DNA of 64,000 nt from Dehalococcoidia bacterium (GCA_963667465.2 CAXXDN010000002.1:1824001-1888000); one strand, 5' to 3'; shown: positions 1-64,000, counted from the stretch's first letter. Notes: generated by a model from the sequence alone, not told the origin. Program-made: numbers and translations.

Positions 1-173
1 ATCCGGCGATCGCGATCCGCGGCCGGCGTTGCTGGAGGGGCGCGCCGCCGTCGCCGCCGTGGCGGGGGAGCGAATGGACGCCCTCGGCTCAGCCTTGCGG
101 GCCTGAGCGGGTCTGAGCAGGCACGAGGCGGGAGCCGGTTCGCGATTCCCGTGCGGCTTCCTGTAGAGGGTGC

Positions 174-1007
174 GTGGGTATACTCGATGCGATGGTGAAT
201 CAGCCGCCGGCGGACCCGGGCAGGCCTCCCCAGCACCTCGATCCGCGCGAGCCGGCCGGCGCGCGGCCACCTGTCCGCGCCCTCAGCTTCGCGCACGCGC
301 CCAGCCACGGCGGCCTTGCGGAGCGCGACCCCTGGGCTCCGCCGCTCGAGCCCCCGGACCCGGCTCCCGACGAGCGCAGCACGCTGCAACGAATCTGGCC
401 GTTCGGGCTGCGCGGCCTCAGCGAAACCCTCGAGGTGATCGCGCTCGCCCTGCTGATGTTCATCGTCGTGCGCGGCGTCGCGCAGAACTTCATCGTCGAC
501 GGCGGCTCGATGGAGCCGAGCTTCCAGCACGCCGACATGGTTGTGGTGAACAAGCTCGCCTATCGCACCTTCGACTTCTCCTGGCTGCCCCTCGTCGAGG
601 AGAACGCCTGGCAGCCCTTCGGCGCGATCGAGCAGGGCGACGTCGTCGTCTTCGCCTTCCCGCTCGGCCAGGACCGTGACTTCATCAAGCGCGTGGTCGC
701 GCTGCCCGGACAGACCGTCGAGGTAAGCGATGGGAGCGTGATCGTGGACGGGGCCATACTGGACGAGCCCTATCTGCTGCACGCCCCCAGCTACTCGTTC
801 AGCCCGCAGACGGTCCCCGCTGGCCACGTCTTCGTCCTCGGCGACGCGCGCAACAACTCCTACGACTCGCACTCCTGGGGGATGCTCCACCAGGGCCTGA
901 TCGTCGGCCGTGCCGAGCTGCGCTACTGGCCGCTCGGCCGCTTCGGCATCGTCGGCCACGAGGAGCCCGTCGCACAGCTCGGCGTCGAAGTGAGTTACTC
1001 CCCGTGA
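174..1007 (+). CDS. lepB: Signal peptidase I
   Basis: TM helix followed by GGSMEP (catalytic Ser), FIKRVVALPG (catalytic Lys) and FVLGDARNNSYDSHSWG boxes; start uncertain. Confidence 0.93.
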   Translation: MGILDAMVNQPPADPGRPPQHLDPREPAGARPPVRALSFAHAPSHGGLAERDPWAPPLEPPDPAPDERSTLQRIWPFGLRGLSETLEVIALALLMFIVVRGVAQNFIVDGGSMEPSFQHADMVVVNKLAYRTFDFSWLPLVEENAWQPFGAIEQGDVVVFAFPLGQDRDFIKRVVALPGQTVEVSDGSVIVDGAILDEPYLLHAPSYSFSPQTVPAGHVFVLGDARNNSYDSHSWGMLHQGLIVGRAELRYWPLGRFGIVGHEEPVAQLGVEVSYSP

Positions 1008-1582
1008 CGACCGACGAGGCGTCCGACCCCGCGGTGATCGCCGCCTTCGAGGAGAGCGGCGCCTTCCTCGACGGTCACTTCCAGCTCGCCTCCGGCCGCC
1101 ACGCCGGCCGTTACGTCGAGAAGTTCAACCTGCTGCAGTGGCCGGACCGCACCGCCGAGATCTGCGCGCGCCTCGCCGACGCGGCGCGCGACCTGGACCC
1201 GCAAACCGTGGCCGGCCCCACCACCGGCGGCGTGATCCTCGCCTACGAGCTGGCCCGCCAGCTCGGTGTGCGCGGGATCATCGCCGAGCGCCGCGAAGAC
1301 GGGCCCGGCCGCGCGATCCAGCGCGACTTCCGCCTCAGCCCCGGCGAGCGCGTGCTGATCGCCGACGACGTGGTCACCAGCGGCGGCTCCGTCCACGACA
1401 CGATCGAGGCCGTGCGCGAGGCCGGCGGCGAGCCCGTCGGCGTCACCGTGCTGGTCGACCGCTCGAGCGGGCGCGCCGACTTCGGCCTGCCTTTCTTCGC
1501 CGCCGCCACGCTCGACATCGAGAGCTGGGCGCCCGCCGACTGTCCGCTTTGCCCCGAAGGCGTCCCGCTCACGATCACCTAG
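1004..1582 (+). CDS. pyrE: Orotate phosphoribosyltransferase
   Basis: GHFQLASGRH, PRPP-binding motif VLIADDVVTSGGS, C-terminal CPLC; GTGA overlap with lepB. Confidence 0.93.
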   Translation: MTTDEASDPAVIAAFEESGAFLDGHFQLASGRHAGRYVEKFNLLQWPDRTAEICARLADAARDLDPQTVAGPTTGGVILAYELARQLGVRGIIAERREDGPGRAIQRDFRLSPGERVLIADDVVTSGGSVHDTIEAVREAGGEPVGVTVLVDRSSGRADFGLPFFAAATLDIESWAPADCPLCPEGVPLTIT

Positions 1583-1648
1583 CCGCGCGCAGGCCGCGCT
1601 CGTACGCCCTCGCCTGCTAGAGTGCCGCTCGCGAGGACGGAGGCAGCG

Positions 1649-2572
1649 GTGCGATTCAGCGTCCAGACCGGGCAGCAGAACATCGAGTGGGACGAGCTCT
1701 CCGAGTCATGGCAGCGCATCGAGGCGCTCGGCTACGACGGCGCCTGGACGATCGACCACTTCCTGCCGACCGGCACACGCGACACCGAGGGGCCCTGCAT
1801 GGACGGCTGGGTGGTGCTCGCAGCGCTCGCCGCGGAGACGGAGCGGCTGCGCTTCGGCACGCTGGTGACGGGCAACCTGTTCCGCAACCCCGCGCTGCTC
1901 GCCAAGACCGCGACGACGATCGACCAGATTTCGGGCGGGCGGCTGGAGTTCGGCATCGGCGCGGGCAACAACCCGCTCGAGCACGCGGCCTACGGCTGGC
2001 CGTTCCCCTCCGCGCGCGAACGCCTCGATCGCCTCGACGAGGCACTGCAGCTGATCCGGCTGCTCTGGTCGGACGAGGAGGAAGTCTCCTTCGAGGGCGA
2101 GTACTACAGCCTCAGCCAGGCCCCGTTCCGTCCTGCCCCGGTGCAGCGGCCGCACCCGCCGATCCTCGTAGGCGGCGCGGGCGAGCGGCGCACGCTCAAC
2201 ATCGTCGCTCGCCACGCCGACGCCTGGAACGGCGTCGGCGCCGCCGCCGACCTCGCCCCGAAGGTCGAGGTGCTGAAGCAACACTGCAACGACGTGGGCC
2301 GGCGCTTCGAGGAGATCCGGCTGACCGCAGGCACGCCGCTGATCCCGGACGCGATCTACGAGCGCTGGACGGAGCGCACCGCCGGGCGGCGCGGCATCTC
2401 CGTCGAGGAGCAGCGCGCCCAGACCATCGGCGGCCCGCCCGAGTCGATGCAGGCAGCGGTGCAGAGCTACGCCGACGGCGGCTTCGACGAGGTGATCCTC
2501 ATGATGAACACCCCCTACGACTGGCCCGCCATCGAGCGCTTCGCCTCGGAGGTCGCTCCGGCGTTCCGGTAG
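1649..2572 (+). CDS. LLM-class (probably F420-dependent) oxidoreductase
   Basis: DHF, LAALAAETERLRFGTLVTGN, RNPALLAK, DQISGGRLEFGIGAG, PPILVGGAGE. Start placed at GTG 1649 after GGAGG because the ORF-track start at 1622 overlaps a TAGAGT -10. Confidence 0.88.
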   Translation: MRFSVQTGQQNIEWDELSESWQRIEALGYDGAWTIDHFLPTGTRDTEGPCMDGWVVLAALAAETERLRFGTLVTGNLFRNPALLAKTATTIDQISGGRLEFGIGAGNNPLEHAAYGWPFPSARERLDRLDEALQLIRLLWSDEEEVSFEGEYYSLSQAPFRPAPVQRPHPPILVGGAGERRTLNIVARHADAWNGVGAAADLAPKVEVLKQHCNDVGRRFEEIRLTAGTPLIPDAIYERWTERTAGRRGISVEEQRAQTIGGPPESMQAAVQSYADGGFDEVILMMNTPYDWPAIERFASEVAPAFR

Positions 2573-2579
2573 CCGGCGG

Positions 2580-3044
2580 CTATCGAGACGTATCCGATCG
2601 GCCGCCTGTTCCACTGCTGAGCGCCGATTCTTGCGCCGGAGCGGCAATCACCTGCAAGCGCTTCCCGATCGCTCCGAGGGCGGCGTCCATCTGATCCAAT
2701 CGCGAGTGGTGGTTCACGTCGAGCACACGGTCCACTTGCGGCATGTGCCAGCCCAGGCGACGTGCAAGTTCCGCCTTACCGACCCCCTGATCCCGCATTC
2801 CCTGGTAGAGCATCACCTTGACCGAGGTGAGGGTCGGCAGCACGGCAGAGATTTCGCCTCGAGAGGGTGCGGGAATGTCCCTCCGGTCGTGGATGCGGGC
2901 AGCGATTGCCTCTTCGAGCGCGTCTCCGGCGCGAGCGAGGGCTTCCTCGCGGTCGTCGCCGAACGTGGTCAGTTCCGGGAAGTCGGGCGACGTAGCCAGC
3001 ACGGCGCCATGATCGTCCTCAAGTACGATCGGGTAGGCGAGCAT
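2580..3044 (-). CDS. hicB: HicB family antitoxin with C-terminal HTH
   Basis: YPIVLE..ATSPDFPELTTFGDDREEALARAGDAL N-domain and KAELARRLGWHMPQVDRVLD HTH; follows hicA. Confidence 0.88.
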   Translation of the reverse strand: MLAYPIVLEDDHGAVLATSPDFPELTTFGDDREEALARAGDALEEAIAARIHDRRDIPAPSRGEISAVLPTLTSVKVMLYQGMRDQGVGKAELARRLGWHMPQVDRVLDVNHHSRLDQMDAALGAIGKRLQVIAAPAQESALSSGTGGRSDTSR

Positions 3045-3232
3045 CAGTTAAGCCCCAGGTCCTTCTTGATCTTGGCGACGAGCCCCCGGCCCAACTCCTT
3101 GCGGCCGCCGTGCATCGGCAACTGGCTGGTCCGGTCGCCCCGCCGGACGGTGAGGTGGCCGCTGCCGCCCTTGTGGGTATGAAACGTGCAGCCCTGCCTG
3201 CTCAGCCAGCGGCGGAATTCCCGCGCGTTCAT
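3044..3232 (-). CDS. hicA: HicA family mRNA interferase toxin
   Basis: 62 aa, basic, GGSGHLTV (conserved His), PMHGGRKELGRGLVAKIKKDLGL. Confidence 0.9.
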   Translation of the reverse strand: MNAREFRRWLSRQGCTFHTHKGGSGHLTVRRGDRTSQLPMHGGRKELGRGLVAKIKKDLGLN

Positions 3233-3239
3233 CGATCAG

Positions 3240-3269
3240 ACCGTACACAACACTTCTGTTGCTTGTCAA
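3240..3269 (-). promoter_or_regulatory. Sigma70-type promoter for leaderless hicAB with operator inverted repeat
   Basis: Minus strand TTGACA-N18-TACGGT-N7-ATG; CAACA-cttc-TGTTG inverted repeat (3248-3261) lies in the spacer. Confidence 0.7.
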
Positions 3270-3434
3270 TCCACCTGCTGCACCCCACCCGGCAGCAAGC
3301 ACACCCGGCCACTCCGACCCCTCCCCCGCTTGACGCGCCGCGCGCGGGCGCACCACCATCGGGCGCAGCCATCCCGCGCGTGGAGGGCGGTGCGCTTGAG
3401 CGGGTCGAACGGACAGCGACCGGATGCGGACGCC

Positions 3435-4613
3435 GTGGGCGAGACGCCCGCAGCCATCGAGGGCGTGCGCGTCGTCGAGATCGCGGCGGGGCGCGCCGTC
3501 GCCTACTGCTCGCAACTGCTCGCACAGTTCGGCGCCGAGGTGATCCGCATCGAGCCGCCCGGCGGCGATGCGATCCGCCTCGCGGGCCCGTTCACCGGCG
3601 ATGAGCCCGACGCCGACGGCGGCGGACTGCACGCCGCCATCAACCGCGGCAAGCGCAGCGTCGTGCTCGACCTCGAACGCGACGAGGAGGCGGCGCTCGC
3701 GGCCCGGCTGATCGAGGGCGCGGACCTGCTGCTCTCCGACTGGCGCGAGGGCGAGCGGGTGTCCTCGGAGCTGCCGCTCGGCGATCCGGATCGCTGGGGC
3801 GAGCGCTTCCCGGAGACGACCTTCGTCTCGATCTCCGACTTCGGCATGACCGGGCCGTACGCCTCCTGGCACGCCGACAGTCACATCATCGAGGGCCTCG
3901 CCGGGTTCTCCTACGTGAGCGGCGACCCGGACCGCGAGCCGCTCAGCGCGGGCATCGAGATCAGCGACTACTTCGCGGCAACGCACGCGACCATCGCTGC
4001 GCTCGCCGCCGTCGCCGCGGCGCGGCGGGGCGAACGGGCACACGTCGTCGACATCTCCGCGCACGAGGCACTGACGATGACGGACGACCACAACCTCGTG
4101 GTCTGGCTCGGCTCGGGCGTGGTGCGGAAGCGCTACTACTCGCGGATCCTGCCCGGCTACCCGAACGACATCATGGCCTGCAAGGACGGCTACATCGCCT
4201 TCGTGCCGGTCGGCACGGGTCACCACGACTTCGCCGGGGTGATCTCGACGCTGCTCGAGCGGCCGGACATGAAGGACAGCCCGATCTTCACGGAGACACA
4301 GACGCGCAACCTCCGCTGGCGCGAGTTCGACGCCGTCGCCCTGCCCTGGCTGGCCCGCCACACCCGCGAGGAGATCTTCCAGCGCGCCGGCGAGCTGGGG
4401 CTCGGCTTCGGCACCGTCCCGGACGTCGAGGACCTGCTCGGCGACCACCACCTCGCGGAGCGCGACTACTGGGATGACGGGCCGGATGGCGCGAAGCTGA
4501 CCGGCGCGGGCGCGATTATGTCGGCTACGCCCCAGCGCTTCGGACCCGCGCCCGCCCTCGACGCCGACGGCGAGGCGCTGCGCGCGAGCGCGGCGGCGGA
4601 GGGAGCGGACTGA
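3435..4613 (+). CDS. CoA-transferase family III (CaiB/BaiF)
   Basis: IEGVRVVEI, GAEVIRIEPPGGD, NRGKRSVVLDL, SISDFGMTGPY, Asp in EISDY; start re-called to GTG 3435. Confidence 0.88.
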   Translation: MGETPAAIEGVRVVEIAAGRAVAYCSQLLAQFGAEVIRIEPPGGDAIRLAGPFTGDEPDADGGGLHAAINRGKRSVVLDLERDEEAALAARLIEGADLLLSDWREGERVSSELPLGDPDRWGERFPETTFVSISDFGMTGPYASWHADSHIIEGLAGFSYVSGDPDREPLSAGIEISDYFAATHATIAALAAVAAARRGERAHVVDISAHEALTMTDDHNLVVWLGSGVVRKRYYSRILPGYPNDIMACKDGYIAFVPVGTGHHDFAGVISTLLERPDMKDSPIFTETQTRNLRWREFDAVALPWLARHTREEIFQRAGELGLGFGTVPDVEDLLGDHHLAERDYWDDGPDGAKLTGAGAIMSATPQRFGPAPALDADGEALRASAAAEGAD

Positions 4614-4614
4614 G

Positions 4615-5955
4615 ATGCGCTTCTTCGACGAGCTCAAGGTCGTCGCGCTGACGCAGGGCTGGGTCGGGCCGCTGGCGACGCGCATCCTCTCCGACCTCGG
4701 GTCGAACATGGTGCGCGTCGAGCGGGCGTTCACGCCGGGCGGGAACTACGGCAACCGCACGCTCTTCCCGCCTCGCAACGACATCACGGGCGAGGTCTGG
4801 AACCGCAACATCTACTTCACTGTCCGCAACGCCGGCACGCGCTCTGCGATGATCGACCTCGGGCAGGAGGAGGGCCGCGCGCTGGTGCGGCGGCTCATCT
4901 CCCAGGCCGACGTGGCCGTCGAGAACTTCATGCCCGGCGTCGTCGCCCGCCTCGGCTTTGACTTCAAGGAGCTGCACGAGGAGTTCCCGAGCCTGATCCT
5001 GCTCCACCTGAGCGGCTTCGGGCAGACCGGCCCCAACGCCTTCCGCCCGGCCAACGGCATGACGATGGAACCCGCCTCGGGCGTGCCGACGGTGACCGGC
5101 TACCGCGGCGAGGGCCCGACCAAGACCGGCCAGACCTGGGTCGACCCCTACTCGGGGCTGCACGGGGCGGCCGCCCTCGTCGCCGCACTGATCCACCGCG
5201 ACCGCACGGGCGAGGGCCAGATCATCGATGTCTCGATGCAGGAGGCGACGCTGCCGGTCCTCGAGTCGCAGTTCGCCGACTACCAGCGCAACGGCCGCCA
5301 CCAGACGCGCGATGGAAATCGCCGGCCGGGCATGGTGCGCGGCGCCTACCCCTGCGCGGGCGACGACGACTGGGTGGCGATCTCGTTGCGCGACGAGGCC
5401 GAGTGGCAGGCCTTCTGCCGCGCGAGCGGCCACGCAGCCTGGCTGAACGACCCGCGCTTCGCCGACGCCGCCTCGCGCACGGCGCACCACGACGCCCTCG
5501 ACGAGCTGATCGCGGCCTGGACGCGGGGGCGCGACAAGTTCGAGATTGCCGCCCTGCTGCAGGCGGCGAGCGCTCCGGCAGGTCCGGTCCTCAAGGCCGA
5601 CGAGTTGACCGCGGACCCGCACCTGGCCGCGCGCGAGTTCTTCGACGACCTGCAGATCGGCGACTTCGGGCGGGTGCCGATCCAGCGCTACCTGCCGGCG
5701 AAGTTCGACGGCGAGGGCGTCCCCGCCAGGGGACCGGCGCCGCACCTCGGGGAGGACACGGACGCGGTGCTGGCGGAGTTGGGGCTGAGCGAAGCGGAGA
5801 TCGAGGACCTGCACGAGCGGCGCATCGCCGACCGCGCCTCCGACCTGCACTCGGACCCCGTCGCACGCGAGGGCACGCAGCTCCCGTTCGAGGACTACGA
5901 GGCGATGGGCTCGGTCCTGCGCATCGACCGCGACTACGCGCCGAAGCCGCTGTAA
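4615..5955 (+). CDS. CoA-transferase family III (CaiB/BaiF)
   Basis: WVGPLATRILSDLG, VENFMPGV, LSGFGQTGP, WVDPYSG, GEGQIIDVSM; directly coupled to the previous gene. Confidence 0.9.
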   Translation: MRFFDELKVVALTQGWVGPLATRILSDLGSNMVRVERAFTPGGNYGNRTLFPPRNDITGEVWNRNIYFTVRNAGTRSAMIDLGQEEGRALVRRLISQADVAVENFMPGVVARLGFDFKELHEEFPSLILLHLSGFGQTGPNAFRPANGMTMEPASGVPTVTGYRGEGPTKTGQTWVDPYSGLHGAAALVAALIHRDRTGEGQIIDVSMQEATLPVLESQFADYQRNGRHQTRDGNRRPGMVRGAYPCAGDDDWVAISLRDEAEWQAFCRASGHAAWLNDPRFADAASRTAHHDALDELIAAWTRGRDKFEIAALLQAASAPAGPVLKADELTADPHLAAREFFDDLQIGDFGRVPIQRYLPAKFDGEGVPARGPAPHLGEDTDAVLAELGLSEAEIEDLHERRIADRASDLHSDPVAREGTQLPFEDYEAMGSVLRIDRDYAPKPL

Positions 5956-6035
5956 CGTCCGGCAGGCCACAGCCTGTCGTTCCGCGATTCACTTACCGGC
6001 CGCAGCCTGTACATGGCCCTCGGAGCGCCGCGCGC

Positions 6036-7268
6036 TCAGACGATGTTGCGCTGCCGGAGGATCACCACGTCCTCGGGCGTGTAGCCGAGCTCGGAGGTCA
6101 ATACCTCGCTGGTGTGCTCGCCGAGCAGCGGCGCGCGGCGCAGCGCGCCCGGCGTGCCGTGCATGCGAATGGGCAGTCCGGGGAACTCGAAGGCTCCAGC
6201 CTCGGGGTGCTCGATCGTGGTGATGAACTCGCGCTCGCGGAGGTGGGGGTCGGCGAAGACGTCCGCCATCGTGTTGATCGCGCCGACGGGGAGGCCCACT
6301 TCCTGCGCCTCCTCCATCACCTGTTGCTTCGTGCGCTCCAGCAGCCACGGGTAGACCAGCGCGTCGAGGTCCCCGCCGTGCTCGATGTGCTCGAGCCGCG
6401 CGAGCGTCTCCTCGTCGTCAATCAGGTCGGGGCGTCCGATCATGCGGCAGAAGCGGTCCCACCACTGCAGCGTGCCGTTGATGAACACGTAGCCGTCCTG
6501 GCAGGGGTAGACGCCTCGCGGGATGGCGTTGCGCCGCAACTCGCGCATGCGCAGGTGCATCAGCGAGCCCGAGTACTGCCAGGCGACGAGGTTCGGCCCG
6601 CCTCGATCCATCGAGGCGCTGAGCACGTCCTGGATCGAGACGTCGACGGTCTGCCCTTCGCCGTCGCGGTCCGCCGCCAGCAGCGCGCCGAACGCCATCG
6701 CCGCGGCGACGGCCCCCGCAAGAAAGAGCGGCGCGTAGAGCCCGATCTTGATCGGCTCGCGCTCCGGCACGCCCGTGATCTGCAGCACCCCGCCCGTGGC
6801 GTAGAGCAGCATGTCGTCGGCCTCGAAGTCCCGGTACGGGCCGTACTGCCCGAAGTTGGAGATGCGAATCAGCGAGGCCCCCGGACGCAGCGCGGCGAGC
6901 CGCTCCTCGTCGAGCCCGAGCCGTTCGAGGGCGCCAGGCCGGAAGCTCTCGACGACGAGGTCCGCGCTCGCGGCGAGGCGTTGCAGGATGCGCTGCCCGC
7001 TCGCGGTCTTGAGGTTGAGCGTGACGCTGCGCTTGCCTGTGTTGATGTGGAGGAAGACGCCGCCCCGCTCCGGATGCGGCTCGTCGTCCGGGAAGGGACC
7101 GCTGCGGCGCGCGGGATCACCGCCGTCCGGGCGCTCGATCTTGATCACGTCCGCGCCGTAGTCGGCATAGAGCTTCGTCGCGTACGGCCCGGCCACACCC
7201 TGCGTCAGATCGAGGATGCGCAGGCCCTCGAGGGGCGGTCCCTGCGCCTCGCGTTCGGAGTCCGCCAT
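6036..7268 (-). CDS. CoA-transferase family III, apparently lacking the catalytic Asp
   Basis: PLEGLRILDLTQGVAGP, GADVIKIE, NTGKRSVTLNL, APLLGEHT; YAPLFLAG at the position where paralogs have Asp. Confidence 0.88.
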   Translation of the reverse strand: MADSEREAQGPPLEGLRILDLTQGVAGPYATKLYADYGADVIKIERPDGGDPARRSGPFPDDEPHPERGGVFLHINTGKRSVTLNLKTASGQRILQRLAASADLVVESFRPGALERLGLDEERLAALRPGASLIRISNFGQYGPYRDFEADDMLLYATGGVLQITGVPEREPIKIGLYAPLFLAGAVAAAMAFGALLAADRDGEGQTVDVSIQDVLSASMDRGGPNLVAWQYSGSLMHLRMRELRRNAIPRGVYPCQDGYVFINGTLQWWDRFCRMIGRPDLIDDEETLARLEHIEHGGDLDALVYPWLLERTKQQVMEEAQEVGLPVGAINTMADVFADPHLREREFITTIEHPEAGAFEFPGLPIRMHGTPGALRRAPLLGEHTSEVLTSELGYTPEDVVILRQRNIV

Positions 7269-7392
7269 CGCCGCCGCCGCCTCCCGACCCGCGCCGCGCG
7301 AGGCTAGCCGGTCGCCGCCCAGGCTGTCGACCGGCGCGCACCCGCTAGAATCGCAGGGACGCGGCAGCGCGGAGCAGAAGAGGCGGGCGGCG

Positions 7393-8610
7393 ATGGCGCA
7401 GCAACGGGTGGATGCGGTGTTCATGCGCGGCGGCACCAGCCGCGGCATCTTCTTCCAGCGCGCCTGGCTGCCCGCGGCCCGCGAGGATTGGGACCCGATC
7501 TTCCTCGGCGCACTCGGCAGCCCGGACCCCTACGGCCGCCAGCTCGACGGCCTGGGGGGCGGCGTCTCCTCCCTCTCCAAGATCGTCGTCATCGAGCCGT
7601 CGGCGAGGGCGGACGCGGACGTCGAGTACACCTTCGGCCAAGTCGCCGTCCGCGAGGCGGCGGTTGCCTACCGCACCAACTGCGGCAACCTGACATCCGC
7701 CGTCGGCCCGTTCGCCGTCGATGAGGGCCTTGTGACGCCCTCGGTCGGCTCGGACGGCGGGGCGGCGGTGCGGCTCTACAACGTGAACACGCAGAAGCGG
7801 ATCGTGGCCCGCTTCCCGCTCGACGGCGCGAGCGCCGCCGTCGAAGGCGACTTCCCCTTGCTCGGCGTCGCCGGCCAGGGAGCGCCGATCCGCCTCGAGT
7901 TCCAGGACCCCGGCGGCGCGGTGACGGGCGAACTGCTGCCCGGCGGCGCGCCGGCGCAGACGCTGGCCGTCCCCGGCCTCGGCGACCTGCGCGTCTCGAT
8001 CGTGGACGCGACGACGGCCATCGTCGCCGTCAACGCCGCAGACCTCGGCCTGGCCGGCAGCGAGCTGCCCGACGCGATCGAGGCCGACGCCGGGCTGCTC
8101 GCGCGCCTCGAGGCGGTGCGCGGGGCAGCGGCGCTGCGGCTCGGGCTCTCGCCGAGCGTAGAGGAGGCGAGCGCCTGCTCGCCGCAGAGCCCGTTGATCG
8201 CGATCGTCGCCGCCCCGCAGCCCGCGACAACCCTCGCGGGCGAGGCCGTCGCGCCCGAGGCGGTCGACCTCACGGCGCGCGTGATGTCGATGGGGCAGGC
8301 GCACCGCGCGCTGCCGCTGACGGCCGCGATGTGCCTCGCCGTCGCCGCGCGCATCGAGGGCAGCGTGGTGCACGAGCTGACGCGGCCCGGCAATCCGGCC
8401 GCCGACCTGCGGCTCGGCAACCCCTCGGGCGTCCTGCCCGTGGCTGCCAGCGTGCGGCACGAGGGCGGCGGCGAGGGCGATTGGATCGCCGACGACGTAG
8501 TGGTCTACCGCACCGCCCGGCGACTGATGGAGGGCCGCGTGCTGGTGCCCGCCTCGCGCCTCGCAACGCCCGCGGTGGCGACGGCCGCGGCGGCAGGAGC
8601 CACGCCGTGA
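7393..8610 (+). CDS. prpF: PrpF/Mii-family isomerase
   Basis: MRGGTSRGIFF, LGSPDPYGRQLDGLGGG.SSLSK, NCGNLTSAVGPFA, HRALPLT, RTARRLMEG. Confidence 0.85.
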   Translation: MAQQRVDAVFMRGGTSRGIFFQRAWLPAAREDWDPIFLGALGSPDPYGRQLDGLGGGVSSLSKIVVIEPSARADADVEYTFGQVAVREAAVAYRTNCGNLTSAVGPFAVDEGLVTPSVGSDGGAAVRLYNVNTQKRIVARFPLDGASAAVEGDFPLLGVAGQGAPIRLEFQDPGGAVTGELLPGGAPAQTLAVPGLGDLRVSIVDATTAIVAVNAADLGLAGSELPDAIEADAGLLARLEAVRGAAALRLGLSPSVEEASACSPQSPLIAIVAAPQPATTLAGEAVAPEAVDLTARVMSMGQAHRALPLTAAMCLAVAARIEGSVVHELTRPGNPAADLRLGNPSGVLPVAASVRHEGGGEGDWIADDVVVYRTARRLMEGRVLVPASRLATPAVATAAAAGATP

Positions 8611-9488
8611 GCGCGACACAGGCGACGATCCCCGCGGCCGCACGGCTGCGCGAGCTAATCGCGGGTGACGGGGTCGTCGTCGCGCCGGGCGTCTTCGACG
8701 GGCTCTCGGCGCGGCTGGTCGAGCAGGCGGGCTTCCCCGCCGTCTACGCCAGCGGTGGCGCGATCGCACGCAGTGCCGGACTGCCGGACCTCGGCCTGCT
8801 CGGCCTCGGCGAGGTCGTCGACCGCCTCCGCCCGATCGTCGAGGCGGTCGCGATCCCGGTGATCGCGGACGCGGACACGGGCTACGGCAACGCGCTCAAC
8901 ACACGTCGCGCCGTGCAGGAGTTCGCACGCCTCGGCGTGGCCGCGCTGCACCTCGAGGACCAGACGTTCCCCAAGCGCTGCGGCCACCTCGACGACAAAT
9001 CGCTCGTCCCGGTGGAGGAGATGGCGCAGAAGCTGCGCGCGGCCAGCGAAGCGCTGGAGGGCAGCGGCGTGGTGCTGATCGCGCGCACCGACGCGATCGC
9101 CGTCGAGGGCCTCGAGGCTGCCCTCGAGCGCGCCGAGCGCTACGGCGAGGCGGGAGCGGATGTGCTCTTCGTCGAGGCGCCGGAGAGCGAGGCGCAGATC
9201 AAGGCGATCGCGGAGCGGCTGCCGGGGCCGAAGCTGATCAACATGTTCCAGGGCGGCAAGACGCCGCTCGTCCCCGCCGGGCGGCTCGCCGCGCTCGGCT
9301 ACCGGATCGTGATCATCCCCTCGGACCTCCAGCGCGCGGCGGTGTGGGCGATGCAGCGCACGCTGGAGGCGATCGGCGAGGACGGCAGCAGCGCAGCGCA
9401 GGCCGAGCGCATGATCTCGTTCAACGAGCGCGAGGAGATCGTCGGCACGGCGGGCTACCTCGATCTTGGTGAGCGCTACGGGGCGTAA
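8607..9488 (+). CDS. Isocitrate lyase/PEP mutase family lyase (methylisocitrate- or dimethylmalate-lyase-like)
   Basis: PGVFDGLSA, GLPDLGL, PVIADADTGYG, LEDQTFPKRCGH, IARTDA; GTGA overlap with prpF. Confidence 0.88.
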   Translation: MSATQATIPAAARLRELIAGDGVVVAPGVFDGLSARLVEQAGFPAVYASGGAIARSAGLPDLGLLGLGEVVDRLRPIVEAVAIPVIADADTGYGNALNTRRAVQEFARLGVAALHLEDQTFPKRCGHLDDKSLVPVEEMAQKLRAASEALEGSGVVLIARTDAIAVEGLEAALERAERYGEAGADVLFVEAPESEAQIKAIAERLPGPKLINMFQGGKTPLVPAGRLAALGYRIVIIPSDLQRAAVWAMQRTLEAIGEDGSSAAQAERMISFNEREEIVGTAGYLDLGERYGA

Positions 9489-9537
9489 CCCGCCGCGTAG
9501 CAGGCGCTGCTAGCATCGGCGTCGCGGGGAGCGCAAC

Positions 9538-9903
9538 ATGACCATCACCGTCGTCCGTCTGCAGCGGGAACGGCAGCGCGCCAGTGCGGCGGGCACGCGC
9601 GGCGGACGCGCGTTCGACATCGAGGCGGCGATGGCGGAGATGCGCGAGCAGGGCTACGACCCGCACCGTGAGGTGGTCGAGCTGGTCTTCGGCCCGGCCC
9701 CCGTGCAGAGCGCTTACGACGAGCGCCTCGATCGCTTCATCTTCCGCATCGCGGGTAGCAAGCCGACGATCGAGATCGAGGTCGAGCTGCCGCCCGGGCA
9801 GCTCGCCGAGGCGGAATGGGCGCCGCTGATCGCCGCCGGCTGGGTGCGGGACCGCATTCGCCCGCCGATCCCCGAGTTCTACCCGGCCGGCCACGGCCTG
9901 TAA
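9538..9903 (+). CDS. Hypothetical protein
   Basis: 121 aa ORF filling the gap, genome-like codon usage, upstream TAGCAT -10 and GGGGAG RBS; no recognised motif. Confidence 0.65.
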   Translation: MTITVVRLQRERQRASAAGTRGGRAFDIEAAMAEMREQGYDPHREVVELVFGPAPVQSAYDERLDRFIFRIAGSKPTIEIEVELPPGQLAEAEWAPLIAAGWVRDRIRPPIPEFYPAGHGL

Positions 9904-9913
9904 GGAGCCGCCG

Positions 9914-10336
9914 ATGCCCGTGATCCGCTTCGACCACGCCTCGGTCCCGACGGACCACCCCGAGGAGTTGATGGCCTTCTACGAGAGCATGGGCTTCGAG
10001 ATCCTCGACGCCGAGGCGTTCCGCAGCGGGGAGCGGCCGATCTTCTCGATCGCCTTCGGCGACAACAAGATCAACGTGCATGGCCCGAACTTCTGGCCGC
10101 GCGAGGACTTCACGCTGCGCGGACCGACGGCGAAGCCTGGCTGCGGCGACCTCTGCTTCGTCTGGGACGGCGGCCTCGAGGACCTGCAAGCCGCCCTCGA
10201 GGCGACCGGCGCACCGATCGAGGAGGGCCCGGTGCCGCGCGAGGGCGGCCGCGGCGGCGGTCGCGACATGGGCGTGAGCATCTACACGCGCGACCCCGAC
10301 CACAACCTGCTGGAGTTCATCGTTTACGAGGACTAG
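9914..10336 (+). CDS. VOC/glyoxalase family protein
   Basis: FDHASV, FYESMGF, PGCGDLCF, EGPVPREG, SIYTRDPDHNLLEFI; AAGGAG RBS. Confidence 0.88.
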   Translation: MPVIRFDHASVPTDHPEELMAFYESMGFEILDAEAFRSGERPIFSIAFGDNKINVHGPNFWPREDFTLRGPTAKPGCGDLCFVWDGGLEDLQAALEATGAPIEEGPVPREGGRGGGRDMGVSIYTRDPDHNLLEFIVYED

Positions 10337-10383
10337 CGCGGCCCGAGGCCGCCAGCATCGCTGCGTGACGACGGGAGGGTGCG

Positions 10384-11646
10384 ATGGACTGGGCAGACTC
10401 AGCAGAGCAGGCGGCGTTCCGTGCGAAGGTGCGGGCCTTCTTCGAAGACAACCTGCCCCAGCGCTACCGCGAGGACCTCGGGCCACTCCGCCCGCACATG
10501 ATCCGCGCCTCCAATGGCGAGGAGATCTTCGCCACGCACGCTGACTGGGGCATCGACCGCTACTCCGAGGACCCCGCGGTCAAGGGCGCCGCCGACGACT
10601 GGGCGAAGGCACTCGCCGACGAGGGCTACGTCGCCTCGTCCTGGCCAAAGCCCCTCGGTGGCGCGGGCTTCACGACCATCGAGCAGTTCATCTTCAACGA
10701 GGAGCGCGAGCGCGCCGGCGCGCCCCGCGTCGGCGGCAGCGGCGCGATGTTCCTCGGCTCGCTGCTCATGGTCTACGGCAGCGAGGAGCAGAAGGCGAAG
10801 TACATGCCGGCGATCGCCCGAGGCGAGATCGACTGGGCGCAGGGCTACTCCGAGCCGGGCAGCGGCTCCGACCTCGCCTCGTTGCAATGCCGCGCCGTCC
10901 GCGACGGCGACGAGTACGTGGTAAACGGGCAGAAGCTGTGGTCGCAGCCGCTGACCTCGGACGCGATGTACACCCTCGTGCGTACCGATCCCGAGGCGCC
11001 AAAGCATCGCGGCATCTCGTTCCTGATGATCGAGGACCTCAACGACCCCGGGATCACGATGGCGCAGCTACCGAGCATGGCGTTCCACTACCCGGGGAAC
11101 GGCGAGACCTTCTTCCACGACGTCCGGGTTCCGGTCGCCAACCTGATCGGCGAGGAGAACCAGGGCTGGTACGTCGCCATGACGCTCATGGACTTCGACC
11201 GCGGCAGCCTCTCCGACACCGGCGAGGACCGTCAGAACCTGGACCACCTCCTCGACTTCCTGCAGACCGAGGAGGGTGAGCGCGTCTCGCGCGGGTCCGA
11301 GTTGCCGTCCGTGCGGGCAGAGATCGCCGACCGCTTCATCGAGGCGCGGGTCGGGCAGAACCTCGCGCAGCGCGTCGCCTCGATGCAGGCGGCGGGGCTG
11401 ATCCCGAACTACGAGGCGTCGATCGGCAAGTGCTTCTCGACCGAGCTGCACCAGCGCCTCGCGCGCACGGGGACGAAGACGTTCGGGCTCTACGCGAACC
11501 TCTGGCCGGGCGACGAGCGGGCCCCGCTGCACGGTCAGCACACCCACGACTACGCGCGCACCGTGGCGTTCACGATCTACGGCGGCAGCAGCGAGATTCA
11601 GCGCAACGTGATCGCCACGCGCGGCCTCGGCCTGCCGAGGGGGTAG
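10384..11646 (+). CDS. Acyl-CoA dehydrogenase (copy 1)
   Basis: WAQGYSEPGSGSDLASL, NGQKLW, KHRGIS, IGEENQGW, TIYGGSSEIQRNVIA. Confidence 0.92.
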   Translation: MDWADSAEQAAFRAKVRAFFEDNLPQRYREDLGPLRPHMIRASNGEEIFATHADWGIDRYSEDPAVKGAADDWAKALADEGYVASSWPKPLGGAGFTTIEQFIFNEERERAGAPRVGGSGAMFLGSLLMVYGSEEQKAKYMPAIARGEIDWAQGYSEPGSGSDLASLQCRAVRDGDEYVVNGQKLWSQPLTSDAMYTLVRTDPEAPKHRGISFLMIEDLNDPGITMAQLPSMAFHYPGNGETFFHDVRVPVANLIGEENQGWYVAMTLMDFDRGSLSDTGEDRQNLDHLLDFLQTEEGERVSRGSELPSVRAEIADRFIEARVGQNLAQRVASMQAAGLIPNYEASIGKCFSTELHQRLARTGTKTFGLYANLWPGDERAPLHGQHTHDYARTVAFTIYGGSSEIQRNVIATRGLGLPRG

Positions 11647-11718
11647 TGCGGCGCGGGCGGGCGATCCGGCGCCGCGCGAGGCTGCTAGCATCGCTCCCGC
11701 GACGACGGGAGGGGAGCG

Positions 11719-12981
11719 ATGGACTGGGCAGACTCGCCAGAACAGGCGGAGTTCCGCGCGAAGGTGCGGGCCTTCTTTGAGGACAACCTCCCCCAGCGCT
11801 ACCGCGAGGACCTCGGGCCACTCCGCCCGCACATGATTCGCGCGACCAACGGCGAGGAAATCCTCGCCACCAGCGCCGAGTGGGGCACGGACCGCTACTC
11901 CGAGGATCCCGCGGTCAGGGGCGCCGCCGAGGAATGGGCGAGGGCGCTGGCCGCCGAGGGCTACGTCGCCTCCTCCTGGCCGAAGGATCTCGGCGGCGCC
12001 GGGTTCACCACCCTCGAGCAGTTCATCTTCAACGAGGAGCGCGAGCGCGCCGGCGCGCCGCGCGTCGGCGGGACCGGCGCGATGTTCCTCGGCTCGCTGC
12101 TCATGGTCTACGGGACGGAGGAGCAGAAAGCGAAGTACATGCCGCCGATCGCGGCGGGCGAGATTGACTGGGCGCAGGGCTACTCCGAGCCCGGCAGCGG
12201 CTCCGACCTCGCCTCGTTGCAGTGCCGCGCCGTCCGCGACGGCGACGAGTACGTGGTGAACGGGCAGAAGCTGTGGTCGCAGCCGCTGACCTCGGATGCG
12301 ATGTACACGCTCGTCCGCACCGACCCGGAGGCGCCCAAGCACCGCGGCATCTCGTTCCTGATGATCGAGAATCTGAACGACCCCGGGATCACGATGGCGC
12401 AGCTGCCGAACATGGCCTTCCACTACCCCGGCAACGGCGAGACGTTCTTCCACGATGTGCGCGTACCCGTCGCCAACCTGATCGGCGAGGAGAACCAGGG
12501 CTGGTACGTCGCCATGACGCTCATGGACTTCGACCGTGGCAGCCTCTCCGACACCGGCGAGGACCGCCGGGCGCTCGCACGTCTCATCGACTTCGTGCAG
12601 ACCGCTGAAGGCAGTCGCATCTCGCGCGTCGCGGAGTTGCCGTCCGTGCGGGCGGAGATCGTCGACCGCTTCGTGGAAGCGCGCGTCGGCCAGAGCCTCG
12701 CACAGCGTGTCGCCTCGATGCAGGCGGCGGGGCTGATTCCGAACTACGAGGCATCGATCGGGAAGTCCTTCTCGACAGAGCTTCACCAGCGCCGATCGCG
12801 CACGGGGACGAAGGCGTTCGGGCTCTACGCGAACCTCTGGCCGGGCGACGACCGCGCGCCGCTGCACGGCGAGTTCACCCACGAGTACGCGCAGACGGTC
12901 GCCTACACGATTTACGGCGGGAGCAGCGAGATCCAGCGCAACGTGATCGCCACGCGCGGCCTCGGCCTCCCGCGGGGCTAG
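11719..12981 (+). CDS. Acyl-CoA dehydrogenase (copy 2, tandem paralog)
   Basis: Same 420 aa length and motifs as copy 1; about 44 aa differences by manual alignment. Confidence 0.92.
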   Translation: MDWADSPEQAEFRAKVRAFFEDNLPQRYREDLGPLRPHMIRATNGEEILATSAEWGTDRYSEDPAVRGAAEEWARALAAEGYVASSWPKDLGGAGFTTLEQFIFNEERERAGAPRVGGTGAMFLGSLLMVYGTEEQKAKYMPPIAAGEIDWAQGYSEPGSGSDLASLQCRAVRDGDEYVVNGQKLWSQPLTSDAMYTLVRTDPEAPKHRGISFLMIENLNDPGITMAQLPNMAFHYPGNGETFFHDVRVPVANLIGEENQGWYVAMTLMDFDRGSLSDTGEDRRALARLIDFVQTAEGSRISRVAELPSVRAEIVDRFVEARVGQSLAQRVASMQAAGLIPNYEASIGKSFSTELHQRRSRTGTKAFGLYANLWPGDDRAPLHGEFTHEYAQTVAYTIYGGSSEIQRNVIATRGLGLPRG

Positions 12982-13002
12982 GCGCGAGCCGAGCCCGCAG
13001 CG

Positions 13003-14385
13003 ATGAGCTCGCAAGACAGCGGACAGCCGGACTCCGCGGCGGCGACGAACGAGACGGCGCCGCGGCGCCTCCCGCTCGAGGGCGTGCGCGTGCTCGCGCA
13101 GGCGATCGTCTGGGCGGGACCGTTCGCCACCGCGCTGCTGTCCGACCTCGGCGCCGAGGTGATCGAGGTCGAGTCGATCCAGCACCTCAACCCGACGCGC
13201 ACGAACTCGCGCCACCCGAGCGAGGTGATGCTCGCCGGGACGGTCGGCACCTACTACGTGGACCGCGACGGCAGCGAGGGCTTCTGGGACCGCCAGGCCT
13301 GGTTCAACTACGGCAAGCGCGGCTGCAAGTCGATCACGCTCGACCTCTCGCGCGAGCGCGGCCGCGAGCTGTTCTACGAGCTGGTCCGGCACTCGGACGC
13401 GTTCATCGAGAACGGCGCCGCCGACGTCGTCGACAACCTCGGCATCGACTGGGAGACGCTCTCGGCGATCAACCCGAGGCTGGTGATGGTGCGCTTCCCG
13501 GGCTTCGGGCTCGACGGGCCGTACGAGCACTACAAGGGCTACGGCAACGTCATGGAGGCGGTCGTCGGCCACACGATGCTGCGCGGCTACACCGACGCCG
13601 ACCCCTCGCTGACGCCCGCCTCGCTGCACGGCGACCCGAACGCGGGCGCGATGGTCGCCTTCTCGCTGCAGGCGGCGCTCTGGGCGCGCAAGCGCAGCGG
13701 ACGAGGGCAGCTCATCGAGATCTCGCAGGCCGAGGCAGTGATGCAACACCTCAGCCACGCCTTCATGGACTACTCGATGAACGGCCGCGCGCACGGGCAC
13801 GCCGGCAACACGCACCCCTCGATCGCGCCGTACGGCATCTTCCCCTGCGCGCCCTCGCCCTCGCCGGCCGGTCCCGATGACGCGGCCGACCGCTGGATCG
13901 CGATCGCCGCGCCGACGGACGAGGCGTTCGCAGCGCTCTGCGCGGAGCTGGGCCGGCCGGAGCTGGCCGCCGACGAGCGTTACGCCGACGTCGTCTCACG
14001 CCAGCGCAACCGGGACGCCATCGAGGCGGAGATCGGCGCCGGGACCGCCGGGCACGAGGCGCAGCCGCTGATGGAGCGGCTGCAGCGCGCGGGCGTCCCG
14101 GCGGCGGCGCTGCTGCACCAGCCGGAGATGACCGGCGATCCGCAGCTCGTCGAGCGCGGCTTCTTCCAGGAGCTCACGCACCCGGCAGCGGGCACTCACC
14201 CCTACCCCGGGCCGGTGGCGCAGTTCTCGCGCACCTCGCTGACCCCGGTGCGCGGGCCGGCGCCGACGCTCGGGCAGCACAATGAGGAGCTGATCTGCGG
14301 GCTCATCGGCCTCAGCGAGGCCGAGTACCAGCAACTCGTCGAGGACCAGGTCGTCGGGACCGTCTACCTCGAGAACGCGCGCTGA
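13003..14385 (+). CDS. CoA-transferase family III
   Basis: LPLEGVRVL, VWAGPFATALLSDLGAEVIEVE, GFGLDGPY, HGDPNAG, APTLGQHN. Confidence 0.9.
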   Translation: MSSQDSGQPDSAAATNETAPRRLPLEGVRVLAQAIVWAGPFATALLSDLGAEVIEVESIQHLNPTRTNSRHPSEVMLAGTVGTYYVDRDGSEGFWDRQAWFNYGKRGCKSITLDLSRERGRELFYELVRHSDAFIENGAADVVDNLGIDWETLSAINPRLVMVRFPGFGLDGPYEHYKGYGNVMEAVVGHTMLRGYTDADPSLTPASLHGDPNAGAMVAFSLQAALWARKRSGRGQLIEISQAEAVMQHLSHAFMDYSMNGRAHGHAGNTHPSIAPYGIFPCAPSPSPAGPDDAADRWIAIAAPTDEAFAALCAELGRPELAADERYADVVSRQRNRDAIEAEIGAGTAGHEAQPLMERLQRAGVPAAALLHQPEMTGDPQLVERGFFQELTHPAAGTHPYPGPVAQFSRTSLTPVRGPAPTLGQHNEELICGLIGLSEAEYQQLVEDQVVGTVYLENAR

Positions 14386-14410
14386 CGCGAGAGCGCAGGG
14401 AGGGCCGCTG

Positions 14411-15322
14411 ATGTCCGAACGAGAGCAGATCGGCGTCGTGGGGACGGGCATCATGGGCGCGCCCATGGCCCGCAACCTCGCCCAGGCGGGCTTCAGCGTC
14501 GTGGCCTGCAACCGCACGCCCGCGAAGGCCGAGGCGCTGCGCGAGCACGGAGTCGCCGTCGCCGCCTCGCCCGCCGAGGTCGGACGCGTGGCGAGCATCG
14601 TGATCACGATGGTGCCGGACACGCCTGACGTGCTCGCCGCCGTCGAGGGCGAGGACGGCCTCGCCGGGGCGCTCGCCGAGGGCTCGGTGCTGATCGACAT
14701 GAGCACGATCGCGCCGGGCGAGACGCGCGCCCTCGCGGGACGGCTCGCCGAGCGCGGCATCGCGATGCTCGACGCGCCGGTCAGCGGCGGCTCGTGGGGG
14801 GCGGAACAGGGCACGCTGACGATCATGGTCGGCGGCGAACAGGAGACCTTCGATCGCTGCCTCCCGGTGTTCGAGGCGATGGGCGCCAGCATCACGCTGA
14901 TGGGCCCGTCCGGCATGGGCCAGACGACGAAGCTCGTGAACCAGATCCTCGTCGCCGGCACCTGCGCCGCGGTCGCGGAGGCGCTGGTCTTCGCGGCCGC
15001 GCAGGGCGCGGACCTGCTGAAGACGGTGGAGGCTGTCTCCGGCGGCGCGGCGGGCTCCTGGCAGCTCGCCAACCTCGGGCCGCGCATGGCGCAGCGCGAC
15101 TTCGCGCCCGGCTTCATGGTGAAGCTGCAGCAAAAGGACCTGCGCCTGATCCTCGAGGCGGCGCAGGAGCGCAGCGTCCCACTCGCCGTCACTTCCGTCG
15201 CGCGCCAGTACCTCACCGCCACCGAGGCGATGGGCCTCGGCGAGGAGGGCACGCAGGCGATCGTGAAGGCGATGGAGCGCCTCGCGGGCGTCGAGGTGCG
15301 GCGGGACGGCGGGGAGGGGTAG
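14411..15322 (+). CDS. Beta-hydroxyacid dehydrogenase (GarR/GlxR/MmsB family)
   Basis: IGVVGTGIMGAPMARNL, IDMSTI, DAPVSGG, GTLTIMVGG, KLVNQ, QKDL. Confidence 0.9.
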   Translation: MSEREQIGVVGTGIMGAPMARNLAQAGFSVVACNRTPAKAEALREHGVAVAASPAEVGRVASIVITMVPDTPDVLAAVEGEDGLAGALAEGSVLIDMSTIAPGETRALAGRLAERGIAMLDAPVSGGSWGAEQGTLTIMVGGEQETFDRCLPVFEAMGASITLMGPSGMGQTTKLVNQILVAGTCAAVAEALVFAAAQGADLLKTVEAVSGGAAGSWQLANLGPRMAQRDFAPGFMVKLQQKDLRLILEAAQERSVPLAVTSVARQYLTATEAMGLGEEGTQAIVKAMERLAGVEVRRDGGEG

Positions 15323-15352
15323 CGCCGCGGGCGATCGGCCTCACGCCCCGGC

Positions 15353-15598
15353 TCACCTTCCGTCGAACGGGTCGACCAGTTCGTTGGGAAGTGGGTCGAA
15401 GAAGGACTCGGGGATATCAGCGAGGCCCTTGCCCAACCCCACGGGCCGGGGCTCGTCGAGCCGCTCACCCAGGGGCCGAATCTCGGCCACGGGGCGATCG
15501 TGACTCCAGAGAATGATGCGGTCGCCCGGCTTGAGCGCCGCGATGCGCGCGGACAGGATTGTCCCCGCGTCATGCGTGTTGAGTCGCGTCGTCGTCAT
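15353..15598 (-). CDS. Orphan, probably degenerate Phd/YefM-type antitoxin
   Basis: NTHDAGTILS (cf. NIHEAKTHLS), RPVAEIRP, RPVGLGKG..IPESFFDPLP; no adjacent toxin. Confidence 0.65.
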   Translation of the reverse strand: MTTTRLNTHDAGTILSARIAALKPGDRIILWSHDRPVAEIRPLGERLDEPRPVGLGKGLADIPESFFDPLPNELVDPFDGR

Positions 15599-15645
15599 GA
15601 TCCGAGTATGAACCATGCGTCGGGTTCACTGCCCAGTCGGACCCG

Positions 15646-16989
15646 ATGCTCGACGGAGGAGCCCAGCCCGTGACGCCAGCCCCCGGCCGCGACGCCGCAG
15701 TCCAACTGCTGCTCGACCGCGCCGAGATTCACGACGTGCTGATGCGCTACGCGTGGGCCTGCGACCGCCGCGAGTTCGACGTGCAGGCTGCGTGCTTCGT
15801 TCCCGACCTCGGCGGTACGTGGGGCTTCGGGCCGATCCCGGACCGCGACACGATGATGGACTACATCCGCCAGGTGGCGCGCTTCCACACGACCATGCAC
15901 TTCCTCGGCAACGAGTTCATCGAGGTCGACGGCGACCAGGCAAGCCTGCAGGCCCACGCGATGCTGATGCATCGCGCGACGCGGCGCGACGGCTCGACAT
16001 TCGAATACAACGCCACCGACCGGCGCTACTCGGAGCGGCTCGAACGCCGCGAGGGCCGCTGGATCATCGCGGAGCGCAACGTCGAGCCGCGCTGGGCGCC
16101 GACGGGTGTGACCGGCGTCGAGACGAGCGACCCCGCCGTCCAATGGCTGCTCGACCGCGCCGAGATCCGCGACCTGATGGCGTCGTACGCCCTCGGCGTC
16201 GACCTGCGCGACTACGACCGCGTCCGCGCCTGTTTCGCCCCCGGCTTCCGCGCCGTCTACGGCGACCACGAGTTCCGCGACCTCGATCCGCTGATCGAAT
16301 ACATCAGCGGCGTCGAGCACTTCGTCTCCACCCTCCACTTCATGGGCTCGCAGCTGATCGAGGTCGACGGCGACGAGGCGGGGATGCGGACCGCCGCGAT
16401 CATCAGCCAGCGCGATCCTCCCGACGGCGAGACGGAGTGGGCCATCGCCGGCAGGCGCTACACCGACCGGCTCGTCCGCCACGAGGGCCGCTGGCGCTTC
16501 GCGGAGCGCAGCCCGGACGCCGCGACGGTCCCGAGCGCGAACCCGCCGCGCCCGGCCTCGGACGACCCGGACGTGCGCTACCTGCTCGACCGCGCGGAGA
16601 TCGAGGATCTGACAGCGACGTTCGCGGTCGGCCTCGACCGGCGCGACTTCGAACTCGTGCGCTCCCGCTTCGCCCCGGACGCCGGCGAGCACGCCGAGCG
16701 CCTGATCGCCTCGCTGCGCGAGGAGCTGGAGCCGTGGCGGCGCAGCACTCACCTGCTCGGCAACCAGCGCGTCGCGATCGACGGCGACCGGGCGAGCGTC
16801 GAGACGTACGCCTACGTGAACTACCAGCGCGCCGGCGAGCGCGAGGCGACCCACTGGAGCAACGGCGCGCGGCGCTACCGCGACGACCTCGTGCGCATCG
16901 AGGGCCGCTGGCGCATCGCCCGGCGGCGCATCGAGGGGCCGTACTACCGCGACCCGGCGGAGCACTACGAGCGCTCGCCGAGGGACTGA
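15646..16989 (+). CDS. Protein with three tandem SnoaL/NTF2-like domains
   Basis: Three repeats of LLDRAEI.D...Y/F...D.R....T.H..GN/S..I.V/IDGD.A...RY...L.R.EGRW....R. Confidence 0.85.
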   Translation: MLDGGAQPVTPAPGRDAAVQLLLDRAEIHDVLMRYAWACDRREFDVQAACFVPDLGGTWGFGPIPDRDTMMDYIRQVARFHTTMHFLGNEFIEVDGDQASLQAHAMLMHRATRRDGSTFEYNATDRRYSERLERREGRWIIAERNVEPRWAPTGVTGVETSDPAVQWLLDRAEIRDLMASYALGVDLRDYDRVRACFAPGFRAVYGDHEFRDLDPLIEYISGVEHFVSTLHFMGSQLIEVDGDEAGMRTAAIISQRDPPDGETEWAIAGRRYTDRLVRHEGRWRFAERSPDAATVPSANPPRPASDDPDVRYLLDRAEIEDLTATFAVGLDRRDFELVRSRFAPDAGEHAERLIASLREELEPWRRSTHLLGNQRVAIDGDRASVETYAYVNYQRAGEREATHWSNGARRYRDDLVRIEGRWRIARRRIEGPYYRDPAEHYERSPRD

Positions 16990-16998
16990 GCCCCGACG

Positions 16999-17415
16999 CT
17001 ACTCGAGGGCGTACAGCTCGTAGGTCATGACCTCGTCGCTGAGCGTGCCTTTGCCGACGACCTGGGTGGCGTTGAGCCAGTCGTAGCGCTCGTCCGGGGT
17101 TTCGATGCGGCCCGCCATCATCACCGGGCCGCCCTCGGAGCCCATCAGCATGGGGCGGAAGCGCCCGAAGTAGTCGAGGTAGAGCAGCGCGCCGTCGTCG
17201 GTTTCGAGCATCGCGCGGACGTTGACCTCGGCGATCTCGCGGCCGGAACGGTAGGTGCCATTGATCCACGCGGCCTCGGCGCGCACGCGCTCGCTCTCCC
17301 AGGTCGCGCCGGGGAGGATGCTCGTGGAGCGCCCGCCGAGCGGGCCGCGCGAGAAGCGCCAGGAGTCGCCGGTGCGGACGGCCAGCGTGCCGAGGTCCGT
17401 CAGTGCGAGTGACAT
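16999..17415 (-). CDS. DUF3237-like beta-barrel protein
   Basis: GPLGGR, NVRAMLETDDGALLYLDY.G, IETPDERYDWLN; start re-called to ATG 17415. Confidence 0.7.
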   Translation of the reverse strand: MSLALTDLGTLAVRTGDSWRFSRGPLGGRSTSILPGATWESERVRAEAAWINGTYRSGREIAEVNVRAMLETDDGALLYLDYFGRFRPMLMGSEGGPVMMAGRIETPDERYDWLNATQVVGKGTLSDEVMTYELYALE

Positions 17416-17477
17416 GCGAAGCTCCCTTCCGAAGTCCAGCCGGAGCGTACACTTGCCTCCGCGCAAGGGGGCCGCTG

Positions 17478-18167
17478 GTGGAGAAGCTGATCTACGTCCT
17501 CGAGGGCGGGAGCGTGCCGCCCGCGGAGCGGCGGGCGCGGCTGGCCGAGACTGCGGTGCCCGCGGCGCGCGCCGCCGGCGCCTCGCAACTTGCGTTGCTG
17601 ATCCCGGACCTGACGGACGAGATCCGCGAGCGGGCGCCGGCGCGCATCCAGGGGGAGTTCGAGCGGGTCGCCGCCGCATTCGAGTGCTGGCTGCCGAACC
17701 TCGACGATCGCGCATCGATCGAGGAGGCGCTACGCGCCGGGAGCGACGGCGCCGCGCTGTGGGGCTACCTCGTGACCGAGTCGACGGTGCAGGCCTGCCC
17801 ACACTCACCCGGCGAGGGCGGGCGCGTCCCCGGCGTTACGCAGTTCGCGATCAACGACAAGCCGGCGGACGTCAGCCTCGAGGACTTCTATCGCGCGTGG
17901 CAGGAGGCGCACTCGCCGCGCACCTTCGCCCTGCACCCGCTGCGCGAGTCCTACATTCGCCACGCTGTCACGCGGCGGCTCACCGCCGAGGCGCCGGAGT
18001 ACCTCGCGATCGTCTACGAGCGGTTCCCGAGCATGGACGTGTTCACGGACGACGCCCGCTACGCGGGCGACCACGCCGCGATTCGCGAGGTGTTCAGGAA
18101 CCTGCCGCAGTTCTGGGAGCCCGCGACGGCGATCGTGGGCGCGCTCAGCGAGTACCGCTTCGCCTGA
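17478..18167 (+). CDS. EthD-like domain protein
   Basis: KPADVSLEDFYRAWQEAHSP, YIRHAV, AIVYERF; GTG start divergent from the DUF3237-like gene. Confidence 0.65.
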   Translation: MEKLIYVLEGGSVPPAERRARLAETAVPAARAAGASQLALLIPDLTDEIRERAPARIQGEFERVAAAFECWLPNLDDRASIEEALRAGSDGAALWGYLVTESTVQACPHSPGEGGRVPGVTQFAINDKPADVSLEDFYRAWQEAHSPRTFALHPLRESYIRHAVTRRLTAEAPEYLAIVYERFPSMDVFTDDARYAGDHAAIREVFRNLPQFWEPATAIVGALSEYRFA

Positions 18168-18176
18168 GGGAGGTGC

Positions 18177-18989
18177 GTGATGGAGATCCAGCCTAGAGAC
18201 GTTGCGGTCATCACCGGCGCGGGGAGCGGCCTCGGCGAGGGGCTCGCGCAGGTCTGCCACGAGGCTGGCATGCGTGTGGTCGTCGCCGACATCGAGCTCG
18301 CCGAGGCCGAGCGTGTGGCCTCGGCGATCCGGGAGGCCGGGGGCGAGGCGATCGCCGTCGAGACGGACGTCTCCGACGCGGCCTCGGTCGAGGCGCTGGC
18401 GGCGCGTGCCTACGAGGAGTTCGGCGAGGTGCGCCTGCTCTGCAACAACGCGGGCGTGCAGATCTTCAAGGGGCTTGTCGACACCTCGGCGCACGACTGG
18501 AGCTGGGTGCTGGGCGTGAACGTGCACGGGGTGATCCACGGCATCAGCGCGTTTGTGCCGAGGATGCGAGCGCAGGCCGGCGCCGCGCACATCGTGAACA
18601 CCGGCTCGATCAGCGGCTGCGCCCCGTACCCGCGGCCCAGGACGATGCTGGCGGGGGCGTACATCACCTCGAAGTACGCGGTCGTGGGCATGACGGAGTC
18701 GCTTCGCGACGAGCTCGAGCCCGACGGGATCGGTGTCACGGCGCTCTGCCCGGCCGGCATCCGCTCGCGCATCTTCGATGCCGAGCGCAACCGCCCCGGG
18801 GCGCTCGGTGGACCGGCGCCGGCGCCGGTGGAGCAATGGGAGGGCATGGAGCCCAGGGAGATCGGGCGGATGGTGCTCGATGGCGTCCGCGAGGACCGTC
18901 CCTTCGTCTTCACGGAAGCCTGGCCCCGGGGCTTCATCGAGCGTCGCCACGAGCGGATGCTGGCCGCCCTCGACATGCTGGAGACGTAG
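18177..18989 (+). CDS. Short-chain dehydrogenase/reductase
   Basis: TGAGSGLG, NNAG, VNTGS, YITSK. Confidence 0.92.
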   Translation: MMEIQPRDVAVITGAGSGLGEGLAQVCHEAGMRVVVADIELAEAERVASAIREAGGEAIAVETDVSDAASVEALAARAYEEFGEVRLLCNNAGVQIFKGLVDTSAHDWSWVLGVNVHGVIHGISAFVPRMRAQAGAAHIVNTGSISGCAPYPRPRTMLAGAYITSKYAVVGMTESLRDELEPDGIGVTALCPAGIRSRIFDAERNRPGALGGPAPAPVEQWEGMEPREIGRMVLDGVREDRPFVFTEAWPRGFIERRHERMLAALDMLET

Positions 18990-18997
18990 CGCCGCCG

Positions 18998-20236
18998 GTG
19001 ACGCTCAGCCTCGAGCCCAGCGGTACAGGGGCGGGCGGCGTGTTCGCCTCATTCCACGCGCCCCGCTTCCGGCGGGTGTGGCTCGGCGCGGTGCTGTTCG
19101 CGCTCGGCTTCTGGATGGAGCGCCTCGCGGTCGGCTGGTTCGTGCTCGACGTGACGGGTTCGGTGCTGCTCGCCGCACTCTCCCTTGGCATCCGCGCGAT
19201 TCCCAACCTCGTGCTCGGCCCCATCGGCGGGGCGGTTTCCGACCGCCTCCCGCGAGGCCGCGTGCTGACGGTGACCGCGCTCGTGCGCGCCGGCGCCGTC
19301 GCCCTGATGGCGCTCGTCGTGATCGTCGACGTGGCGACGGTCCCGCTGCTGCTCGGCCTCGTGCTCGTAACGAGCTCCACGCTGGCGTTCCATATCACCT
19401 CGCTGCAGGCGCTCCAGGCGGAGATCGCGGGAACGACCCGCCTCGGAAACGCGATCAGCCTGACCACGTTCGGTGAGCGCGCGGTGGGCGCCGTTGGCGC
19501 GCTCGGCGGCGGCGTGCTGATCGGCTGGCTCGGGCCGGAACCGGCCTTCCTCGTCGCAGCGTTACCGCTCGCCTGTGCCGCCGCCGTCTTCGCCGGTCTG
19601 CGTCCCCCGGCGCGGTTGCCCGTGGCGCGGGCGCACCTCTTCCGCGATGTCCTGGATGGCCTGCGCCTGCTCGCGCGAACGCCGACGGTGCGGCTGCTGC
19701 TGGGGATGATGATCGCCGTCGAGATCCTGGGCATCTCGTTCGCAAGCATGCTGCCCGCGGTCGCCGAGCGCGTCCTCGAGGTCGGCCCGGAGCGCCTTGG
19801 TGTGCTCACCGCGGGGGTGGCCGCGGGCGCGATGTGCGGCACTGCGCTGCTCGTGTTCACAATCGATCGGCTGCCGCACGGGCTGATGCTGGTCGGCGTG
19901 TTCGTGGCGTTCGGTCTGCTCGTGGTAGCGCTCGGCAACTCTACGATCTTCTGGCTCTCGGTCGCCGTGACCGTCGGGATCGGCGCTGCGGCGGCGACGG
20001 TCGATGCGCTGCAATGGATCATGCTGCAGCTCAACGTGCGCGCCGAGGAGCGCGGGCGCGTCCTCGGTGGCTGGCACTTCGCGATCGGCTGGGGCTGGAT
20101 CGGTCCGCTCACGCTCGGCGCGGTGGCGGAGGCGACGAGCGTGCCGCTGGCGCTGACGCTCAACGGGACGCTGCTCGTGGTCGTCGCGGTGGTGGCGTTC
20201 ATCGCATCGAAGACGCTGCGCGAGCGGCGGCGCTGA
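18998..20236 (+). CDS. MFS transporter
   Basis: About 12 hydrophobic segments, GAVSDRLPRGR motif A, EERGRVLG. Confidence 0.88.
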   Translation: MTLSLEPSGTGAGGVFASFHAPRFRRVWLGAVLFALGFWMERLAVGWFVLDVTGSVLLAALSLGIRAIPNLVLGPIGGAVSDRLPRGRVLTVTALVRAGAVALMALVVIVDVATVPLLLGLVLVTSSTLAFHITSLQALQAEIAGTTRLGNAISLTTFGERAVGAVGALGGGVLIGWLGPEPAFLVAALPLACAAAVFAGLRPPARLPVARAHLFRDVLDGLRLLARTPTVRLLLGMMIAVEILGISFASMLPAVAERVLEVGPERLGVLTAGVAAGAMCGTALLVFTIDRLPHGLMLVGVFVAFGLLVVALGNSTIFWLSVAVTVGIGAAAATVDALQWIMLQLNVRAEERGRVLGGWHFAIGWGWIGPLTLGAVAEATSVPLALTLNGTLLVVVAVVAFIASKTLRERRR

Positions 20237-20335
20237 GGGCGAATGGCGGCGCGCTACGGGGTGGCGCTACCCTCGCGGCAGCCGATCGGCGCGGCCGGGC
20301 GGGCCTGGGCCGGGCGATCAGGGAGGACAGCGCGC

Positions 20336-20626
20336 ATGCCTCGATACGTCGTGCTCTACCGCTTCACCGACTCCGGGCGGAAGCATCTGAAGGAGACGGT
20401 GCACCGCGCCAGCGAAATCCGCGAGCTGAATGAGGCCGCGGGCTTCGACGTGCTCGCCCACTACTGGACGCAGGGCCACTACGACCTCGTGACGGTGGTG
20501 GACGCGCCAAGCGAGGAGGCGATGATGAACGGCCTGTTCAGCATCGCCGAGTCGGGCAACGTCTCCAGCGAGACGCTGCGCGCCTTCACGGACGAGGAGA
20601 TGCAGCGGATCATCGGCCCCGCGTAG
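20336..20626 (+). CDS. GYD domain protein
   Basis: MPRYVVLYRFTDSG, YWTQGHYDLV, GNVSSETLRAF; GGGAGG RBS. Confidence 0.85.
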   Translation: MPRYVVLYRFTDSGRKHLKETVHRASEIRELNEAAGFDVLAHYWTQGHYDLVTVVDAPSEEAMMNGLFSIAESGNVSSETLRAFTDEEMQRIIGPA

Positions 20627-20627
20627 C
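20593..20627 (+). repeat. 35 bp direct repeat, left copy (GYD gene 3' end)
   Basis: CGAGGAGATGCAGCGGATCATCGGCCCCGCGTAGC, identical to 22332-22366. Confidence 0.95.
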
Positions 20628-20793
20628 ACGGCGGCCGGGGGCGGCGCGGGCCGGGCAGCGTGGCCATGCGGCAGTGTGGTCGGTCCTCACCGGAAATCGA
20701 AGCCCGGATCTCTTCCGCGCTTCACCGACCCGGAGTCCTCTGCACGCCCTGCCCGCAACAACAGATCCCTGTTACCATGGGTTCTCTTTGGGA

Positions 20794-20829
20794 GCGTATT
20801 ACCTGTACGCATTAGCGTAGGTTGCTAAT
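20794..20829 (+). promoter_or_regulatory. Putative higBA promoter/operator
   Basis: AT-richer stretch with inverted repeats GCGTA-N7-TACGC and ATTAGC-N7-GCTAAT just before the higB GTG. Confidence 0.55.
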
Positions 20830-20831
20830 CT

Positions 20832-21125
20832 GTGCGTATACTGTCCAAACGGACATTGCGAGAGTTCTGGGAGCGACACCCTGATGCCGAGCATGCGCTC
20901 CTCGCTTGGTACCGCGAGGTCGAGAAGGAGGATTGGAGTACACCTGCACAGCTGATGGACGGGTATCCAGCCGCCAGCATCGTCGGCACCGACAGGGCAG
21001 TCTTCAGGATCAAGGGCAACAGCTACCGGCTGGTGGCGCGGATCAACTACCGGAAGCGCATCGTCTACGTGCGATTCATAGGGACGCACGCGGCATATGA
21101 CCGTGTAGACGTGGAGGAGGTGTAG
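20832..21125 (+). CDS. higB: HigB family toxin
   Basis: MRILSKRTLREFWERHPDA, VFRIKGNSYRLV, RFIGTHAAYD. Confidence 0.92.
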   Translation: MRILSKRTLREFWERHPDAEHALLAWYREVEKEDWSTPAQLMDGYPAASIVGTDRAVFRIKGNSYRLVARINYRKRIVYVRFIGTHAAYDRVDVEEV

Positions 21126-21129
21126 GAAC

Positions 21130-22365
21130 ATGCAGGCCATCGCACCAATCCGCACCGAGGAAGACCTCGAGCGAGCCCTCGCTCGGATCGACGAGATCTT
21201 CGACGCCGCAGCCGGCACTCCGGAGAGCGACGAGCTCGACGTGCTCGCCGATCTCGTCGAGTTGTACGAGTCCCGGGACGAGCCGTTCGGCTACCCCGAT
21301 CCGATCGCTGCCATCGAGTTCCGCATGGAGCAGGCGCAGTTGAACCGCCGCGACCTGATCCCCCTCATCGGGAGTAGCGCAAGGGTCGCCGAGGTGCTCG
21401 CTGGCAAACGCACCATCACGATGGCGATGGCGCGTGCGCTGCACCAGCATCTCGGAATCCCTGCCGATGTTCTGCTCCGGGAACCGCGCAGGGATGCCGG
21501 TGTCGTCGACTTTTTGAAGTTCCCGCTGAAGGAGCTGGCGAAGCGCAATTGGATCCGGGATATCCCCGACCTGAAAGGCAGCGCCGAGGAACTGATCCGC
21601 GAGTTGATGAGGCGGGCGGAAGTGCGGGAAGCAGCACTCTCAGCCAGCTACCGCAAGAACGACCACCAGCGAGTCAACGCAAAGACCGACGAATACGCGC
21701 TCAGGGCGTGGTGCTGGCAAGTAATGGCCGAGGCCAATGCTCGCCTACCCGAGAGCCCCTACGAGCCCGGGACGGTAACGCCGGACTTCCTCAGACAGGT
21801 GGCGCGCCTGAGCCCGCACGAGGACGGACCCAGGCGGGCCAGGGACTTCCTTGCGGAACACGGCATCGCCCTCGAAGTCGTGAAGCACCTACCTCGTACG
21901 CATCTCGACGGTGCGGCGCTGCGTCTCGCCGACGGCCGCCCGGTGATCGGCCTCACCCTCCGCTACGACCGGATCGACAACTTCTGGTTCACGCTCCTGC
22001 ACGAGCTTGCGCATGTCGGCCTGCACTTCGACGGCGGGGAGGACATTTTGTTCGTCGACGACCTCACGCTCCGCTATGAGCAGGGTGGCGACACCCATCC
22101 GAAAGAGACGCAGGCCGACGAGCGGGCCAGCGAGGCGCTCATCCCACAAGCCGACTGGGACGGCAGCCGCGCTTGGGAGAAACCGACCGGGATGGCAGTT
22201 CTCAGCCTCGCACACAGGGCCGGGGTCCACGCAGCCGTCGTGGCAGGCCGGATTCGCCACGAGACGGGGAACTACCGACTGCTCTCTCAGTTCGTCGGGG
22301 CCGGCCAGGTTCGGACTCAGTTCGAGTCGACCGAGGAGATGCAGCGGATCATCGGCCCCGCGTAG
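21130..22365 (+). CDS. higA: HigA antitoxin fused to an ImmA/IrrE (M78-like) metallopeptidase domain
   Basis: PIRTEEDLERAL, PDPIAAIEFRMEQ plus HTH, then LTLRYDRIDNFWFTLLHELAH (HExxH). Confidence 0.88.
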   Translation: MQAIAPIRTEEDLERALARIDEIFDAAAGTPESDELDVLADLVELYESRDEPFGYPDPIAAIEFRMEQAQLNRRDLIPLIGSSARVAEVLAGKRTITMAMARALHQHLGIPADVLLREPRRDAGVVDFLKFPLKELAKRNWIRDIPDLKGSAEELIRELMRRAEVREAALSASYRKNDHQRVNAKTDEYALRAWCWQVMAEANARLPESPYEPGTVTPDFLRQVARLSPHEDGPRRARDFLAEHGIALEVVKHLPRTHLDGAALRLADGRPVIGLTLRYDRIDNFWFTLLHELAHVGLHFDGGEDILFVDDLTLRYEQGGDTHPKETQADERASEALIPQADWDGSRAWEKPTGMAVLSLAHRAGVHAAVVAGRIRHETGNYRLLSQFVGAGQVRTQFESTEEMQRIIGPA

Positions 22366-22366
22366 C
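22332..22366 (+). repeat. 35 bp direct repeat, right copy (forms the higA 3' end)
   Basis: Identical to 20593-20627; both proteins end EEMQRIIGPA*. Confidence 0.95.
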
Positions 22367-22380
22367 GCGGCCGGGGCCGC

Positions 22381-22809
22381 TCAGCCAGACTGCGACGGAG
22401 CCTGGTCGCAGTTGAATTGCCAGTTGATGCCGAACTTGTCCGTGCAGGATCCGAAGTAGGCGCCCCAGAACATCTCCTCGAGGGGCATCGTCACGACGCC
22501 GCCCTCGGAGATCTTCGCGAAGAACTGGTCCGTCTCCTCCCTGGTGGCCGGCATGCAGGAGATCGAGAAGTTGTTGCCCGGCTGCGTCGGCTCGGGCGAC
22601 CAGGATGGCGTGTCGCTGCCCATCAGCACACTCGACCCGATCGGGTACGAGACGTGCATGACGAGGTCACGCTCGCCCTCGGGAACCGGCATGTCGTCGG
22701 GCCCGTCGCCGAAGGTCATCAGCTCGAACTCTCCGCCGAAGACGGAGCGGTAGAACTCGAAGGCCTCCCGGCAGTCGCCGTTGAAGCGCAGGTAGGTGTA
22801 GAGCGTCAT
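22381..22809 (-). CDS. VOC family PhnB/YjdN-like protein
   Basis: YLRFNGDCREAFEFYRSVFGG, VMH, LMGSD, MPLEEMFWGAYFG..TDKFGINW. Confidence 0.9.
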   Translation of the reverse strand: MTLYTYLRFNGDCREAFEFYRSVFGGEFELMTFGDGPDDMPVPEGERDLVMHVSYPIGSSVLMGSDTPSWSPEPTQPGNNFSISCMPATREETDQFFAKISEGGVVTMPLEEMFWGAYFGSCTDKFGINWQFNCDQAPSQSG

Positions 22810-23018
22810 GTATGCACCCCGTTCCCGGATGGCCTGGCGGGCCGACTCGCGACCGCTGGCACAGCGATGTTACTCCGGCCGTCCCGATAGTAACCAGCAC
22901 CAATCCTCAGCGCCGCGTTGGTTGGCAGACGCTGCGGCCCCCGTATAATCCGGCCCACGAGGCGTCAGGGCCGCGCTCCCGCCAGACGGGGCGCATCGCA
23001 AGCTTCGGGGAGGCGTGG

Positions 23019-23594
23019 ATGAGCGAAGCACGAGACACGAGCTGCCGCGATGAGTGCGCGCCGCACTTCGGCCAGCGAGGGCCATCCAGGTTCTCGCGCG
23101 CGGAACTGAACGCGCCGATGATCTGGAACTTCGCGGAGTCCGTCCACGACGCCAACCCTGTCTACTGGGACGAGACCTACGCGAAGCAGACGCGATTCGG
23201 CCGCATCATCGCCCCGCCGCACTCGATCATGACGATGTCCGGCGGCCACTGGTGGGCGCCCGACTACATCCTCGAGCGCGAGGAGCAGGAGATCGAGGCG
23301 CAGGGCGACGACCCAACCGAGACGATTCGCGAGATCGTCGCGAAGTATGGCTACACGACCGCCACCAACGTCACCCGCGAGGACGAGTTCCTGCAGCCGT
23401 ACGGCCCGGGCGACGGCCGCATCAAGCAGACCAGCTACGTCGACGACGTCAGCGAGGAGAAGCAAACGGCCGTCGGCAAGGGCGTCTTTATCATCACGAT
23501 CATCGAGTATCGGCGCGAGGTTGACGACGAGTTGATCGCCCGCGCCCGCAACGTGCTGCTGATGTACGACTCGAGCCAGCCGCGGGACAGCTAG
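23019..23594 (+). CDS. MaoC-like hot-dog dehydratase subunit
   Basis: IWNFAESVHDANPVYWDE..A...RFG.IIAPP, KQTAVGKG.F; GGGGAGG RBS. Confidence 0.8.
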   Translation: MSEARDTSCRDECAPHFGQRGPSRFSRAELNAPMIWNFAESVHDANPVYWDETYAKQTRFGRIIAPPHSIMTMSGGHWWAPDYILEREEQEIEAQGDDPTETIREIVAKYGYTTATNVTREDEFLQPYGPGDGRIKQTSYVDDVSEEKQTAVGKGVFIITIIEYRREVDDELIARARNVLLMYDSSQPRDS

Positions 23595-23619
23595 CCCGCC
23601 AGCGCCAGGGAGGAACACC

Positions 23620-24051
23620 ATGGCCTTCTTCGAGGACCGCGATTGGGACACCGTGTTCGAGGGCGCCAGCCTGCAGGCGCTTGAGTTCGGGCCGATCACC
23701 ATGACCACCCAGGTCATGGACGCCTCGGGCACGCGCGACCTCTACCCGATCCACCACGACCGGGAGTTCGCGAAGGCGAACGGAGCGCGCGACATCTTCC
23801 TCAACACGATGTGGTACCAGGGTCTGCTCGGACGCTTCGTGAACGAGTGGGGCGGGCCGGAGTCCTTCATCCGCAAGCTCAGCTTCGACATGCGGGCGAC
23901 GAACTGCCCGGGCGACCTGCTGACCGTGCGCGGCACGGTGACGAAGAAGTACGAGCAGGAGGGCCAGAAGCTGGTTGACCTGGACGTGCGGATCGACAAC
24001 CAGATCCAGCCTGACACCGTGACCGCCCGGATCACACTTGAGCTCGTCTAG
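23620..24051 (+). CDS. MaoC-like hot-dog dehydratase subunit
   Basis: TRDLYPIHHDREFA (D-x4-H dyad), DIFLNT, PGDLLTVRG. Confidence 0.85.
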   Translation: MAFFEDRDWDTVFEGASLQALEFGPITMTTQVMDASGTRDLYPIHHDREFAKANGARDIFLNTMWYQGLLGRFVNEWGGPESFIRKLSFDMRATNCPGDLLTVRGTVTKKYEQEGQKLVDLDVRIDNQIQPDTVTARITLELV

Positions 24052-24105
24052 CCTCGCCGGGCGTGTTGACCAGCCGCCCGCGGGCTTGAGCCGGGACCGC
24101 TCGCC

Positions 24106-26481
24106 ATGAGCATCCTCGCTGGCGTCCGCGTCGTCGCGATCCCGGGCGCGATGGGCAGCGCCGCCTGGACAGCGAAGCACCTCGCCGACTGGGGCGCGGA
24201 CGTCACGCTGCTCGAGCCGCCCGAGGGCGCGGCGCTACGCGAAGCGCCACCGTGGTACGAGCTGGCCGGCGAACGCCGCAGCGCGACCTGGACGTGGGTC
24301 TCGCGCGGGGCGACCTCCGTGCGCGTCGGCGAAGGTCTGGCGACCACGCCGCCCGACGCCCGCACCGCCTGCGAGCAGGCGGACGTGGTAGTCGTCGACG
24401 CGGACATGACCGAGCGCATGCTGGGACTCGCGCCCAACGCGCTGCGCGGCGCCCTCGAGGGCCGGACGACCGTCCTGCTGATCACGCCGTTCGCACTGGA
24501 CGGTCCGTACGCGGACTACCGCGCGTCCGACCTCGGAGTGAACTCGCTCGGCGGCTGGACGGGGATGCTCGGCGAACCGGACCGCGAGCCGCTGCGGCCG
24601 GGCGGGGACATGAACCCGCGCGTGACCGGCGTCTACGGCTTCGACTCGTTACTGGTCGCGCTGCACCACCAGGCGCGCGGCGCGGCCCCCGCGTACATCG
24701 AGCTCTCGCAGCAGGCGGTCGCGGCCGCGAGCCTGACCGCGCCGTGGATGGTCTACAGCATGACCGCGGGCGCGGGGGCGATGCAGCGGCGGCCCTCACA
24801 GTGGCCGCACAGCGTGCTGCCCTGCAAGGATGGCTGGGCGGCGATCTCTCCGCTCACCTTCCAGCACTGGGAGCTGCTCTGCCAACTGCTCGGGATCGAC
24901 GACATCCTCGAGGAGTCGTGGGGGCGCGACCCGGCGTGGCGGCAGGAGCACGGCAACGATCTGCTGCCGCGCGTGGAGCCCTGGTTCGCGGCGCGCACGC
25001 GCGAGGAGATCTACACCGAATCGCAGGCCTGGCGCCTGCCGGCCGGCCCCGTCGACACCGTCGCACAGCGCGAGGACTGCCCGCAGCTCAACGCGCGCGG
25101 CTTCTTCCTCGAGCAGGAAATCGACGGCGCAACGGTGAAGGCGCCGCGCGTCCCCTACCTGCTCAGCGCCGCCGACCCGAGCGAGCGCGGCGACCTGGCC
25201 GAGGCGGAGCGGCCCGCCCTCGATGGTGGTGAGAGCGCGTCCGGCGGCGAGGGGCCTGCGCTGCCTTTCGAGGGCATTCGCGTGGTCGATTTGACGTGGT
25301 TCTGGTCGGGTCCGCACTGCACGATGACGATGGGCGCGCTCGGCGCCGACGTGATCAAGGTGGAGTCGATCCAGCGGCCGGACTCCTACCGCTACACCGC
25401 CGTCGACGCCTCGGCGGAGCGCTGGTATGAGCGCGGGGCGCTCTGGAACGACACCAACCCGAATAAGCGCAGCGTCACGCTGAACCTGGACAGCGAGACG
25501 GGGATGGCGTTCCTCGTGCAGCTGCTCGAGCAGGCAGACGTGGTCATCAGCAACTTCTCGAACCGTGTGCTGCCGAACCTCGGGCTCACGGTCGAGCGCT
25601 TCCACGAGATCAACCCGCGGCTGATCGTCGCGCTGCTGCCCGGCTACGGACCGGACGGGCCGTGGGGCCACTTCGTCGGCTACGGCGTGAGCTTCGAGCA
25701 GGCCGTGGTCGCACAGCTGACCGGCTACCCCGACGACCGCCCGCTGATCAACGGCGGCTTCTCAGACACGCTCGTCGGCATGCACGCGCTCGCGGCGATC
25801 ACGCTCTCGCTGCGCGACCGGGAGCGCACCGGCCAGGGCAGCTACGCCGAGGTGCCGCAGTGCGAGGTGCTCGACAGCCTGCTCGGCCCGGAGCACATCG
25901 CCGTCGGCCACGGCGAGCCCTCGCGGATGCGGATGGCGAACCGCCACGAGTCGATGGCGCCGCACAACGTCTACCCGGTCGCCGGGCAGGACGAGTGGAT
26001 CAGCATCGCCGTGGCCAGCGACGAGGAGTTCGCCGCCCTCGCGACGGCGATCGATGCGCCGCACATCGCCGAGGACGCGCGGTTCGCGACGGCCGCCGGT
26101 CGCAAAGAGCACGAGGACGCCCTCGACGCCGCGATCGCGGCGGCCGTCCGCGATCGCGACCTGGTGGACCTGGAGCGTGCCCTCCAGGCGGCCGGTGTGA
26201 TGGGCTGCCGCGTCTCCAAGCCTTACCTGCTCACCGAGGACGAGAACCTCGTCCACCTCGACTTCTTCCAGAAGCTGGACCGCGAGCTGACGGGCACGCA
26301 CCCGTTCAAGACCTTCCCCTTCCGCTTCAGCACCTTCGACCTGCGCCACCGCATGCCGCCACCGCTGCTCGGCCAGCACAACCACGAGGTGCTGGCCGAA
26401 CTCGGCGTGGACGACGACGCGATTCGCGCGCTCGAGGAGCAGCAGGAGATCGGCAGCGAGCCGCTCGGCTTCAACGCCTGA
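24106..26481 (+). CDS. Two-domain fused CoA-transferase family III
   Basis: N-half LAGVRVV..LADWGADV lacks the Asp; C-half PFEGIRVVDLTWFWSGP..GADVIKVES..GFSDTLVG has it. Confidence 0.9.
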   Translation: MSILAGVRVVAIPGAMGSAAWTAKHLADWGADVTLLEPPEGAALREAPPWYELAGERRSATWTWVSRGATSVRVGEGLATTPPDARTACEQADVVVVDADMTERMLGLAPNALRGALEGRTTVLLITPFALDGPYADYRASDLGVNSLGGWTGMLGEPDREPLRPGGDMNPRVTGVYGFDSLLVALHHQARGAAPAYIELSQQAVAAASLTAPWMVYSMTAGAGAMQRRPSQWPHSVLPCKDGWAAISPLTFQHWELLCQLLGIDDILEESWGRDPAWRQEHGNDLLPRVEPWFAARTREEIYTESQAWRLPAGPVDTVAQREDCPQLNARGFFLEQEIDGATVKAPRVPYLLSAADPSERGDLAEAERPALDGGESASGGEGPALPFEGIRVVDLTWFWSGPHCTMTMGALGADVIKVESIQRPDSYRYTAVDASAERWYERGALWNDTNPNKRSVTLNLDSETGMAFLVQLLEQADVVISNFSNRVLPNLGLTVERFHEINPRLIVALLPGYGPDGPWGHFVGYGVSFEQAVVAQLTGYPDDRPLINGGFSDTLVGMHALAAITLSLRDRERTGQGSYAEVPQCEVLDSLLGPEHIAVGHGEPSRMRMANRHESMAPHNVYPVAGQDEWISIAVASDEEFAALATAIDAPHIAEDARFATAAGRKEHEDALDAAIAAAVRDRDLVDLERALQAAGVMGCRVSKPYLLTEDENLVHLDFFQKLDRELTGTHPFKTFPFRFSTFDLRHRMPPPLLGQHNHEVLAELGVDDDAIRALEEQQEIGSEPLGFNA

Positions 26482-26499
26482 GCAGCGGAGGGCCAGCCA

Positions 26500-26943
26500 A
26501 TGGTCGTCGACGAGTCCGGACCAATGCGCCCGCTGCCCCTCCCGACGGATGACTCCGCCCCCTACTGGGAGGCGATGAACCGCCACGAGCTGCTGCTGCA
26601 GCGCTGCCTCGACTGCGACCGCGTCGTCTACCTGCCCGCCCCGATGTGCGACGAGTGCCAGTCGTTCAACCTCGAGCACTTCGTCTCCAGCGGACGCGGC
26701 CACATCTACAGCTGGACAGTGGTGCACAACATGGGACACCCGGCCTTCGTGCCGCCCTACGCGGTGCTGCTGGTGGAGGTCGAGGAGGGCCCACGCATCC
26801 TCGCGCAACTGCACGCGCCCGACGGCGACGAGTGGGAGCGCCTGGAAGTGGGCCTGCCGGTGCGCGTTGCCTGGGACGAGAGCGAGCCGGAGCAGACCTT
26901 CGCGATCTTCGAGATCGACACCGGCGCGAGCGAAGCAGCCTGA
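26500..26943 (+). CDS. DUF35/ChsH2-like Zn-ribbon plus OB-fold protein
   Basis: PYWEA...ELLLQRCLDC...P...CDEC, GRGHIYSWTVV, VEVEEGPRI. Confidence 0.88.
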   Translation: MVVDESGPMRPLPLPTDDSAPYWEAMNRHELLLQRCLDCDRVVYLPAPMCDECQSFNLEHFVSSGRGHIYSWTVVHNMGHPAFVPPYAVLLVEVEEGPRILAQLHAPDGDEWERLEVGLPVRVAWDESEPEQTFAIFEIDTGASEAA

Positions 26944-27001
26944 TCGGCGCGCCCGGCGCGCACGCCCGGGGGCGCCCGCAGACCCATTCCGGGAGGACCG
27001 C

Positions 27002-27967
27002 ATGCACGTCCTGATCATCGGCGGCACACGCTTCGTCGGGCGCCACATCGGCGAGGAACTGCTGGAGCAGGGACACACCATCACGCTGCTCAACCGCGGC
27101 ATCACGCCGGACAGCTTCCCGGCCGAGGTGGAGCGGCTGCGCGCGGACCGCAACGAGCCGGAGCAGGTACGCAGCGCCCTCGAGGGCCGCGAGTTCGACG
27201 CGATCGTCGACTGCATCGCCTACCAGCAGGCGGAGGCCGAGCTGGTGATCGAGCTGTTCGCCGGCCGGATCGGGCGCTACGTCTACATCAGCAGCAGCTC
27301 CGTCTACCGGCCGAGCGAGCTGCTGCCGATCGAGGAGACACACCCGCTGAACGACGGCACGGGCTGGGACTACGCCCGTGGCAAGATCGCGGTCGAGCGG
27401 CTGCTCGAACGGACCGCGACGGACACGTTCCCCTGGGTAAGCCTGCGGCCCGCCTACATCTTCGGACCCTACAACAGCGCCGCGAACGCCGAGTTCTCGC
27501 TGTTCCAGCGGATCGAGCAGGGGCGGCCCGTGCTGGTACCGGGCGACGGCTACTTCTTCTTCCACCAGAGCCACGGCCGCGACCTGGCGCATGCGACGAT
27601 CGCGGCCATCGAACGCAACGAGGCCGTCGGCAACGCCTACAACATCACGGGGCGTTACGCGCAGTCCGGCAACGAGCTCGTGCAGGCGGCCGCGGCGGCC
27701 GTGGGCCGGAAGGCGGAGATCGCCTACCTGCCCGGCGCCACCCGGCGCAGCGAGGTGGGGCGCTACTTCTACTGGCAAACGCGTCCGGCGCAGGTCTACT
27801 CGACGGAGGCGGCGCGGCGCGACCTCGCCTGGCAGCCGCGCTTCGGCATCCGTGAGGGCATGCGCGACGCCTATCGCTGGTACCTCGAGAGCGGCTACGC
27901 GGAGGCGCAGCCATACGACTTCAGCGCCCACGACGAGTTGCTGGAGCGCATGGCCGCCGAGGGATAA
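27002..27967 (+). CDS. NAD-dependent epimerase/dehydratase (extended SDR)
   Basis: VLIIGGTRFVG, LNRG, YISSSSVY, YARGK, LRPAYIFGP. Confidence 0.88.
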   Translation: MHVLIIGGTRFVGRHIGEELLEQGHTITLLNRGITPDSFPAEVERLRADRNEPEQVRSALEGREFDAIVDCIAYQQAEAELVIELFAGRIGRYVYISSSSVYRPSELLPIEETHPLNDGTGWDYARGKIAVERLLERTATDTFPWVSLRPAYIFGPYNSAANAEFSLFQRIEQGRPVLVPGDGYFFFHQSHGRDLAHATIAAIERNEAVGNAYNITGRYAQSGNELVQAAAAAVGRKAEIAYLPGATRRSEVGRYFYWQTRPAQVYSTEAARRDLAWQPRFGIREGMRDAYRWYLESGYAEAQPYDFSAHDELLERMAAEG

Positions 27968-28059
27968 CCAGCGCAACACACGCAGTTCACATCATCCGGT
28001 CCGGTCGAGGGCGGGCCCGCGCTTGCGCGGGCGGCAGCGTGTCGTTCAGACCTCGGCGG

Positions 28060-28989
28060 CTACTCGGTGCCTCGCAGGCGCGGGTCCAGCACGTCGCGGA
28101 GGGCGTCGCCGAACATGTTGAGAGCGTAGACGGAGACCGCGATCGCGAGGCCGGGGAAGAGCGCCAGGTAGGGGTGCAGCTTCATGTCCTCCTGCGCCTC
28201 CTGAAGCATTCGCCCCCACGACGGGAACGGCGGCTGCACACCGAACCCGAGGAACGACAGCGCCGATTCAATCAGGATCACCGCGCCGAGCTGCACGGAG
28301 ATGTTGATGATGATGACGGTGAACACATTGGGGAAGACGTGCCGCAGCATGATCCGGTTGTCGGTGGCCCCGACCACCCGCGCGGCCTCGACGTAGGTGT
28401 TCTGCACCGTCGAGATCGTCTGGCTGCGCACCACGCGCGAGGAGCCGGCGCTGAACAGGAAGCCGAGCGTGAGCGCGAGCACGATCTGGCTGGCAAGAGA
28501 GCCGGGAACCGTCGCCGTGAAGATTGAGAACAGGAAGATGATGAAGATCAGTCCAGGGAAGGCCTGCACGATGTCCACGAAGCGCTGGAAGGTGAGGTCC
28601 CACTTCCCTCCGTAGTACCCCGAAGAGATGCCGACAATACTGGAGAGCACTGCGGCGATGCTGACCGCAGCGAACCCGATCGTGACGGAAGTGCGCGCGC
28701 CGAACAGCACGCGGCTGAGCACGTCGCGGCCCTGCTTGTCGCTGCCGAAGAGGTGATCGAGTGTCGGCCCCTGCAAGCGGTTCAGCAGGTCGATCTCATC
28801 GAACGTGGCGGGGGCGAAGGTGCTCGGCGAGATCGCAACCGCGAACAGAGCGATCAGGACCAGCGCCGCCACGGCCCCGAGCGGTTTGCGGCGGATGAAC
28901 CTGAGCGTGCCGCCAAGCGCCCGCGTGAGCACGCCCTCGCTGGATCCGGAGAACCCGATCGGTCCGTTTGCGGTCTCGTTCGCCGCCAT
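28060..28989 (-). CDS. Peptide/nickel ABC transporter permease (DppC/OppC-like)
   Basis: HLFGSDKQGRDVLSRVLFGAR, YVEAARVVGA, PPFPSWG, GDALRDVLDPR. Confidence 0.92.
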   Translation of the reverse strand: MAANETANGPIGFSGSSEGVLTRALGGTLRFIRRKPLGAVAALVLIALFAVAISPSTFAPATFDEIDLLNRLQGPTLDHLFGSDKQGRDVLSRVLFGARTSVTIGFAAVSIAAVLSSIVGISSGYYGGKWDLTFQRFVDIVQAFPGLIFIIFLFSIFTATVPGSLASQIVLALTLGFLFSAGSSRVVRSQTISTVQNTYVEAARVVGATDNRIMLRHVFPNVFTVIIINISVQLGAVILIESALSFLGFGVQPPFPSWGRMLQEAQEDMKLHPYLALFPGLAIAVSVYALNMFGDALRDVLDPRLRGTE

Positions 28990-29939
28990 TAGCTGTACCG
29001 GATCCGCGGATCGATGAATGCGTACGAGAGGTCCACGAGGAGGTTGGTGATCAACACAAGCATCGCCGCCAGCAGCACGATCGCCTGCACCGTCGGATAG
29101 TCGCGCCGTTCGAGCGAGAAGAGCAGCAAGGTTCCCATGCCCGGGAGCGTGAAGATCCGTTCGAGCACCACCGTGCCGCTGATCAGCACGCTGACCTGCA
29201 ACCCAATCACCGTGATCACGGGCAGCACCGCGTTACGCAGTGCATGACGGGTAACGACCAGCCGGTCCGTCAGGCCCTTGGCGCGAGCCGTCCGCACGTA
29301 GTCCTGTCGCATCACCTCCAGCATCGTCGAGCGGGTCAGGCGCATCACCGAGCCGGACAGGAAGGAGCCGAGAATGATCGCCGGCACCCACGTGGTCTTG
29401 AGATTACTGAGCGGATTCTCCCAGAACAACTCGTAGGTGAGCGGTGGGGTCCAGCCAAACCAGGCGAAGCCGTAGACGATCGCCATCTGGCCGGCCCAGA
29501 AGCTGGGAACAGCCAGTGCCGCGATCGCGAAGCTGCGCATGATGTAGTCGATCAGCGAGTCCTGTTTGATGGCGGAGAGCACCCCAATCGGGATCGCGAT
29601 AGCAATCGAGTAGATCATCGCCATGATCCCGAGCTGGAAGGTCACGGGGATCCGGTTCGTCAACTGCTCCGTGACCGGCCGCCCGCTCACAAAGGAAGAG
29701 CCGAAGTCGAACTGGGCGAGCGCGATCAGCCACTCCGCGAAGGCCTGCGGGACGCCCTGATTCAGCTCCAGCCGCTCTTCAACGGAGGCTCGGAACTCGG
29801 GCGTCGGCTCGGCCTGGTCCGAGATGATCTGATCGATGATGTCGCCCGGCAGCAGCCGCACGACGATGAACACAGCGAACGTGACCCCGAGGATCGTCGG
29901 GACGAGCAACAATATGCGGCGCAGGATGTAGACGTGGAT
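28989..29939 (-). CDS. Peptide/nickel ABC transporter permease (DppB/OppB-like)
   Basis: LLPGD, QDYVRTARAKGL, RDYPTVQ, VDLSYAFIDPRI; conserved N-terminus begins at an ATC codon (29939), first canonical start TTG 29912. Confidence 0.9.
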   Translation of the reverse strand: MHVYILRRILLLVPTILGVTFAVFIVVRLLPGDIIDQIISDQAEPTPEFRASVEERLELNQGVPQAFAEWLIALAQFDFGSSFVSGRPVTEQLTNRIPVTFQLGIMAMIYSIAIAIPIGVLSAIKQDSLIDYIMRSFAIAALAVPSFWAGQMAIVYGFAWFGWTPPLTYELFWENPLSNLKTTWVPAIILGSFLSGSVMRLTRSTMLEVMRQDYVRTARAKGLTDRLVVTRHALRNAVLPVITVIGLQVSVLISGTVVLERIFTLPGMGTLLLFSLERRDYPTVQAIVLLAAMLVLITNLLVDLSYAFIDPRIRYS

Positions 29940-30059
29940 CTGCTCGTCCCCTGTCGTTCGCTGGGTCGTTCGCTGGCGCGCCGCCGCATTCTAGCGAATC
30001 GCGGCGCGGCGCGCGCAAGTGATGAGGGTCCGGCGGCGCAGCGCTTGCTCCAGATACAA

Positions 30060-30087
30060 CTCGGCCCCCGGTGATCCGGGGGCCGAG
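30060..30087 (-). terminator. GC hairpin after the binding-protein gene (terminator or stabiliser)
   Basis: CTCGGCCCCCGG-tgat-CCGGGGGCCGAG perfect 12 bp stem, followed by TTGTAT on the minus strand. Confidence 0.6.
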
Positions 30088-30111
30088 TAGCCTTTAGCGA
30101 CGGACTGCGGG

Positions 30112-31953
30112 TTAGGCGCTCTCGTCGATCCACCACCACGGCCAGGCGAAGACGGCCTCGCCGCCTCGGCCGTTCCCGTGCCAGGCATCAGGCGTCCGGA
30201 GACGCTTGTTGAAGCCCTGCCAGTTGAGCTGCCACGCCACCGAGGGGACGTACCACAACGGCTCGATCAGCAGGTCGCGCTGGATGCTCTGGATCTTGTC
30301 GTTGCGCTCTTCCGCATCGACCGTGCTGTTGATGTCCAGCACGGCGTCGACGATGGTCTGGTCCTCCACCTTGCTGTGGTTGCGGCCGGCGCCGGGGCGG
30401 TACATCTCGGAGAGGTAGTCGCCGAGGTCCGGGAAGGCCTGCAACTGGAAGGCAACACCATCGAAGTCGCCGCGGAACGTCATCGGCGTGTACACCGAGG
30501 CGAAGTCGTCGATGTTGATCTGGAAGTCGATGCCGATCTCCTTCATGAAGGTCGGGATGATCTCGGCTTCCAGACTCCAGGCCGTGCCATAGCGGGTGGT
30601 GTAGTGGTACGGCACGCTGAAGCCATCGCCCTGGCCCGCGGCCTGCATCAGCTTGTTCGCCTCCTCCAGGTTGTACTGGATGGCTGCGCCGGTGACCGCA
30701 TCCTGTCGCGGGTCGATCGACTGGCCCGCGTAGCCGGCCGGCAGCACGTTGTGCCAGCCCACGCGGCTGGAGACGTCGAGTCCAACGCCTTCGAGCTGCT
30801 GGACGTTGTAGAGCCCCTCGATCATCGTCTCGCGGTCGAGGGCGAGCGACATGGCGTGGCGCACGCGCGGGTCGTCCCACGGAGCGGAACCGTCGCGCGG
30901 CTCGCCGCGCGAGATGTAGCCGAAACCGAGCGACTTGCGCGGCTCAATCCGGCCGTCCGGGAAGTCACTGATCAGCCCCGGTACGGCGTCCGGCGCGATG
31001 GTGTTGATGTGATCGATGTTGCCTGCCTGGAACTGGGTCAGGGTCGTCGCCCGGTCCAGCACGATCTCCTCGACCTTGTCGAAGTAGGGCAGTGGCGCGT
31101 TGTGCCACTCCGGATTGCGCTGGACGGTCCAGCTCACGCCGTCCTTCAGCTCTTCCCACATCCAGGCGCCGCTGCCGATCATCGTCTGCGTGGGGTCGTA
31201 GGCGGTCCCCGTCTCGCGCGGGAGGACTGCCATGTTGAACACGTCCGCCATCCGCCAGAGGGCGCGCGCGAAGACGCGGTTGAACCCGAGCGTCACGGTC
31301 CCGGCGTCGGGCGTCTCCACCGTGTCGATGAAGTCGAGCTGCACCGCGTTGGGTGCGCCCTCGCTGCCATCGGTGCCGAGGAAGCGAGCGATCGAGAACT
31401 TCACGTCCTCGGAGTCGACCGCGCGGCTGATCGGCGCGGTGTACCTGGCATCGTCGCGAAGCTCGATGTTCAGCGTGAGCCCGTCCGGGGTGAACTCCCA
31501 GGCGCGGGCGAGGTCACCGTCCATCTGCGCGTTCGGTGCGTTCTCGAACGTGGATGCGATCTGCTTGAACAGGAAGCTGTGGATCTGCGCCGACACACCC
31601 TTGGTGGTGTTGCTCTGCGTGCGGTGCGGGTCAAGCGTTTCCGGTGTGCCGGTGATGGCGCGCCGGTAGCTGCCGCCGGGAATGCCCTGCAGCGCCTCCG
31701 CCTCCTGGGTAGCGGCGGTCCCGACCGGGGCGGCCGTCGGCCTCGCGGTCGCTTCCTCGGTCGGCGCGGCAGTCGGGGCCGTCGTCGGCGCGGCGGTGGC
31801 TGCCGGAGCCGGGGCCTCCTCGTCGTCGTCGCCGCAGCCGATCAGCGCTGCCGCCGCAAGGCCGGCGCCTCCGATGACGCCTCCGCGCAGCGCGGCGCGG
31901 CGTGAGATGCGCGTCCGCAAGAAACTGCTCACGTGGTCAGATCCTTCTGTCAT
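30112..31953 (-). CDS. ABC substrate-binding protein family 5, Tat lipoprotein
   Basis: SRRAALRGG...AAALIGC (twin-Arg plus lipobox), A/P/T linker, LDPH, GDLARAWE, DPRVRHAMSLALDR. Confidence 0.9.
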   Translation of the reverse strand: MTEGSDHVSSFLRTRISRRAALRGGVIGGAGLAAAALIGCGDDDEEAPAPAATAAPTTAPTAAPTEEATARPTAAPVGTAATQEAEALQGIPGGSYRRAITGTPETLDPHRTQSNTTKGVSAQIHSFLFKQIASTFENAPNAQMDGDLARAWEFTPDGLTLNIELRDDARYTAPISRAVDSEDVKFSIARFLGTDGSEGAPNAVQLDFIDTVETPDAGTVTLGFNRVFARALWRMADVFNMAVLPRETGTAYDPTQTMIGSGAWMWEELKDGVSWTVQRNPEWHNAPLPYFDKVEEIVLDRATTLTQFQAGNIDHINTIAPDAVPGLISDFPDGRIEPRKSLGFGYISRGEPRDGSAPWDDPRVRHAMSLALDRETMIEGLYNVQQLEGVGLDVSSRVGWHNVLPAGYAGQSIDPRQDAVTGAAIQYNLEEANKLMQAAGQGDGFSVPYHYTTRYGTAWSLEAEIIPTFMKEIGIDFQINIDDFASVYTPMTFRGDFDGVAFQLQAFPDLGDYLSEMYRPGAGRNHSKVEDQTIVDAVLDINSTVDAEERNDKIQSIQRDLLIEPLWYVPSVAWQLNWQGFNKRLRTPDAWHGNGRGGEAVFAWPWWWIDESA

Positions 31954-32168
31954 GTTTCTTCCCTTCCCGGGTGGCGGCGACGGACTTTCGCCGTCAGTAG
32001 CGCAGAATCATACACGATACGCACCCGCGAGGGCAGCGGATCTCCAGACCCTTCCGGGACCGGGAAGCCAGAATCTTCTCGCTCGGACGCATTGGCTCCT
32101 CGCCCGGACGTAGCGGAGCGAGTCCGGCCTTCACGCGCGACAGGTGCGTTTCGGACTCGCGCAGGGCG

Positions 32169-34028
32169 TTATGCCTCGTTGACCCACCACCAGGGGAAGC
32201 CATAGGCTTGGTAGTCGCCACGCCCGTTGCCGTGCCAGGCGTCCGGGATCCCGGCCCGCGGGCTCAGCCCGACCCAGTCGAGCTGCCAACCCACGGAGGG
32301 AACGAACCACATCGCGTCCGCCAGCAGGTCGCGCTGGATGTTGCGCACCTTCTCGTTACGCTCGTCGATGTCGAAGGTGGTGTTGATCTCGTCCACCGCG
32401 GCGCCGATCGCGGCGTCCTCCACCTTGTTGAGGTTGCCGCCACTGGCGCCCGGGCTGGCGTACAGGTCCGTGAGGAAGTCTTCCAGGCCGGGGAACACCT
32501 GCAACTGCAGGGCGACGCCGTCGAACTCCCCCCGGGAGGTCCTCGGCACGTATTCCGCAGCGTAGTCCACGACGTTCGTCTTGAACCTGATACCTGTGTC
32601 TTTCACGAGCTGGGGGATGATCTCCGTCTCCTGGATCCAGGCAGGACCAAACGCCGAGGTGTAGTGGTAGGGGACTTCGAACCCGTCGCCGTAGCCGGCG
32701 GCCTCCAGCAGCTTGCGCGCCTCCGCGACGTCGTACCTGATCCACCGTCCCGTCTTCGCGTCGGTTTGCGGATCCACCGATTGGCCTCTGAAGCCGGCGG
32801 GCAGGATGTTGTGCCAGTGCACGCGGCTGGCGACCTCGAGGCCGACTTCCTCGAGCCCCTCGACGTTGTAGAGCGCGGTGATCATGTCGGCCCGGTTGAG
32901 GCTCAGTGAGATCGCGCGCCGCACGCGGGGATCGGCCCACGGCGCGGAGCCGTCGCGCGGCTCGCCGAACGCGAGGTACACAAAACCCAGCGCCTTGCGA
33001 GGCACGATGCGGCCCTCGGGGTAGTTCTTGACGAGGGCGGGGACGAAATCGGGTGTGGGCGTAATCAGCAGGTCAATCCCGCCCGCCTGGAACTGTGTGA
33101 GTGCGGTCAGCGGCTGAAGGACTAGCTCGTGGACAGCGTCGAGATACGGAACGTCCGGTCCGTTGAACCAGTCGGGATTGCGGACCACGTTGAAGCGTAC
33201 GCCATCGACCAACTCGTCCCAGAGAAAGGGGCCGCTCCCGACCATGGTCTGGGTGGGATCGAACACGCTCCCCGTCTCGCGCGGCATGATGTGCATGTTG
33301 AACCCATCGGCCAGCCGCCAGAGCACGCGTGCAAGTGGGGACATCTGGAGCGTGATCGTGCGCGCGTCCGGCGTCTCCATCCCCTGAATGAAGTCCAGCT
33401 GCGAGGCGTTCGGCGCCGGATGATGTCCATTGAGGCCGCGGAAGCGCTCGACCGAGAAGCGCACGTCCTCCGAGTCCACGGTGCGGTTGATCGGAGCGGT
33501 GAAGGTCGCGTTGGGGACAAGCGTCAAACTCAGCTGCTCACGATCCGGGGTGAACTCCCAGGACTCGACCAGATCGCCCATCATCTCCGGATTCGGCGCC
33601 TCCTCGAAGACCGCCGGGGTCTGGGTGAACAGCTTGCTGTAGATGTAGGAGGCCGCGCCCTTCGTGGAGAAGTCCAGCGTGCGGTGAGGGTCCAGGCTTG
33701 GAGGCGTGAACCACTGGTGGATGCGGAAGGCGCCGCCCCGCCGCGGTCCATTCGCGGCGGCAGCCGAACTCGGGGAGGGCGCCGCAGCGGTCGGGTGTTC
33801 CCCTGGCGTTGCGGACCCCGGCTCAGCCGCCGTCGCCGTCGCCGTCGTGGGCGCGACCTGCCGGGTCCGGGCCGGTGGCGCGGACGGCGCCTCGTCATCC
33901 CCGGTACCACAGCCAATGAGCGCCGCCGCCGCGAGGCCGGCGCCGCCGAGCGCGCCGCCGCGCAGCGCCGCCCGCCTCGATAGTCTCGATTGCCAGAACC
34001 CGGGCTGGCGATTGCTGCCAGCGGTCAT
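32169..34028 (-). CDS. ABC substrate-binding protein family 5, Tat lipoprotein (paralog)
   Basis: Same signal peptide and motifs; shares GEPRDGSAPW.DPRVR and PDAWHGNGRG...PWWW with its neighbour. Confidence 0.9.
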   Translation of the reverse strand: MTAGSNRQPGFWQSRLSRRAALRGGALGGAGLAAAALIGCGTGDDEAPSAPPARTRQVAPTTATATAAEPGSATPGEHPTAAAPSPSSAAAANGPRRGGAFRIHQWFTPPSLDPHRTLDFSTKGAASYIYSKLFTQTPAVFEEAPNPEMMGDLVESWEFTPDREQLSLTLVPNATFTAPINRTVDSEDVRFSVERFRGLNGHHPAPNASQLDFIQGMETPDARTITLQMSPLARVLWRLADGFNMHIMPRETGSVFDPTQTMVGSGPFLWDELVDGVRFNVVRNPDWFNGPDVPYLDAVHELVLQPLTALTQFQAGGIDLLITPTPDFVPALVKNYPEGRIVPRKALGFVYLAFGEPRDGSAPWADPRVRRAISLSLNRADMITALYNVEGLEEVGLEVASRVHWHNILPAGFRGQSVDPQTDAKTGRWIRYDVAEARKLLEAAGYGDGFEVPYHYTSAFGPAWIQETEIIPQLVKDTGIRFKTNVVDYAAEYVPRTSRGEFDGVALQLQVFPGLEDFLTDLYASPGASGGNLNKVEDAAIGAAVDEINTTFDIDERNEKVRNIQRDLLADAMWFVPSVGWQLDWVGLSPRAGIPDAWHGNGRGDYQAYGFPWWWVNEA

Positions 34029-34212
34029 GACGCCCCCAAGGGACAGCCTGGTACTACAACAAGGTACCGCATTGAACACGCATTACGCGGGGTAGACCGC
34101 AGCCGGGCGACGGCGCTGCGCTCTCGGGAGCGGCCACCGAGGCGTCCCTCGCAGCGGACGCCCCCGCGAGTGCCCGCTGCGCTAGCATGGCGCCCTCGCG
34201 AGAGGAGCGGCC

Positions 34213-35022
34213 ATGACCAGCGACGAGAGCGCCAACTGGGTCACGTTCGAGCACCGCGGCCCGGTGACCATCATCCGGCTCAACCGGCCGGAGAAACTCA
34301 ACGCCTTCCACATCTCGATGGACGAGGCGATCGTGCGCTACGTCCAGTCGCTCAACGAGGGCGAGTACGACACACGCTGCCTGATCCTCACCGGCGAGGG
34401 TCGCGCCTTCTGCTCGGGCGCGGACGTCGGCAACCTGGCGCAACGCAGCAGCCTCAACACGGAGCGCAAGCCGCCCTGGCGTCCACCGCACAGCGAGATC
34501 AAGTCGCCGCGTGCGCTGCGCGACTGCGACGTGCCGGTGATCGGCGCGCTCAACGGCTACGCGGTGGGAATGGGCCTCGGGCTCGCCCTCGCGACCGACC
34601 TGCGGATCGCCGGCGATGACGCGCGCTTCCAGGTGGCGCAGATCAAGCGAGGACTGTTCGGCGACTACGGCCTCGGGCACTTCCTGCCGCAGCAGCTGGG
34701 ACACCAGCGGGGCCTCGAGCTGATGCTGACGGCGCGCATGATCGACGCGCAGGAGGCGCTCGACCTCGGCCTCGTGCTGAAGGTCGTGCCGAAGGACGAA
34801 TTGCTGGACGCGGCGCTGGATCTGGCCGAGCAGATCGCGAGCGGGCCGCCGCTCGGCGTCGCCGCCAGCAAGCGAGTCACCTACATGAACGACAACGAGG
34901 ACCTGCACCGCGTGATGGACTACACCAGCCTCGCGATCGGCCACCTCTTCAACTCGGAGGACAACGCCGAGGGCATCCGCTCGTTCATGGAGCGGCGCGA
35001 GCCGCAGTTCGAGGGTCGCTGA
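34213..35022 (+). CDS. Enoyl-CoA hydratase/isomerase (crotonase)
   Basis: LNRPEKLNA, LTGEGRAFCSGAD, PVIGALNGYAVGMG, EGIRSFMERREPQF. Confidence 0.92.
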   Translation: MTSDESANWVTFEHRGPVTIIRLNRPEKLNAFHISMDEAIVRYVQSLNEGEYDTRCLILTGEGRAFCSGADVGNLAQRSSLNTERKPPWRPPHSEIKSPRALRDCDVPVIGALNGYAVGMGLGLALATDLRIAGDDARFQVAQIKRGLFGDYGLGHFLPQQLGHQRGLELMLTARMIDAQEALDLGLVLKVVPKDELLDAALDLAEQIASGPPLGVAASKRVTYMNDNEDLHRVMDYTSLAIGHLFNSEDNAEGIRSFMERREPQFEGR

Positions 35023-35119
35023 GACCTCGAGCGCGCCGCGCGGGGCCGCTGGGGGCCGCTGGCCCGCAGCGGCGATCAGGAATGAACGGCGGGCGGGCGC
35101 AGTGCCCGCCCGCTGCTCG

Positions 35120-35926
35120 TCAGCTTCCCGACGGCCTCCGCGAGCGCAGACCGAAGCGCCAGACCAGGGCCAGCGCGGCAATCAACCCCGCCGTGGCAAT
35201 CGCCACCGGAGCCACACCGGCAGCCTGCTCAGACCAGTCTCCCTGCGCCGCGGCTCCCTCGAGGAGCGCGGGCCCGTGGCCAGACTTCGGAGGCGCGGGG
35301 GCGGCGGCCGTTGTGCGCGCGGTCAGTTGGCGCGGCTCGGTGTCGGTGAGGGCCAGCTCCCAGACGAGTGCGCCGTCCTCGATGCTGTCGGCGTTGTGTT
35401 CGGCCAGCGCGCCCGGCAGCGCGATGCGGATGCGGAAGAAGGAGCCCTCCAGGAGCTCAGGCGAGGGCGGAGGACCGCTCGCGGCCCCCGTACCCTCATC
35501 CGCCTGGACCGCGGCGATCATCGAGAACGTCCAGCCGCCAGCGTCGTTGCGCTCCAGGGTGAGGTCGCCGGACTCGCCGGCGCCGGCGCCGGCGCTCATC
35601 CCGGCGGTGATGAGGCCAAGTTGAGCCTCGTTGGCGAAGGGGATCCCGAACTGGATGCCGGTGAAGCCGTCCTGGCGGTACTCCTGCACCTCCACGCTGG
35701 GTGACAGATCGTCAGTCGGGACAAGCTCCTCGCTACTGGCCCCGGTGAGCTCCGTGAAGGCGTCACTGATCGCGATGACCGTGCCGACCACGCCGGAGCC
35801 ATCGTCGTTGACGCTAATCGACAGCTCGTAGCGAAGGCAGCCGGTCATCGCGAACGCGGTTACTGCCAGGAGCAGTACCAGCCCGCGCACGCGGCGCCTT
35901 CCAGTCCCGATCGGTACGCGCACCAT
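35120..35926 (-). CDS. LppM-like lipoprotein with C-terminal TM anchor
   Basis: Lipobox AMTGC, SVNDDGSG, IALPG...EHNA....G.LVW; C-terminal PPKSGHG, TM helix and Arg-rich tail. Confidence 0.7.
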   Translation of the reverse strand: MVRVPIGTGRRRVRGLVLLLAVTAFAMTGCLRYELSISVNDDGSGVVGTVIAISDAFTELTGASSEELVPTDDLSPSVEVQEYRQDGFTGIQFGIPFANEAQLGLITAGMSAGAGAGESGDLTLERNDAGGWTFSMIAAVQADEGTGAASGPPPSPELLEGSFFRIRIALPGALAEHNADSIEDGALVWELALTDTEPRQLTARTTAAAPAPPKSGHGPALLEGAAAQGDWSEQAAGVAPVAIATAGLIAALALVWRFGLRSRRPSGS

Positions 35927-36023
35927 GGGTTGCCCCTCCGTACGTCCGCCGCCCATCCATCGTACGACAGGGACGCGACTCAAGGGCTCGCGGCTGTGGC
36001 AGTGCATCAGGCGGGTCTGACTG

Positions 36024-37355
36024 CTACGAATCGGGGTCCGCGGCAGCCGCGGCCGCGAGCCCGCTGCGCACCGCCGACTCCATCGTCGCGGGCCAGCCGG
36101 TGTCCGTGTAGGCGCCAGCCAGGAAGAGGTTCGCGAGCGGCGTGCGCGGGCCCGGCCGATCGAGGCCTGCCGACGGCACGAACGTCGCCTCCGGCTCCTT
36201 CACCACCCGCCAGTGCAGCAGCTCGGCGCCGCGTGCGGCCGGCAGCGCCGCGCGCAACTGCGGCAGCAGGCGCTCCTGCAACTCCGCCCCGTCGAGTGCG
36301 AACAGCTCGCCCGGCGCGCTAATCGAGATCACGAGGTGCTGACGCTCCGCTTCGTCCTCGCCGCCCGCTCGGCTGCGGTTGAAGACCCACTGCACCTCGG
36401 AGCGGACGAAGGCGGCGAAGTCGAAGCCGGCCACCGGGCGGTCAAACCAGAGGTGCACGTTGAGGATCGGCGCGGGCTCGAACCGCGCGAGCGTTCCGAG
36501 CGCGCCCTCGCCGCGCACGCCGGCGGGCAGCAGCGGCAGCAGCCGCCACGGCGAGAGGGCGCTCACGCAGGCATCGAATTCGCGCCGTTCCCCGTCGCGC
36601 AGGACGAGCGCCTCGACACGCCCGCCGACGACCTCGATGCGCTCGATCGGCGTGCGGGTGGAGACTGTCCCGCCGCGCTCCTCGATAGCGCGCACGGCGG
36701 GGTCGACGTGCAGCGCAGAGAGCCCGACGGCGGCGACGCCGAGCGCAGCCGCACCGCGGTCGCGCTGGAAGCCCTCCTCGATCACGAAGAGCGCCTGGCT
36801 GGCGCTCGCCTGATCGGCGCGGCAGTTCAGCGTGGGGATCACGAGAAAGTCCCAGAAGTCGCGGACCGTGTCGCTCGTCTGGCCGCGCTCGCGCAGCCAC
36901 TGCCCAAAGGTCAGGCCCGCGAGGCGCTCACGCCCCTCGCGCCCGAGCCGGCGGATCGCGAGGAAGGCATGCACGATCTGCGCCTTCTGCCGCCAGCGGA
37001 GGTGGCGGTAGCGCAGCAGCGAGGGCGCGAGCTGCAGCCCGAAGGGGAGGTTCGCGGCCCCCAGATCGGAGCGCCTGCCGGCCTCGTCGAACACCGGTAC
37101 GCTCAGCCGCTGCTGCCTCCTCGTCAGGCCGAGCGTGCCGAGCCGTTCGAGGAAGGCCACGTAGGCCGTGGTGCACTGCATGAAGACGTGCTGGCCGTTG
37201 TCGATCTCATCGCCGGTCTCTTCGTCGCGGAAGGAGTAGGTGGCGCCGCCGGCCCAGGGGCGGCGCTCAAGCACTTCGACCTGGTGGCCGCGATCGGCGA
37301 GTTCCACGCCCGCGGCCAGGCCGGCGAGCCCGGCGCCGATGATGCCGACCCTCAC
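36024..37355 (-). CDS. hpnE: Hydroxysqualene dehydroxylase
   Basis: IIGAGLAGLAA, IDNGQHVFM, LAGAYTDTGWPATMESAVRSG; downstream of hpnCD. Confidence 0.9.
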   Translation of the reverse strand: MRVGIIGAGLAGLAAGVELADRGHQVEVLERRPWAGGATYSFRDEETGDEIDNGQHVFMQCTTAYVAFLERLGTLGLTRRQQRLSVPVFDEAGRRSDLGAANLPFGLQLAPSLLRYRHLRWRQKAQIVHAFLAIRRLGREGRERLAGLTFGQWLRERGQTSDTVRDFWDFLVIPTLNCRADQASASQALFVIEEGFQRDRGAAALGVAAVGLSALHVDPAVRAIEERGGTVSTRTPIERIEVVGGRVEALVLRDGERREFDACVSALSPWRLLPLLPAGVRGEGALGTLARFEPAPILNVHLWFDRPVAGFDFAAFVRSEVQWVFNRSRAGGEDEAERQHLVISISAPGELFALDGAELQERLLPQLRAALPAARGAELLHWRVVKEPEATFVPSAGLDRPGPRTPLANLFLAGAYTDTGWPATMESAVRSGLAAAAAADPDS

Positions 37356-37368
37356 GGCCGCGCCGGAA

Positions 37369-38289
37369 TCAGCCCGATCGCGCGGGCCCGAGCAGGGCTG
37401 CGCCGGCCCAGAGCCGCGCGATCGCGCTCAGCTTCTCGAAGCCGTTCAGGCCCACCCGCTCGTTGAGCACGTCGTAGCCGCGCGCCTCGATGCGCTTGAG
37501 CAGCTCGAAGTAGACGCCCTGCAGCACGTTCACGCACATCCGCGAACGCACATCGAGCAGCGGCAGCAGCCCTCGGCCCAGGCGGAAGTAGTGGTGCGCG
37601 CGCTGACCCTGCGCCGCCATCAGCGAGACGAAGCGGTGGTCGTAGCGGCAGGCGAGGATGTCGGCGGCGGTCAGGCCGTGCGCGCTCAGCTCATCGGCGG
37701 GGAAGTAGACACGTCCGCGCGCGGCATCCTCCTTCACATCGCGCATGATGTTCACGATCTGCAGCCCCAGGCCCATGCTCGCCGCGAACTCCCCGCCGCG
37801 CGGGTGCGGCCTGGCCCCGAAGACCGAGACGCAGATGTGCCCGACCATCGAGGCGACGCGGTAGCAGTACTGCTGCAGGTCCGCCCAGGTCTCGTAACGG
37901 TTGATGGTAAAGTCCATCTCCACCCCGTTGACCAGCTCCTCGAAGTGCTCGCGCGGCGTCCCGAAGCGGTCGATGGCGTCTCCGAGCGCGATGAACAGCG
38001 GGCCCCGGCGCGCGCCCTCGTAACAGGCCTCGAGGCGCGCCCGCGCCCGTGCGATCTCCTCCTCCTGGCGCGACCGCTCGGTCAGCTCGTCGGCGATGTC
38101 GTCCACGTAGCCGCTGAAGGCGTAGGCGGCGTAGATCGCGTTTCGCTTCCGGGCGGGAAGAATCGTGAAGGCGTAGTAGAAGTTGGAGGCGCGCGCCTTC
38201 GTGAAGGCGCGGCACCAGGCGTAGGCGTCTTCCGGGGTGAAGCGCTCGTCGCCGTGCGCTTCCAGTTCCGTCAGGACATCGAACGCCAC
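37369..38289 (-). CDS. hpnD: Presqualene diphosphate synthase
   Basis: SNFYYAF, VDDIAD, YCYRVASMVG, LQIVNIMRDVKEDA.RGRVY. Confidence 0.85.
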   Translation of the reverse strand: MAFDVLTELEAHGDERFTPEDAYAWCRAFTKARASNFYYAFTILPARKRNAIYAAYAFSGYVDDIADELTERSRQEEEIARARARLEACYEGARRGPLFIALGDAIDRFGTPREHFEELVNGVEMDFTINRYETWADLQQYCYRVASMVGHICVSVFGARPHPRGGEFAASMGLGLQIVNIMRDVKEDAARGRVYFPADELSAHGLTAADILACRYDHRFVSLMAAQGQRAHHYFRLGRGLLPLLDVRSRMCVNVLQGVYFELLKRIEARGYDVLNERVGLNGFEKLSAIARLWAGAALLGPARSG

Positions 38290-38310
38290 GCCGCCCTCCT
38301 CTCCGCGCGA

Positions 38311-39198
38311 TCAGATCCGCAGCGCGACGCGCAGACCGTGCACGATCGCGAGGCGCAGCTTCACGGCGCGCGTCACGCGAGGCCGCGCACTGAGCGTGTC
38401 GTAGCCGGCGCGCTCGATCGCATCGAGGATCGCCTCGCCGCCCAGGCGGAAGAGCCGGATGTCGGTGCGCACGGAGCGCGGGACGAGCGCCTCGAGGGCG
38501 CTGCCCTCGGCGAAGAGCGCCCGTGCGCGCTCCACCTGGAAGCGCATCAGCTCCCGGAAGTTCTCGTCAAACCGCCCCTGGATGATCTGAGCGTCGTCGC
38601 AGCCGAAGCGGCGCAGGTCCTCCTGCGGCAGGTAGCTGCGCCCCTTCCCGATGTCGACCGAGACGTCCTGCCAGAAGTTCGCGAGTTGCAGTCCGATGCA
38701 GGTCGCGTCGGAGAGCGCGACGCGCTCGGCGTCCTGGTAGCCGAGGACAGCGAGCACCATCCGGCCCACCGGCGTGGCGGAGTAGCTGCAGTAGTCGAGC
38801 ACGTCGTCGTAGGTCTCGAAGCGGGAGACGCGCTGGTCGATGCGGTTTGCCTCGATCAGGCGCAGGAACGGGTCGAGCGGGATCGCGCGGTCCTCGATGG
38901 TGCGCGCGAGGGCCGTCAGCAGTGGACGCGCCGGCTCGCCCGCGACGGTCTCGCGCAACTCGCGCTCCCACTCGTCGAGGAGGGCGAGACGGTCGCCCTC
39001 CACCTCGTCGCCGAGGTCGTCGGTGTAGCGGCAGAAGGCGTAGACGGCGAAGAAGTGCGGGCGCAGCTTGCGCGGGAGGAACCACGAGACGACGGTGAAG
39101 TTCTCGCCGTGGCTGCGCGCGTAGCGCTCGCACCAGCGGTACGCCTCGCGTGGGTCCGCGCGCCCGTCCCGCAGCCGTTCGCCGGTGTTCGCGCTCAT
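38311..39198 (-). CDS. hpnC: Hydroxysqualene synthase
   Basis: HGENFTVVS, TDDLGDE, YC..SATPVGR, LQLANFWQDV; start re-called to ATG 39198. Confidence 0.9.
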   Translation of the reverse strand: MSANTGERLRDGRADPREAYRWCERYARSHGENFTVVSWFLPRKLRPHFFAVYAFCRYTDDLGDEVEGDRLALLDEWERELRETVAGEPARPLLTALARTIEDRAIPLDPFLRLIEANRIDQRVSRFETYDDVLDYCSYSATPVGRMVLAVLGYQDAERVALSDATCIGLQLANFWQDVSVDIGKGRSYLPQEDLRRFGCDDAQIIQGRFDENFRELMRFQVERARALFAEGSALEALVPRSVRTDIRLFRLGGEAILDAIERAGYDTLSARPRVTRAVKLRLAIVHGLRVALRI

Positions 39199-39316
39199 CG
39201 CGGGTGGTCCGTTCGCGACGGCCGAGGCAGCGCCCCCGGCCCGTCCGGCATTCGTGATGGCCTGTGCGGACAGGGTATCAAGTCTCAGCTCAGACCTGTC
39301 GCGAGAGCCCGGCGGC

Positions 39317-39808
39317 TCAGACCGCGTCGCGCAGGTACGCGGTCGCGAGGGCGTCGGCGTACTCGTTCCAGCGTGCGCCGTCGTGCGCGCGAATCCAGCG
39401 GATCCGGACATGCGGCCGCGCCTGCGTGAGCGCCCAGGCGCGCTGCACGAGGTCGAGGTTCTTGACCGGGCCGGCGCGGCGCTTCCAGCCGCGGCGCTCC
39501 CAGCCGGCGGCCCACTCGTTCAGCGTCCGCACCACAAGGTCGCTGTCGCTGTAGACGTCTTCCGCCTCGGCCGGGTCGATCAGCTCGAGGCCGGCGATCA
39601 TCGCTTCGAGCTCCATGCGGTTGTTGGTCGTGGAGGGATGCGAGCCGTGGCGCTCGTCGAGGATCACGCCGTCGCGCACGCGGACCGCGCCCCAGCCGCC
39701 GGGGCCGGGGTTGCCGTAGCAGGAGCCGTCCGTGAAGACGCCGCTGCCCGGTCCCGCACTGAACCGGGCGAGCACCTGTTGCGTGGTCATGAAGCCGTCG
39801 CGCGGCAT
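39317..39808 (-). CDS. rnhA: Ribonuclease HI
   Basis: FTDGSCYGNPGPGGWG, TTNNRMEL, YSDS, VKNLDL, WIRAH, NEYADALA. Confidence 0.93.
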   Translation of the reverse strand: MPRDGFMTTQQVLARFSAGPGSGVFTDGSCYGNPGPGGWGAVRVRDGVILDERHGSHPSTTNNRMELEAMIAGLELIDPAEAEDVYSDSDLVVRTLNEWAAGWERRGWKRRAGPVKNLDLVQRAWALTQARPHVRIRWIRAHDGARWNEYADALATAYLRDAV

Positions 39809-39848
39809 CGCTGCTCCCTTGTCCCGCCCGCTCGCATCCGCGAGCCGG

Positions 39849-41393
39849 CTACTGCACGGCGATCCCGTTGTAGAGCATCACGGGATCTCCCTGGAAGACA
39901 TCGCTCTCGAGGTTGGCGATGACGATGATCGGGCGGTCCGCGATCACGACCGCACCGCCGACCCAGCCGTCGGGCAGGGTCGAGTCCTCCCACTGGCGCA
40001 GCGTGCGGAAGTGATTGACGGTTGCGCCCGGGGAGAGCCGCCCCGTGGGGAAGTGGCTGGAGAAGTAGAGCACGTTGACGCGCGCGCGGGAACCATCGAA
40101 GGCGACCACCCGGAACCACGAGTTCCAGCCATTGAAGCCGCCCCAGGGGCCGAAGTTCTTGTTGAGCACCGGCAGCACGATCTCGCGCGCGGCCTCGGCG
40201 GCCGTGAAGCCGCGGTAGTCGGCGAGCGCCCCGTCGGCCGAGCGGCGCTGTGCGACCACGGCAATCGGGTACTCGGCGCGGATCCGCACCGTCCCGAAGA
40301 ACGTCTCGGGCAGCGAGACGTCATCCGGCAGGCACCCGGCGATACCGTCGTAACGCTGGTCACAGGTCAGCACCGAGAGGACCGTCAACTCGTGCTCGAT
40401 CTCGATCTCGTCGCCCTCGGCGTTGTGGCCGGCGAAGAGGAGCTGCAGCTCGTTGGGCACCGGCGGGATGCTGTTGAAGATCCGGAAGCGCGTCGTCCAG
40501 GTGGTCTGGCCCTCGCTGGCGTTGCGGTCGACGATCGGGAGCACCACGTCGCGGCTCATCTCGGTGTAGTCGATGCCGCGGTAGGTCGCGAGGCCCGGTC
40601 CCTCGCGTTCGCGCGTGTCGACCACCATCGCCGGCAGTTGATCCTGCGCGGGCACGCCCGACCCCGTCGTGAGGCCCTGGACCACGGCCGAGCCGTCGAA
40701 GCCCTCCGGCACCGGCAGGCTGTGCTCGTCGCGCAGCAGCGTGCCGCGTGGCGGGACCAGGGCGCCCCCGCGCGGGCAGCCCTCCGTGGCCCCGGGAGGA
40801 TCGATGGTGGTCGGCCGGGTCGCGCCCTCGTCGTAGTAGACGAGCTGGAAGCAGGCCTCGAGGGTGTCGCTGGTGTTCTCGACGGAGATGCGGGAGACGT
40901 ACTCGGCGGTGCGCTGGACGACGGGCGCGAAGTGCGTCGCGCTCCCCGGTGCGAGGCTGAGCGCGTCTCCGCCGATCCGGAACAGCCCGTCCTGGAAGAC
41001 GTCGCGGGCGAGCAGGGCGACGAAGGGCTGATCGACCGTAACCACGGCGGAGCCGCGATAGCCCTCGTCCAGGGGTGCGTAGCCCTGCTGGAAGAACGAC
41101 CAGCCGTCGCCGGGCGCCAGCGCGTCGCACTCGCCGCTGCGTGGGCAGCGGTCGCTGCCCATCAAGTCCCCGCCGAGGTCAAAGAACTGGACCTCGATGG
41201 TGGCGGCGCGCCGTCCGATGTTCTGGACGCGCAACCAGGAGTTCTCTTCGCCGAGGTCGAGCGGGTCGGCCTCGCTCCGGGGAGCGTCGGCGAGGGACGC
41301 GAGGGCGAACGCGGCGGCGAGCAGCGCCAGCAGCGCGAGCGGCCGCAGGCGCGGAGGCGCGGGGAACCAGAAGCGCACAGGCGCGCCCTCCAT
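39849..41393 (-). CDS. Secreted protein with about four internal beta-rich modules
   Basis: Signal peptide; repeating S/T.xR(V/I)xN ... G(S)AVV ... P(F/I)(V/A) ... (L/A)P(V/I) units. Confidence 0.7.
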   Translation of the reverse strand: MEGAPVRFWFPAPPRLRPLALLALLAAAFALASLADAPRSEADPLDLGEENSWLRVQNIGRRAATIEVQFFDLGGDLMGSDRCPRSGECDALAPGDGWSFFQQGYAPLDEGYRGSAVVTVDQPFVALLARDVFQDGLFRIGGDALSLAPGSATHFAPVVQRTAEYVSRISVENTSDTLEACFQLVYYDEGATRPTTIDPPGATEGCPRGGALVPPRGTLLRDEHSLPVPEGFDGSAVVQGLTTGSGVPAQDQLPAMVVDTREREGPGLATYRGIDYTEMSRDVVLPIVDRNASEGQTTWTTRFRIFNSIPPVPNELQLLFAGHNAEGDEIEIEHELTVLSVLTCDQRYDGIAGCLPDDVSLPETFFGTVRIRAEYPIAVVAQRRSADGALADYRGFTAAEAAREIVLPVLNKNFGPWGGFNGWNSWFRVVAFDGSRARVNVLYFSSHFPTGRLSPGATVNHFRTLRQWEDSTLPDGWVGGAVVIADRPIIVIANLESDVFQGDPVMLYNGIAVQ

Positions 41394-41514
41394 CCCGCCA
41401 CCAGAGATGATACGGGAGAGCGCAGACCTCCGCGCACGGCACGCTTCAGGCCGGCGGCGTGATGCTCGCTCCAACAATAGCCACCAAGTTATACTAATGC
41501 CAGGAGGTACTACC

Positions 41515-41790
41515 ATGGCCTACGTGGTTGGATCCAAGGGCCAGGTCGTGATCGCGAAGGACATTCGCGACCGGCTCGGAATCGGCCCCGGGTGGGTCGC
41601 GATGCAGCGCGTTACCGACGACCATGTCGAGATGCACTTCCTGCCTCCCGACCACAACGAGTCCCTGAAGGGCAGCCTCGCCGCCTACGTGCGCCGCGAA
41701 TCACGTCCCGACGATTGGGACGGAGCGAGGGACCGAGCCTGGCGCTATGCCGCGGAGGAGCGTGAACGCGAGCCTGACCCGTCCCGGTGA
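41515..41790 (+). CDS. AbrB/MazE-type (VapB-like) antitoxin
   Basis: VGSKGQVVIAKDIRDRLGIGPG; AGGAGG RBS and TATACT upstream. Confidence 0.85.
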   Translation: MAYVVGSKGQVVIAKDIRDRLGIGPGWVAMQRVTDDHVEMHFLPPDHNESLKGSLAAYVRRESRPDDWDGARDRAWRYAAEEREREPDPSR

Positions 41791-42197
41791 GCGCGCTGCT
41801 CGACACGTCGATGCTCGTTCGGTATCTCACCGGAGATCCGCCTGACCTCGCCGATGTCAGCGCGCGGGTGATCGACGGCGAGGATTCGCTGCTGATCACG
41901 GATGTCGTGCTCGTGGAGGCAGCGTACGTGCTCCGCTCCGAATACGATGTGCCGAGGCAAGCTATCGTCGATCAGCTGATTGCCCTGCTCCGGAAGGCGA
42001 ATATCGAGACCTTCCGGCTGGACAAGCACCTCGTGATCGAGGCGCTGTTCCTGTGCCGGCCGTCGGGCCGCGTCTCCTTTGGCGATGCGCTGATCTGGGC
42101 AACTGCGCGGTCGGAGCCGGATCCGATTGTCTACTCGCTCGATCGCCGTTTTCCGGACGAGGGGATCACAGTTCTGCAATCGGCTGCGGGTCGGTAG
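41787..42197 (+). CDS. vapC: PIN-domain VapC toxin
   Basis: LLDTSMLVRYL, VLVE, SFGDALI, SLDRRF. Confidence 0.87.
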   Translation: MSALLDTSMLVRYLTGDPPDLADVSARVIDGEDSLLITDVVLVEAAYVLRSEYDVPRQAIVDQLIALLRKANIETFRLDKHLVIEALFLCRPSGRVSFGDALIWATARSEPDPIVYSLDRRFPDEGITVLQSAAGR

Positions 42198-42290
42198 CCG
42201 AAGGAAGAGACCGCCCCTCGCGGGATCGGGAACTCGACGCCCGGATCAGGGCGGTGCTACGATCGTGGTCCTGGCGCTTCGCGGCGCCGT

Positions 42291-42367
42291 CGGGGTGTAG
42301 CTCAGCTTGGCAGAGCGCGTCGTTCGGGACGACGAGGTCCGCAGTTCAAATCTGCGCACCCCGACCA
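42291..42367 (+). tRNA. tRNA-Pro(CGG)
   Basis: CGGGGTG/CACCCCG acceptor stem, anticodon arm CGTCG-TTCGGGA-CGACG, GTTCAAAT T-loop, encoded CCA. Confidence 0.96.
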
Positions 42368-42470
42368 TCCAACTCATCCGCTCCGCCGCCGGGGCGGCCC
42401 ACAGGCTGTTCCAGACGCGGGCGCTGCCCGTGGCGCCACGGGCAGCGCCCCGGCTACGAGAGAACCAGCC

Positions 42471-43214
42471 GTGACCGCACCCCCCGCCGCCGACCGCACG
42501 CGCCGACCCCGGATCCTGGTCACGCGCGCCGAGGAGGTACCCGGCGAGCGCTGGGATGACTACGCCGATCGCCTCGAGGCAGCAGGCGCGGATTGGGAGG
42601 CGCTCGACCTCGAGGACTGGCAGCCCGGTACGCGCATCGAAGACTACGACGGTTTGATCATCAGCGGCGGGGTCGACGTCGATCCTGCCCGCTACGGCGA
42701 GGCGCCCTCCAGCTATGTCACCGCCACGAACGCGGCGCGCGACGAGTTCGAGACCGCCCTGCTGCTGGACGCCCTCGAGCGCGACCTGCCGGTGCTGGGG
42801 ATCTGCCGCGGGCACCAACTCCTCAACGTCGCGCACGGCGGCTCGCTGCTGCAGCACATCGCCGAGCGTGAGCCGCACCGCGCCCGCAGCGGCGAGGGCG
42901 GCGCGATCGACTCCGGCTGGCACGACGTCACGCTCGCGGAGGGCTCGCTCCTCGCGGCCCTGTTCGAGGCGCCCTCGCTGCACGTCAACTCGCGGCACCA
43001 CCAGGCCGTCACGCTCGACCGCCTCGCGCCGGGTCTGCGCGTGGCAGGCACGACCCCGGACGGCATCGTCGAGGCGCTGGAGCGCCCCGACCGGCGCTGG
43101 GTGCTCTCCGTGCAGTGGCACCCGGAGCGCGAGGAGGACGCCGCGAGCCAGCGCCCGATCTTCGAGGCGTTCGTGGAGGCCTGCGCCGCAACGCCGCAAC
43201 GGGATGCCGGGTGA
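42471..43214 (+). CDS. Gamma-glutamyl-amide hydrolase (PuuD / peptidase C26)
   Basis: SGGVDVDPARYG, PVLGICRGHQLLNV, VNSRHHQAV, VQWHPE. Confidence 0.9.
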   Translation: MTAPPAADRTRRPRILVTRAEEVPGERWDDYADRLEAAGADWEALDLEDWQPGTRIEDYDGLIISGGVDVDPARYGEAPSSYVTATNAARDEFETALLLDALERDLPVLGICRGHQLLNVAHGGSLLQHIAEREPHRARSGEGGAIDSGWHDVTLAEGSLLAALFEAPSLHVNSRHHQAVTLDRLAPGLRVAGTTPDGIVEALERPDRRWVLSVQWHPEREEDAASQRPIFEAFVEACAATPQRDAG

Positions 43215-43684
43215 GCGATTCGGCTGCGGGCTTTCGCTACTTCGCGTACGGCTCCAACCTCAGCGAGGCGCGGCTGCACGAGAACTGCCCCTCCGCCCGC
43301 CTTGAGGCGATCGCGCGACTGCCCGGCTACCGGCTGGCGTTCACGCGCCGCAGCGAGCGCTGGGGTGGCGGCGTCGCCGACGTCCGCCCCGAGGCCGGCG
43401 CCGAGGTCCGGGGCATCGTCTGGCGCATCGCTGACCCGGACGGGGACGCCCTCGATCGACAGGAGGGTGTGCACGCCACGCCGCCGCGCTACCGGCGGAT
43501 CGAGGTCGCCGTGACCAACGAAGCCGGCGCAGTCCTCGACTGCCTCGCCTACCAGGTGGTGGAACCGCAGGCGGAGCACATCGCGCCGTCGATGGCCTAC
43601 CTCGCAACGATGTTGCGCGGCGGGCGGGCGGCGGGGTTGCCGCGGGCGTACCTCGCGCGGATCGAGGCGATCGCGGCCGGCTGA
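43211..43684 (+). CDS. Gamma-glutamylcyclotransferase family protein
   Basis: YFAYGSNL, LPGYRLAF, LDRQEG, PSMAYL; GTGA overlap with upstream gene. Confidence 0.88.
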   Translation: MSDSAAGFRYFAYGSNLSEARLHENCPSARLEAIARLPGYRLAFTRRSERWGGGVADVRPEAGAEVRGIVWRIADPDGDALDRQEGVHATPPRYRRIEVAVTNEAGAVLDCLAYQVVEPQAEHIAPSMAYLATMLRGGRAAGLPRAYLARIEAIAAG

Positions 43685-43688
43685 CGGG
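43644..43688 (+). repeat. 45 bp direct repeat, left copy (GGCT gene 3' end)
   Basis: GGGCGTACCTCGCGCGGATCGAGGCGATCGCGGCCGGCTGACGGG, identical to 45339-45383. Confidence 0.95.
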
Positions 43689-43724
43689 CGCGAGGGTGGA
43701 CTGCGGCGAACGGATAATCTAAAG

Positions 43725-44750
43725 TTGTCTCGCCGAAGGCTCTCCCCGCCACGACTCGGCGAGTGCGTGCCACGTCCTTCGATTGCTCGTTCCGCGGAAC
43801 AGGTCGCTGCACCGGAGATCCACCCGCCCACATTGGCGGTCGGCTCCTCGTCGTCGTTCAGCGCGTACGAAATCCACCACGCGGACGCCTTTCGCTGGCT
43901 CACCCACGCCGAACCGAACTCTATCGAGGCGGTAGTCACGGACCCGCCGTACGGGGTGGTGGAGTACACCCCCGCACAACTCGCGAAGCGGCGGAACGGC
44001 AACGGCGGAGTGTGGCGCATCCCACCGGCGTTCGACGGTGCGAAGAGGCAGCCGCTGCCTCGCTTCACCGCACTCGGCGAACGTGAGCGCCGCGCGATCC
44101 CGCGCTTCTTCGAGCGCCTCGCTGGACTCCTCTTCCGTGTCGTTGTGCCTGGCGCCCACGTCTTCATCGCTACGAACCCGGTGGTGTCCCATCTCGTCTA
44201 CGAACCGTTCGTCGGCGCAGGCTTCGAGAAGCGCGGCGAGATCGTGCGCATCGTGAAGACCCTGCGCGGCGGCGATCGCCCGAAGAACGCGCACGAGGAG
44301 TTCCCGGACGTCAGCGTGATGCCGCGGTCAAGCTGGGAGCCGTGGGGCCTGTTCCGCAAACCGCTCGAGGGCCGCGTACAGGACAACCTGCGTAAGTGGG
44401 GTACGGGGGGTCTCCGGCGAACCTCGGCTCAGGCGCCGTTCCGGGATGTCCTCGAGTGCGCCCCGGCCCGTGGACGGGAACGAGCGATCGCCCCGCATCC
44501 GTCACTCAAGCCGCAGTTGCTCATGCGCCAGCTCGTGCGGGCCTCGCTCCCCCTCGGCGAGGGCGTCGTCCTCGACCCGTTCATGGGGTCGGGCGCAACT
44601 ATTGCGGCTGCTACCGCGCTCGGCATCCCCTCGGTCGGTATCGAAGTCGATGCGGAGTTCTTCCGGCTCGCGGAGGAGGCCATCCCGAAGCTGGCAGCGC
44701 TGCATCCACAACAACCGCTGGAACCCGATGCGACCACAAGAATTCGATAG
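43725..44750 (+). CDS. N4-C/N6-A DNA methyltransferase, beta class
   Basis: VVTDPPYG precedes HPSLKP and VLDPFMGSG; start uncertain (TTG 43725, GTG 43767 or later). Confidence 0.9.
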   Translation: MSRRRLSPPRLGECVPRPSIARSAEQVAAPEIHPPTLAVGSSSSFSAYEIHHADAFRWLTHAEPNSIEAVVTDPPYGVVEYTPAQLAKRRNGNGGVWRIPPAFDGAKRQPLPRFTALGERERRAIPRFFERLAGLLFRVVVPGAHVFIATNPVVSHLVYEPFVGAGFEKRGEIVRIVKTLRGGDRPKNAHEEFPDVSVMPRSSWEPWGLFRKPLEGRVQDNLRKWGTGGLRRTSAQAPFRDVLECAPARGRERAIAPHPSLKPQLLMRQLVRASLPLGEGVVLDPFMGSGATIAAATALGIPSVGIEVDAEFFRLAEEAIPKLAALHPQQPLEPDATTRIR

Positions 44751-45333
44751 CACAGTCGCCCGGCCACCCGGCCTCACGATCGCGGCGATTCGCAGCGCGA
44801 CCGACTACATCGAGCGCGAGCTCGCTGACCTCCTCGACATCTACTTCGAGCAAGCGAACCTCTTCAGCGGCCTGGTCGGCATCTACGGGACACGAGCACT
44901 CGACATCCACAGCGTGTACGAGAAGCACCGCAACCGCGACCTTGCGGCGCAACGATTCCCCGACCTCCGCCGCAGAGGCAGCGGCGATGCGCCCCGCCCT
45001 GAGGACTCGCTCGAGTCAAAGGCGAGCATCCGCCCGTGGGCGCTGCAAGCGCACTATGACCATCCAGGCTGGTACATCGTGTGGCGCTACCTCATCGACA
45101 CCACCGGCACGTACGAGCGCGAGCGGCCAGTGATCGTCTGGCGAATCGATCTCGCGTTCCTGCAGCAGGGCGACTGGAAGTACGAGGGCAGCGGAGCCGG
45201 ACCGGAGGGAGGCGGCCGCACGCACACGTTCGGCTTGCACCGGCCCGCGACCAGGTTGCGCGGGAAGGCAGTGTACGCGCGCTCCGACGTGGTTCTGCGA
45301 GGCGGCAAGCCGGGCCCAGCGAACGGCGACTGA
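44728..45333 (+). CDS. Putative PD-(D/E)XK restriction endonuclease
   Basis: FPDL...LESKAS motif; overlaps the MTase end; inside the repeat-flanked cassette. Confidence 0.6.
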   Translation: MRPQEFDSTVARPPGLTIAAIRSATDYIERELADLLDIYFEQANLFSGLVGIYGTRALDIHSVYEKHRNRDLAAQRFPDLRRRGSGDAPRPEDSLESKASIRPWALQAHYDHPGWYIVWRYLIDTTGTYERERPVIVWRIDLAFLQQGDWKYEGSGAGPEGGGRTHTFGLHRPATRLRGKAVYARSDVVLRGGKPGPANGD

Positions 45334-45338
45334 GCCAG

Positions 45339-45383
45339 GGGCGTACCTCGCGCGGATCGAGGCGATCGCGGCCGGCTGACGGG
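45339..45383 (+). repeat. 45 bp direct repeat, right copy
   Basis: Identical to 43644-43688; begins 5 bp after the nuclease stop codon. Confidence 0.95.
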
Positions 45384-45465
45384 AGAGGCGCCGGCGGGTT
45401 CCTGCCCACTCGCGCTGGTACAATAAGGATACGGGCGTTCCCGCACTCCCCGTCCGAGGCAGACG

Positions 45466-48294
45466 TTGGTTCAAGAGACCCCTGACCGCATCCAGACCAC
45501 GCGCATCGAAGACGAGATGCGCGACTCCTACCTCGACTACGCGATGTCGGTCATCGTCTCGCGCGCGCTGCCCGATGTGCGCGACGGGCTCAAGCCGGTG
45601 CAGCGCCGCATCCTCTTCGGGATGCAGGAGCTGGGGGTCGGCCCCAACTCCGCGCTGAAGAAGACCGCCCGTGTGGTCGGCGAGGTGATGGGCAAGTTCC
45701 ACCCGCACGGCGACCAGGCGATCTACGACACGCTGGTGCGGATGGCGCAGGACTTCACGATGCGCTACCCGCTCGTCACCGGGCAGGGCAACTTCGGCTC
45801 GATCGACGGCGATCCGCCCGCGCAGATGCGCTACACCGAGGCGCGCCTCGCCCCGATCGCCAGCGAGTTGCTCGCCGACCTCGACCGCAACACCGTGGAC
45901 TTCCAGCCGAACTTCGACGATTCCGTGAACGAGCCGGTGGTGCTGCCCTCGCGCATCCCGAACCTGCTGCTCAACGGCGCGAGCGGGATCGCGGTCGGGA
46001 TGGCAACGAACGTCCCGCCGCACAACCTCAACGAGATCTGCGACGCGCTGACGCTGCTGATCGACCGCCCCGAGGCGGGCATCGACGAGCTGATGGAGCA
46101 CGTGCAGGGGCCGGACTTCCCGACACGCGGCCGCATCTTCGGGCGCGAGGCGATCCGGCAGGCCTACGCCAGCGGGCGCGGCAAGGTCACGATGCAGGGC
46201 GTGATCGCGCACGAGCAGACCGAGGCCGGCCGCATCCAGCTGATCGTCACCGAGCTGCCCTACCAGGTCAACAAATCCACGCTGATCCAGCGCATCGCCG
46301 ACCTCGTGCGCAACAAGCGCATCGAGGGCGTCTCCGACCTGCGCGACGAGTCCGATCGCGATGGCATGCGGATCGTGATCGAGCTGTCGCGCACCGGCAC
46401 GCCAGCGGCGGTGGAGGCGCAGCTGTTCAAGCTCACGGCGCTGCAATCGACCTTCGCGGTCAACATGCTCGCGCTGGTCGACGGCCGCCCGAAGACGGTC
46501 AGCCTCAAGGAGGCGCTGGAGGCGTTCATCGACCACCGGCGCGAGGTGATCCGCAGGCGCAGCGAGTTCGACCTCGAGAAGGCCCTCGACCGCGCCGAGA
46601 TCCTCGAGGGCCTGCTGAAGGCGATCGAGCAGCTCGACTGGGTGATCGCGACGATCCGCGCCTCGGAGTCCGCGGACGCGGCGAAGACCGCGCTGATGGC
46701 GGGCCCCGAGGCGTCCGCCGAGGCGGACACCGAGGAGCCGTGGCTGTCGGAGCGGCAGGCGCAGGCCGTGCTGGACATGCAGCTGCGCCGCCTCGCCGCG
46801 CTCGAGCGGCAGCGCATCGAGGACGAACACGCGGAGCTCGCCGAGCAGATCGCGTGGCTGCGCGATCTGCTCGCGAACCCGGAGAAGATCGACGGACTGA
46901 TCAAGGACGACTGCGCCGAACTGAAGGAGCAGTACGGCGATGCGCGCCTCACCCGGGCGTTCGCGCGACCCGCCGAGGAGATCTCGGCGGAGGACCTGGT
47001 CCCGCATCAGCGCATCGTCGTCACGATCTCGGACGCCGGCTACATGAAGCGCGTGCCGCTGGAGACGTACCGCCGCCAGCGCCGCGGCGGGCGCGGCATC
47101 ACCGGCGCGCCGACGCGCGACGAAGACGCCGCCAACCATCTCGTCGTCTGCGACACGCACGACTCGCTGCTGCTCTTCACCCAGCAGGGCCGCGTCTACT
47201 CGCTGCGCGGCTACGAGGCGCCCGAGGCGACGCGTCAGGCGCGCGGCATCCCCGTCGTGAACCTCGTGGAGATGGAGGCGACGGACCGCGTCACCGGCGT
47301 GGTCGTGGTCGCCGACTTCAGCCGCGACTCGATGGTCCTGGCGACGGCGGGCGGCGACGTGAAGCGCACGCCGCTGGAGCAGTTCGAGTCCGTGCGCCGC
47401 GCCGGCCTGATCGCGATGAAGCTGAAGCGCGGCGACAGCCTGATCGCGGCGCACGGAGCGGCGGACAGCCACGACGCACTGCTGGTCAGCAGCGGCGGCC
47501 GGGCGATCCGCTTCCCGGTCGGCTCGCTGCGCGTCGCTTCGCGAGCCTCCGGAGGCGTGCGTGGGATGCGGCTGCGCACTGGCGAGCGCGTGGTCGGGCT
47601 CGTGATCGATACCGACGGCGAGGATCTGCTCGTCGTCTCGGAGCAGGGCGTCGGCAAGCGCACGCCGATCGCGGAGTACCCGACGAAGGGCCGCGGCGGC
47701 AAAGGCATGGTCGCCTTCCGCGTCACGGACCGCAGCGGTCCGCTCGCCGTCGCGCGCGCCGTGACCACCGGCCAGGAGATCATCCTCGTCTCGCGGGACG
47801 GGATCGTGATGCGCACGCACGCGGAGACGATCAGCCAGCAGGGTCGAGGCACGCAGGGCGTGGCGGTGATGAACATCGGCGAGGGGGACACCCTCGCCGC
47901 GATCGCCCTCATCGACCTCGACGAGGACCGGCCGCCACGGCGGCGCGACCCGGAGCCGGACGCCCCGGACGAAGACGACACCTCCGAGGCGACCGCCGAG
48001 GGCGAGGCGACCGCCGAGGGCGAGGCGACCGCCGAGGGCGAGGCGCCGCGGAAGGCCGCCGACGTCGGCAGCGTGACGGACGAGGAACTGCGCGCTGCCC
48101 TCGAGGCGGCGCTGCCGGCCGGGGAGTGGACCCCGCATCTGCAGGCGCTGAAGACGGCGGCCCGGCAACTGCGCTTCGCTCGCCTCTCGCAAGCGCTGCA
48201 AAAGGCCCTGGGACGCGCGATCCACGCGGCCGTCGTCGAGGGCTGGATCGAGGAGAACGGGGAAACGCAGGAGCTGCGCCGGCCGGGCGCCTGA
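45466..48294 (+). CDS. gyrA: DNA gyrase subunit A with extended C-terminus
   Basis: [42 protein letters not shown], GyrA-box QRRGGRG; TGGTACAAT promoter upstream. Confidence 0.96.
47986..48045 (+). repeat. 18 bp tandem repeat x3.3 in the gyrA tail
   Basis: GAGGCGACCGCCGAGGGC x3 plus GAGGCG, encoding EATAEG repeats. Confidence 0.9.
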
Positions 48295-48313
48295 CGCGGC
48301 CCGGAGCGCGCCC

Positions 48314-49315
48314 ATGAGCCTCAGCGACCTCGGCGAGTTCGGGCTGATCGAGCGCATCATCGAGCGCCTCGGCGACACCGCCGCACACGATATCCTCGTG
48401 CCCCCGGGCGACGACGCGGCGGCCTGGACACACGAGGGCGCGGCGGCCGTCGCGACGGTCGACAGCCTCGCCGAGGGCACGCACTGGCGGCGCGACACGA
48501 TGTCGCTGGCGGACGTCGGCTGGCGCAGCGTCGCGACCAGCCTCTCCGACCTCGCCGCGATGGGCGCCGAGCCGGGTCCGCTGCTGGTCGCCGCGCAGCT
48601 CGGCCCCGACGTCACGCTCGCTGACCTCGACAGGTTCGTGGACGGGCTGGCCGCGGCCTGCCGCTGCTTCGGCGCGCGCATCGCCGGCGGCAACATCGCG
48701 CGGGCAGCGAGTACGAGCTTCAGCGCGACGGCGATCGGGAGCGCGCGCGACGCCGGGGCCTTGCTGCGCCGCGACGCTGCCCGCCCCGGCGACGCGGTCG
48801 CCGTCTCCGGGGCGCCGGGCGCCGCAGCCGCCGGCCTGGCGCTGATCGAGGAGGGCCGGGAGGCACAGCTGGAGGCGGCGACGCTGCTCGCCGCCCACCG
48901 CCGGCCAATGGCGCGGATCGAGCTCGGACGCGTGGCGGCCACTGCCGGGCTGCGCTGCGGCATCGACCTCTCGGACGGGTTGCTGCAGGACCTCGGTCAC
49001 GTCGCGGAGGCCTCGGGCGTGGGCATCGAGATCGAGGCGACGGTGCTGCCGCTGCACCCGGCCGCCGTGGCGCTGCTGGGCCGCGATCGGGCGCTCGCGC
49101 TGGCGCTGGGGGGCGGCGAGGACTACGAACTGGCGCTTTGCGGGCCTGCTGCTACGCTCGACTCGCTCGGGCCGGGCGGCGAGTCCGAGGCCGGACTGCC
49201 GCCGCTGACACGCATCGGCCGGGTCACCGCGAAGCCGCCCGGCGAGGCGTTCGCCCTCAATCCGGCGGGGCGGCGCATCGACCCGGCAGCCACGGGCTGG
49301 GACCAGCTGCGCTGA
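48314..49315 (+). CDS. thiL: Thiamine-monophosphate kinase
   Basis: LGEFGLIERI, GDDAA, SLSDLAAMG, IDLSDGL, GGEDYEL. Confidence 0.92.
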   Translation: MSLSDLGEFGLIERIIERLGDTAAHDILVPPGDDAAAWTHEGAAAVATVDSLAEGTHWRRDTMSLADVGWRSVATSLSDLAAMGAEPGPLLVAAQLGPDVTLADLDRFVDGLAAACRCFGARIAGGNIARAASTSFSATAIGSARDAGALLRRDAARPGDAVAVSGAPGAAAAGLALIEEGREAQLEAATLLAAHRRPMARIELGRVAATAGLRCGIDLSDGLLQDLGHVAEASGVGIEIEATVLPLHPAAVALLGRDRALALALGGGEDYELALCGPAATLDSLGPGGESEAGLPPLTRIGRVTAKPPGEAFALNPAGRRIDPAATGWDQLR

Positions 49316-49379
49316 GCCGCACGTCGGCGACGGACCGGCCGCCAGCGACGGAGCGAGACACGTGCACACCGCCAACCGC

Positions 49380-49880
49380 ATGCTCGTGACGACGAAGGGC
49401 GCGGCTCGCACGCGCGCCCTCGGCCGGCGGCTCGCGCGGCTGCTGCGCCCCGGCGACGTGGTGCTGCTGCAGGGGCCGCTGGGCGCGGGCAAGACCACGC
49501 TCGCGCAGGGCGTCGGCGCCGGCCTCGGCGTCGCCGGGCCGGTCAACAGCCCCACCTTCGTCCTGCTCGCCCGCCACGACCTCGCGAGCCCCGAGGGCCG
49601 CAGCGCGGGGAGCACGGACCGCCCGGATGCGCTGCACCACGCCGACCTCTTCCGGCTGACGGAGGTCGAGGAGGTCGAGGAGCTGGCGCTCGCCGAGCAG
49701 GCCGCGGACGGCGCGTTGCTGGTCGAGTGGCCGGAGCGGGGCCTCGAGGCGCTCCCGAGCGAGCACCTGCTCGTCGCGATCGAGTTCTCGCCAGAACGCG
49801 ACGACGAGCGGCGGCTCACCTTCGTCGCCGTCGGCGAGCGCTACCACCGCATCCTCGACGGCCTCGGCGGGCGTGGCTGA
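49380..49880 (+). CDS. tsaE: tRNA t6A biosynthesis ATPase
   Basis: GPLGAGKTT, VNSPTF, HADLFRL, LVEWPE. Confidence 0.92.
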   Translation: MLVTTKGAARTRALGRRLARLLRPGDVVLLQGPLGAGKTTLAQGVGAGLGVAGPVNSPTFVLLARHDLASPEGRSAGSTDRPDALHHADLFRLTEVEEVEELALAEQAADGALLVEWPERGLEALPSEHLLVAIEFSPERDDERRLTFVAVGERYHRILDGLGGRG

Positions 49881-50566
49881 TGCGGCGCATCGAACTGGGC
49901 ATCGACAGCGCCTCCAGCCAGGCCGGCGTCGCCCTCTTCGACGGCGACAAGCTGCTCACGGAGCGGCGCTGGATGGTGGAGACGAACTACTCGCGCGAGC
50001 TGCTCGGCGGCATCGACGCGGCGCTGGGCGAGGCCGGCGTCGAGCGCGGCGAACTCGCGGCGATCGCCGTCGACGCGGGGCCGGGAGGCTACTCGGGGCT
50101 GCGCAGCGGCGTGGCGACGGCGCAAGGGCTCGCGCTCGCGCTCGGCATCCCGCTGGCGGGCGTCTCACGCCTCGAGGCGGCGGCGTTCCCGCACCTCGGA
50201 GGCGGCCGGCCGGTCGTCGCCGCACACCAGGCGGGCGGCGGACGCATCGCCTGGGCCGCCTACGCGGACGGCGGCGGCGGGGCTCCCGCGATCCTCGAGG
50301 CGCCACGCCTCGACGAGCTGGACGCCTGCCTGGGCGCTGCGCCGCGCGGCGCGCGCTGGTGCGGCGAGCTGAGCGAGGAGCTGCTGGCCGCCCTCGAGGG
50401 CGGCGACGGGACGGCGGTGGCCGCCGCGGAGAACGTGCGCCGCGCCGCCGACCTGGTGCGGCTGGCAAAGCTGCACGAGGCCTACGGCGATCCGGCGCTG
50501 GTCGACGTGGTGTACCTGCGGCCGCCGCCGATCACGCGGGCAGCGGCAGGCACGAGGACGAACTGA
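49880..50566 (+). CDS. tsaB: tRNA t6A biosynthesis protein
   Basis: [19 protein letters not shown]-terminal YLR; ATG overlaps the tsaE stop. Confidence 0.88.
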
Positions 50567-50600
50567 GTACACGGGCGGAACGCACGGAGAAGGAGCGCAC

Positions 50601-51050
50601 ATGGAACGCACGCTGATCCTGGTGAAGCCGGACGCCGTCCAGCGCGGGCTGATCGGCGAGGTGCTGGGCCGCCTCGAGCGGCGCGGGCTGCGGCTCGTGG
50701 CGCTGCGCCTGATGCAGGCGGACGAGGCACTGGCGCGCCGCCACTACGGGGAGCACGAGGGCAAGCCGTTCTTCGCGGGCCTCGTTGACTACATCACCTC
50801 GAGCCCGCTGATCGCGGCAGTGTTCGAGGGTCCGGACGCGATCGCCGCCGCGCGCCAGACGATGGGGTCGACGAACCCCGTCGAGGCCGCGCCGGGCACG
50901 ATCCGCGGCGACCTCGCCCTCGAGGTGGGCCGCAACCTGGTGCACGGTTCGGACAGCCCGGACAGCGCGGCGCGAGAGATCGCGCTCTTCTTTGGCGACG
51001 AGGCGGCGCCCTCCTGGGAGCGCGACACGGACCGCTGGATCCTGGAGTAG
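50601..51050 (+). CDS. ndk: Nucleoside diphosphate kinase
   Basis: [33 protein letters not shown]. Confidence 0.96.
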
Positions 51051-51063
51051 CGCCCGCTACGCG

Positions 51064-51099
51064 GGCAACTCGCGCAGGACCGGTCCTGCGCGAGTTGCC
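51064..51099. repeat. 36 bp perfect palindrome
   Basis: GGCAACTCGCGCAGGACCGGTCCTGCGCGAGTTGCC equals its own reverse complement. Confidence 0.9.
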
Positions 51100-51113
51100 T
51101 CCCGATCAAACAC

Positions 51114-51135
51114 TGACTAGTCTGGTACCTAGTCA
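51114..51135 (+). promoter_or_regulatory. Putative TA operator
   Basis: TGACTAG-N8-CTAGTCA inverted repeat just upstream of the antitoxin gene. Confidence 0.6.
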
Positions 51136-51154
51136 AATGGCGATGGGAGTGCAC

Positions 51155-51415
51155 GTGGGCGGGAGCTGGCAGGTCCAGGACGCCAAGGCGCGCTTCAGCG
51201 AGCTACTCGAGACAAGCCTCGCTGAAGGGCCACAGATCGTCACCAAGCGGGGCGTCGAGACCGCCGTGCTGGTCCCGATCGACCAGTGGCGCCGGATGGA
51301 GCGCTTGACGAGGCCGAACATCAAGGAGTGGCTGCTCGCGGCCGGGCCTCGCACCGAGGCGCTGACCCCGCCCCGGCGCGAGTTCCGACGCCGCCCACCG
51401 CCACGGCTCGATTAG
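51155..51415 (+). CDS. Phd/YefM family antitoxin
   Basis: WQVQDAKARFSELLE..L.EGPQIVTKRG.ETAVLV. Confidence 0.9.
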   Translation: MGGSWQVQDAKARFSELLETSLAEGPQIVTKRGVETAVLVPIDQWRRMERLTRPNIKEWLLAAGPRTEALTPPRREFRRRPPPRLD

Positions 51416-51421
51416 CCCCAC

Positions 51422-51844
51422 GTGTACCTGCTCGACACGAACGTCGTCTCCGAGTTGCGCCGCCCTCGCCCACATCCACTGGTGCTCGACTGGATCCGCG
51501 ATGTACCGGCCGAGCGGCTGCATGTTTGCGCGGTCACGATCGGTGAAGTCCAGGCTGGTATTGAGATCACACGCGAGCAGGACGCCGCGAGGGCGGAGGA
51601 ACTGGAGGCCTGGCTCGAGGATCGCGTGCTCGGCGACTTCGACATTCTGACGCTCGACGCCGCCGCCTTTCGTGAGTGGGGGCGGCTGATGCATCGGCGC
51701 TCAGACACATTGATCCAGGACGCGATGATCGCCGCGGTCGCCGTCGTCCACGGCCTGAGGGTGGTGACCCGCAACGTTCGCGACTTCGAGCAGCTCGGCG
51801 TAGCAGTGCTCGACCCGTTCGCGGAGCACGACGGGATCTCCTGA
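51422..51844 (+). CDS. vapC: PIN-domain VapC toxin
   Basis: YLLDTNVVSEL, TIGEVQAG, DAMIAA, VVTRNVRDF. Confidence 0.92.
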   Translation: MYLLDTNVVSELRRPRPHPLVLDWIRDVPAERLHVCAVTIGEVQAGIEITREQDAARAEELEAWLEDRVLGDFDILTLDAAAFREWGRLMHRRSDTLIQDAMIAAVAVVHGLRVVTRNVRDFEQLGVAVLDPFAEHDGIS

Positions 51845-51848
51845 CGCA

Positions 51849-53093
51849 TCAACCGAATTCGCCGCGCGGGCGGCCAGCGAGGATGACGAAGACGGCCGAC
51901 AGCGCCGTCAACGGGGCGTAGATCGTGAAGATCAACTCGTAGCTGCCGAACTCGTCGAACGCGAGCCCCGCGAGGAACGGCCCGAGCATCCCAAACGGCA
52001 TCGTGAGCGTCGAGGCGAGCCCTTGCAGGGTGCCGAAGCGGCGCGGTCCGAAGTGGTCGGCGATCGCCGTGATGAAGAGGATCACCCAGATCGCGTGCCC
52101 CGTCGCGTACGTCAGGTAGTAGAGCGGCAGCAGCCACAGCCGGTCCGTGCCGAGCTGCGCGAAGAAGAGCAGCCCGACGCCCTGCAGGACGAACGACGCG
52201 ATGTAGAGCTCATGCCTCCCGACGAGGTCGGCGAGCCAGCCCACGGCGGGTCGCATCGCGACCTGCACCACCCCGTAGATCGCAACGACCAGGCCCGCCT
52301 CGGGCAGCGAGAATCCCGAGTTCGTCATGTGCGGCACCTGGTGCACCGTCCAGGCGATCGACTGGCCCGCCGTGAACCCCGTCGAGAGCGTGAGCAGGTA
52401 AAAGGCGCGGCGGCGAAGGGCGTCGGACACGCTCATCCCCACCAGCGACGACGCAGGGGTGGTGGAGGCTCCCGTTTGAGGCAAGGCCTCGCCGTCGGGG
52501 AGCAGACCGTAGTGCTCCGGGCGGTCGCGCACGAGCAGGGCCACCACGATTCCGACGACGAAGATCAGCAGCGCGACGATCACGAGCGCCTCGCGCCAGC
52601 CGGCGGCGGTCACGAGCAGCGCGAACAGCGGGACGATGAAGTAGCCGCCCCCACGGCCGGCGGCGACGATGCCCATCGCCCTCGCCCGCTTGCGCTGGAA
52701 CCAGTTCATCATGGCCGCGTTGATCGGCACGCCCATCCCGAGGCTCTGGCCCAGCGCGGCGATAATGCTCGCCGCGTAGTAGGCGGGCAGCGTGTGCGCC
52801 TGCGAGAAGAGCAGCAGGCCACCCGCGAGCAGCACGACGCCCGCCAGGATCATCTTCCGCGGGCCGAGCCGATCGACGAGCACCCCGCCGATCGGCGCGA
52901 GCAGGCCCTGCTCGAAGCTGCGCAGCGAGAACCCGAGCGAGATCGCCGCGATGCTCCAGCCCAGCTCCTGCTGCATCGGCTCGATCAGCACACCCAGACC
53001 GAGCGAGGCGATCCCGAAGGCGATCAGGTTGAGCGCGCCGCCGCCGGCCGCGATGTACCAGCCGTAGAACACCGGGCCGGCCGGCCTCGACAC
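51849..53093 (-). CDS. MFS transporter (MCT/OFA-like)
   Basis: FYGWYI, GVLVDRLGPR, NWFQRKRARAMG, GWLADLVGR, GLAFDEFGSY. Confidence 0.88.
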   Translation of the reverse strand: MSRPAGPVFYGWYIAAGGGALNLIAFGIASLGLGVLIEPMQQELGWSIAAISLGFSLRSFEQGLLAPIGGVLVDRLGPRKMILAGVVLLAGGLLLFSQAHTLPAYYAASIIAALGQSLGMGVPINAAMMNWFQRKRARAMGIVAAGRGGGYFIVPLFALLVTAAGWREALVIVALLIFVVGIVVALLVRDRPEHYGLLPDGEALPQTGASTTPASSLVGMSVSDALRRRAFYLLTLSTGFTAGQSIAWTVHQVPHMTNSGFSLPEAGLVVAIYGVVQVAMRPAVGWLADLVGRHELYIASFVLQGVGLLFFAQLGTDRLWLLPLYYLTYATGHAIWVILFITAIADHFGPRRFGTLQGLASTLTMPFGMLGPFLAGLAFDEFGSYELIFTIYAPLTALSAVFVILAGRPRGEFG

Positions 53094-53103
53094 GCGCACG
53101 GGG

Positions 53104-53460
53104 CTACTGGATGTGGACAACCTCGCGGGCGCGCTGCCACAGGCCCTCAAGGTTGTAGTAGGCGCGCTGCTCGACCGAGAAGATGTGCACCACCGTGTCG
53201 CCGAGGTCCGCGAGCCGCCAGCCGTCCTCGTTGCGGCCTTCCCAGAGCGGGCGGTTGGCACGGCGGGCGCCCTCGCGCGTCGCGGCGATCTCGTCGACGG
53301 CGTCGGCGAGCGCGCGCATCTGGCGCTCACTGTCGGCGCTGGCGATCACGAAGTAGTCGGCGAAGGTGGAGAGACCGGCGAGGTCCAGCAGCACGACGTC
53401 TGACGCCTGGCGATCGACCAGGGCATCGACGACGTCGCGCGCAACCTGTAGCCCGTCCAG
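53104..53460 (-). CDS. rsfS: Ribosome silencing factor
   Basis: DVVLLDL, ADYFVIAS...RQMRAL, W.L.DLGD.VVHIF...R.YYNLE.LW; probable CTG start at 53460 after AAGGAGG. Confidence 0.9.
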   Translation of the reverse strand: MDGLQVARDVVDALVDRQASDVVLLDLAGLSTFADYFVIASADSERQMRALADAVDEIAATREGARRANRPLWEGRNEDGWRLADLGDTVVHIFSVEQRAYYNLEGLWQRAREVVHIQ

Positions 53461-53580
53461 ACGCGCATCCCTCCTTGGACGCCCGCGGCGGTCACGGCCG
53501 CGAGGCGCCTGGAGTATAGAGGAGACCGCTGCTCCTCGAGCGCCGGTGGCCTAGCGCGCTTGCCGTCCTACAATGGATCG

Positions 53581-54705
53581 ATGAGCGATTCCCGCATCCT
53601 GGTGGCGATGTCCGGCGGCGTCGACTCGGCGGTCGCGGCCGCGATCCTGCATCGCGACGGCTACGCGGTGGTCGGCGTGACGCTGCGTCTCTACACCGAG
53701 GCGGACCCGACAGCGCTGCGCTCGAAGCGCGCCTGCTGCGGCGTCGAGGACGTCGCCGACGCGCGCGCCGCCGCGCAGCGCATCGGCATCCCGCACTACG
53801 TGCTCAACATGGAGCGCGAGTTCGAGCGCGACGTGATCGAGGTATTCGCGTCCGCCTACCGCAACGGGCGCACGCCCAACCCTTGCCTCGAGTGCAACGA
53901 CCGCGTGAAGTTCCGCACGCTGCTCGACCGCGCCGACGCGCTCGGCTTCGAGCTGCTGGCGACCGGGCACTACGCGCGCATCCGCGAGCGCCCTTCAGGC
54001 CTGGACGGCGCCGGCGGCGGCCTCTCGCTGCACGCGGCGGCGGACGAGGCGAAGGACCAGTCCTACGTGCTCTACACGCTCGGGCAGGAGCAGCTGGGGC
54101 GGCTGCGCTTCCCGCTCGGCGATCTGCCGAAGTCCGAGACGCGGCGGATCGCCTCGGAGCTGGGCCTGGGCGTGGCGGACAAGCCCGACAGCGCCGACAT
54201 CTGCTTCGTGCCCGGCGGCGACTACCGCGAGCTGCTGCGCGCCCGTGGGGACAGCTCCCGCGCCGGCGAGATCCTCGACGCCGACGGCAGCACGCTGCGC
54301 GAACACGACGGCGTCGCCGCCTTCACCGTCGGCCAGCGCCGCGGCCTCGGCGTCGCGACCGGCGAGCGGCGCTACGTCACGGCGATCGACGCGTCAGCCG
54401 GCACGGTGCGCCTCGGCGGAGCGGACGACCTGCTCGCGAGCGGCGTCGAGGCGTCCACCCCGCGCTGGGTGCGCGAGGCGCCGCAGCCCGGTGAGCCGCT
54501 GCTCGCCCGCATTCGCGCACACGGGCCGCTGGTCCCGGCGCGCTTCGCGGATCTCGGCTCCGAGGGTTTCCGCGTCGACTTCGAGCAGCCGCTGCGCGCC
54601 GCCGCGCCGGGACAGGCGATCGTGCTCTATCGCGCCGACGAGGAACGCGGACACGAGGTCGCGGGCGGCGGCACGATTGAGCGAGGACAACCGCCGCTGC
54701 GTTGA
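53581..54705 (+). CDS. mnmA: tRNA 2-thiouridylase
   Basis: AMSGGVDS, TPNPCLECN, ATGHYA, KDQSY, FTVGQRRGL, PGQA; TACAAT 6 nt before the ATG (leaderless). Confidence 0.95.
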   Translation: MSDSRILVAMSGGVDSAVAAAILHRDGYAVVGVTLRLYTEADPTALRSKRACCGVEDVADARAAAQRIGIPHYVLNMEREFERDVIEVFASAYRNGRTPNPCLECNDRVKFRTLLDRADALGFELLATGHYARIRERPSGLDGAGGGLSLHAAADEAKDQSYVLYTLGQEQLGRLRFPLGDLPKSETRRIASELGLGVADKPDSADICFVPGGDYRELLRARGDSSRAGEILDADGSTLREHDGVAAFTVGQRRGLGVATGERRYVTAIDASAGTVRLGGADDLLASGVEASTPRWVREAPQPGEPLLARIRAHGPLVPARFADLGSEGFRVDFEQPLRAAAPGQAIVLYRADEERGHEVAGGGTIERGQPPLR

Positions 54706-54782
54706 GCCTCGGTGGCGGCGCGGGCTACGCTCTACGGTGCGGCGGCGCTGCATTCGAGGCGCCACGACGGCTGGAGGCACGG

Positions 54783-55199
54783 GTGCGCTGGATTCTCATC
54801 CTGGTCGGGTTGCTGATCGCGGCGACCATCGCCGCAGCCGTGTGGGCGCTGGTCACCGGCGTCGTCGAGATCACGCTGGGCGAGGCGCGCGATACCGTGA
54901 TCATCGTCTACGGCGTACTCGGGATCGTCTTCTTCCTGATCGCGATCATCGCCGCCCTGGCGATCGTCTTCGCCGTGCGCATGCTCACCGGCCTCGCCAA
55001 AGACGCCTACGAGGAGTCGGCTCGACCGCTGGTGGACGAGGTGCGCGGCACGGTGCAGTCCGTGCGTGGCAGCGTGGAGTTCGTCTCCGACCAGGCGATC
55101 TCCCCGATGATCCGCGTCATCGCCGTCGCGCGCGGCGTGCGCCGCGGCGTGGAAGCGCTGGCCGGCGTCGCGCGGCGCGGCCGCGGACCGGGCTCCTGA
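54783..55199 (+). CDS. Small membrane protein with amphipathic C-terminal helix
   Basis: Two TM segments followed by VRGTVQSVRGSVEFVSD helix. Confidence 0.65.
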   Translation: MRWILILVGLLIAATIAAAVWALVTGVVEITLGEARDTVIIVYGVLGIVFFLIAIIAALAIVFAVRMLTGLAKDAYEESARPLVDEVRGTVQSVRGSVEFVSDQAISPMIRVIAVARGVRRGVEALAGVARRGRGPGS

Positions 55200-55615
55200 T
55201 GCGACCGCGCTGGCCCTCGCGCCGCCGCACGCGCGAGCGTGAGCCGCGCTACCAGGTCGTCGAGGTGATCGGCGCATCCGAGCAGCTCGACGAGGCGGTC
55301 GGGCGCGCGGCCGAGCGGATCACGGAACGGCGCACCTCGGGCGCGACAGGCGGCCGCATCGGCCTGCGCTCGCTCGCCCTGCTGGTAGCGGCCGTGGCCG
55401 GGACGGCGGCGGCCGGCTACGCCGCCGCCCGGGCGCTGCTTGGCCGTGACCTGGACACCGAGCCGCTGCCCGGCCCGCTCGAAGGCGCCGGCGACGAGCT
55501 GCGTGCGGCGCGAGACGCCCTCGAGACGGGCATCGCCGAGGGCCGGCGCGCGAGCGCCGAGGCGGAGCGCGAGCTGCACGAGGATCTGCGGAATCGTCGC
55601 GAGGGCAACCGCTGA
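55199..55615 (+). CDS. Hypothetical membrane-associated protein
   Basis: ATG overlaps the previous stop; one hydrophobic segment and a charged helical tail. Confidence 0.55.
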   Translation: MRPRWPSRRRTREREPRYQVVEVIGASEQLDEAVGRAAERITERRTSGATGGRIGLRSLALLVAAVAGTAAAGYAAARALLGRDLDTEPLPGPLEGAGDELRAARDALETGIAEGRRASAEAERELHEDLRNRREGNR

Positions 55616-55631
55616 GCCGGCTGCCTCGAAG

Positions 55632-57227
55632 CTAGCCGGCGTCCGCCGCGCGTGCCTCGGCGGGGCCGTTGACGCGGTCGAACAGCTCGCCGATCTCACC
55701 ATCCGGAGCGGGCGTCAGCAGTGTGACCAGCACGGCTGCCGGTGTCGCGATCAGGCAGCCTGGCGTGGCCGGCTGGATCGTCCAGAGGCCGCCCGCGTCC
55801 GCCTGCATCACCTCCCACAGACCGTCGAGCGCACCGATCGGCGCGCTCGCCTCGGCGCCCAGCGGCAGCAGCCACCAGAGGGTGGCGACCAGAGTGCCGA
55901 CCGTGATCGACGTGAGGGCCCCCCAGAAGTTGAAGCGCCGCCAGTAGAGGGCGAGCAGCGTCGCGGGCCCGAAGGCCGCTCCCATCCCTCCCCAGGCCAG
56001 CGAGACGAGGTTGAAGACCGAGTCCGGGTAGTAGACGGAGAAGATGGCCGCGATCGAGCCGACGACGAGCAGCATCAACCGGCCGATCCAGACGCGGGCG
56101 CCGGTCCGGAGCGCGTTGCTCAGGCGCTTCATGAGCGGCATGTCGCCCGTCGCAATGGCGGAGGCCAGCAGCAGTTGCGAATCCGCGGTACTCATGACAG
56201 CCGCGATCACCGCCGTGAGCAGCAGGCCCGCCACGACCGGATGGAAGAACTCCGTGGACGTGATCAGGTAGACGCGCTCCGGATCGGCGGTTACCTGGTC
56301 GAGCAACCCGCGCTCGCCGAGCGCCGGCACGGCCACGACGCCCAACAACAGACCGAAACCGAACATGAGGACCACCCAGGACACGCCGATGTTGCGGCTG
56401 CGGGGGATGCTCTCCTCCCGATCGATCGCCATCAGGCGGGCGAGGACGCGCTGCGAACCGAGGGCGCCCAAGCCCCAGCCAGCGCTCGAGAGGATGAACA
56501 CGAGGCCGATCACGTCGCCGGACGGATCGGTGAAGGGGTTCCAGAACCCTTCGCCGGTCGAACCGAGGCCCTGGAACGGATCTTCGGTCAGGACGATCAA
56601 CATCAGCGGCAGCAGGATGAAGCCACCCAGCATCATCAGCGACTGGAAGACATCGGTACGGGAGACGGCCAGGAAGCCGCCGATGAAGGTGTACGTGGTG
56701 ATCGCGACCAGCGTGATGAGGACGCCCAGCCAGTGGTACTCCTCGTGGCTGAAGTCGAAGACTTCCTCGAGGAGCTTCGCGCCGGCGATCAGGCCGGAGC
56801 TGACGTAGAAGACGATGAAGAAGACGGTGATGAGCGCCGCGACGGTGCGCAGCGTCCCGGTCCGGTCCTGGAAGCGCTTCTCGAAGAACTCGGGAATGGT
56901 AAGCGAGTCCTCGGTGGCGACGGTGTAGCGGCGGAGGCGCCGTCCCATCACCGTCCAGACCAGCCAGGCGCCGAGCGCGATGCCGGCCGCCGTCCAGAGG
57001 TGGATCAGCCCGGACGCGAAGGCGAGCGCGGGGAAGACCAGCATGGTCCAGCCGCTGGCCGTCGAGGATGCGGCGCTCAGCGCCGAGGTAATCGTCCCCA
57101 TCTTGCGACCGCCCAACACGTAGTCGGACATGTCGTCCATGTGCCTGGCGCGCACGACCGCGATGCCGATCAGGACCGCGAAGTAGGCGATGAAGACGAA
57201 CAACACCCAGTAGGCGAAGGTGGTCAA
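55632..57227 (-). CDS. putP: Sodium/proline (SSS family) symporter
   Basis: DYVLGGRKMG, ALSA.SS..SGW, YTFIGGFLAVSRTD, AAVMSTADSQLL, AWGGMGAAFGP. Confidence 0.88.
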   Translation of the reverse strand: MTTFAYWVLFVFIAYFAVLIGIAVVRARHMDDMSDYVLGGRKMGTITSALSAASSTASGWTMLVFPALAFASGLIHLWTAAGIALGAWLVWTVMGRRLRRYTVATEDSLTIPEFFEKRFQDRTGTLRTVAALITVFFIVFYVSSGLIAGAKLLEEVFDFSHEEYHWLGVLITLVAITTYTFIGGFLAVSRTDVFQSLMMLGGFILLPLMLIVLTEDPFQGLGSTGEGFWNPFTDPSGDVIGLVFILSSAGWGLGALGSQRVLARLMAIDREESIPRSRNIGVSWVVLMFGFGLLLGVVAVPALGERGLLDQVTADPERVYLITSTEFFHPVVAGLLLTAVIAAVMSTADSQLLLASAIATGDMPLMKRLSNALRTGARVWIGRLMLLVVGSIAAIFSVYYPDSVFNLVSLAWGGMGAAFGPATLLALYWRRFNFWGALTSITVGTLVATLWWLLPLGAEASAPIGALDGLWEVMQADAGGLWTIQPATPGCLIATPAAVLVTLLTPAPDGEIGELFDRVNGPAEARAADAG

Positions 57228-57527
57228 GCCGAGCTCCCCGGAGTGCCTCGCCCCGCGCCCGGGACCGGATACCGCAGCGCGGTCCTATGGCGATCGAGTA
57301 TCGATCGAGGCGCGTTCTCGGGCTACCCGCGGTCCTCGGCGCACCGCGGCGCGCCAGAGTTGCAAGGCCACGGAGCAGCCGCTGAGGCGCCTGATCTTCC
57401 TTCGGCATCCGATTTGTGCGATCGTTAATCGCGTGCGGACCGGGGGGACCGCCCGCAGGCGCGGTTGGGACACAACGGCTGCGCGCGCCGGCTACGAGAG
57501 CGGCGCCGCACAACCCCCGGAGACGGC

Positions 57528-58478
57528 ATGAACGCCCTTCGAGAGATCATCGATACGATGGCACGCACGATCGGCCACGCCCTGGCGTGGTGGGACCAGC
57601 AGTCGCTGACCACGCGCTGGTCGGCGCTCGGCGTCGTGCTCGGAGTCCTGCTCGGCGTCGTGATCGCCTTCACATTCTCCGGCGGCGGAGGCGGGCCCGC
57701 CGTCGTCGTCACCCCTGCCACTCCGGCCGCGACGCCCGTAGTCGCTGCTACCGCAACGCCCACGCCGACGCCATCCTCCAGCGCCGAGGCGACCGCGACA
57801 GCGGCGCCGGCCACCACGGCCACAGCGCCGCCGCCGACCCCCACCACGACAGCAACGCCGGCCGGGACGGCGGGGCCGGCAGAGACCCCCACCCCGACGG
57901 AAACACCCGAGGCGACCGCCACGCCGGCGCCGGAGGTTCCCACTTACTTCACGCTCGAGTCGCTGCACGCGGCCCTCGGCGAGGCGCCGGACGCGACGCT
58001 GGGGCGGCTGCGTATCCCGATCATCGGCGTCGACGCCGCGCTGGGGCAGCGTCTTGTGTCCGGCGGCCAGATGCAGAACCCGACGGGACCAAGCGACGTG
58101 GTCTGGTACGACCTCTCGCCCTGGGAGGGGCTCGGCGGAACGCCGGGAGCGGGCGGCAACGCCGTGTTCTCCGGGCACGTCGACTACAGCGCGAGGGTCC
58201 CGTGGGCGAACGCCCGCTACCAGGGGGACGGCATCTTCCGGAACCTGCCGCTCCTTGCCACGGGCGACGTGATCGAGGTCGAGATCGGCGGCCAGACGCT
58301 GCGCTACGCGGTGGTGTGGCAGCGCCAGGTCAAGGCCAACTCCAACACGGCGGAGATCCTCACCGCGGACGTGCCGGTGGATAGCATCACGCTGATCACC
58401 TGTGGCGGGGATTTCGACAGCACGGCGAGGAGCTACGAGGACCGTATCGTCATCCGTGCGGAGCGCATCGGGACGTAA
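57528..58478 (+). CDS. Class F sortase
   Basis: N-terminal TM, P/T/A linker, LRIPIIGVDA, PG..GNAVFSGHVD (His), ITLITCGG.F (Cys), RIVIRAE (Arg). Confidence 0.88.
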   Translation: MNALREIIDTMARTIGHALAWWDQQSLTTRWSALGVVLGVLLGVVIAFTFSGGGGGPAVVVTPATPAATPVVAATATPTPTPSSSAEATATAAPATTATAPPPTPTTTATPAGTAGPAETPTPTETPEATATPAPEVPTYFTLESLHAALGEAPDATLGRLRIPIIGVDAALGQRLVSGGQMQNPTGPSDVVWYDLSPWEGLGGTPGAGGNAVFSGHVDYSARVPWANARYQGDGIFRNLPLLATGDVIEVEIGGQTLRYAVVWQRQVKANSNTAEILTADVPVDSITLITCGGDFDSTARSYEDRIVIRAERIGT

Positions 58479-58529
58479 GGCGGACGAGCTTCCCGGCAGC
58501 GCGGCCCGTCTCGAGAAACGTGAGACAGC

Positions 58530-58620
58530 TGGCGGAGAGGGTGGGATTCGAACCCACGAGAGGGTGTTACCCTCTACCCGCTTTCCAGGCGAGCCTGATC
58601 AGCCACTCCAGCACCTCTCC
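58530..58620 (-). tRNA. tRNA-Ser(GGA)
   Basis: GGAGAGG acceptor, anticodon loop CTGGAAA, long variable arm, GGTTCGAATCC, CCA end. Confidence 0.95.
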
Positions 58621-58650
58621 GCGAGGTGAACGCTCGGGTTGCGCGCGGGC

Positions 58651-58736
58651 TGGCGGAGAGGGTGGGATTCGAACCCACGAGGCTTGCGCCTACCGCTTTT
58701 CGAGAGCGGCACCTTAAACCACTCGGACACCTCTCC
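58651..58736 (-). tRNA. tRNA-Ser(CGA)
   Basis: GGAGAGG acceptor, CCGCT-CTCGAAA-AGCGG anticodon arm, variable arm, CCA end. Confidence 0.95.
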
Positions 58737-58849
58737 GCTGACCAGTATATGGGACTGGCCCGCTAGCGCCCTCGCTGCCGATTACGCAGCGGGCCGGCCC
58801 GTTTCTGCTAACGTATTTTCGCCCGAAGCGTCGATCGAGGACGCCTGCA

Positions 58850-60256
58850 GTGATGACTTACGACTACGACATGGTGGTGATCGGTTCCGGCCCGGCCGGC
58901 CAGCACGCCGCGCTTCAGGCCGCGAAGCTCGCCAGGCGCGTGGCCGTGATCGAGCGCCTGCCCGACATTGGCGGGACCGACCTCTCCGCCGGCACCCCGG
59001 CCAAGACTCTGCGCGAGGCCGCGATGCACCTCACCGGCTACCGGGAGCGCAACGTCTACGGCAGCTCCTACGTCGTGAATCAGAACGTCTCGATGAGCGA
59101 TCTGCTGGTCCGCACGAACTACGTGATGGAGCACCAGGCGCAGATGCTGCGCGCCCAGCTCGCCAGGAACCGCCTCGAGCTGATCACCGCGGATGCCTCA
59201 TTCATCGATCGCCACAGCCTGAACCTGTCCGACGACTCAGCCGAGGCGGACCGCACGATCACCGCCGAGAAGATCGTGGTCGCGGTCGGCACGTCCTCCA
59301 CCCCGCCCCCGGTGGTCCAGCCTGACGGGCGGTTGATCCTCGTGAGCGACGACGTGCTGAGCCTCCCCGAGGTGCCTCGCACGCTCACCGTCGTCGGCGC
59401 CGGCGCGATTGGCCTGGAGCACGGCAGCACCTTCGCGGCGCTCGGTACCCGCGTGACGCTCGTCGACCGGGGGAGCCGGCTCCTGCCGTTCGCCGATGAC
59501 GAGGTGGCGGACGCGCTCGCGTACCAGCTGCGTCAGCACGACGTGACGCTTCGCCTCAACGAGAACGTGTTCGACATCGAGTACGTGGTCGGCGAGGCCG
59601 AGCCCCGCGTGCGCGTCATGCTCGAGAGCGGAAAGCAGATCGTCAGCCACGCCGTCATGTACTGCGTCGGGCGGACCGGCAACACCGCGTCGCTGAACCT
59701 CGCGGCCGCGGGCCTGGAGGCCGACGAGCGCGGACGCCTCAGCGTGGACGAGAACTACGAGACCGCGGTGGGAGGCATCTACGCCGTCGGCGGCGTGATC
59801 GGGTTCCCGGACCTCGTCTCGACCTCCTACCTGCAGGGCCGCATCGCCGCGCGCCACGCCTTCGGCCTGCCCGCCGGCGACTACTCGCGGCTCTTTCCCT
59901 ACACCGTCTACACGATCCCCGAGGTCGCGATGGTCGGCAAGACAGAGTCGGAGCTGACCGAGGAAGGCGTCGTCTACGAGGTGGGGAAGACCAGCTACCG
60001 CGAGTCCGTCCGCAGCATCGTCATGGGCGATGTCGGGGACGGCTTCCTGAAGCTGCTCTTCGAGATCGAGTCGCGGAAGCTCCTCGGCGTGCACATCATC
60101 GGCGAGGGCGCCTCGGAGATGATCCATCTCGGGCAGGCGGTCATCGCCCACGGCGGCGCCGTCGACTACCTCACGGAGTCCGCGATCGGCCACCCGACCT
60201 TCGCCCAGTGCTATGCCGCAGCCGCGCTGGACGGGATCGACCGCCTGGGGCTGTGA
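58850..60256 (+). CDS. sthA: Soluble pyridine nucleotide transhydrogenase-like flavoprotein
   Basis: VIGSGPAGQHAA, KTLREA, VGAGAIG, YTIPEVAMVG, AALDGIDRL; motif deviations noted in findings. Confidence 0.72.
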   Translation: MMTYDYDMVVIGSGPAGQHAALQAAKLARRVAVIERLPDIGGTDLSAGTPAKTLREAAMHLTGYRERNVYGSSYVVNQNVSMSDLLVRTNYVMEHQAQMLRAQLARNRLELITADASFIDRHSLNLSDDSAEADRTITAEKIVVAVGTSSTPPPVVQPDGRLILVSDDVLSLPEVPRTLTVVGAGAIGLEHGSTFAALGTRVTLVDRGSRLLPFADDEVADALAYQLRQHDVTLRLNENVFDIEYVVGEAEPRVRVMLESGKQIVSHAVMYCVGRTGNTASLNLAAAGLEADERGRLSVDENYETAVGGIYAVGGVIGFPDLVSTSYLQGRIAARHAFGLPAGDYSRLFPYTVYTIPEVAMVGKTESELTEEGVVYEVGKTSYRESVRSIVMGDVGDGFLKLLFEIESRKLLGVHIIGEGASEMIHLGQAVIAHGGAVDYLTESAIGHPTFAQCYAAAALDGIDRLGL

Positions 60257-60359
60257 GCCTCCCGCGCGGTTCGGGCCAGCCGCGGTTCGGACCAGCCGCG
60301 AGCGCCGGGGCGCGGCGAACCGGAGTAGACTCCTCGCCAGCGGAGCGAAGGAGCAACAC

Positions 60360-61439
60360 GTGAAAGCAGCAATCCTCCACGAGGTCGGCGGGCCACTGGT
60401 CGTCGAGGACGCCGAAATCGACGACCCTCGCGACGACGAGGTGCTGGTGCGAACCGCGGCCAGCGGCGTCTGCCACTCCGACTGGCACAACATCATCGGC
60501 GACTCACCGATGCCTGTCCCCGCCCTGCTGGGCCACGAGGCGGCCGGCATCGTCGAGGCCGTCGGCAGCGGCGTGACGTACGTGAAGCCGGGCGACCACG
60601 TGATCGCGCGCGGCTCGTTCTGCGGCGCCTGCGAAATGTGCCTGCGAGGGCACGCGAACCTCTGCCCCACCAAGCCCGGGCGAGATCTCGACCTCAAGCC
60701 GTGGCGGATCAGCCTGCGCGGCGAGCGGCTCAATACCTCGCAGTCGAACATCTCGAGCTTCGCCGAGCAGATGCTGCTCCACGAGAACGGCGTCGTGAAG
60801 ATCCGCGAGGACATCCCGCTCGACGTCGCGGCGCTGGTCGGCTGCGGCGTGATGACCGGCGTCGGCGCGGCGCTGCGCACGGCGGCGGTCGAGCCGGGCT
60901 CCACGGTCGCCGTGTTCGGCCTCGGCGGAATCGGGCTCTCCGTGGTCCAGGGCGCGCGCATTGCCGGCGCACTGCGCATCATCGCCGTCGACCTGATCGA
61001 CGAGAAGCTGGACGTCGCCCGCGAGTTCGGCGCGACCGACACCGTGAACGGCAAGACGCAGGATGCTGTCGAGGCGATTCGTGCGCTGACCGGCGGCGGC
61101 GTCGACTACTCGTTCGACGCGATCGGGCTGGCCAGCGTTGTGGAGCAGTCGATCCAGGTCCTGCGTCCGCGCGGGACGGCCACGATGATCGGCGTCGTAC
61201 CCGATGGCCAGAAGGTTGAGGTGGACTGGCGCATGCTGGGCGGCGAAAAGAAGCTCCAGTCCTGCAACATGGGCTCGACACGCTTCCGCATCGACATGCC
61301 GATGCTGCTCGACCTCTACAGCCAGGGCCGCCTCATGATTGACGAGATGATCACCCTCCGGGGCCCGCTGGACGACATCAACGAGATGTTCGACTCGATG
61401 GCCTCAGGTGCGGTCACGCGCCAGGTGATCATGTTCTGA
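60360..61439 (+). CDS. Zn-dependent alcohol dehydrogenase (class III-like MDR)
   Basis: GVCHSD, GHEAAG, CGACEMC..G..NLC, GCGVMTG, FGLGGIG; GTG start after AAGGAG. Confidence 0.92.
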   Translation: MKAAILHEVGGPLVVEDAEIDDPRDDEVLVRTAASGVCHSDWHNIIGDSPMPVPALLGHEAAGIVEAVGSGVTYVKPGDHVIARGSFCGACEMCLRGHANLCPTKPGRDLDLKPWRISLRGERLNTSQSNISSFAEQMLLHENGVVKIREDIPLDVAALVGCGVMTGVGAALRTAAVEPGSTVAVFGLGGIGLSVVQGARIAGALRIIAVDLIDEKLDVAREFGATDTVNGKTQDAVEAIRALTGGGVDYSFDAIGLASVVEQSIQVLRPRGTATMIGVVPDGQKVEVDWRMLGGEKKLQSCNMGSTRFRIDMPMLLDLYSQGRLMIDEMITLRGPLDDINEMFDSMASGAVTRQVIMF

Positions 61440-61460
61440 GGGGATCGGAAGGGGATCCGG

Positions 61461-61500
61461 CCCCCTCTCCCCTCGCGGGAGAGGGCGGGGGTGAGGGGGC
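61461..61500. repeat. REP-like extragenic palindrome
   Basis: CCCTCTCCC-ctcgc-GGGAGAGGG followed by GGGGGTGAGGG; single copy in this window. Confidence 0.55.
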
Positions 61501-61540
61501 GCCGCGCGCCAGCGCGGCCAGCGAGGGCAGGCGATGGCGG

Positions 61541-61575
61541 ACACGAAGAAGCGCCCCCGGCAACGGGGGCGCTTC
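61541..61575 (-). terminator. Intrinsic terminator for minus-strand surface-protein genes
   Basis: GAAGCGCCCCCG-N4-CGGGGGCGCTTC perfect stem followed by TTCGTGT. Confidence 0.65.
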
Positions 61576-61629
61576 GCAATCGGCGGGGCGCCGGGACGCC
61601 CGAGGGCGGTCCGCGGCGAGGGCCGAGGG

Positions 61630-62148
61630 TTAGCTGACGCGGCGCGTGGCGAGGCGCGCGGCGGCGAGGCCGGCGAGCGCGAGGCTGCCGAGGGCCAGCG
61701 CGAGCAGCGAGGAGCTGCCAGCGCTGCCGACGAGGCCGGCGTTGCCGGTGTCAGGCTCTGCCGGCAGATCGGGCATGGCGCCGTCGTCGGGCATGGCGGC
61801 GACGGTCAGGGTGACCTCGGAGGAGTCGCCGGCGGACCACGTTGCGGTCTGCTCGGCGGCGTCGCCGTTGACCGAGAAGCTGACGGTGGCGCCGTCCTCG
61901 GCCGAACAGTCGGCCTCGCGGACCTGGACGATCCACTCGCCAGCGGCGTTGACCGTGGTGCTGGCGCACTCGGTGCCGTCGATCCAGGCGGCGACGGTGT
62001 CGCCCTCGGCGAGGCCGGTGCCGTAGTACTGCGCCACGTCCGGGCCCTGCGCGTGTGCGGTGTGGAAGCCGAGCGCAAGCGGGCCGAGCAGCAGCGCGAG
62101 GAGCGCCGCGGCGAAGCCGAGCCTGGCCGGTCCAATCGTTCGAATCAT
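61630..62148 (-). CDS. Secreted protein with sortase-type C-terminal sorting signal
   Basis: Signal peptide (AHA-Q), small two-Cys beta domain, EPDTGNAG, hydrophobic helix, RLATRRVS tail; AAGGAG RBS. Confidence 0.8.
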   Translation of the reverse strand: MIRTIGPARLGFAAALLALLLGPLALGFHTAHAQGPDVAQYYGTGLAEGDTVAAWIDGTECASTTVNAAGEWIVQVREADCSAEDGATVSFSVNGDAAEQTATWSAGDSSEVTLTVAAMPDDGAMPDLPAEPDTGNAGLVGSAGSSSLLALALGSLALAGLAAARLATRRVS

Positions 62149-62281
62149 TCGGTTTCTCCTTGCCGGGCTTGCCGGGCTTGCTGGGGAGTGGAATACGGTT
62201 CCCCGGAACCCCGGCCGAAGCCGGGATCCCGGGGTCCGTCGCTACTCCGTTGGAGTTCTCAGACCGGAGCGCTTGCGCGCT

Positions 62282-64000
62282 CTAGCCCTCGTCCCCCATG
62301 GCGTCCATCTCACACTCGCTGAAGAAGACAGCCGTCATGCCGAAGCCATCAGCCCACGCCGCCTCGAACGGGCTATTGGCGATCGCCACTGTAACGGTGG
62401 TGCTGTACGCGGCCGGCCACGAGCCGTCGCTCGCCTGGACCCAGTAGGTCGCACCGCCGGGGCACTCCGCCTCGGCAGCCGCGGCGAGATCTGCGACCGA
62501 GCCGCCGCTGAACGAAGCGATCGACGGGGACAGGAAGCTGAGAGCGTCGCCGTCAGGCATGGCCGGCATGTCCGGCTCCTCCGGCATCGCCTCGCCGACG
62601 GTCAGCGTGATGATGTCCCTGATCGCGCCAGTATCGGTACCGGCGATGACGCGGAAGACAACTTGACCTTCGAGGCCGGCGGCGTAGCTGAACTTCGCCG
62701 TGCCGTTCTTGGTCTGCGCACCGTCCATCGTCGCCGCACCCTCGGCGAGGCCGTCGCCGGCGACCTTGATCACGTTGATGTCGGTCTCGCCGACGAGGAC
62801 ACCCTCGTCGTCACGCACCGTCACCGTGATCGTGGTGTCGCTCAGCGGGTCGACGTACTCGGGAGCATCGCTCTCGATGCTGGCCGGCCCACCGGCGACC
62901 GTGATCTCGACCGAAGCCGTGAGCTTGGCCAGCGCGAAGTTGAGGGTGTGGATGCCGCGAGTCGCGGCCTGATCCCCGGCAGTGCCCGGATCCTCGGGCG
63001 GAGCCATCACCATGACGATGCACTGGCCATCGTCGTTCGTACCGGACGATCCGAGCGATAGAGCCGGATCGTCATCATTCACCGGTGCTTCCGTAACCGG
63101 CTCGTGCACGTCACAGGCCGGGATGACGACCTTGCCGTCCTTCTCCCGGTTGGTGCCGAAGTCGGTCGTGACCTTGTTCGACTTCTCGGCGGGACCGACG
63201 ACGTCATCCTTCGCCGCCCCGGTGGGCTCCACGCCCTTGACGGGGCTGCCCCCGGAGTCGGTGACGGTCAGGACGACCGCGACCGTGCCACCCTGCTCAA
63301 CCGAGCCCTGGTCGGCCTCGGCGGACAGGTTCTTGGCGTCGCCGTAGAACGTCACGTTGACGCTCGCCGGGTCGAGGGTGGCGTGGGTGATCGTGATCGT
63401 CGCGGGGCCCTCGCGGCCACCGCCGATGAGGGTGACCGTGGCCCGACCCTCAGTGACGTCAGCCGTGGCCGGGTCGTCGACAGTGTTGGCCTGACACACC
63501 TGCGAGGGTGCGTCGCCGCCATCGCCGTCGCAGTCGAGCAGACCAAGCGTGGTGATGAAGGTGAGGGTCTCATCGACAACTTCTGCGGCCGGATCCTGGT
63601 CGTTCTTGACCGTGGCCATGATCGTGGTCTGGTCCGAATCGCCGTCGTCGTCAGCGGCCGCGACCGTGGTCGAGGTGGGCTGGGCAGTCAGCGAAGCCGG
63701 CTGCGGCAGCGTTTCGACCTCGACGGACTGGTAGGTGACGGCCGGGCCGTCCGAAGCCAGAACGTTGGTGACCTTCAGCAGGATGAATCCATCCGCCGAG
63801 TCAGAATCGACGTCGACCACGATGAAGATGTCGCCGTCGACCTTCTCGTTCGGCGTGCTCGCCGAGCTATCGGTGTCTTCGCCAACGTCACACTTGCCGT
63901 TGTCGTTACAGACGATGCTCTGTTCGCCATTGAAGCCGAAGCTGCCGCTCGCCGTACTCAGCGCATCGATCTCGACGCGCACGACGCCCGTACCGTCGGA
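62282..64000 (-). CDS. Large acidic Ig-like surface (S-layer-like) protein, 5' end outside the window
   Basis: Frame open to the window edge; D/T/V/G-rich with invasin-like motifs (TTITVTVRDDEG, VVLTVTDSGGSPV) and Cys pairs. Confidence 0.75.
   Translation of the reverse strand, partial: SDGTGVVRVEIDALSTASGSFGFNGEQSIVCNDNGKCDVGEDTDSSASTPNEKVDGDIFIVVDVDSDSADGFILLKVTNVLASDGPAVTYQSVEVETLPQPASLTAQPTSTTVAAADDDGDSDQTTIMATVKNDQDPAAEVVDETLTFITTLGLLDCDGDGGDAPSQVCQANTVDDPATADVTEGRATVTLIGGGREGPATITITHATLDPASVNVTFYGDAKNLSAEADQGSVEQGGTVAVVLTVTDSGGSPVKGVEPTGAAKDDVVGPAEKSNKVTTDFGTNREKDGKVVIPACDVHEPVTEAPVNDDDPALSLGSSGTNDDGQCIVMVMAPPEDPGTAGDQAATRGIHTLNFALAKLTASVEITVAGGPASIESDAPEYVDPLSDTTITVTVRDDEGVLVGETDINVIKVAGDGLAEGAATMDGAQTKNGTAKFSYAAGLEGQVVFRVIAGTDTGAIRDIITLTVGEAMPEEPDMPAMPDGDALSFLSPSIASFSGGSVADLAAAAEAECPGGATYWVQASDGSWPAAYSTTVTVAIANSPFEAAWADGFGMTAVFFSECEMDAMGDEG

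What the first reader, a model, noticed from the sequence alone, without database searches (positions are those of the whole stretch)
20593..45383. Two unrelated ~1.7 kb addiction cassettes, each inserted with an exact duplication of the upstream gene's 3' end and no recombinase
Seen: higB-higA lies between 35 bp perfect direct repeats (20593-20627 and 22332-22366; period 1739 bp). The MTase-nuclease pair lies between 45 bp perfect direct repeats (43644-43688 and 45339-45383; period 1695 bp). In both cases the repeat is the last codons, stop codon and a few extra bases of the preceding host gene. The two repeats are unrelated to each other. There are no terminal inverted repeats, and no integrase or transposase occurs in the 64 kb. 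Known: insertion with long target duplication has been described for restriction-modification genes in Helicobacter; IS target duplications are typically much shorter. Inference: a shared, recombinase-independent or trans-acting route places addiction modules at gene ends. Recombination between the repeats would excise the cassette cleanly, and the toxin or nuclease would select against that loss.
Basis: partly seen in the sequence, partly recalled or inferred. Interest (0 to 1): 0.8.

Follow-up and report, generated by a model that had tools for sequence, protein, structure and literature searches.

The report
Gene cassettes inserted with duplicated gene ends
Two small defence-gene cassettes in an uncultured sponge-associated Dehalococcoidia bacterium each sit between two copies of the last few codons of the neighbouring gene, a known but still unexplained, recombinase-free way for genes to enter and leave bacterial chromosomes that turns out to be used at least nine times in this one genome.

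Summary
Both repeat pairs are exact, at the stated coordinates, and each covers the host gene's last codons, its stop codon and 1 or 4 further bases. No recombinase lies in the window.

It belongs to a known kind: insertion with long target duplication (Nobusato 2000; Furuta 2010), described for restriction-modification genes. This scan has noted it before on other DNA.

New here:
- The 2.97-Mb genome holds nine such cassettes with 25-45 bp exact repeats. Four are toxin-antitoxin, defence or restriction-modification units. Five carry other or unknown cargo.
- All nine have an empty, single-copy site in at least one species of the same genus.
- Both sites in the finding are hot spots with alternative cargo. 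Site 1 can also carry hicAB, alone or in tandem. Site 2 carries the site-1 cassette type in two other species.
- The two cassettes are not recent insertions, because other species carry them at the same sites. Their perfect repeats probably reflect gene conversion.
- Three other cassettes occur only in this genome and have crisp duplications.

Cassette 1 matches components A and B of the PD-lambda-2 defence system and lacks C. Cassette 2 is a type II methyltransferase plus a likely PD-ExK nuclease.

How insertion happens remains inferred. Circles and empty alleles could not be tested with the reads available.

The parts
20243..20626 (+). Host gene 1: GYD-domain protein. Its last 10 codons and stop codon lie in repeat copy 1.
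   Evidence: Pfam PF08734, E 2.3e-25; ORF list.
20593..20627 (.). Direct repeat 1, copy 1. It is 35 bp exact, or 40 bp to 20632 with one mismatch.
20628..20831 (+). Left part of cassette 1. The first ~30 nt are host-type spacer, also present after the GYD stop codon in G001. The rest is the non-coding region upstream of the first cassette gene.
   Evidence: Sequence comparison. This part is 83% identical to G012/G017, against 93-94% for the cassette genes.
20832..21125 (+). Cassette 1, gene A: a HigB-family protein of 97 aa.
   Evidence: Pfam PF09907, E 1e-28; PADLOC PD-Lambda-2_A, E 1.9e-40, full length.
21130..22365 (+). Cassette 1, gene B: 411-aa protein with a C-terminal M78/ImmA-IrrE peptidase domain, matching PD-Lambda-2_B. 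Its last 11 residues and stop codon are encoded by repeat copy 2.
   Evidence: Pfam PF06114; PADLOC PD-Lambda-2_B, E 3.3e-132, profile positions 1-400 of 402. Relatives at other loci end 2-3 residues after the point where the host-derived tail begins.
22332..22366 (.). Direct repeat 1, copy 2.
22381..22809 (-). Convergent host gene of the glyoxalase/3-dmu-9_3-mt family. Its stop codon lies 15 nt after repeat copy 2.
   Evidence: Pfam.
43115..43684 (+). Host gene 2: AIG2/gamma-glutamylcyclotransferase-like. Its last 12 codons and stop codon lie in repeat copy 1.
   Evidence: Pfam PF13772 and PF06094.
43644..43688 (.). Direct repeat 2, copy 1 (45 bp exact).
43725..44750 (+). Cassette 2, gene M: N6/N4 DNA methyltransferase of type II.
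   Evidence: Pfam PF01555, E 4.9e-17; PADLOC MTase_II, E 1.1e-112.
44728..45333 (+). Cassette 2, gene R: a 201-aa candidate type II restriction endonuclease. The start codon is not certain.
   Evidence: No Pfam, NCBIfam or PADLOC match. It has 2596 homologues. P78-D79 and E96-x-K98 are invariant in 20 sequences. The model has pLDDT 73. The best fold matches are all type II restriction enzymes: NaeI Z 7.5, 3ndh Z 5.8, SfiI Z 5.4. Foldseek alone gave nothing significant.
45339..45383 (.). Direct repeat 2, copy 2. It starts 5 nt after the stop codon of gene R.
45466..48294 (+). Downstream host gene gyrA. Its upstream region follows repeat copy 2, as in the empty-site genomes.
   Evidence: Pfam; alignment.

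Best explanation
Both cassettes are insertions with long target duplication. A short piece of foreign DNA was joined into the chromosome at the very end of a host gene, and 25-80 bp of the target was copied to both sides. The host gene therefore stays whole.

Nothing in the cassettes carries out this step. The ends are not defined element ends.

The most likely origin (inferred) is illegitimate recombination by host replication or repair. One route is two template switches at microhomologies. The other is capture of a fragment at staggered breaks followed by fill-in.

After insertion, the two repeat copies serve as substrates for ordinary homologous recombination. This has three consequences:
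- it deletes the cassette cleanly, leaving an empty site with one copy;
- it keeps the two copies alike by gene conversion;
- it may let an excised or imported cassette re-enter the same site in related cells.

Selection keeps only insertions that leave the flanking genes intact. In a compact genome that places them at gene ends.

What is shown: the architecture, the empty sites, the hot spots and the within-genome likeness of the copies. What is inferred: the insertion chemistry and any circular intermediate.
For: **How common it is in this genome.**
- A whole-genome scan looked for isolated, unique, exact direct repeats of at least 22 bp, 200-15000 bp apart. It gave 14 pairs.
- Nine of them, of 25-45 bp, bracket small cassettes.
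- For 6, and possibly 7, the repeat covers or abuts the stop codon of a high-GC3 host gene.

**Empty sites.** All 9 have a single-copy empty site in at least one congener.

**Repeats and ends.**
- The repeats at the nine sites share no motif, and the cassette ends share none either.
- At site 1 the right junction cuts off the native last 2-3 codons of gene B and fuses it in frame to the host tail. That argues against a defined element end.

**Recent insertions.**
- Three cassettes occur only in G000: DUF3800, a 270-aa ORF and a 138-aa ORF.
- The first two have 59-61% GC, against 70.5% for the genome.
- They have crisp duplications, and sister genomes hold exactly one copy.

**Hot spots.**
- Site 1 carries the higB-like unit, hicAB, both in tandem (G017), or nothing.
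- Site 2 carries the restriction-modification unit, the higB-like unit (G013, G015, with a remnant of the nuclease gene's 3' end in G015), other inserts, or nothing.

**Likeness of the two copies within a genome.**
- Both copies share substitutions that no other genome has at the M50 site (G000, G010) and at the NUDIX site (G000, G002). This was read by eye.
- At site 2 each genome's degenerate copy 2 resembles its own copy 1.

**Cassette identity against flank identity.**
- Site-1 gene B is 93% identical to G012/G017, against 84-87% for the flanks.
- The M50 cassette is 99.1% identical to G001, against 95% for the flanks.
- The M50 cassette is 81% identical to G010, against 92% for the flanks.

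**Recombinases and host functions.**
- No recombinase lies in the window.
- The genome has no Cas1. It has one Ku gene and a ComEC homologue.
Against: - No intermediate was seen. The runs are kept as k=31 contigs, which cannot tell an empty allele or a circle from the filled one when the repeat is longer than 30 bp.
- The genome does encode recombinases that could act in trans: 4 tyrosine-recombinase matches, 2 large serine recombinases, an rve-type insertion sequence in 4 copies and DDE transposases.
- In 5 of 6 well-defined cases the exact repeat ends 0-4 nt after the stop codon. That is tighter than random insertion plus selection would predict.
- I explain this by faster decay of the non-coding part of the duplication, which is visible at site 1. 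I did not test that explanation.
- The higB-like unit at site 2 in G013 and G015, and the restriction-modification unit at another locus in G006, have no detectable flanking duplication. Not every move leaves one.
- The likeness of the copies could also come from repeated re-insertion rather than gene conversion.
Confidence: 0.6

Rival explanations
1. The repeats are attachment sites of integrative elements that have lost their integrase, or that are moved in trans by one of the genome's tyrosine or serine recombinases. These would be cis-mobilisable elements inserted at gene 3' ends.
For: - Repeats of 25-45 bp covering a gene's 3' end are typical of attL/attR.
- The genome has 4 PF00589 and 2 PF00239 matches.
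- Fixed hot spots with alternative cargo and tandem arrays recall integration hot spots.
Against: - Nine sites have nine unrelated repeat sequences and no shared core.
- The cassettes are only 0.6-1.7 kb and carry no recombinase remnant.
- Cassette ends are not conserved, and one end lies inside a cassette gene.
- The nearest recombinase genes are 11-32 kb outside the window.
- The duplication length varies, reaching about 70 nt in G012 at site 1.
Confidence: 0.12
2. Homology-addressed cassettes. Each cassette carries a captured copy of the host gene's end as a portable address. It cycles as a circle by RecA-mediated excision and Campbell-type re-integration, and it spreads between related species to the same site. 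In this reading the duplication is the product of integration, not of a staggered cut.
For: - The same cassettes sit at the same sites across species, with cassette-to-flank identity mismatches that indicate horizontal exchange.
- The repeat copies are identical within a genome, including lineage-specific changes.
- At site 1 the spacer after copy 1 is a diverged homologue of the spacer after copy 2.
- A ComEC homologue is present.
Against: - It does not explain the first insertion.
- It does not explain the G000-only, low-GC cassettes, whose donors are unlikely to have carried 31-37 bp identical to a G000 intergenic sequence.
- Homology of 25-45 bp is near the lower limit for RecA-dependent recombination (general knowledge, not tested here).
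- No circles were observed.
Confidence: 0.2
3. The duplication came first. A gene end was duplicated by slippage and DNA later landed between the copies by chance. Alternatively, the repeats are assembly artefacts.
For: Furuta et al. 2010 list chance insertion between existing repeats as one class (PMC2853133, introduction passage read).
Against: - No congener shows a duplicated gene end without a cassette. Every cassette-free site examined holds one copy.
- Nine independent cases make chance unlikely.
- Independent runs reproduce both junctions, and other assemblies carry the same structure.
Confidence: 0.03

Closest known systems
Insertion with long target duplication of restriction-modification genes. 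Sources: Nobusato et al. 2000, Gene 259:99 (recalled and seen only as a citation, not read); Furuta, Abe and Kobayashi 2010, NAR 38:2428 (PMC2853133; abstract, passages and sections 15 and 18 read).
   Same: - Small gene units with no mobility gene.
- They are flanked by direct repeats longer than 30 bp that match a single copy at an empty site in a related genome.
- The repeats often span a stop codon.
- Gene fusion at a junction occurs.
- The duplication length is variable.
   Different: - Here the same architecture holds for toxin-antitoxin-like and defence units and for unknown cargo: 7 of the 9 cassettes have no restriction enzyme.
- The DNA breakage by the restriction enzyme that those authors suggested as the common cause cannot be required.
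- Also added here: nine cases in one genome, hot spots with alternative cargo and tandem arrays, and repeat copies kept alike within genomes.
Integrative elements at gene or tRNA 3' ends (tyrosine or serine integrases), and tandem ssrA islands of Dehalococcoides (the latter recalled, not checked).
   Same: - Insertion at a gene's 3' end that restores the gene.
- Direct repeats of tens of bp.
- Tandem arrays at one site.
   Different: - There is no integrase in or near the cassettes.
- Each site has its own unrelated repeat.
- Cassette ends are not defined.
PD-lambda-2 anti-phage system of E. coli (Vassallo et al. 2022, PMC9519451; passages read).
   Same: Cassette 1 genes match PD-Lambda-2_A and _B over their full lengths.
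   Different: The third component, C, was required for defence in E. coli. It is absent between the repeats. Function here is untested.
Integron gene cassettes, and minimal mobile elements of Neisseria (both recalled).
   Same: Small promoter-poor or self-contained cassettes are exchanged at fixed chromosomal positions, with toxin-antitoxin cargo common.
   Different: No attC sites or integron integrase were seen. The repeats are copies of host genes rather than element sequence. The Neisseria elements have no target duplication.

Membership tests
Insertion with long target duplication (criteria of Furuta et al. 2010, section 9) | The flanking direct repeats align with a single copy at an empty site in a related genome. 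| tested here: met
   Site 1: G005 and G002 have one copy. Site 2: G001, G005 and G010 have one copy.
Insertion with long target duplication (criteria of Furuta et al. 2010, section 9) | The target duplication is longer than 30 bp. | tested here: met
   35 bp (40 bp with one mismatch) and 45 bp exact. It reaches about 70 nt at site 1 in G012.
Insertion with long target duplication (criteria of Furuta et al. 2010, section 9) | The insert is under 20 kb and has no mobility gene. | tested here: met
   The inserts are 1704 and 1650 bp. No recombinase family was found in the cassette ORFs or in the window.
Insertion with long target duplication (criteria of Furuta et al. 2010, section 9) | The insert holds both R and M gene homologues (the criterion of their screen). 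| tested here: met
   This holds for cassette 2 only: a methyltransferase plus a PD-ExK candidate with restriction-enzyme fold matches of middling Z. Cassette 1 has neither gene, so it fits the mechanism class but not their screen.
Site-specific integrative element (att sites) | A recombinase gene lies within or next to the element. | tested here: not met
Site-specific integrative element (att sites) | Elements moved by one enzyme share a common core sequence. | tested here: not met
   The nine repeats were printed side by side and show no shared motif by eye. No formal motif search was run.
DNA transposon or non-autonomous derivative | Terminal inverted repeats and a short target duplication of fixed length. 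| tested here: not met
   There are no inverted repeats at the cassette termini. Duplications are 25-46 nt and variable.
PD-lambda-2 defence system (Vassallo et al. 2022) | Components A (HigB-like) and B (HTH-peptidase). | tested here: met
   PADLOC E-values of 1.9e-40 and 3.3e-132, full length.
PD-lambda-2 defence system (Vassallo et al. 2022) | Component C, required for defence in E. coli. | tested here: not met
   Gene B ends inside repeat copy 2, and the convergent host gene follows 15 nt later. A C gene elsewhere in the genome was not searched for.
Type II restriction-modification system | A restriction endonuclease partner next to the methyltransferase. | tested here: inconclusive
   The PD...ExK residues are invariant. 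The top fold matches are restriction enzymes, but with Z of only 7.5 or less, and Foldseek found nothing significant. No activity data exist.

The most novel reading that the evidence does not exclude
In this Dehalococcoidia genus, small defence, toxin-antitoxin and other accessory cassettes form a recombinase-free cassette system.

A host repair or replication process inserts them at gene ends and makes a 25-80 bp duplication. The duplicated gene end then acts as a built-in address and hinge. It allows clean excision, keeps itself intact by gene conversion under selection on the host gene, and lets the cassette re-enter the same hot spot in related species.

The result is integron-like shuffling of cargo at fixed sites without any integrase. 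The tight placement of the repeat boundary at stop codons would then be a consequence of this conversion-plus-selection regime, or of a real preference of the insertion step for gene ends.
Probability: 0.25. Interest if true: 0.7.

Novelty: new member of a known kind. Interest (0 to 1): 0.45.

Why it matters
Insertion with long target duplication has been known since 2000, but its mechanism is unexplained and it has been tied to restriction enzymes.

- **The restriction enzyme is not needed.** One genome here carries nine such insertions, most without any nuclease. The cause must therefore lie in the host or in the incoming DNA.
- **A natural time series.** The genus holds fresh insertions, old ones with homogenised repeats, tandem arrays, replaced cargo and clean deletions. 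The rates and direction of each step could be measured from these.
- **Practical use.** The pattern flags small defence and toxin-antitoxin units, and unknown cargo worth testing, in uncultured bacteria.

Tried and rejected
**Shared motifs.** I looked for shared terminal motifs or inverted repeats at the cassette ends and found none.

**Other copies without duplication.**
- I looked for a target duplication around the higB-like unit at site 2 in G015 and G013. Local alignment scored no better than shuffles.
- I looked around the restriction-modification unit at its other locus in G006. Only noise came back.

**Cas1 as a ruler-type integrase.** No Cas1 match was found in G000, which is 93.6% complete.

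**Reads.** All served runs are k=31 contigs. They confirm the cassette and its junctions but cannot show empty alleles or circles. The depth differences between flanks and cassette are not interpretable.

**Nuclease candidate.** Foldseek against the PDB gave nothing with E of 0.001 or below. Sequence search of the PDB, NCBIfam and PADLOC gave nothing.

**Literature.** Searches for toxin-antitoxin units inserted with long target duplication returned no paper describing it. The seven papers holding both terms were seen as a listing. In the two I opened (PMC2654758, PMC3874152) the phrase occurs only in the reference list.

The statements on shared substitutions rest on reading by eye.

**Pairs not followed up.** Five of the 14 isolated repeat pairs were not pursued: C1 252851, 779783 and 816641; C2 22379 and 474931. 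Two are 22-23 bp and could be chance. Two look like the genome's dispersed palindromic repeat.
Full report
**Observation**

The first repeat is 35 bp exact at 20593-20627 and 22332-22366, and 40 bp with one mismatch. The second is 45 bp exact at 43644-43688 and 45339-45383. The periods are 1739 and 1695 bp.

Copy 1 of each repeat is the end of a host gene:
- a GYD-domain gene: its last 10 codons, stop codon and 1 further base;
- an AIG2/gamma-glutamylcyclotransferase-like gene: its last 12 codons, stop codon and 4 further bases.

The window is G000:C2:1824001-1888000. The genome has two contigs, 2.97 Mb and 70.5% GC. Titles of related records place it in a genus of Dehalococcoidia, and the holders of the DNA are sponge metagenomes.

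Three order-3 Markov copies of the genome gave no exact direct repeat of 25 bp or more within 200-15000 bp.

Contigs of three independent runs reproduce cassette 2 and both junctions without a difference. They break inside the repeat, as a k=31 graph must.

**Cargo**

Cassette 1 encodes two proteins.
- The first is a 97-aa HigB-family protein. The second is a 411-aa protein with an M78/ImmA-IrrE peptidase domain.
- They match PD-Lambda-2_A and PD-Lambda-2_B over their full lengths.
- In E. coli that system has a third gene needed for defence. There, B alone was toxic and A rescued it (PMC9519451, passages read).
- No third gene lies between the repeats here.
- Gene B runs into repeat copy 2, so its last 11 residues are the host gene's tail. 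Relatives at other loci end 2-3 residues after the fusion point.

Cassette 2 encodes a type II N6/N4 methyltransferase and a 201-aa protein of no named family.
- That protein has 2596 homologues.
- P78-D79 and E96-x-K98 are invariant in a 20-sequence alignment.
- Its model (pLDDT 73) finds restriction enzymes as its best fold matches, with NaeI at Z 7.5. The scores are middling, and Foldseek alone found nothing significant.

**No recombinase**

- No recombinase family appears among 58 coding-like ORFs of the window. The window is otherwise core metabolism plus gyrA.
- The genome's tyrosine recombinases (4 matches), large serine recombinases (2), rve insertion-sequence copies (4) and DDE transposases (3) all lie outside the window.
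- No inverted repeats mark the cassette ends.

**Genome-wide pattern**

I scanned for exact direct repeats of at least 22 bp, 200-15000 bp apart, unique in the genome and with unrelated flanks. This gave 14 pairs. Nine of them bracket small cassettes:

| Repeat (bp) | Host gene end or position | Cargo |
|---|---|---|
| 35 | GYD-domain gene | HigB-like + HTH-peptidase (finding, cassette 1) |
| 45 | AIG2-like gene | methyltransferase + candidate nuclease (finding, cassette 2) |
| 36 | M50 peptidase gene | HigB-like + HTH pair |
| 26 | NUDIX gene | HicA/HicB |
| 31 | intergenic | DUF3800 protein |
| 37 | not assigned | 270-aa ORF, unknown |
| 34 | Lhr helicase gene, next to Ku | DUF732 membrane protein |
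| 27 | nuoF-like gene | unknown ORFs |
| 25 | a long ORF of uncertain coding status | 138-aa ORF, unknown |

- In six, perhaps seven, the repeat covers or abuts the stop codon of a high-GC3 host gene.
- The exact repeat ends 0-4 nt after the stop codon in five of them, and 12 nt before it at the NUDIX gene.
- The remaining five pairs were not followed up. Two are short enough to be chance and two look like a dispersed repeat.

**Relatives**

A gyrA tree splits the 18 congeners into three groups:
- A1: G000 with G001, then G009, G005 and G010;
- A2: G004, G011, G014, G012 and G017;
- a distant clade B.

Site 1 is interpretable in 10 of the 18 congeners.
- Two are empty, with one repeat copy: G005 and G002.
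- Three carry the higB-like unit: G012, G017 and G004. In G004 the first gene is truncated.
- Five carry only a hicAB unit on the other strand: G001, G009, G010, G014 and G011.
- G017 has both units in tandem. Its hicAB is itself bracketed by a ~26-nt duplication of the glyoxalase gene's end plus spacer.
- In G012 the duplication spans about 70 nt: the gene end, the stop codon and the whole spacer.

Site 2, among the 15 congeners searched.
- Four carry the restriction-modification unit: G004, G009, G011 and G012.
- Three are empty: G001, G005 and G010.
- Two carry the higB-like unit: G013 and G015. G015 also keeps a remnant of the nuclease gene's end.
- Two carry other inserts: G014 and G008.
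- Four are not interpretable.

All nine cassettes have a single-copy empty site in at least one congener. The DUF3800, 270-aa and 138-aa cassettes occur only in G000. They have crisp duplications against empty sister genomes.

**Age and dynamics**

- Identity of the restriction-modification unit follows species divergence: 88% to G009 and 83-86% to A2, against 94% and 90% for gyrA. It is therefore old, and the empty sites in A1 are probably deletions.
- The carriers other than G000 keep only a degenerate second copy, and each resembles that genome's own first copy.
- Site-1 gene B is 93% identical to G012/G017, while the flanks are 84-87% and gyrA 89.6%. G000 is also the only A1 member that has it. 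Together these suggest later horizontal arrival at the same site.
- The M50 cassette is 99.1% identical between G000 and G001 (flanks 95%), but 81% between G000 and G010 (flanks 92%).
- At the M50 and NUDIX sites both copies share substitutions found in no other genome (read by eye).
- Together these results point to ongoing recombination between the copies: deletion, conversion and possibly re-insertion.

**Mechanism**

- Site-specific recombination fits poorly. There are nine unrelated targets, undefined ends, one junction inside a gene, and no recombinase nearby.
- Transposition fits poorly. There are no inverted repeats, and the duplications are long and variable.
- The fresh, low-GC insertions argue that new duplications are made at naive sites. 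This favours illegitimate insertion by template switching, or by capture at staggered breaks with fill-in. Ku and ComEC are present and Cas1 is absent.
- Homologous recombination between the copies explains what happens afterwards.
- Because most cargos have no nuclease, the restriction-enzyme breakage proposed by Furuta et al. (section 18, read) cannot be the general cause.
- The pile-up of repeat boundaries at stop codons is not fully explained.

**Comparison and verdict**

[quoted passage not shown] The same scan has reported it on at least seven other genomes (unchecked notes).

The route is not specific to addiction modules, and these two cassettes are not recent.

The value lies in the density of cases in one genome and in the genus-wide record of gain, exchange, homogenisation and loss.

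Noticed in passing
window 41515-42197 and 42291-42367: A PIN-domain (VapC-like) gene with a small upstream ORF lies directly before tRNA-Pro(CGG), about 1 kb upstream of site 2. I did not check whether this pair is also a polymorphic cassette.
   Followed up: no
window ~61400-64000 and G000:C2:1885400-1904500; also C1:2700-9300: A dispersed, G+C-rich palindromic repeat family of about 45 nt occurs in many copies. Near the contig end there are large segmental duplications about 10 kb apart.
   Followed up: no
window 10384-11643 and 11719-12978: Two tandem acyl-CoA dehydrogenase paralogues hold long identical stretches at a spacing of 1335 bp. They sit among five CoA-transferase family III genes.
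   Followed up: no
G000:C2:896350-897177 (locus L006): The genome's single Ku gene lies directly beside one of the repeat-flanked cassettes, in a hot spot between Ku and the Lhr helicase gene. That hot spot is empty in G010 and holds different inserts in other species.
   Followed up: partly
L031 (G015:C1:1090800-1095300), about 100 nt after the stop codon of the B gene: A roughly 25-nt remnant of the restriction enzyme gene's 3' end survives downstream of the higB-like unit at site 2. One cassette therefore replaced the other there.
   Followed up: partly
loci L047-L126: The 400-aa HTH-peptidase protein of cassette 1 has relatives at about 60% identity in many phyla of metagenome-assembled genomes, several from sponge studies: Binatia, Vicinamibacterales, Nitrospirales, Caldilineaceae, Alpha- and Gammaproteobacteria, and Spirochaetia. 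This points to wide horizontal spread.
   Followed up: no
G000:C1:744898-745760 (locus L002) and G004:C1:195955-196440, G014:C4:848475-848960: The 138-aa ORF cassette, which is G000-only at its site, has 74-76% identical copies at unrelated loci in two other species.
   Followed up: no
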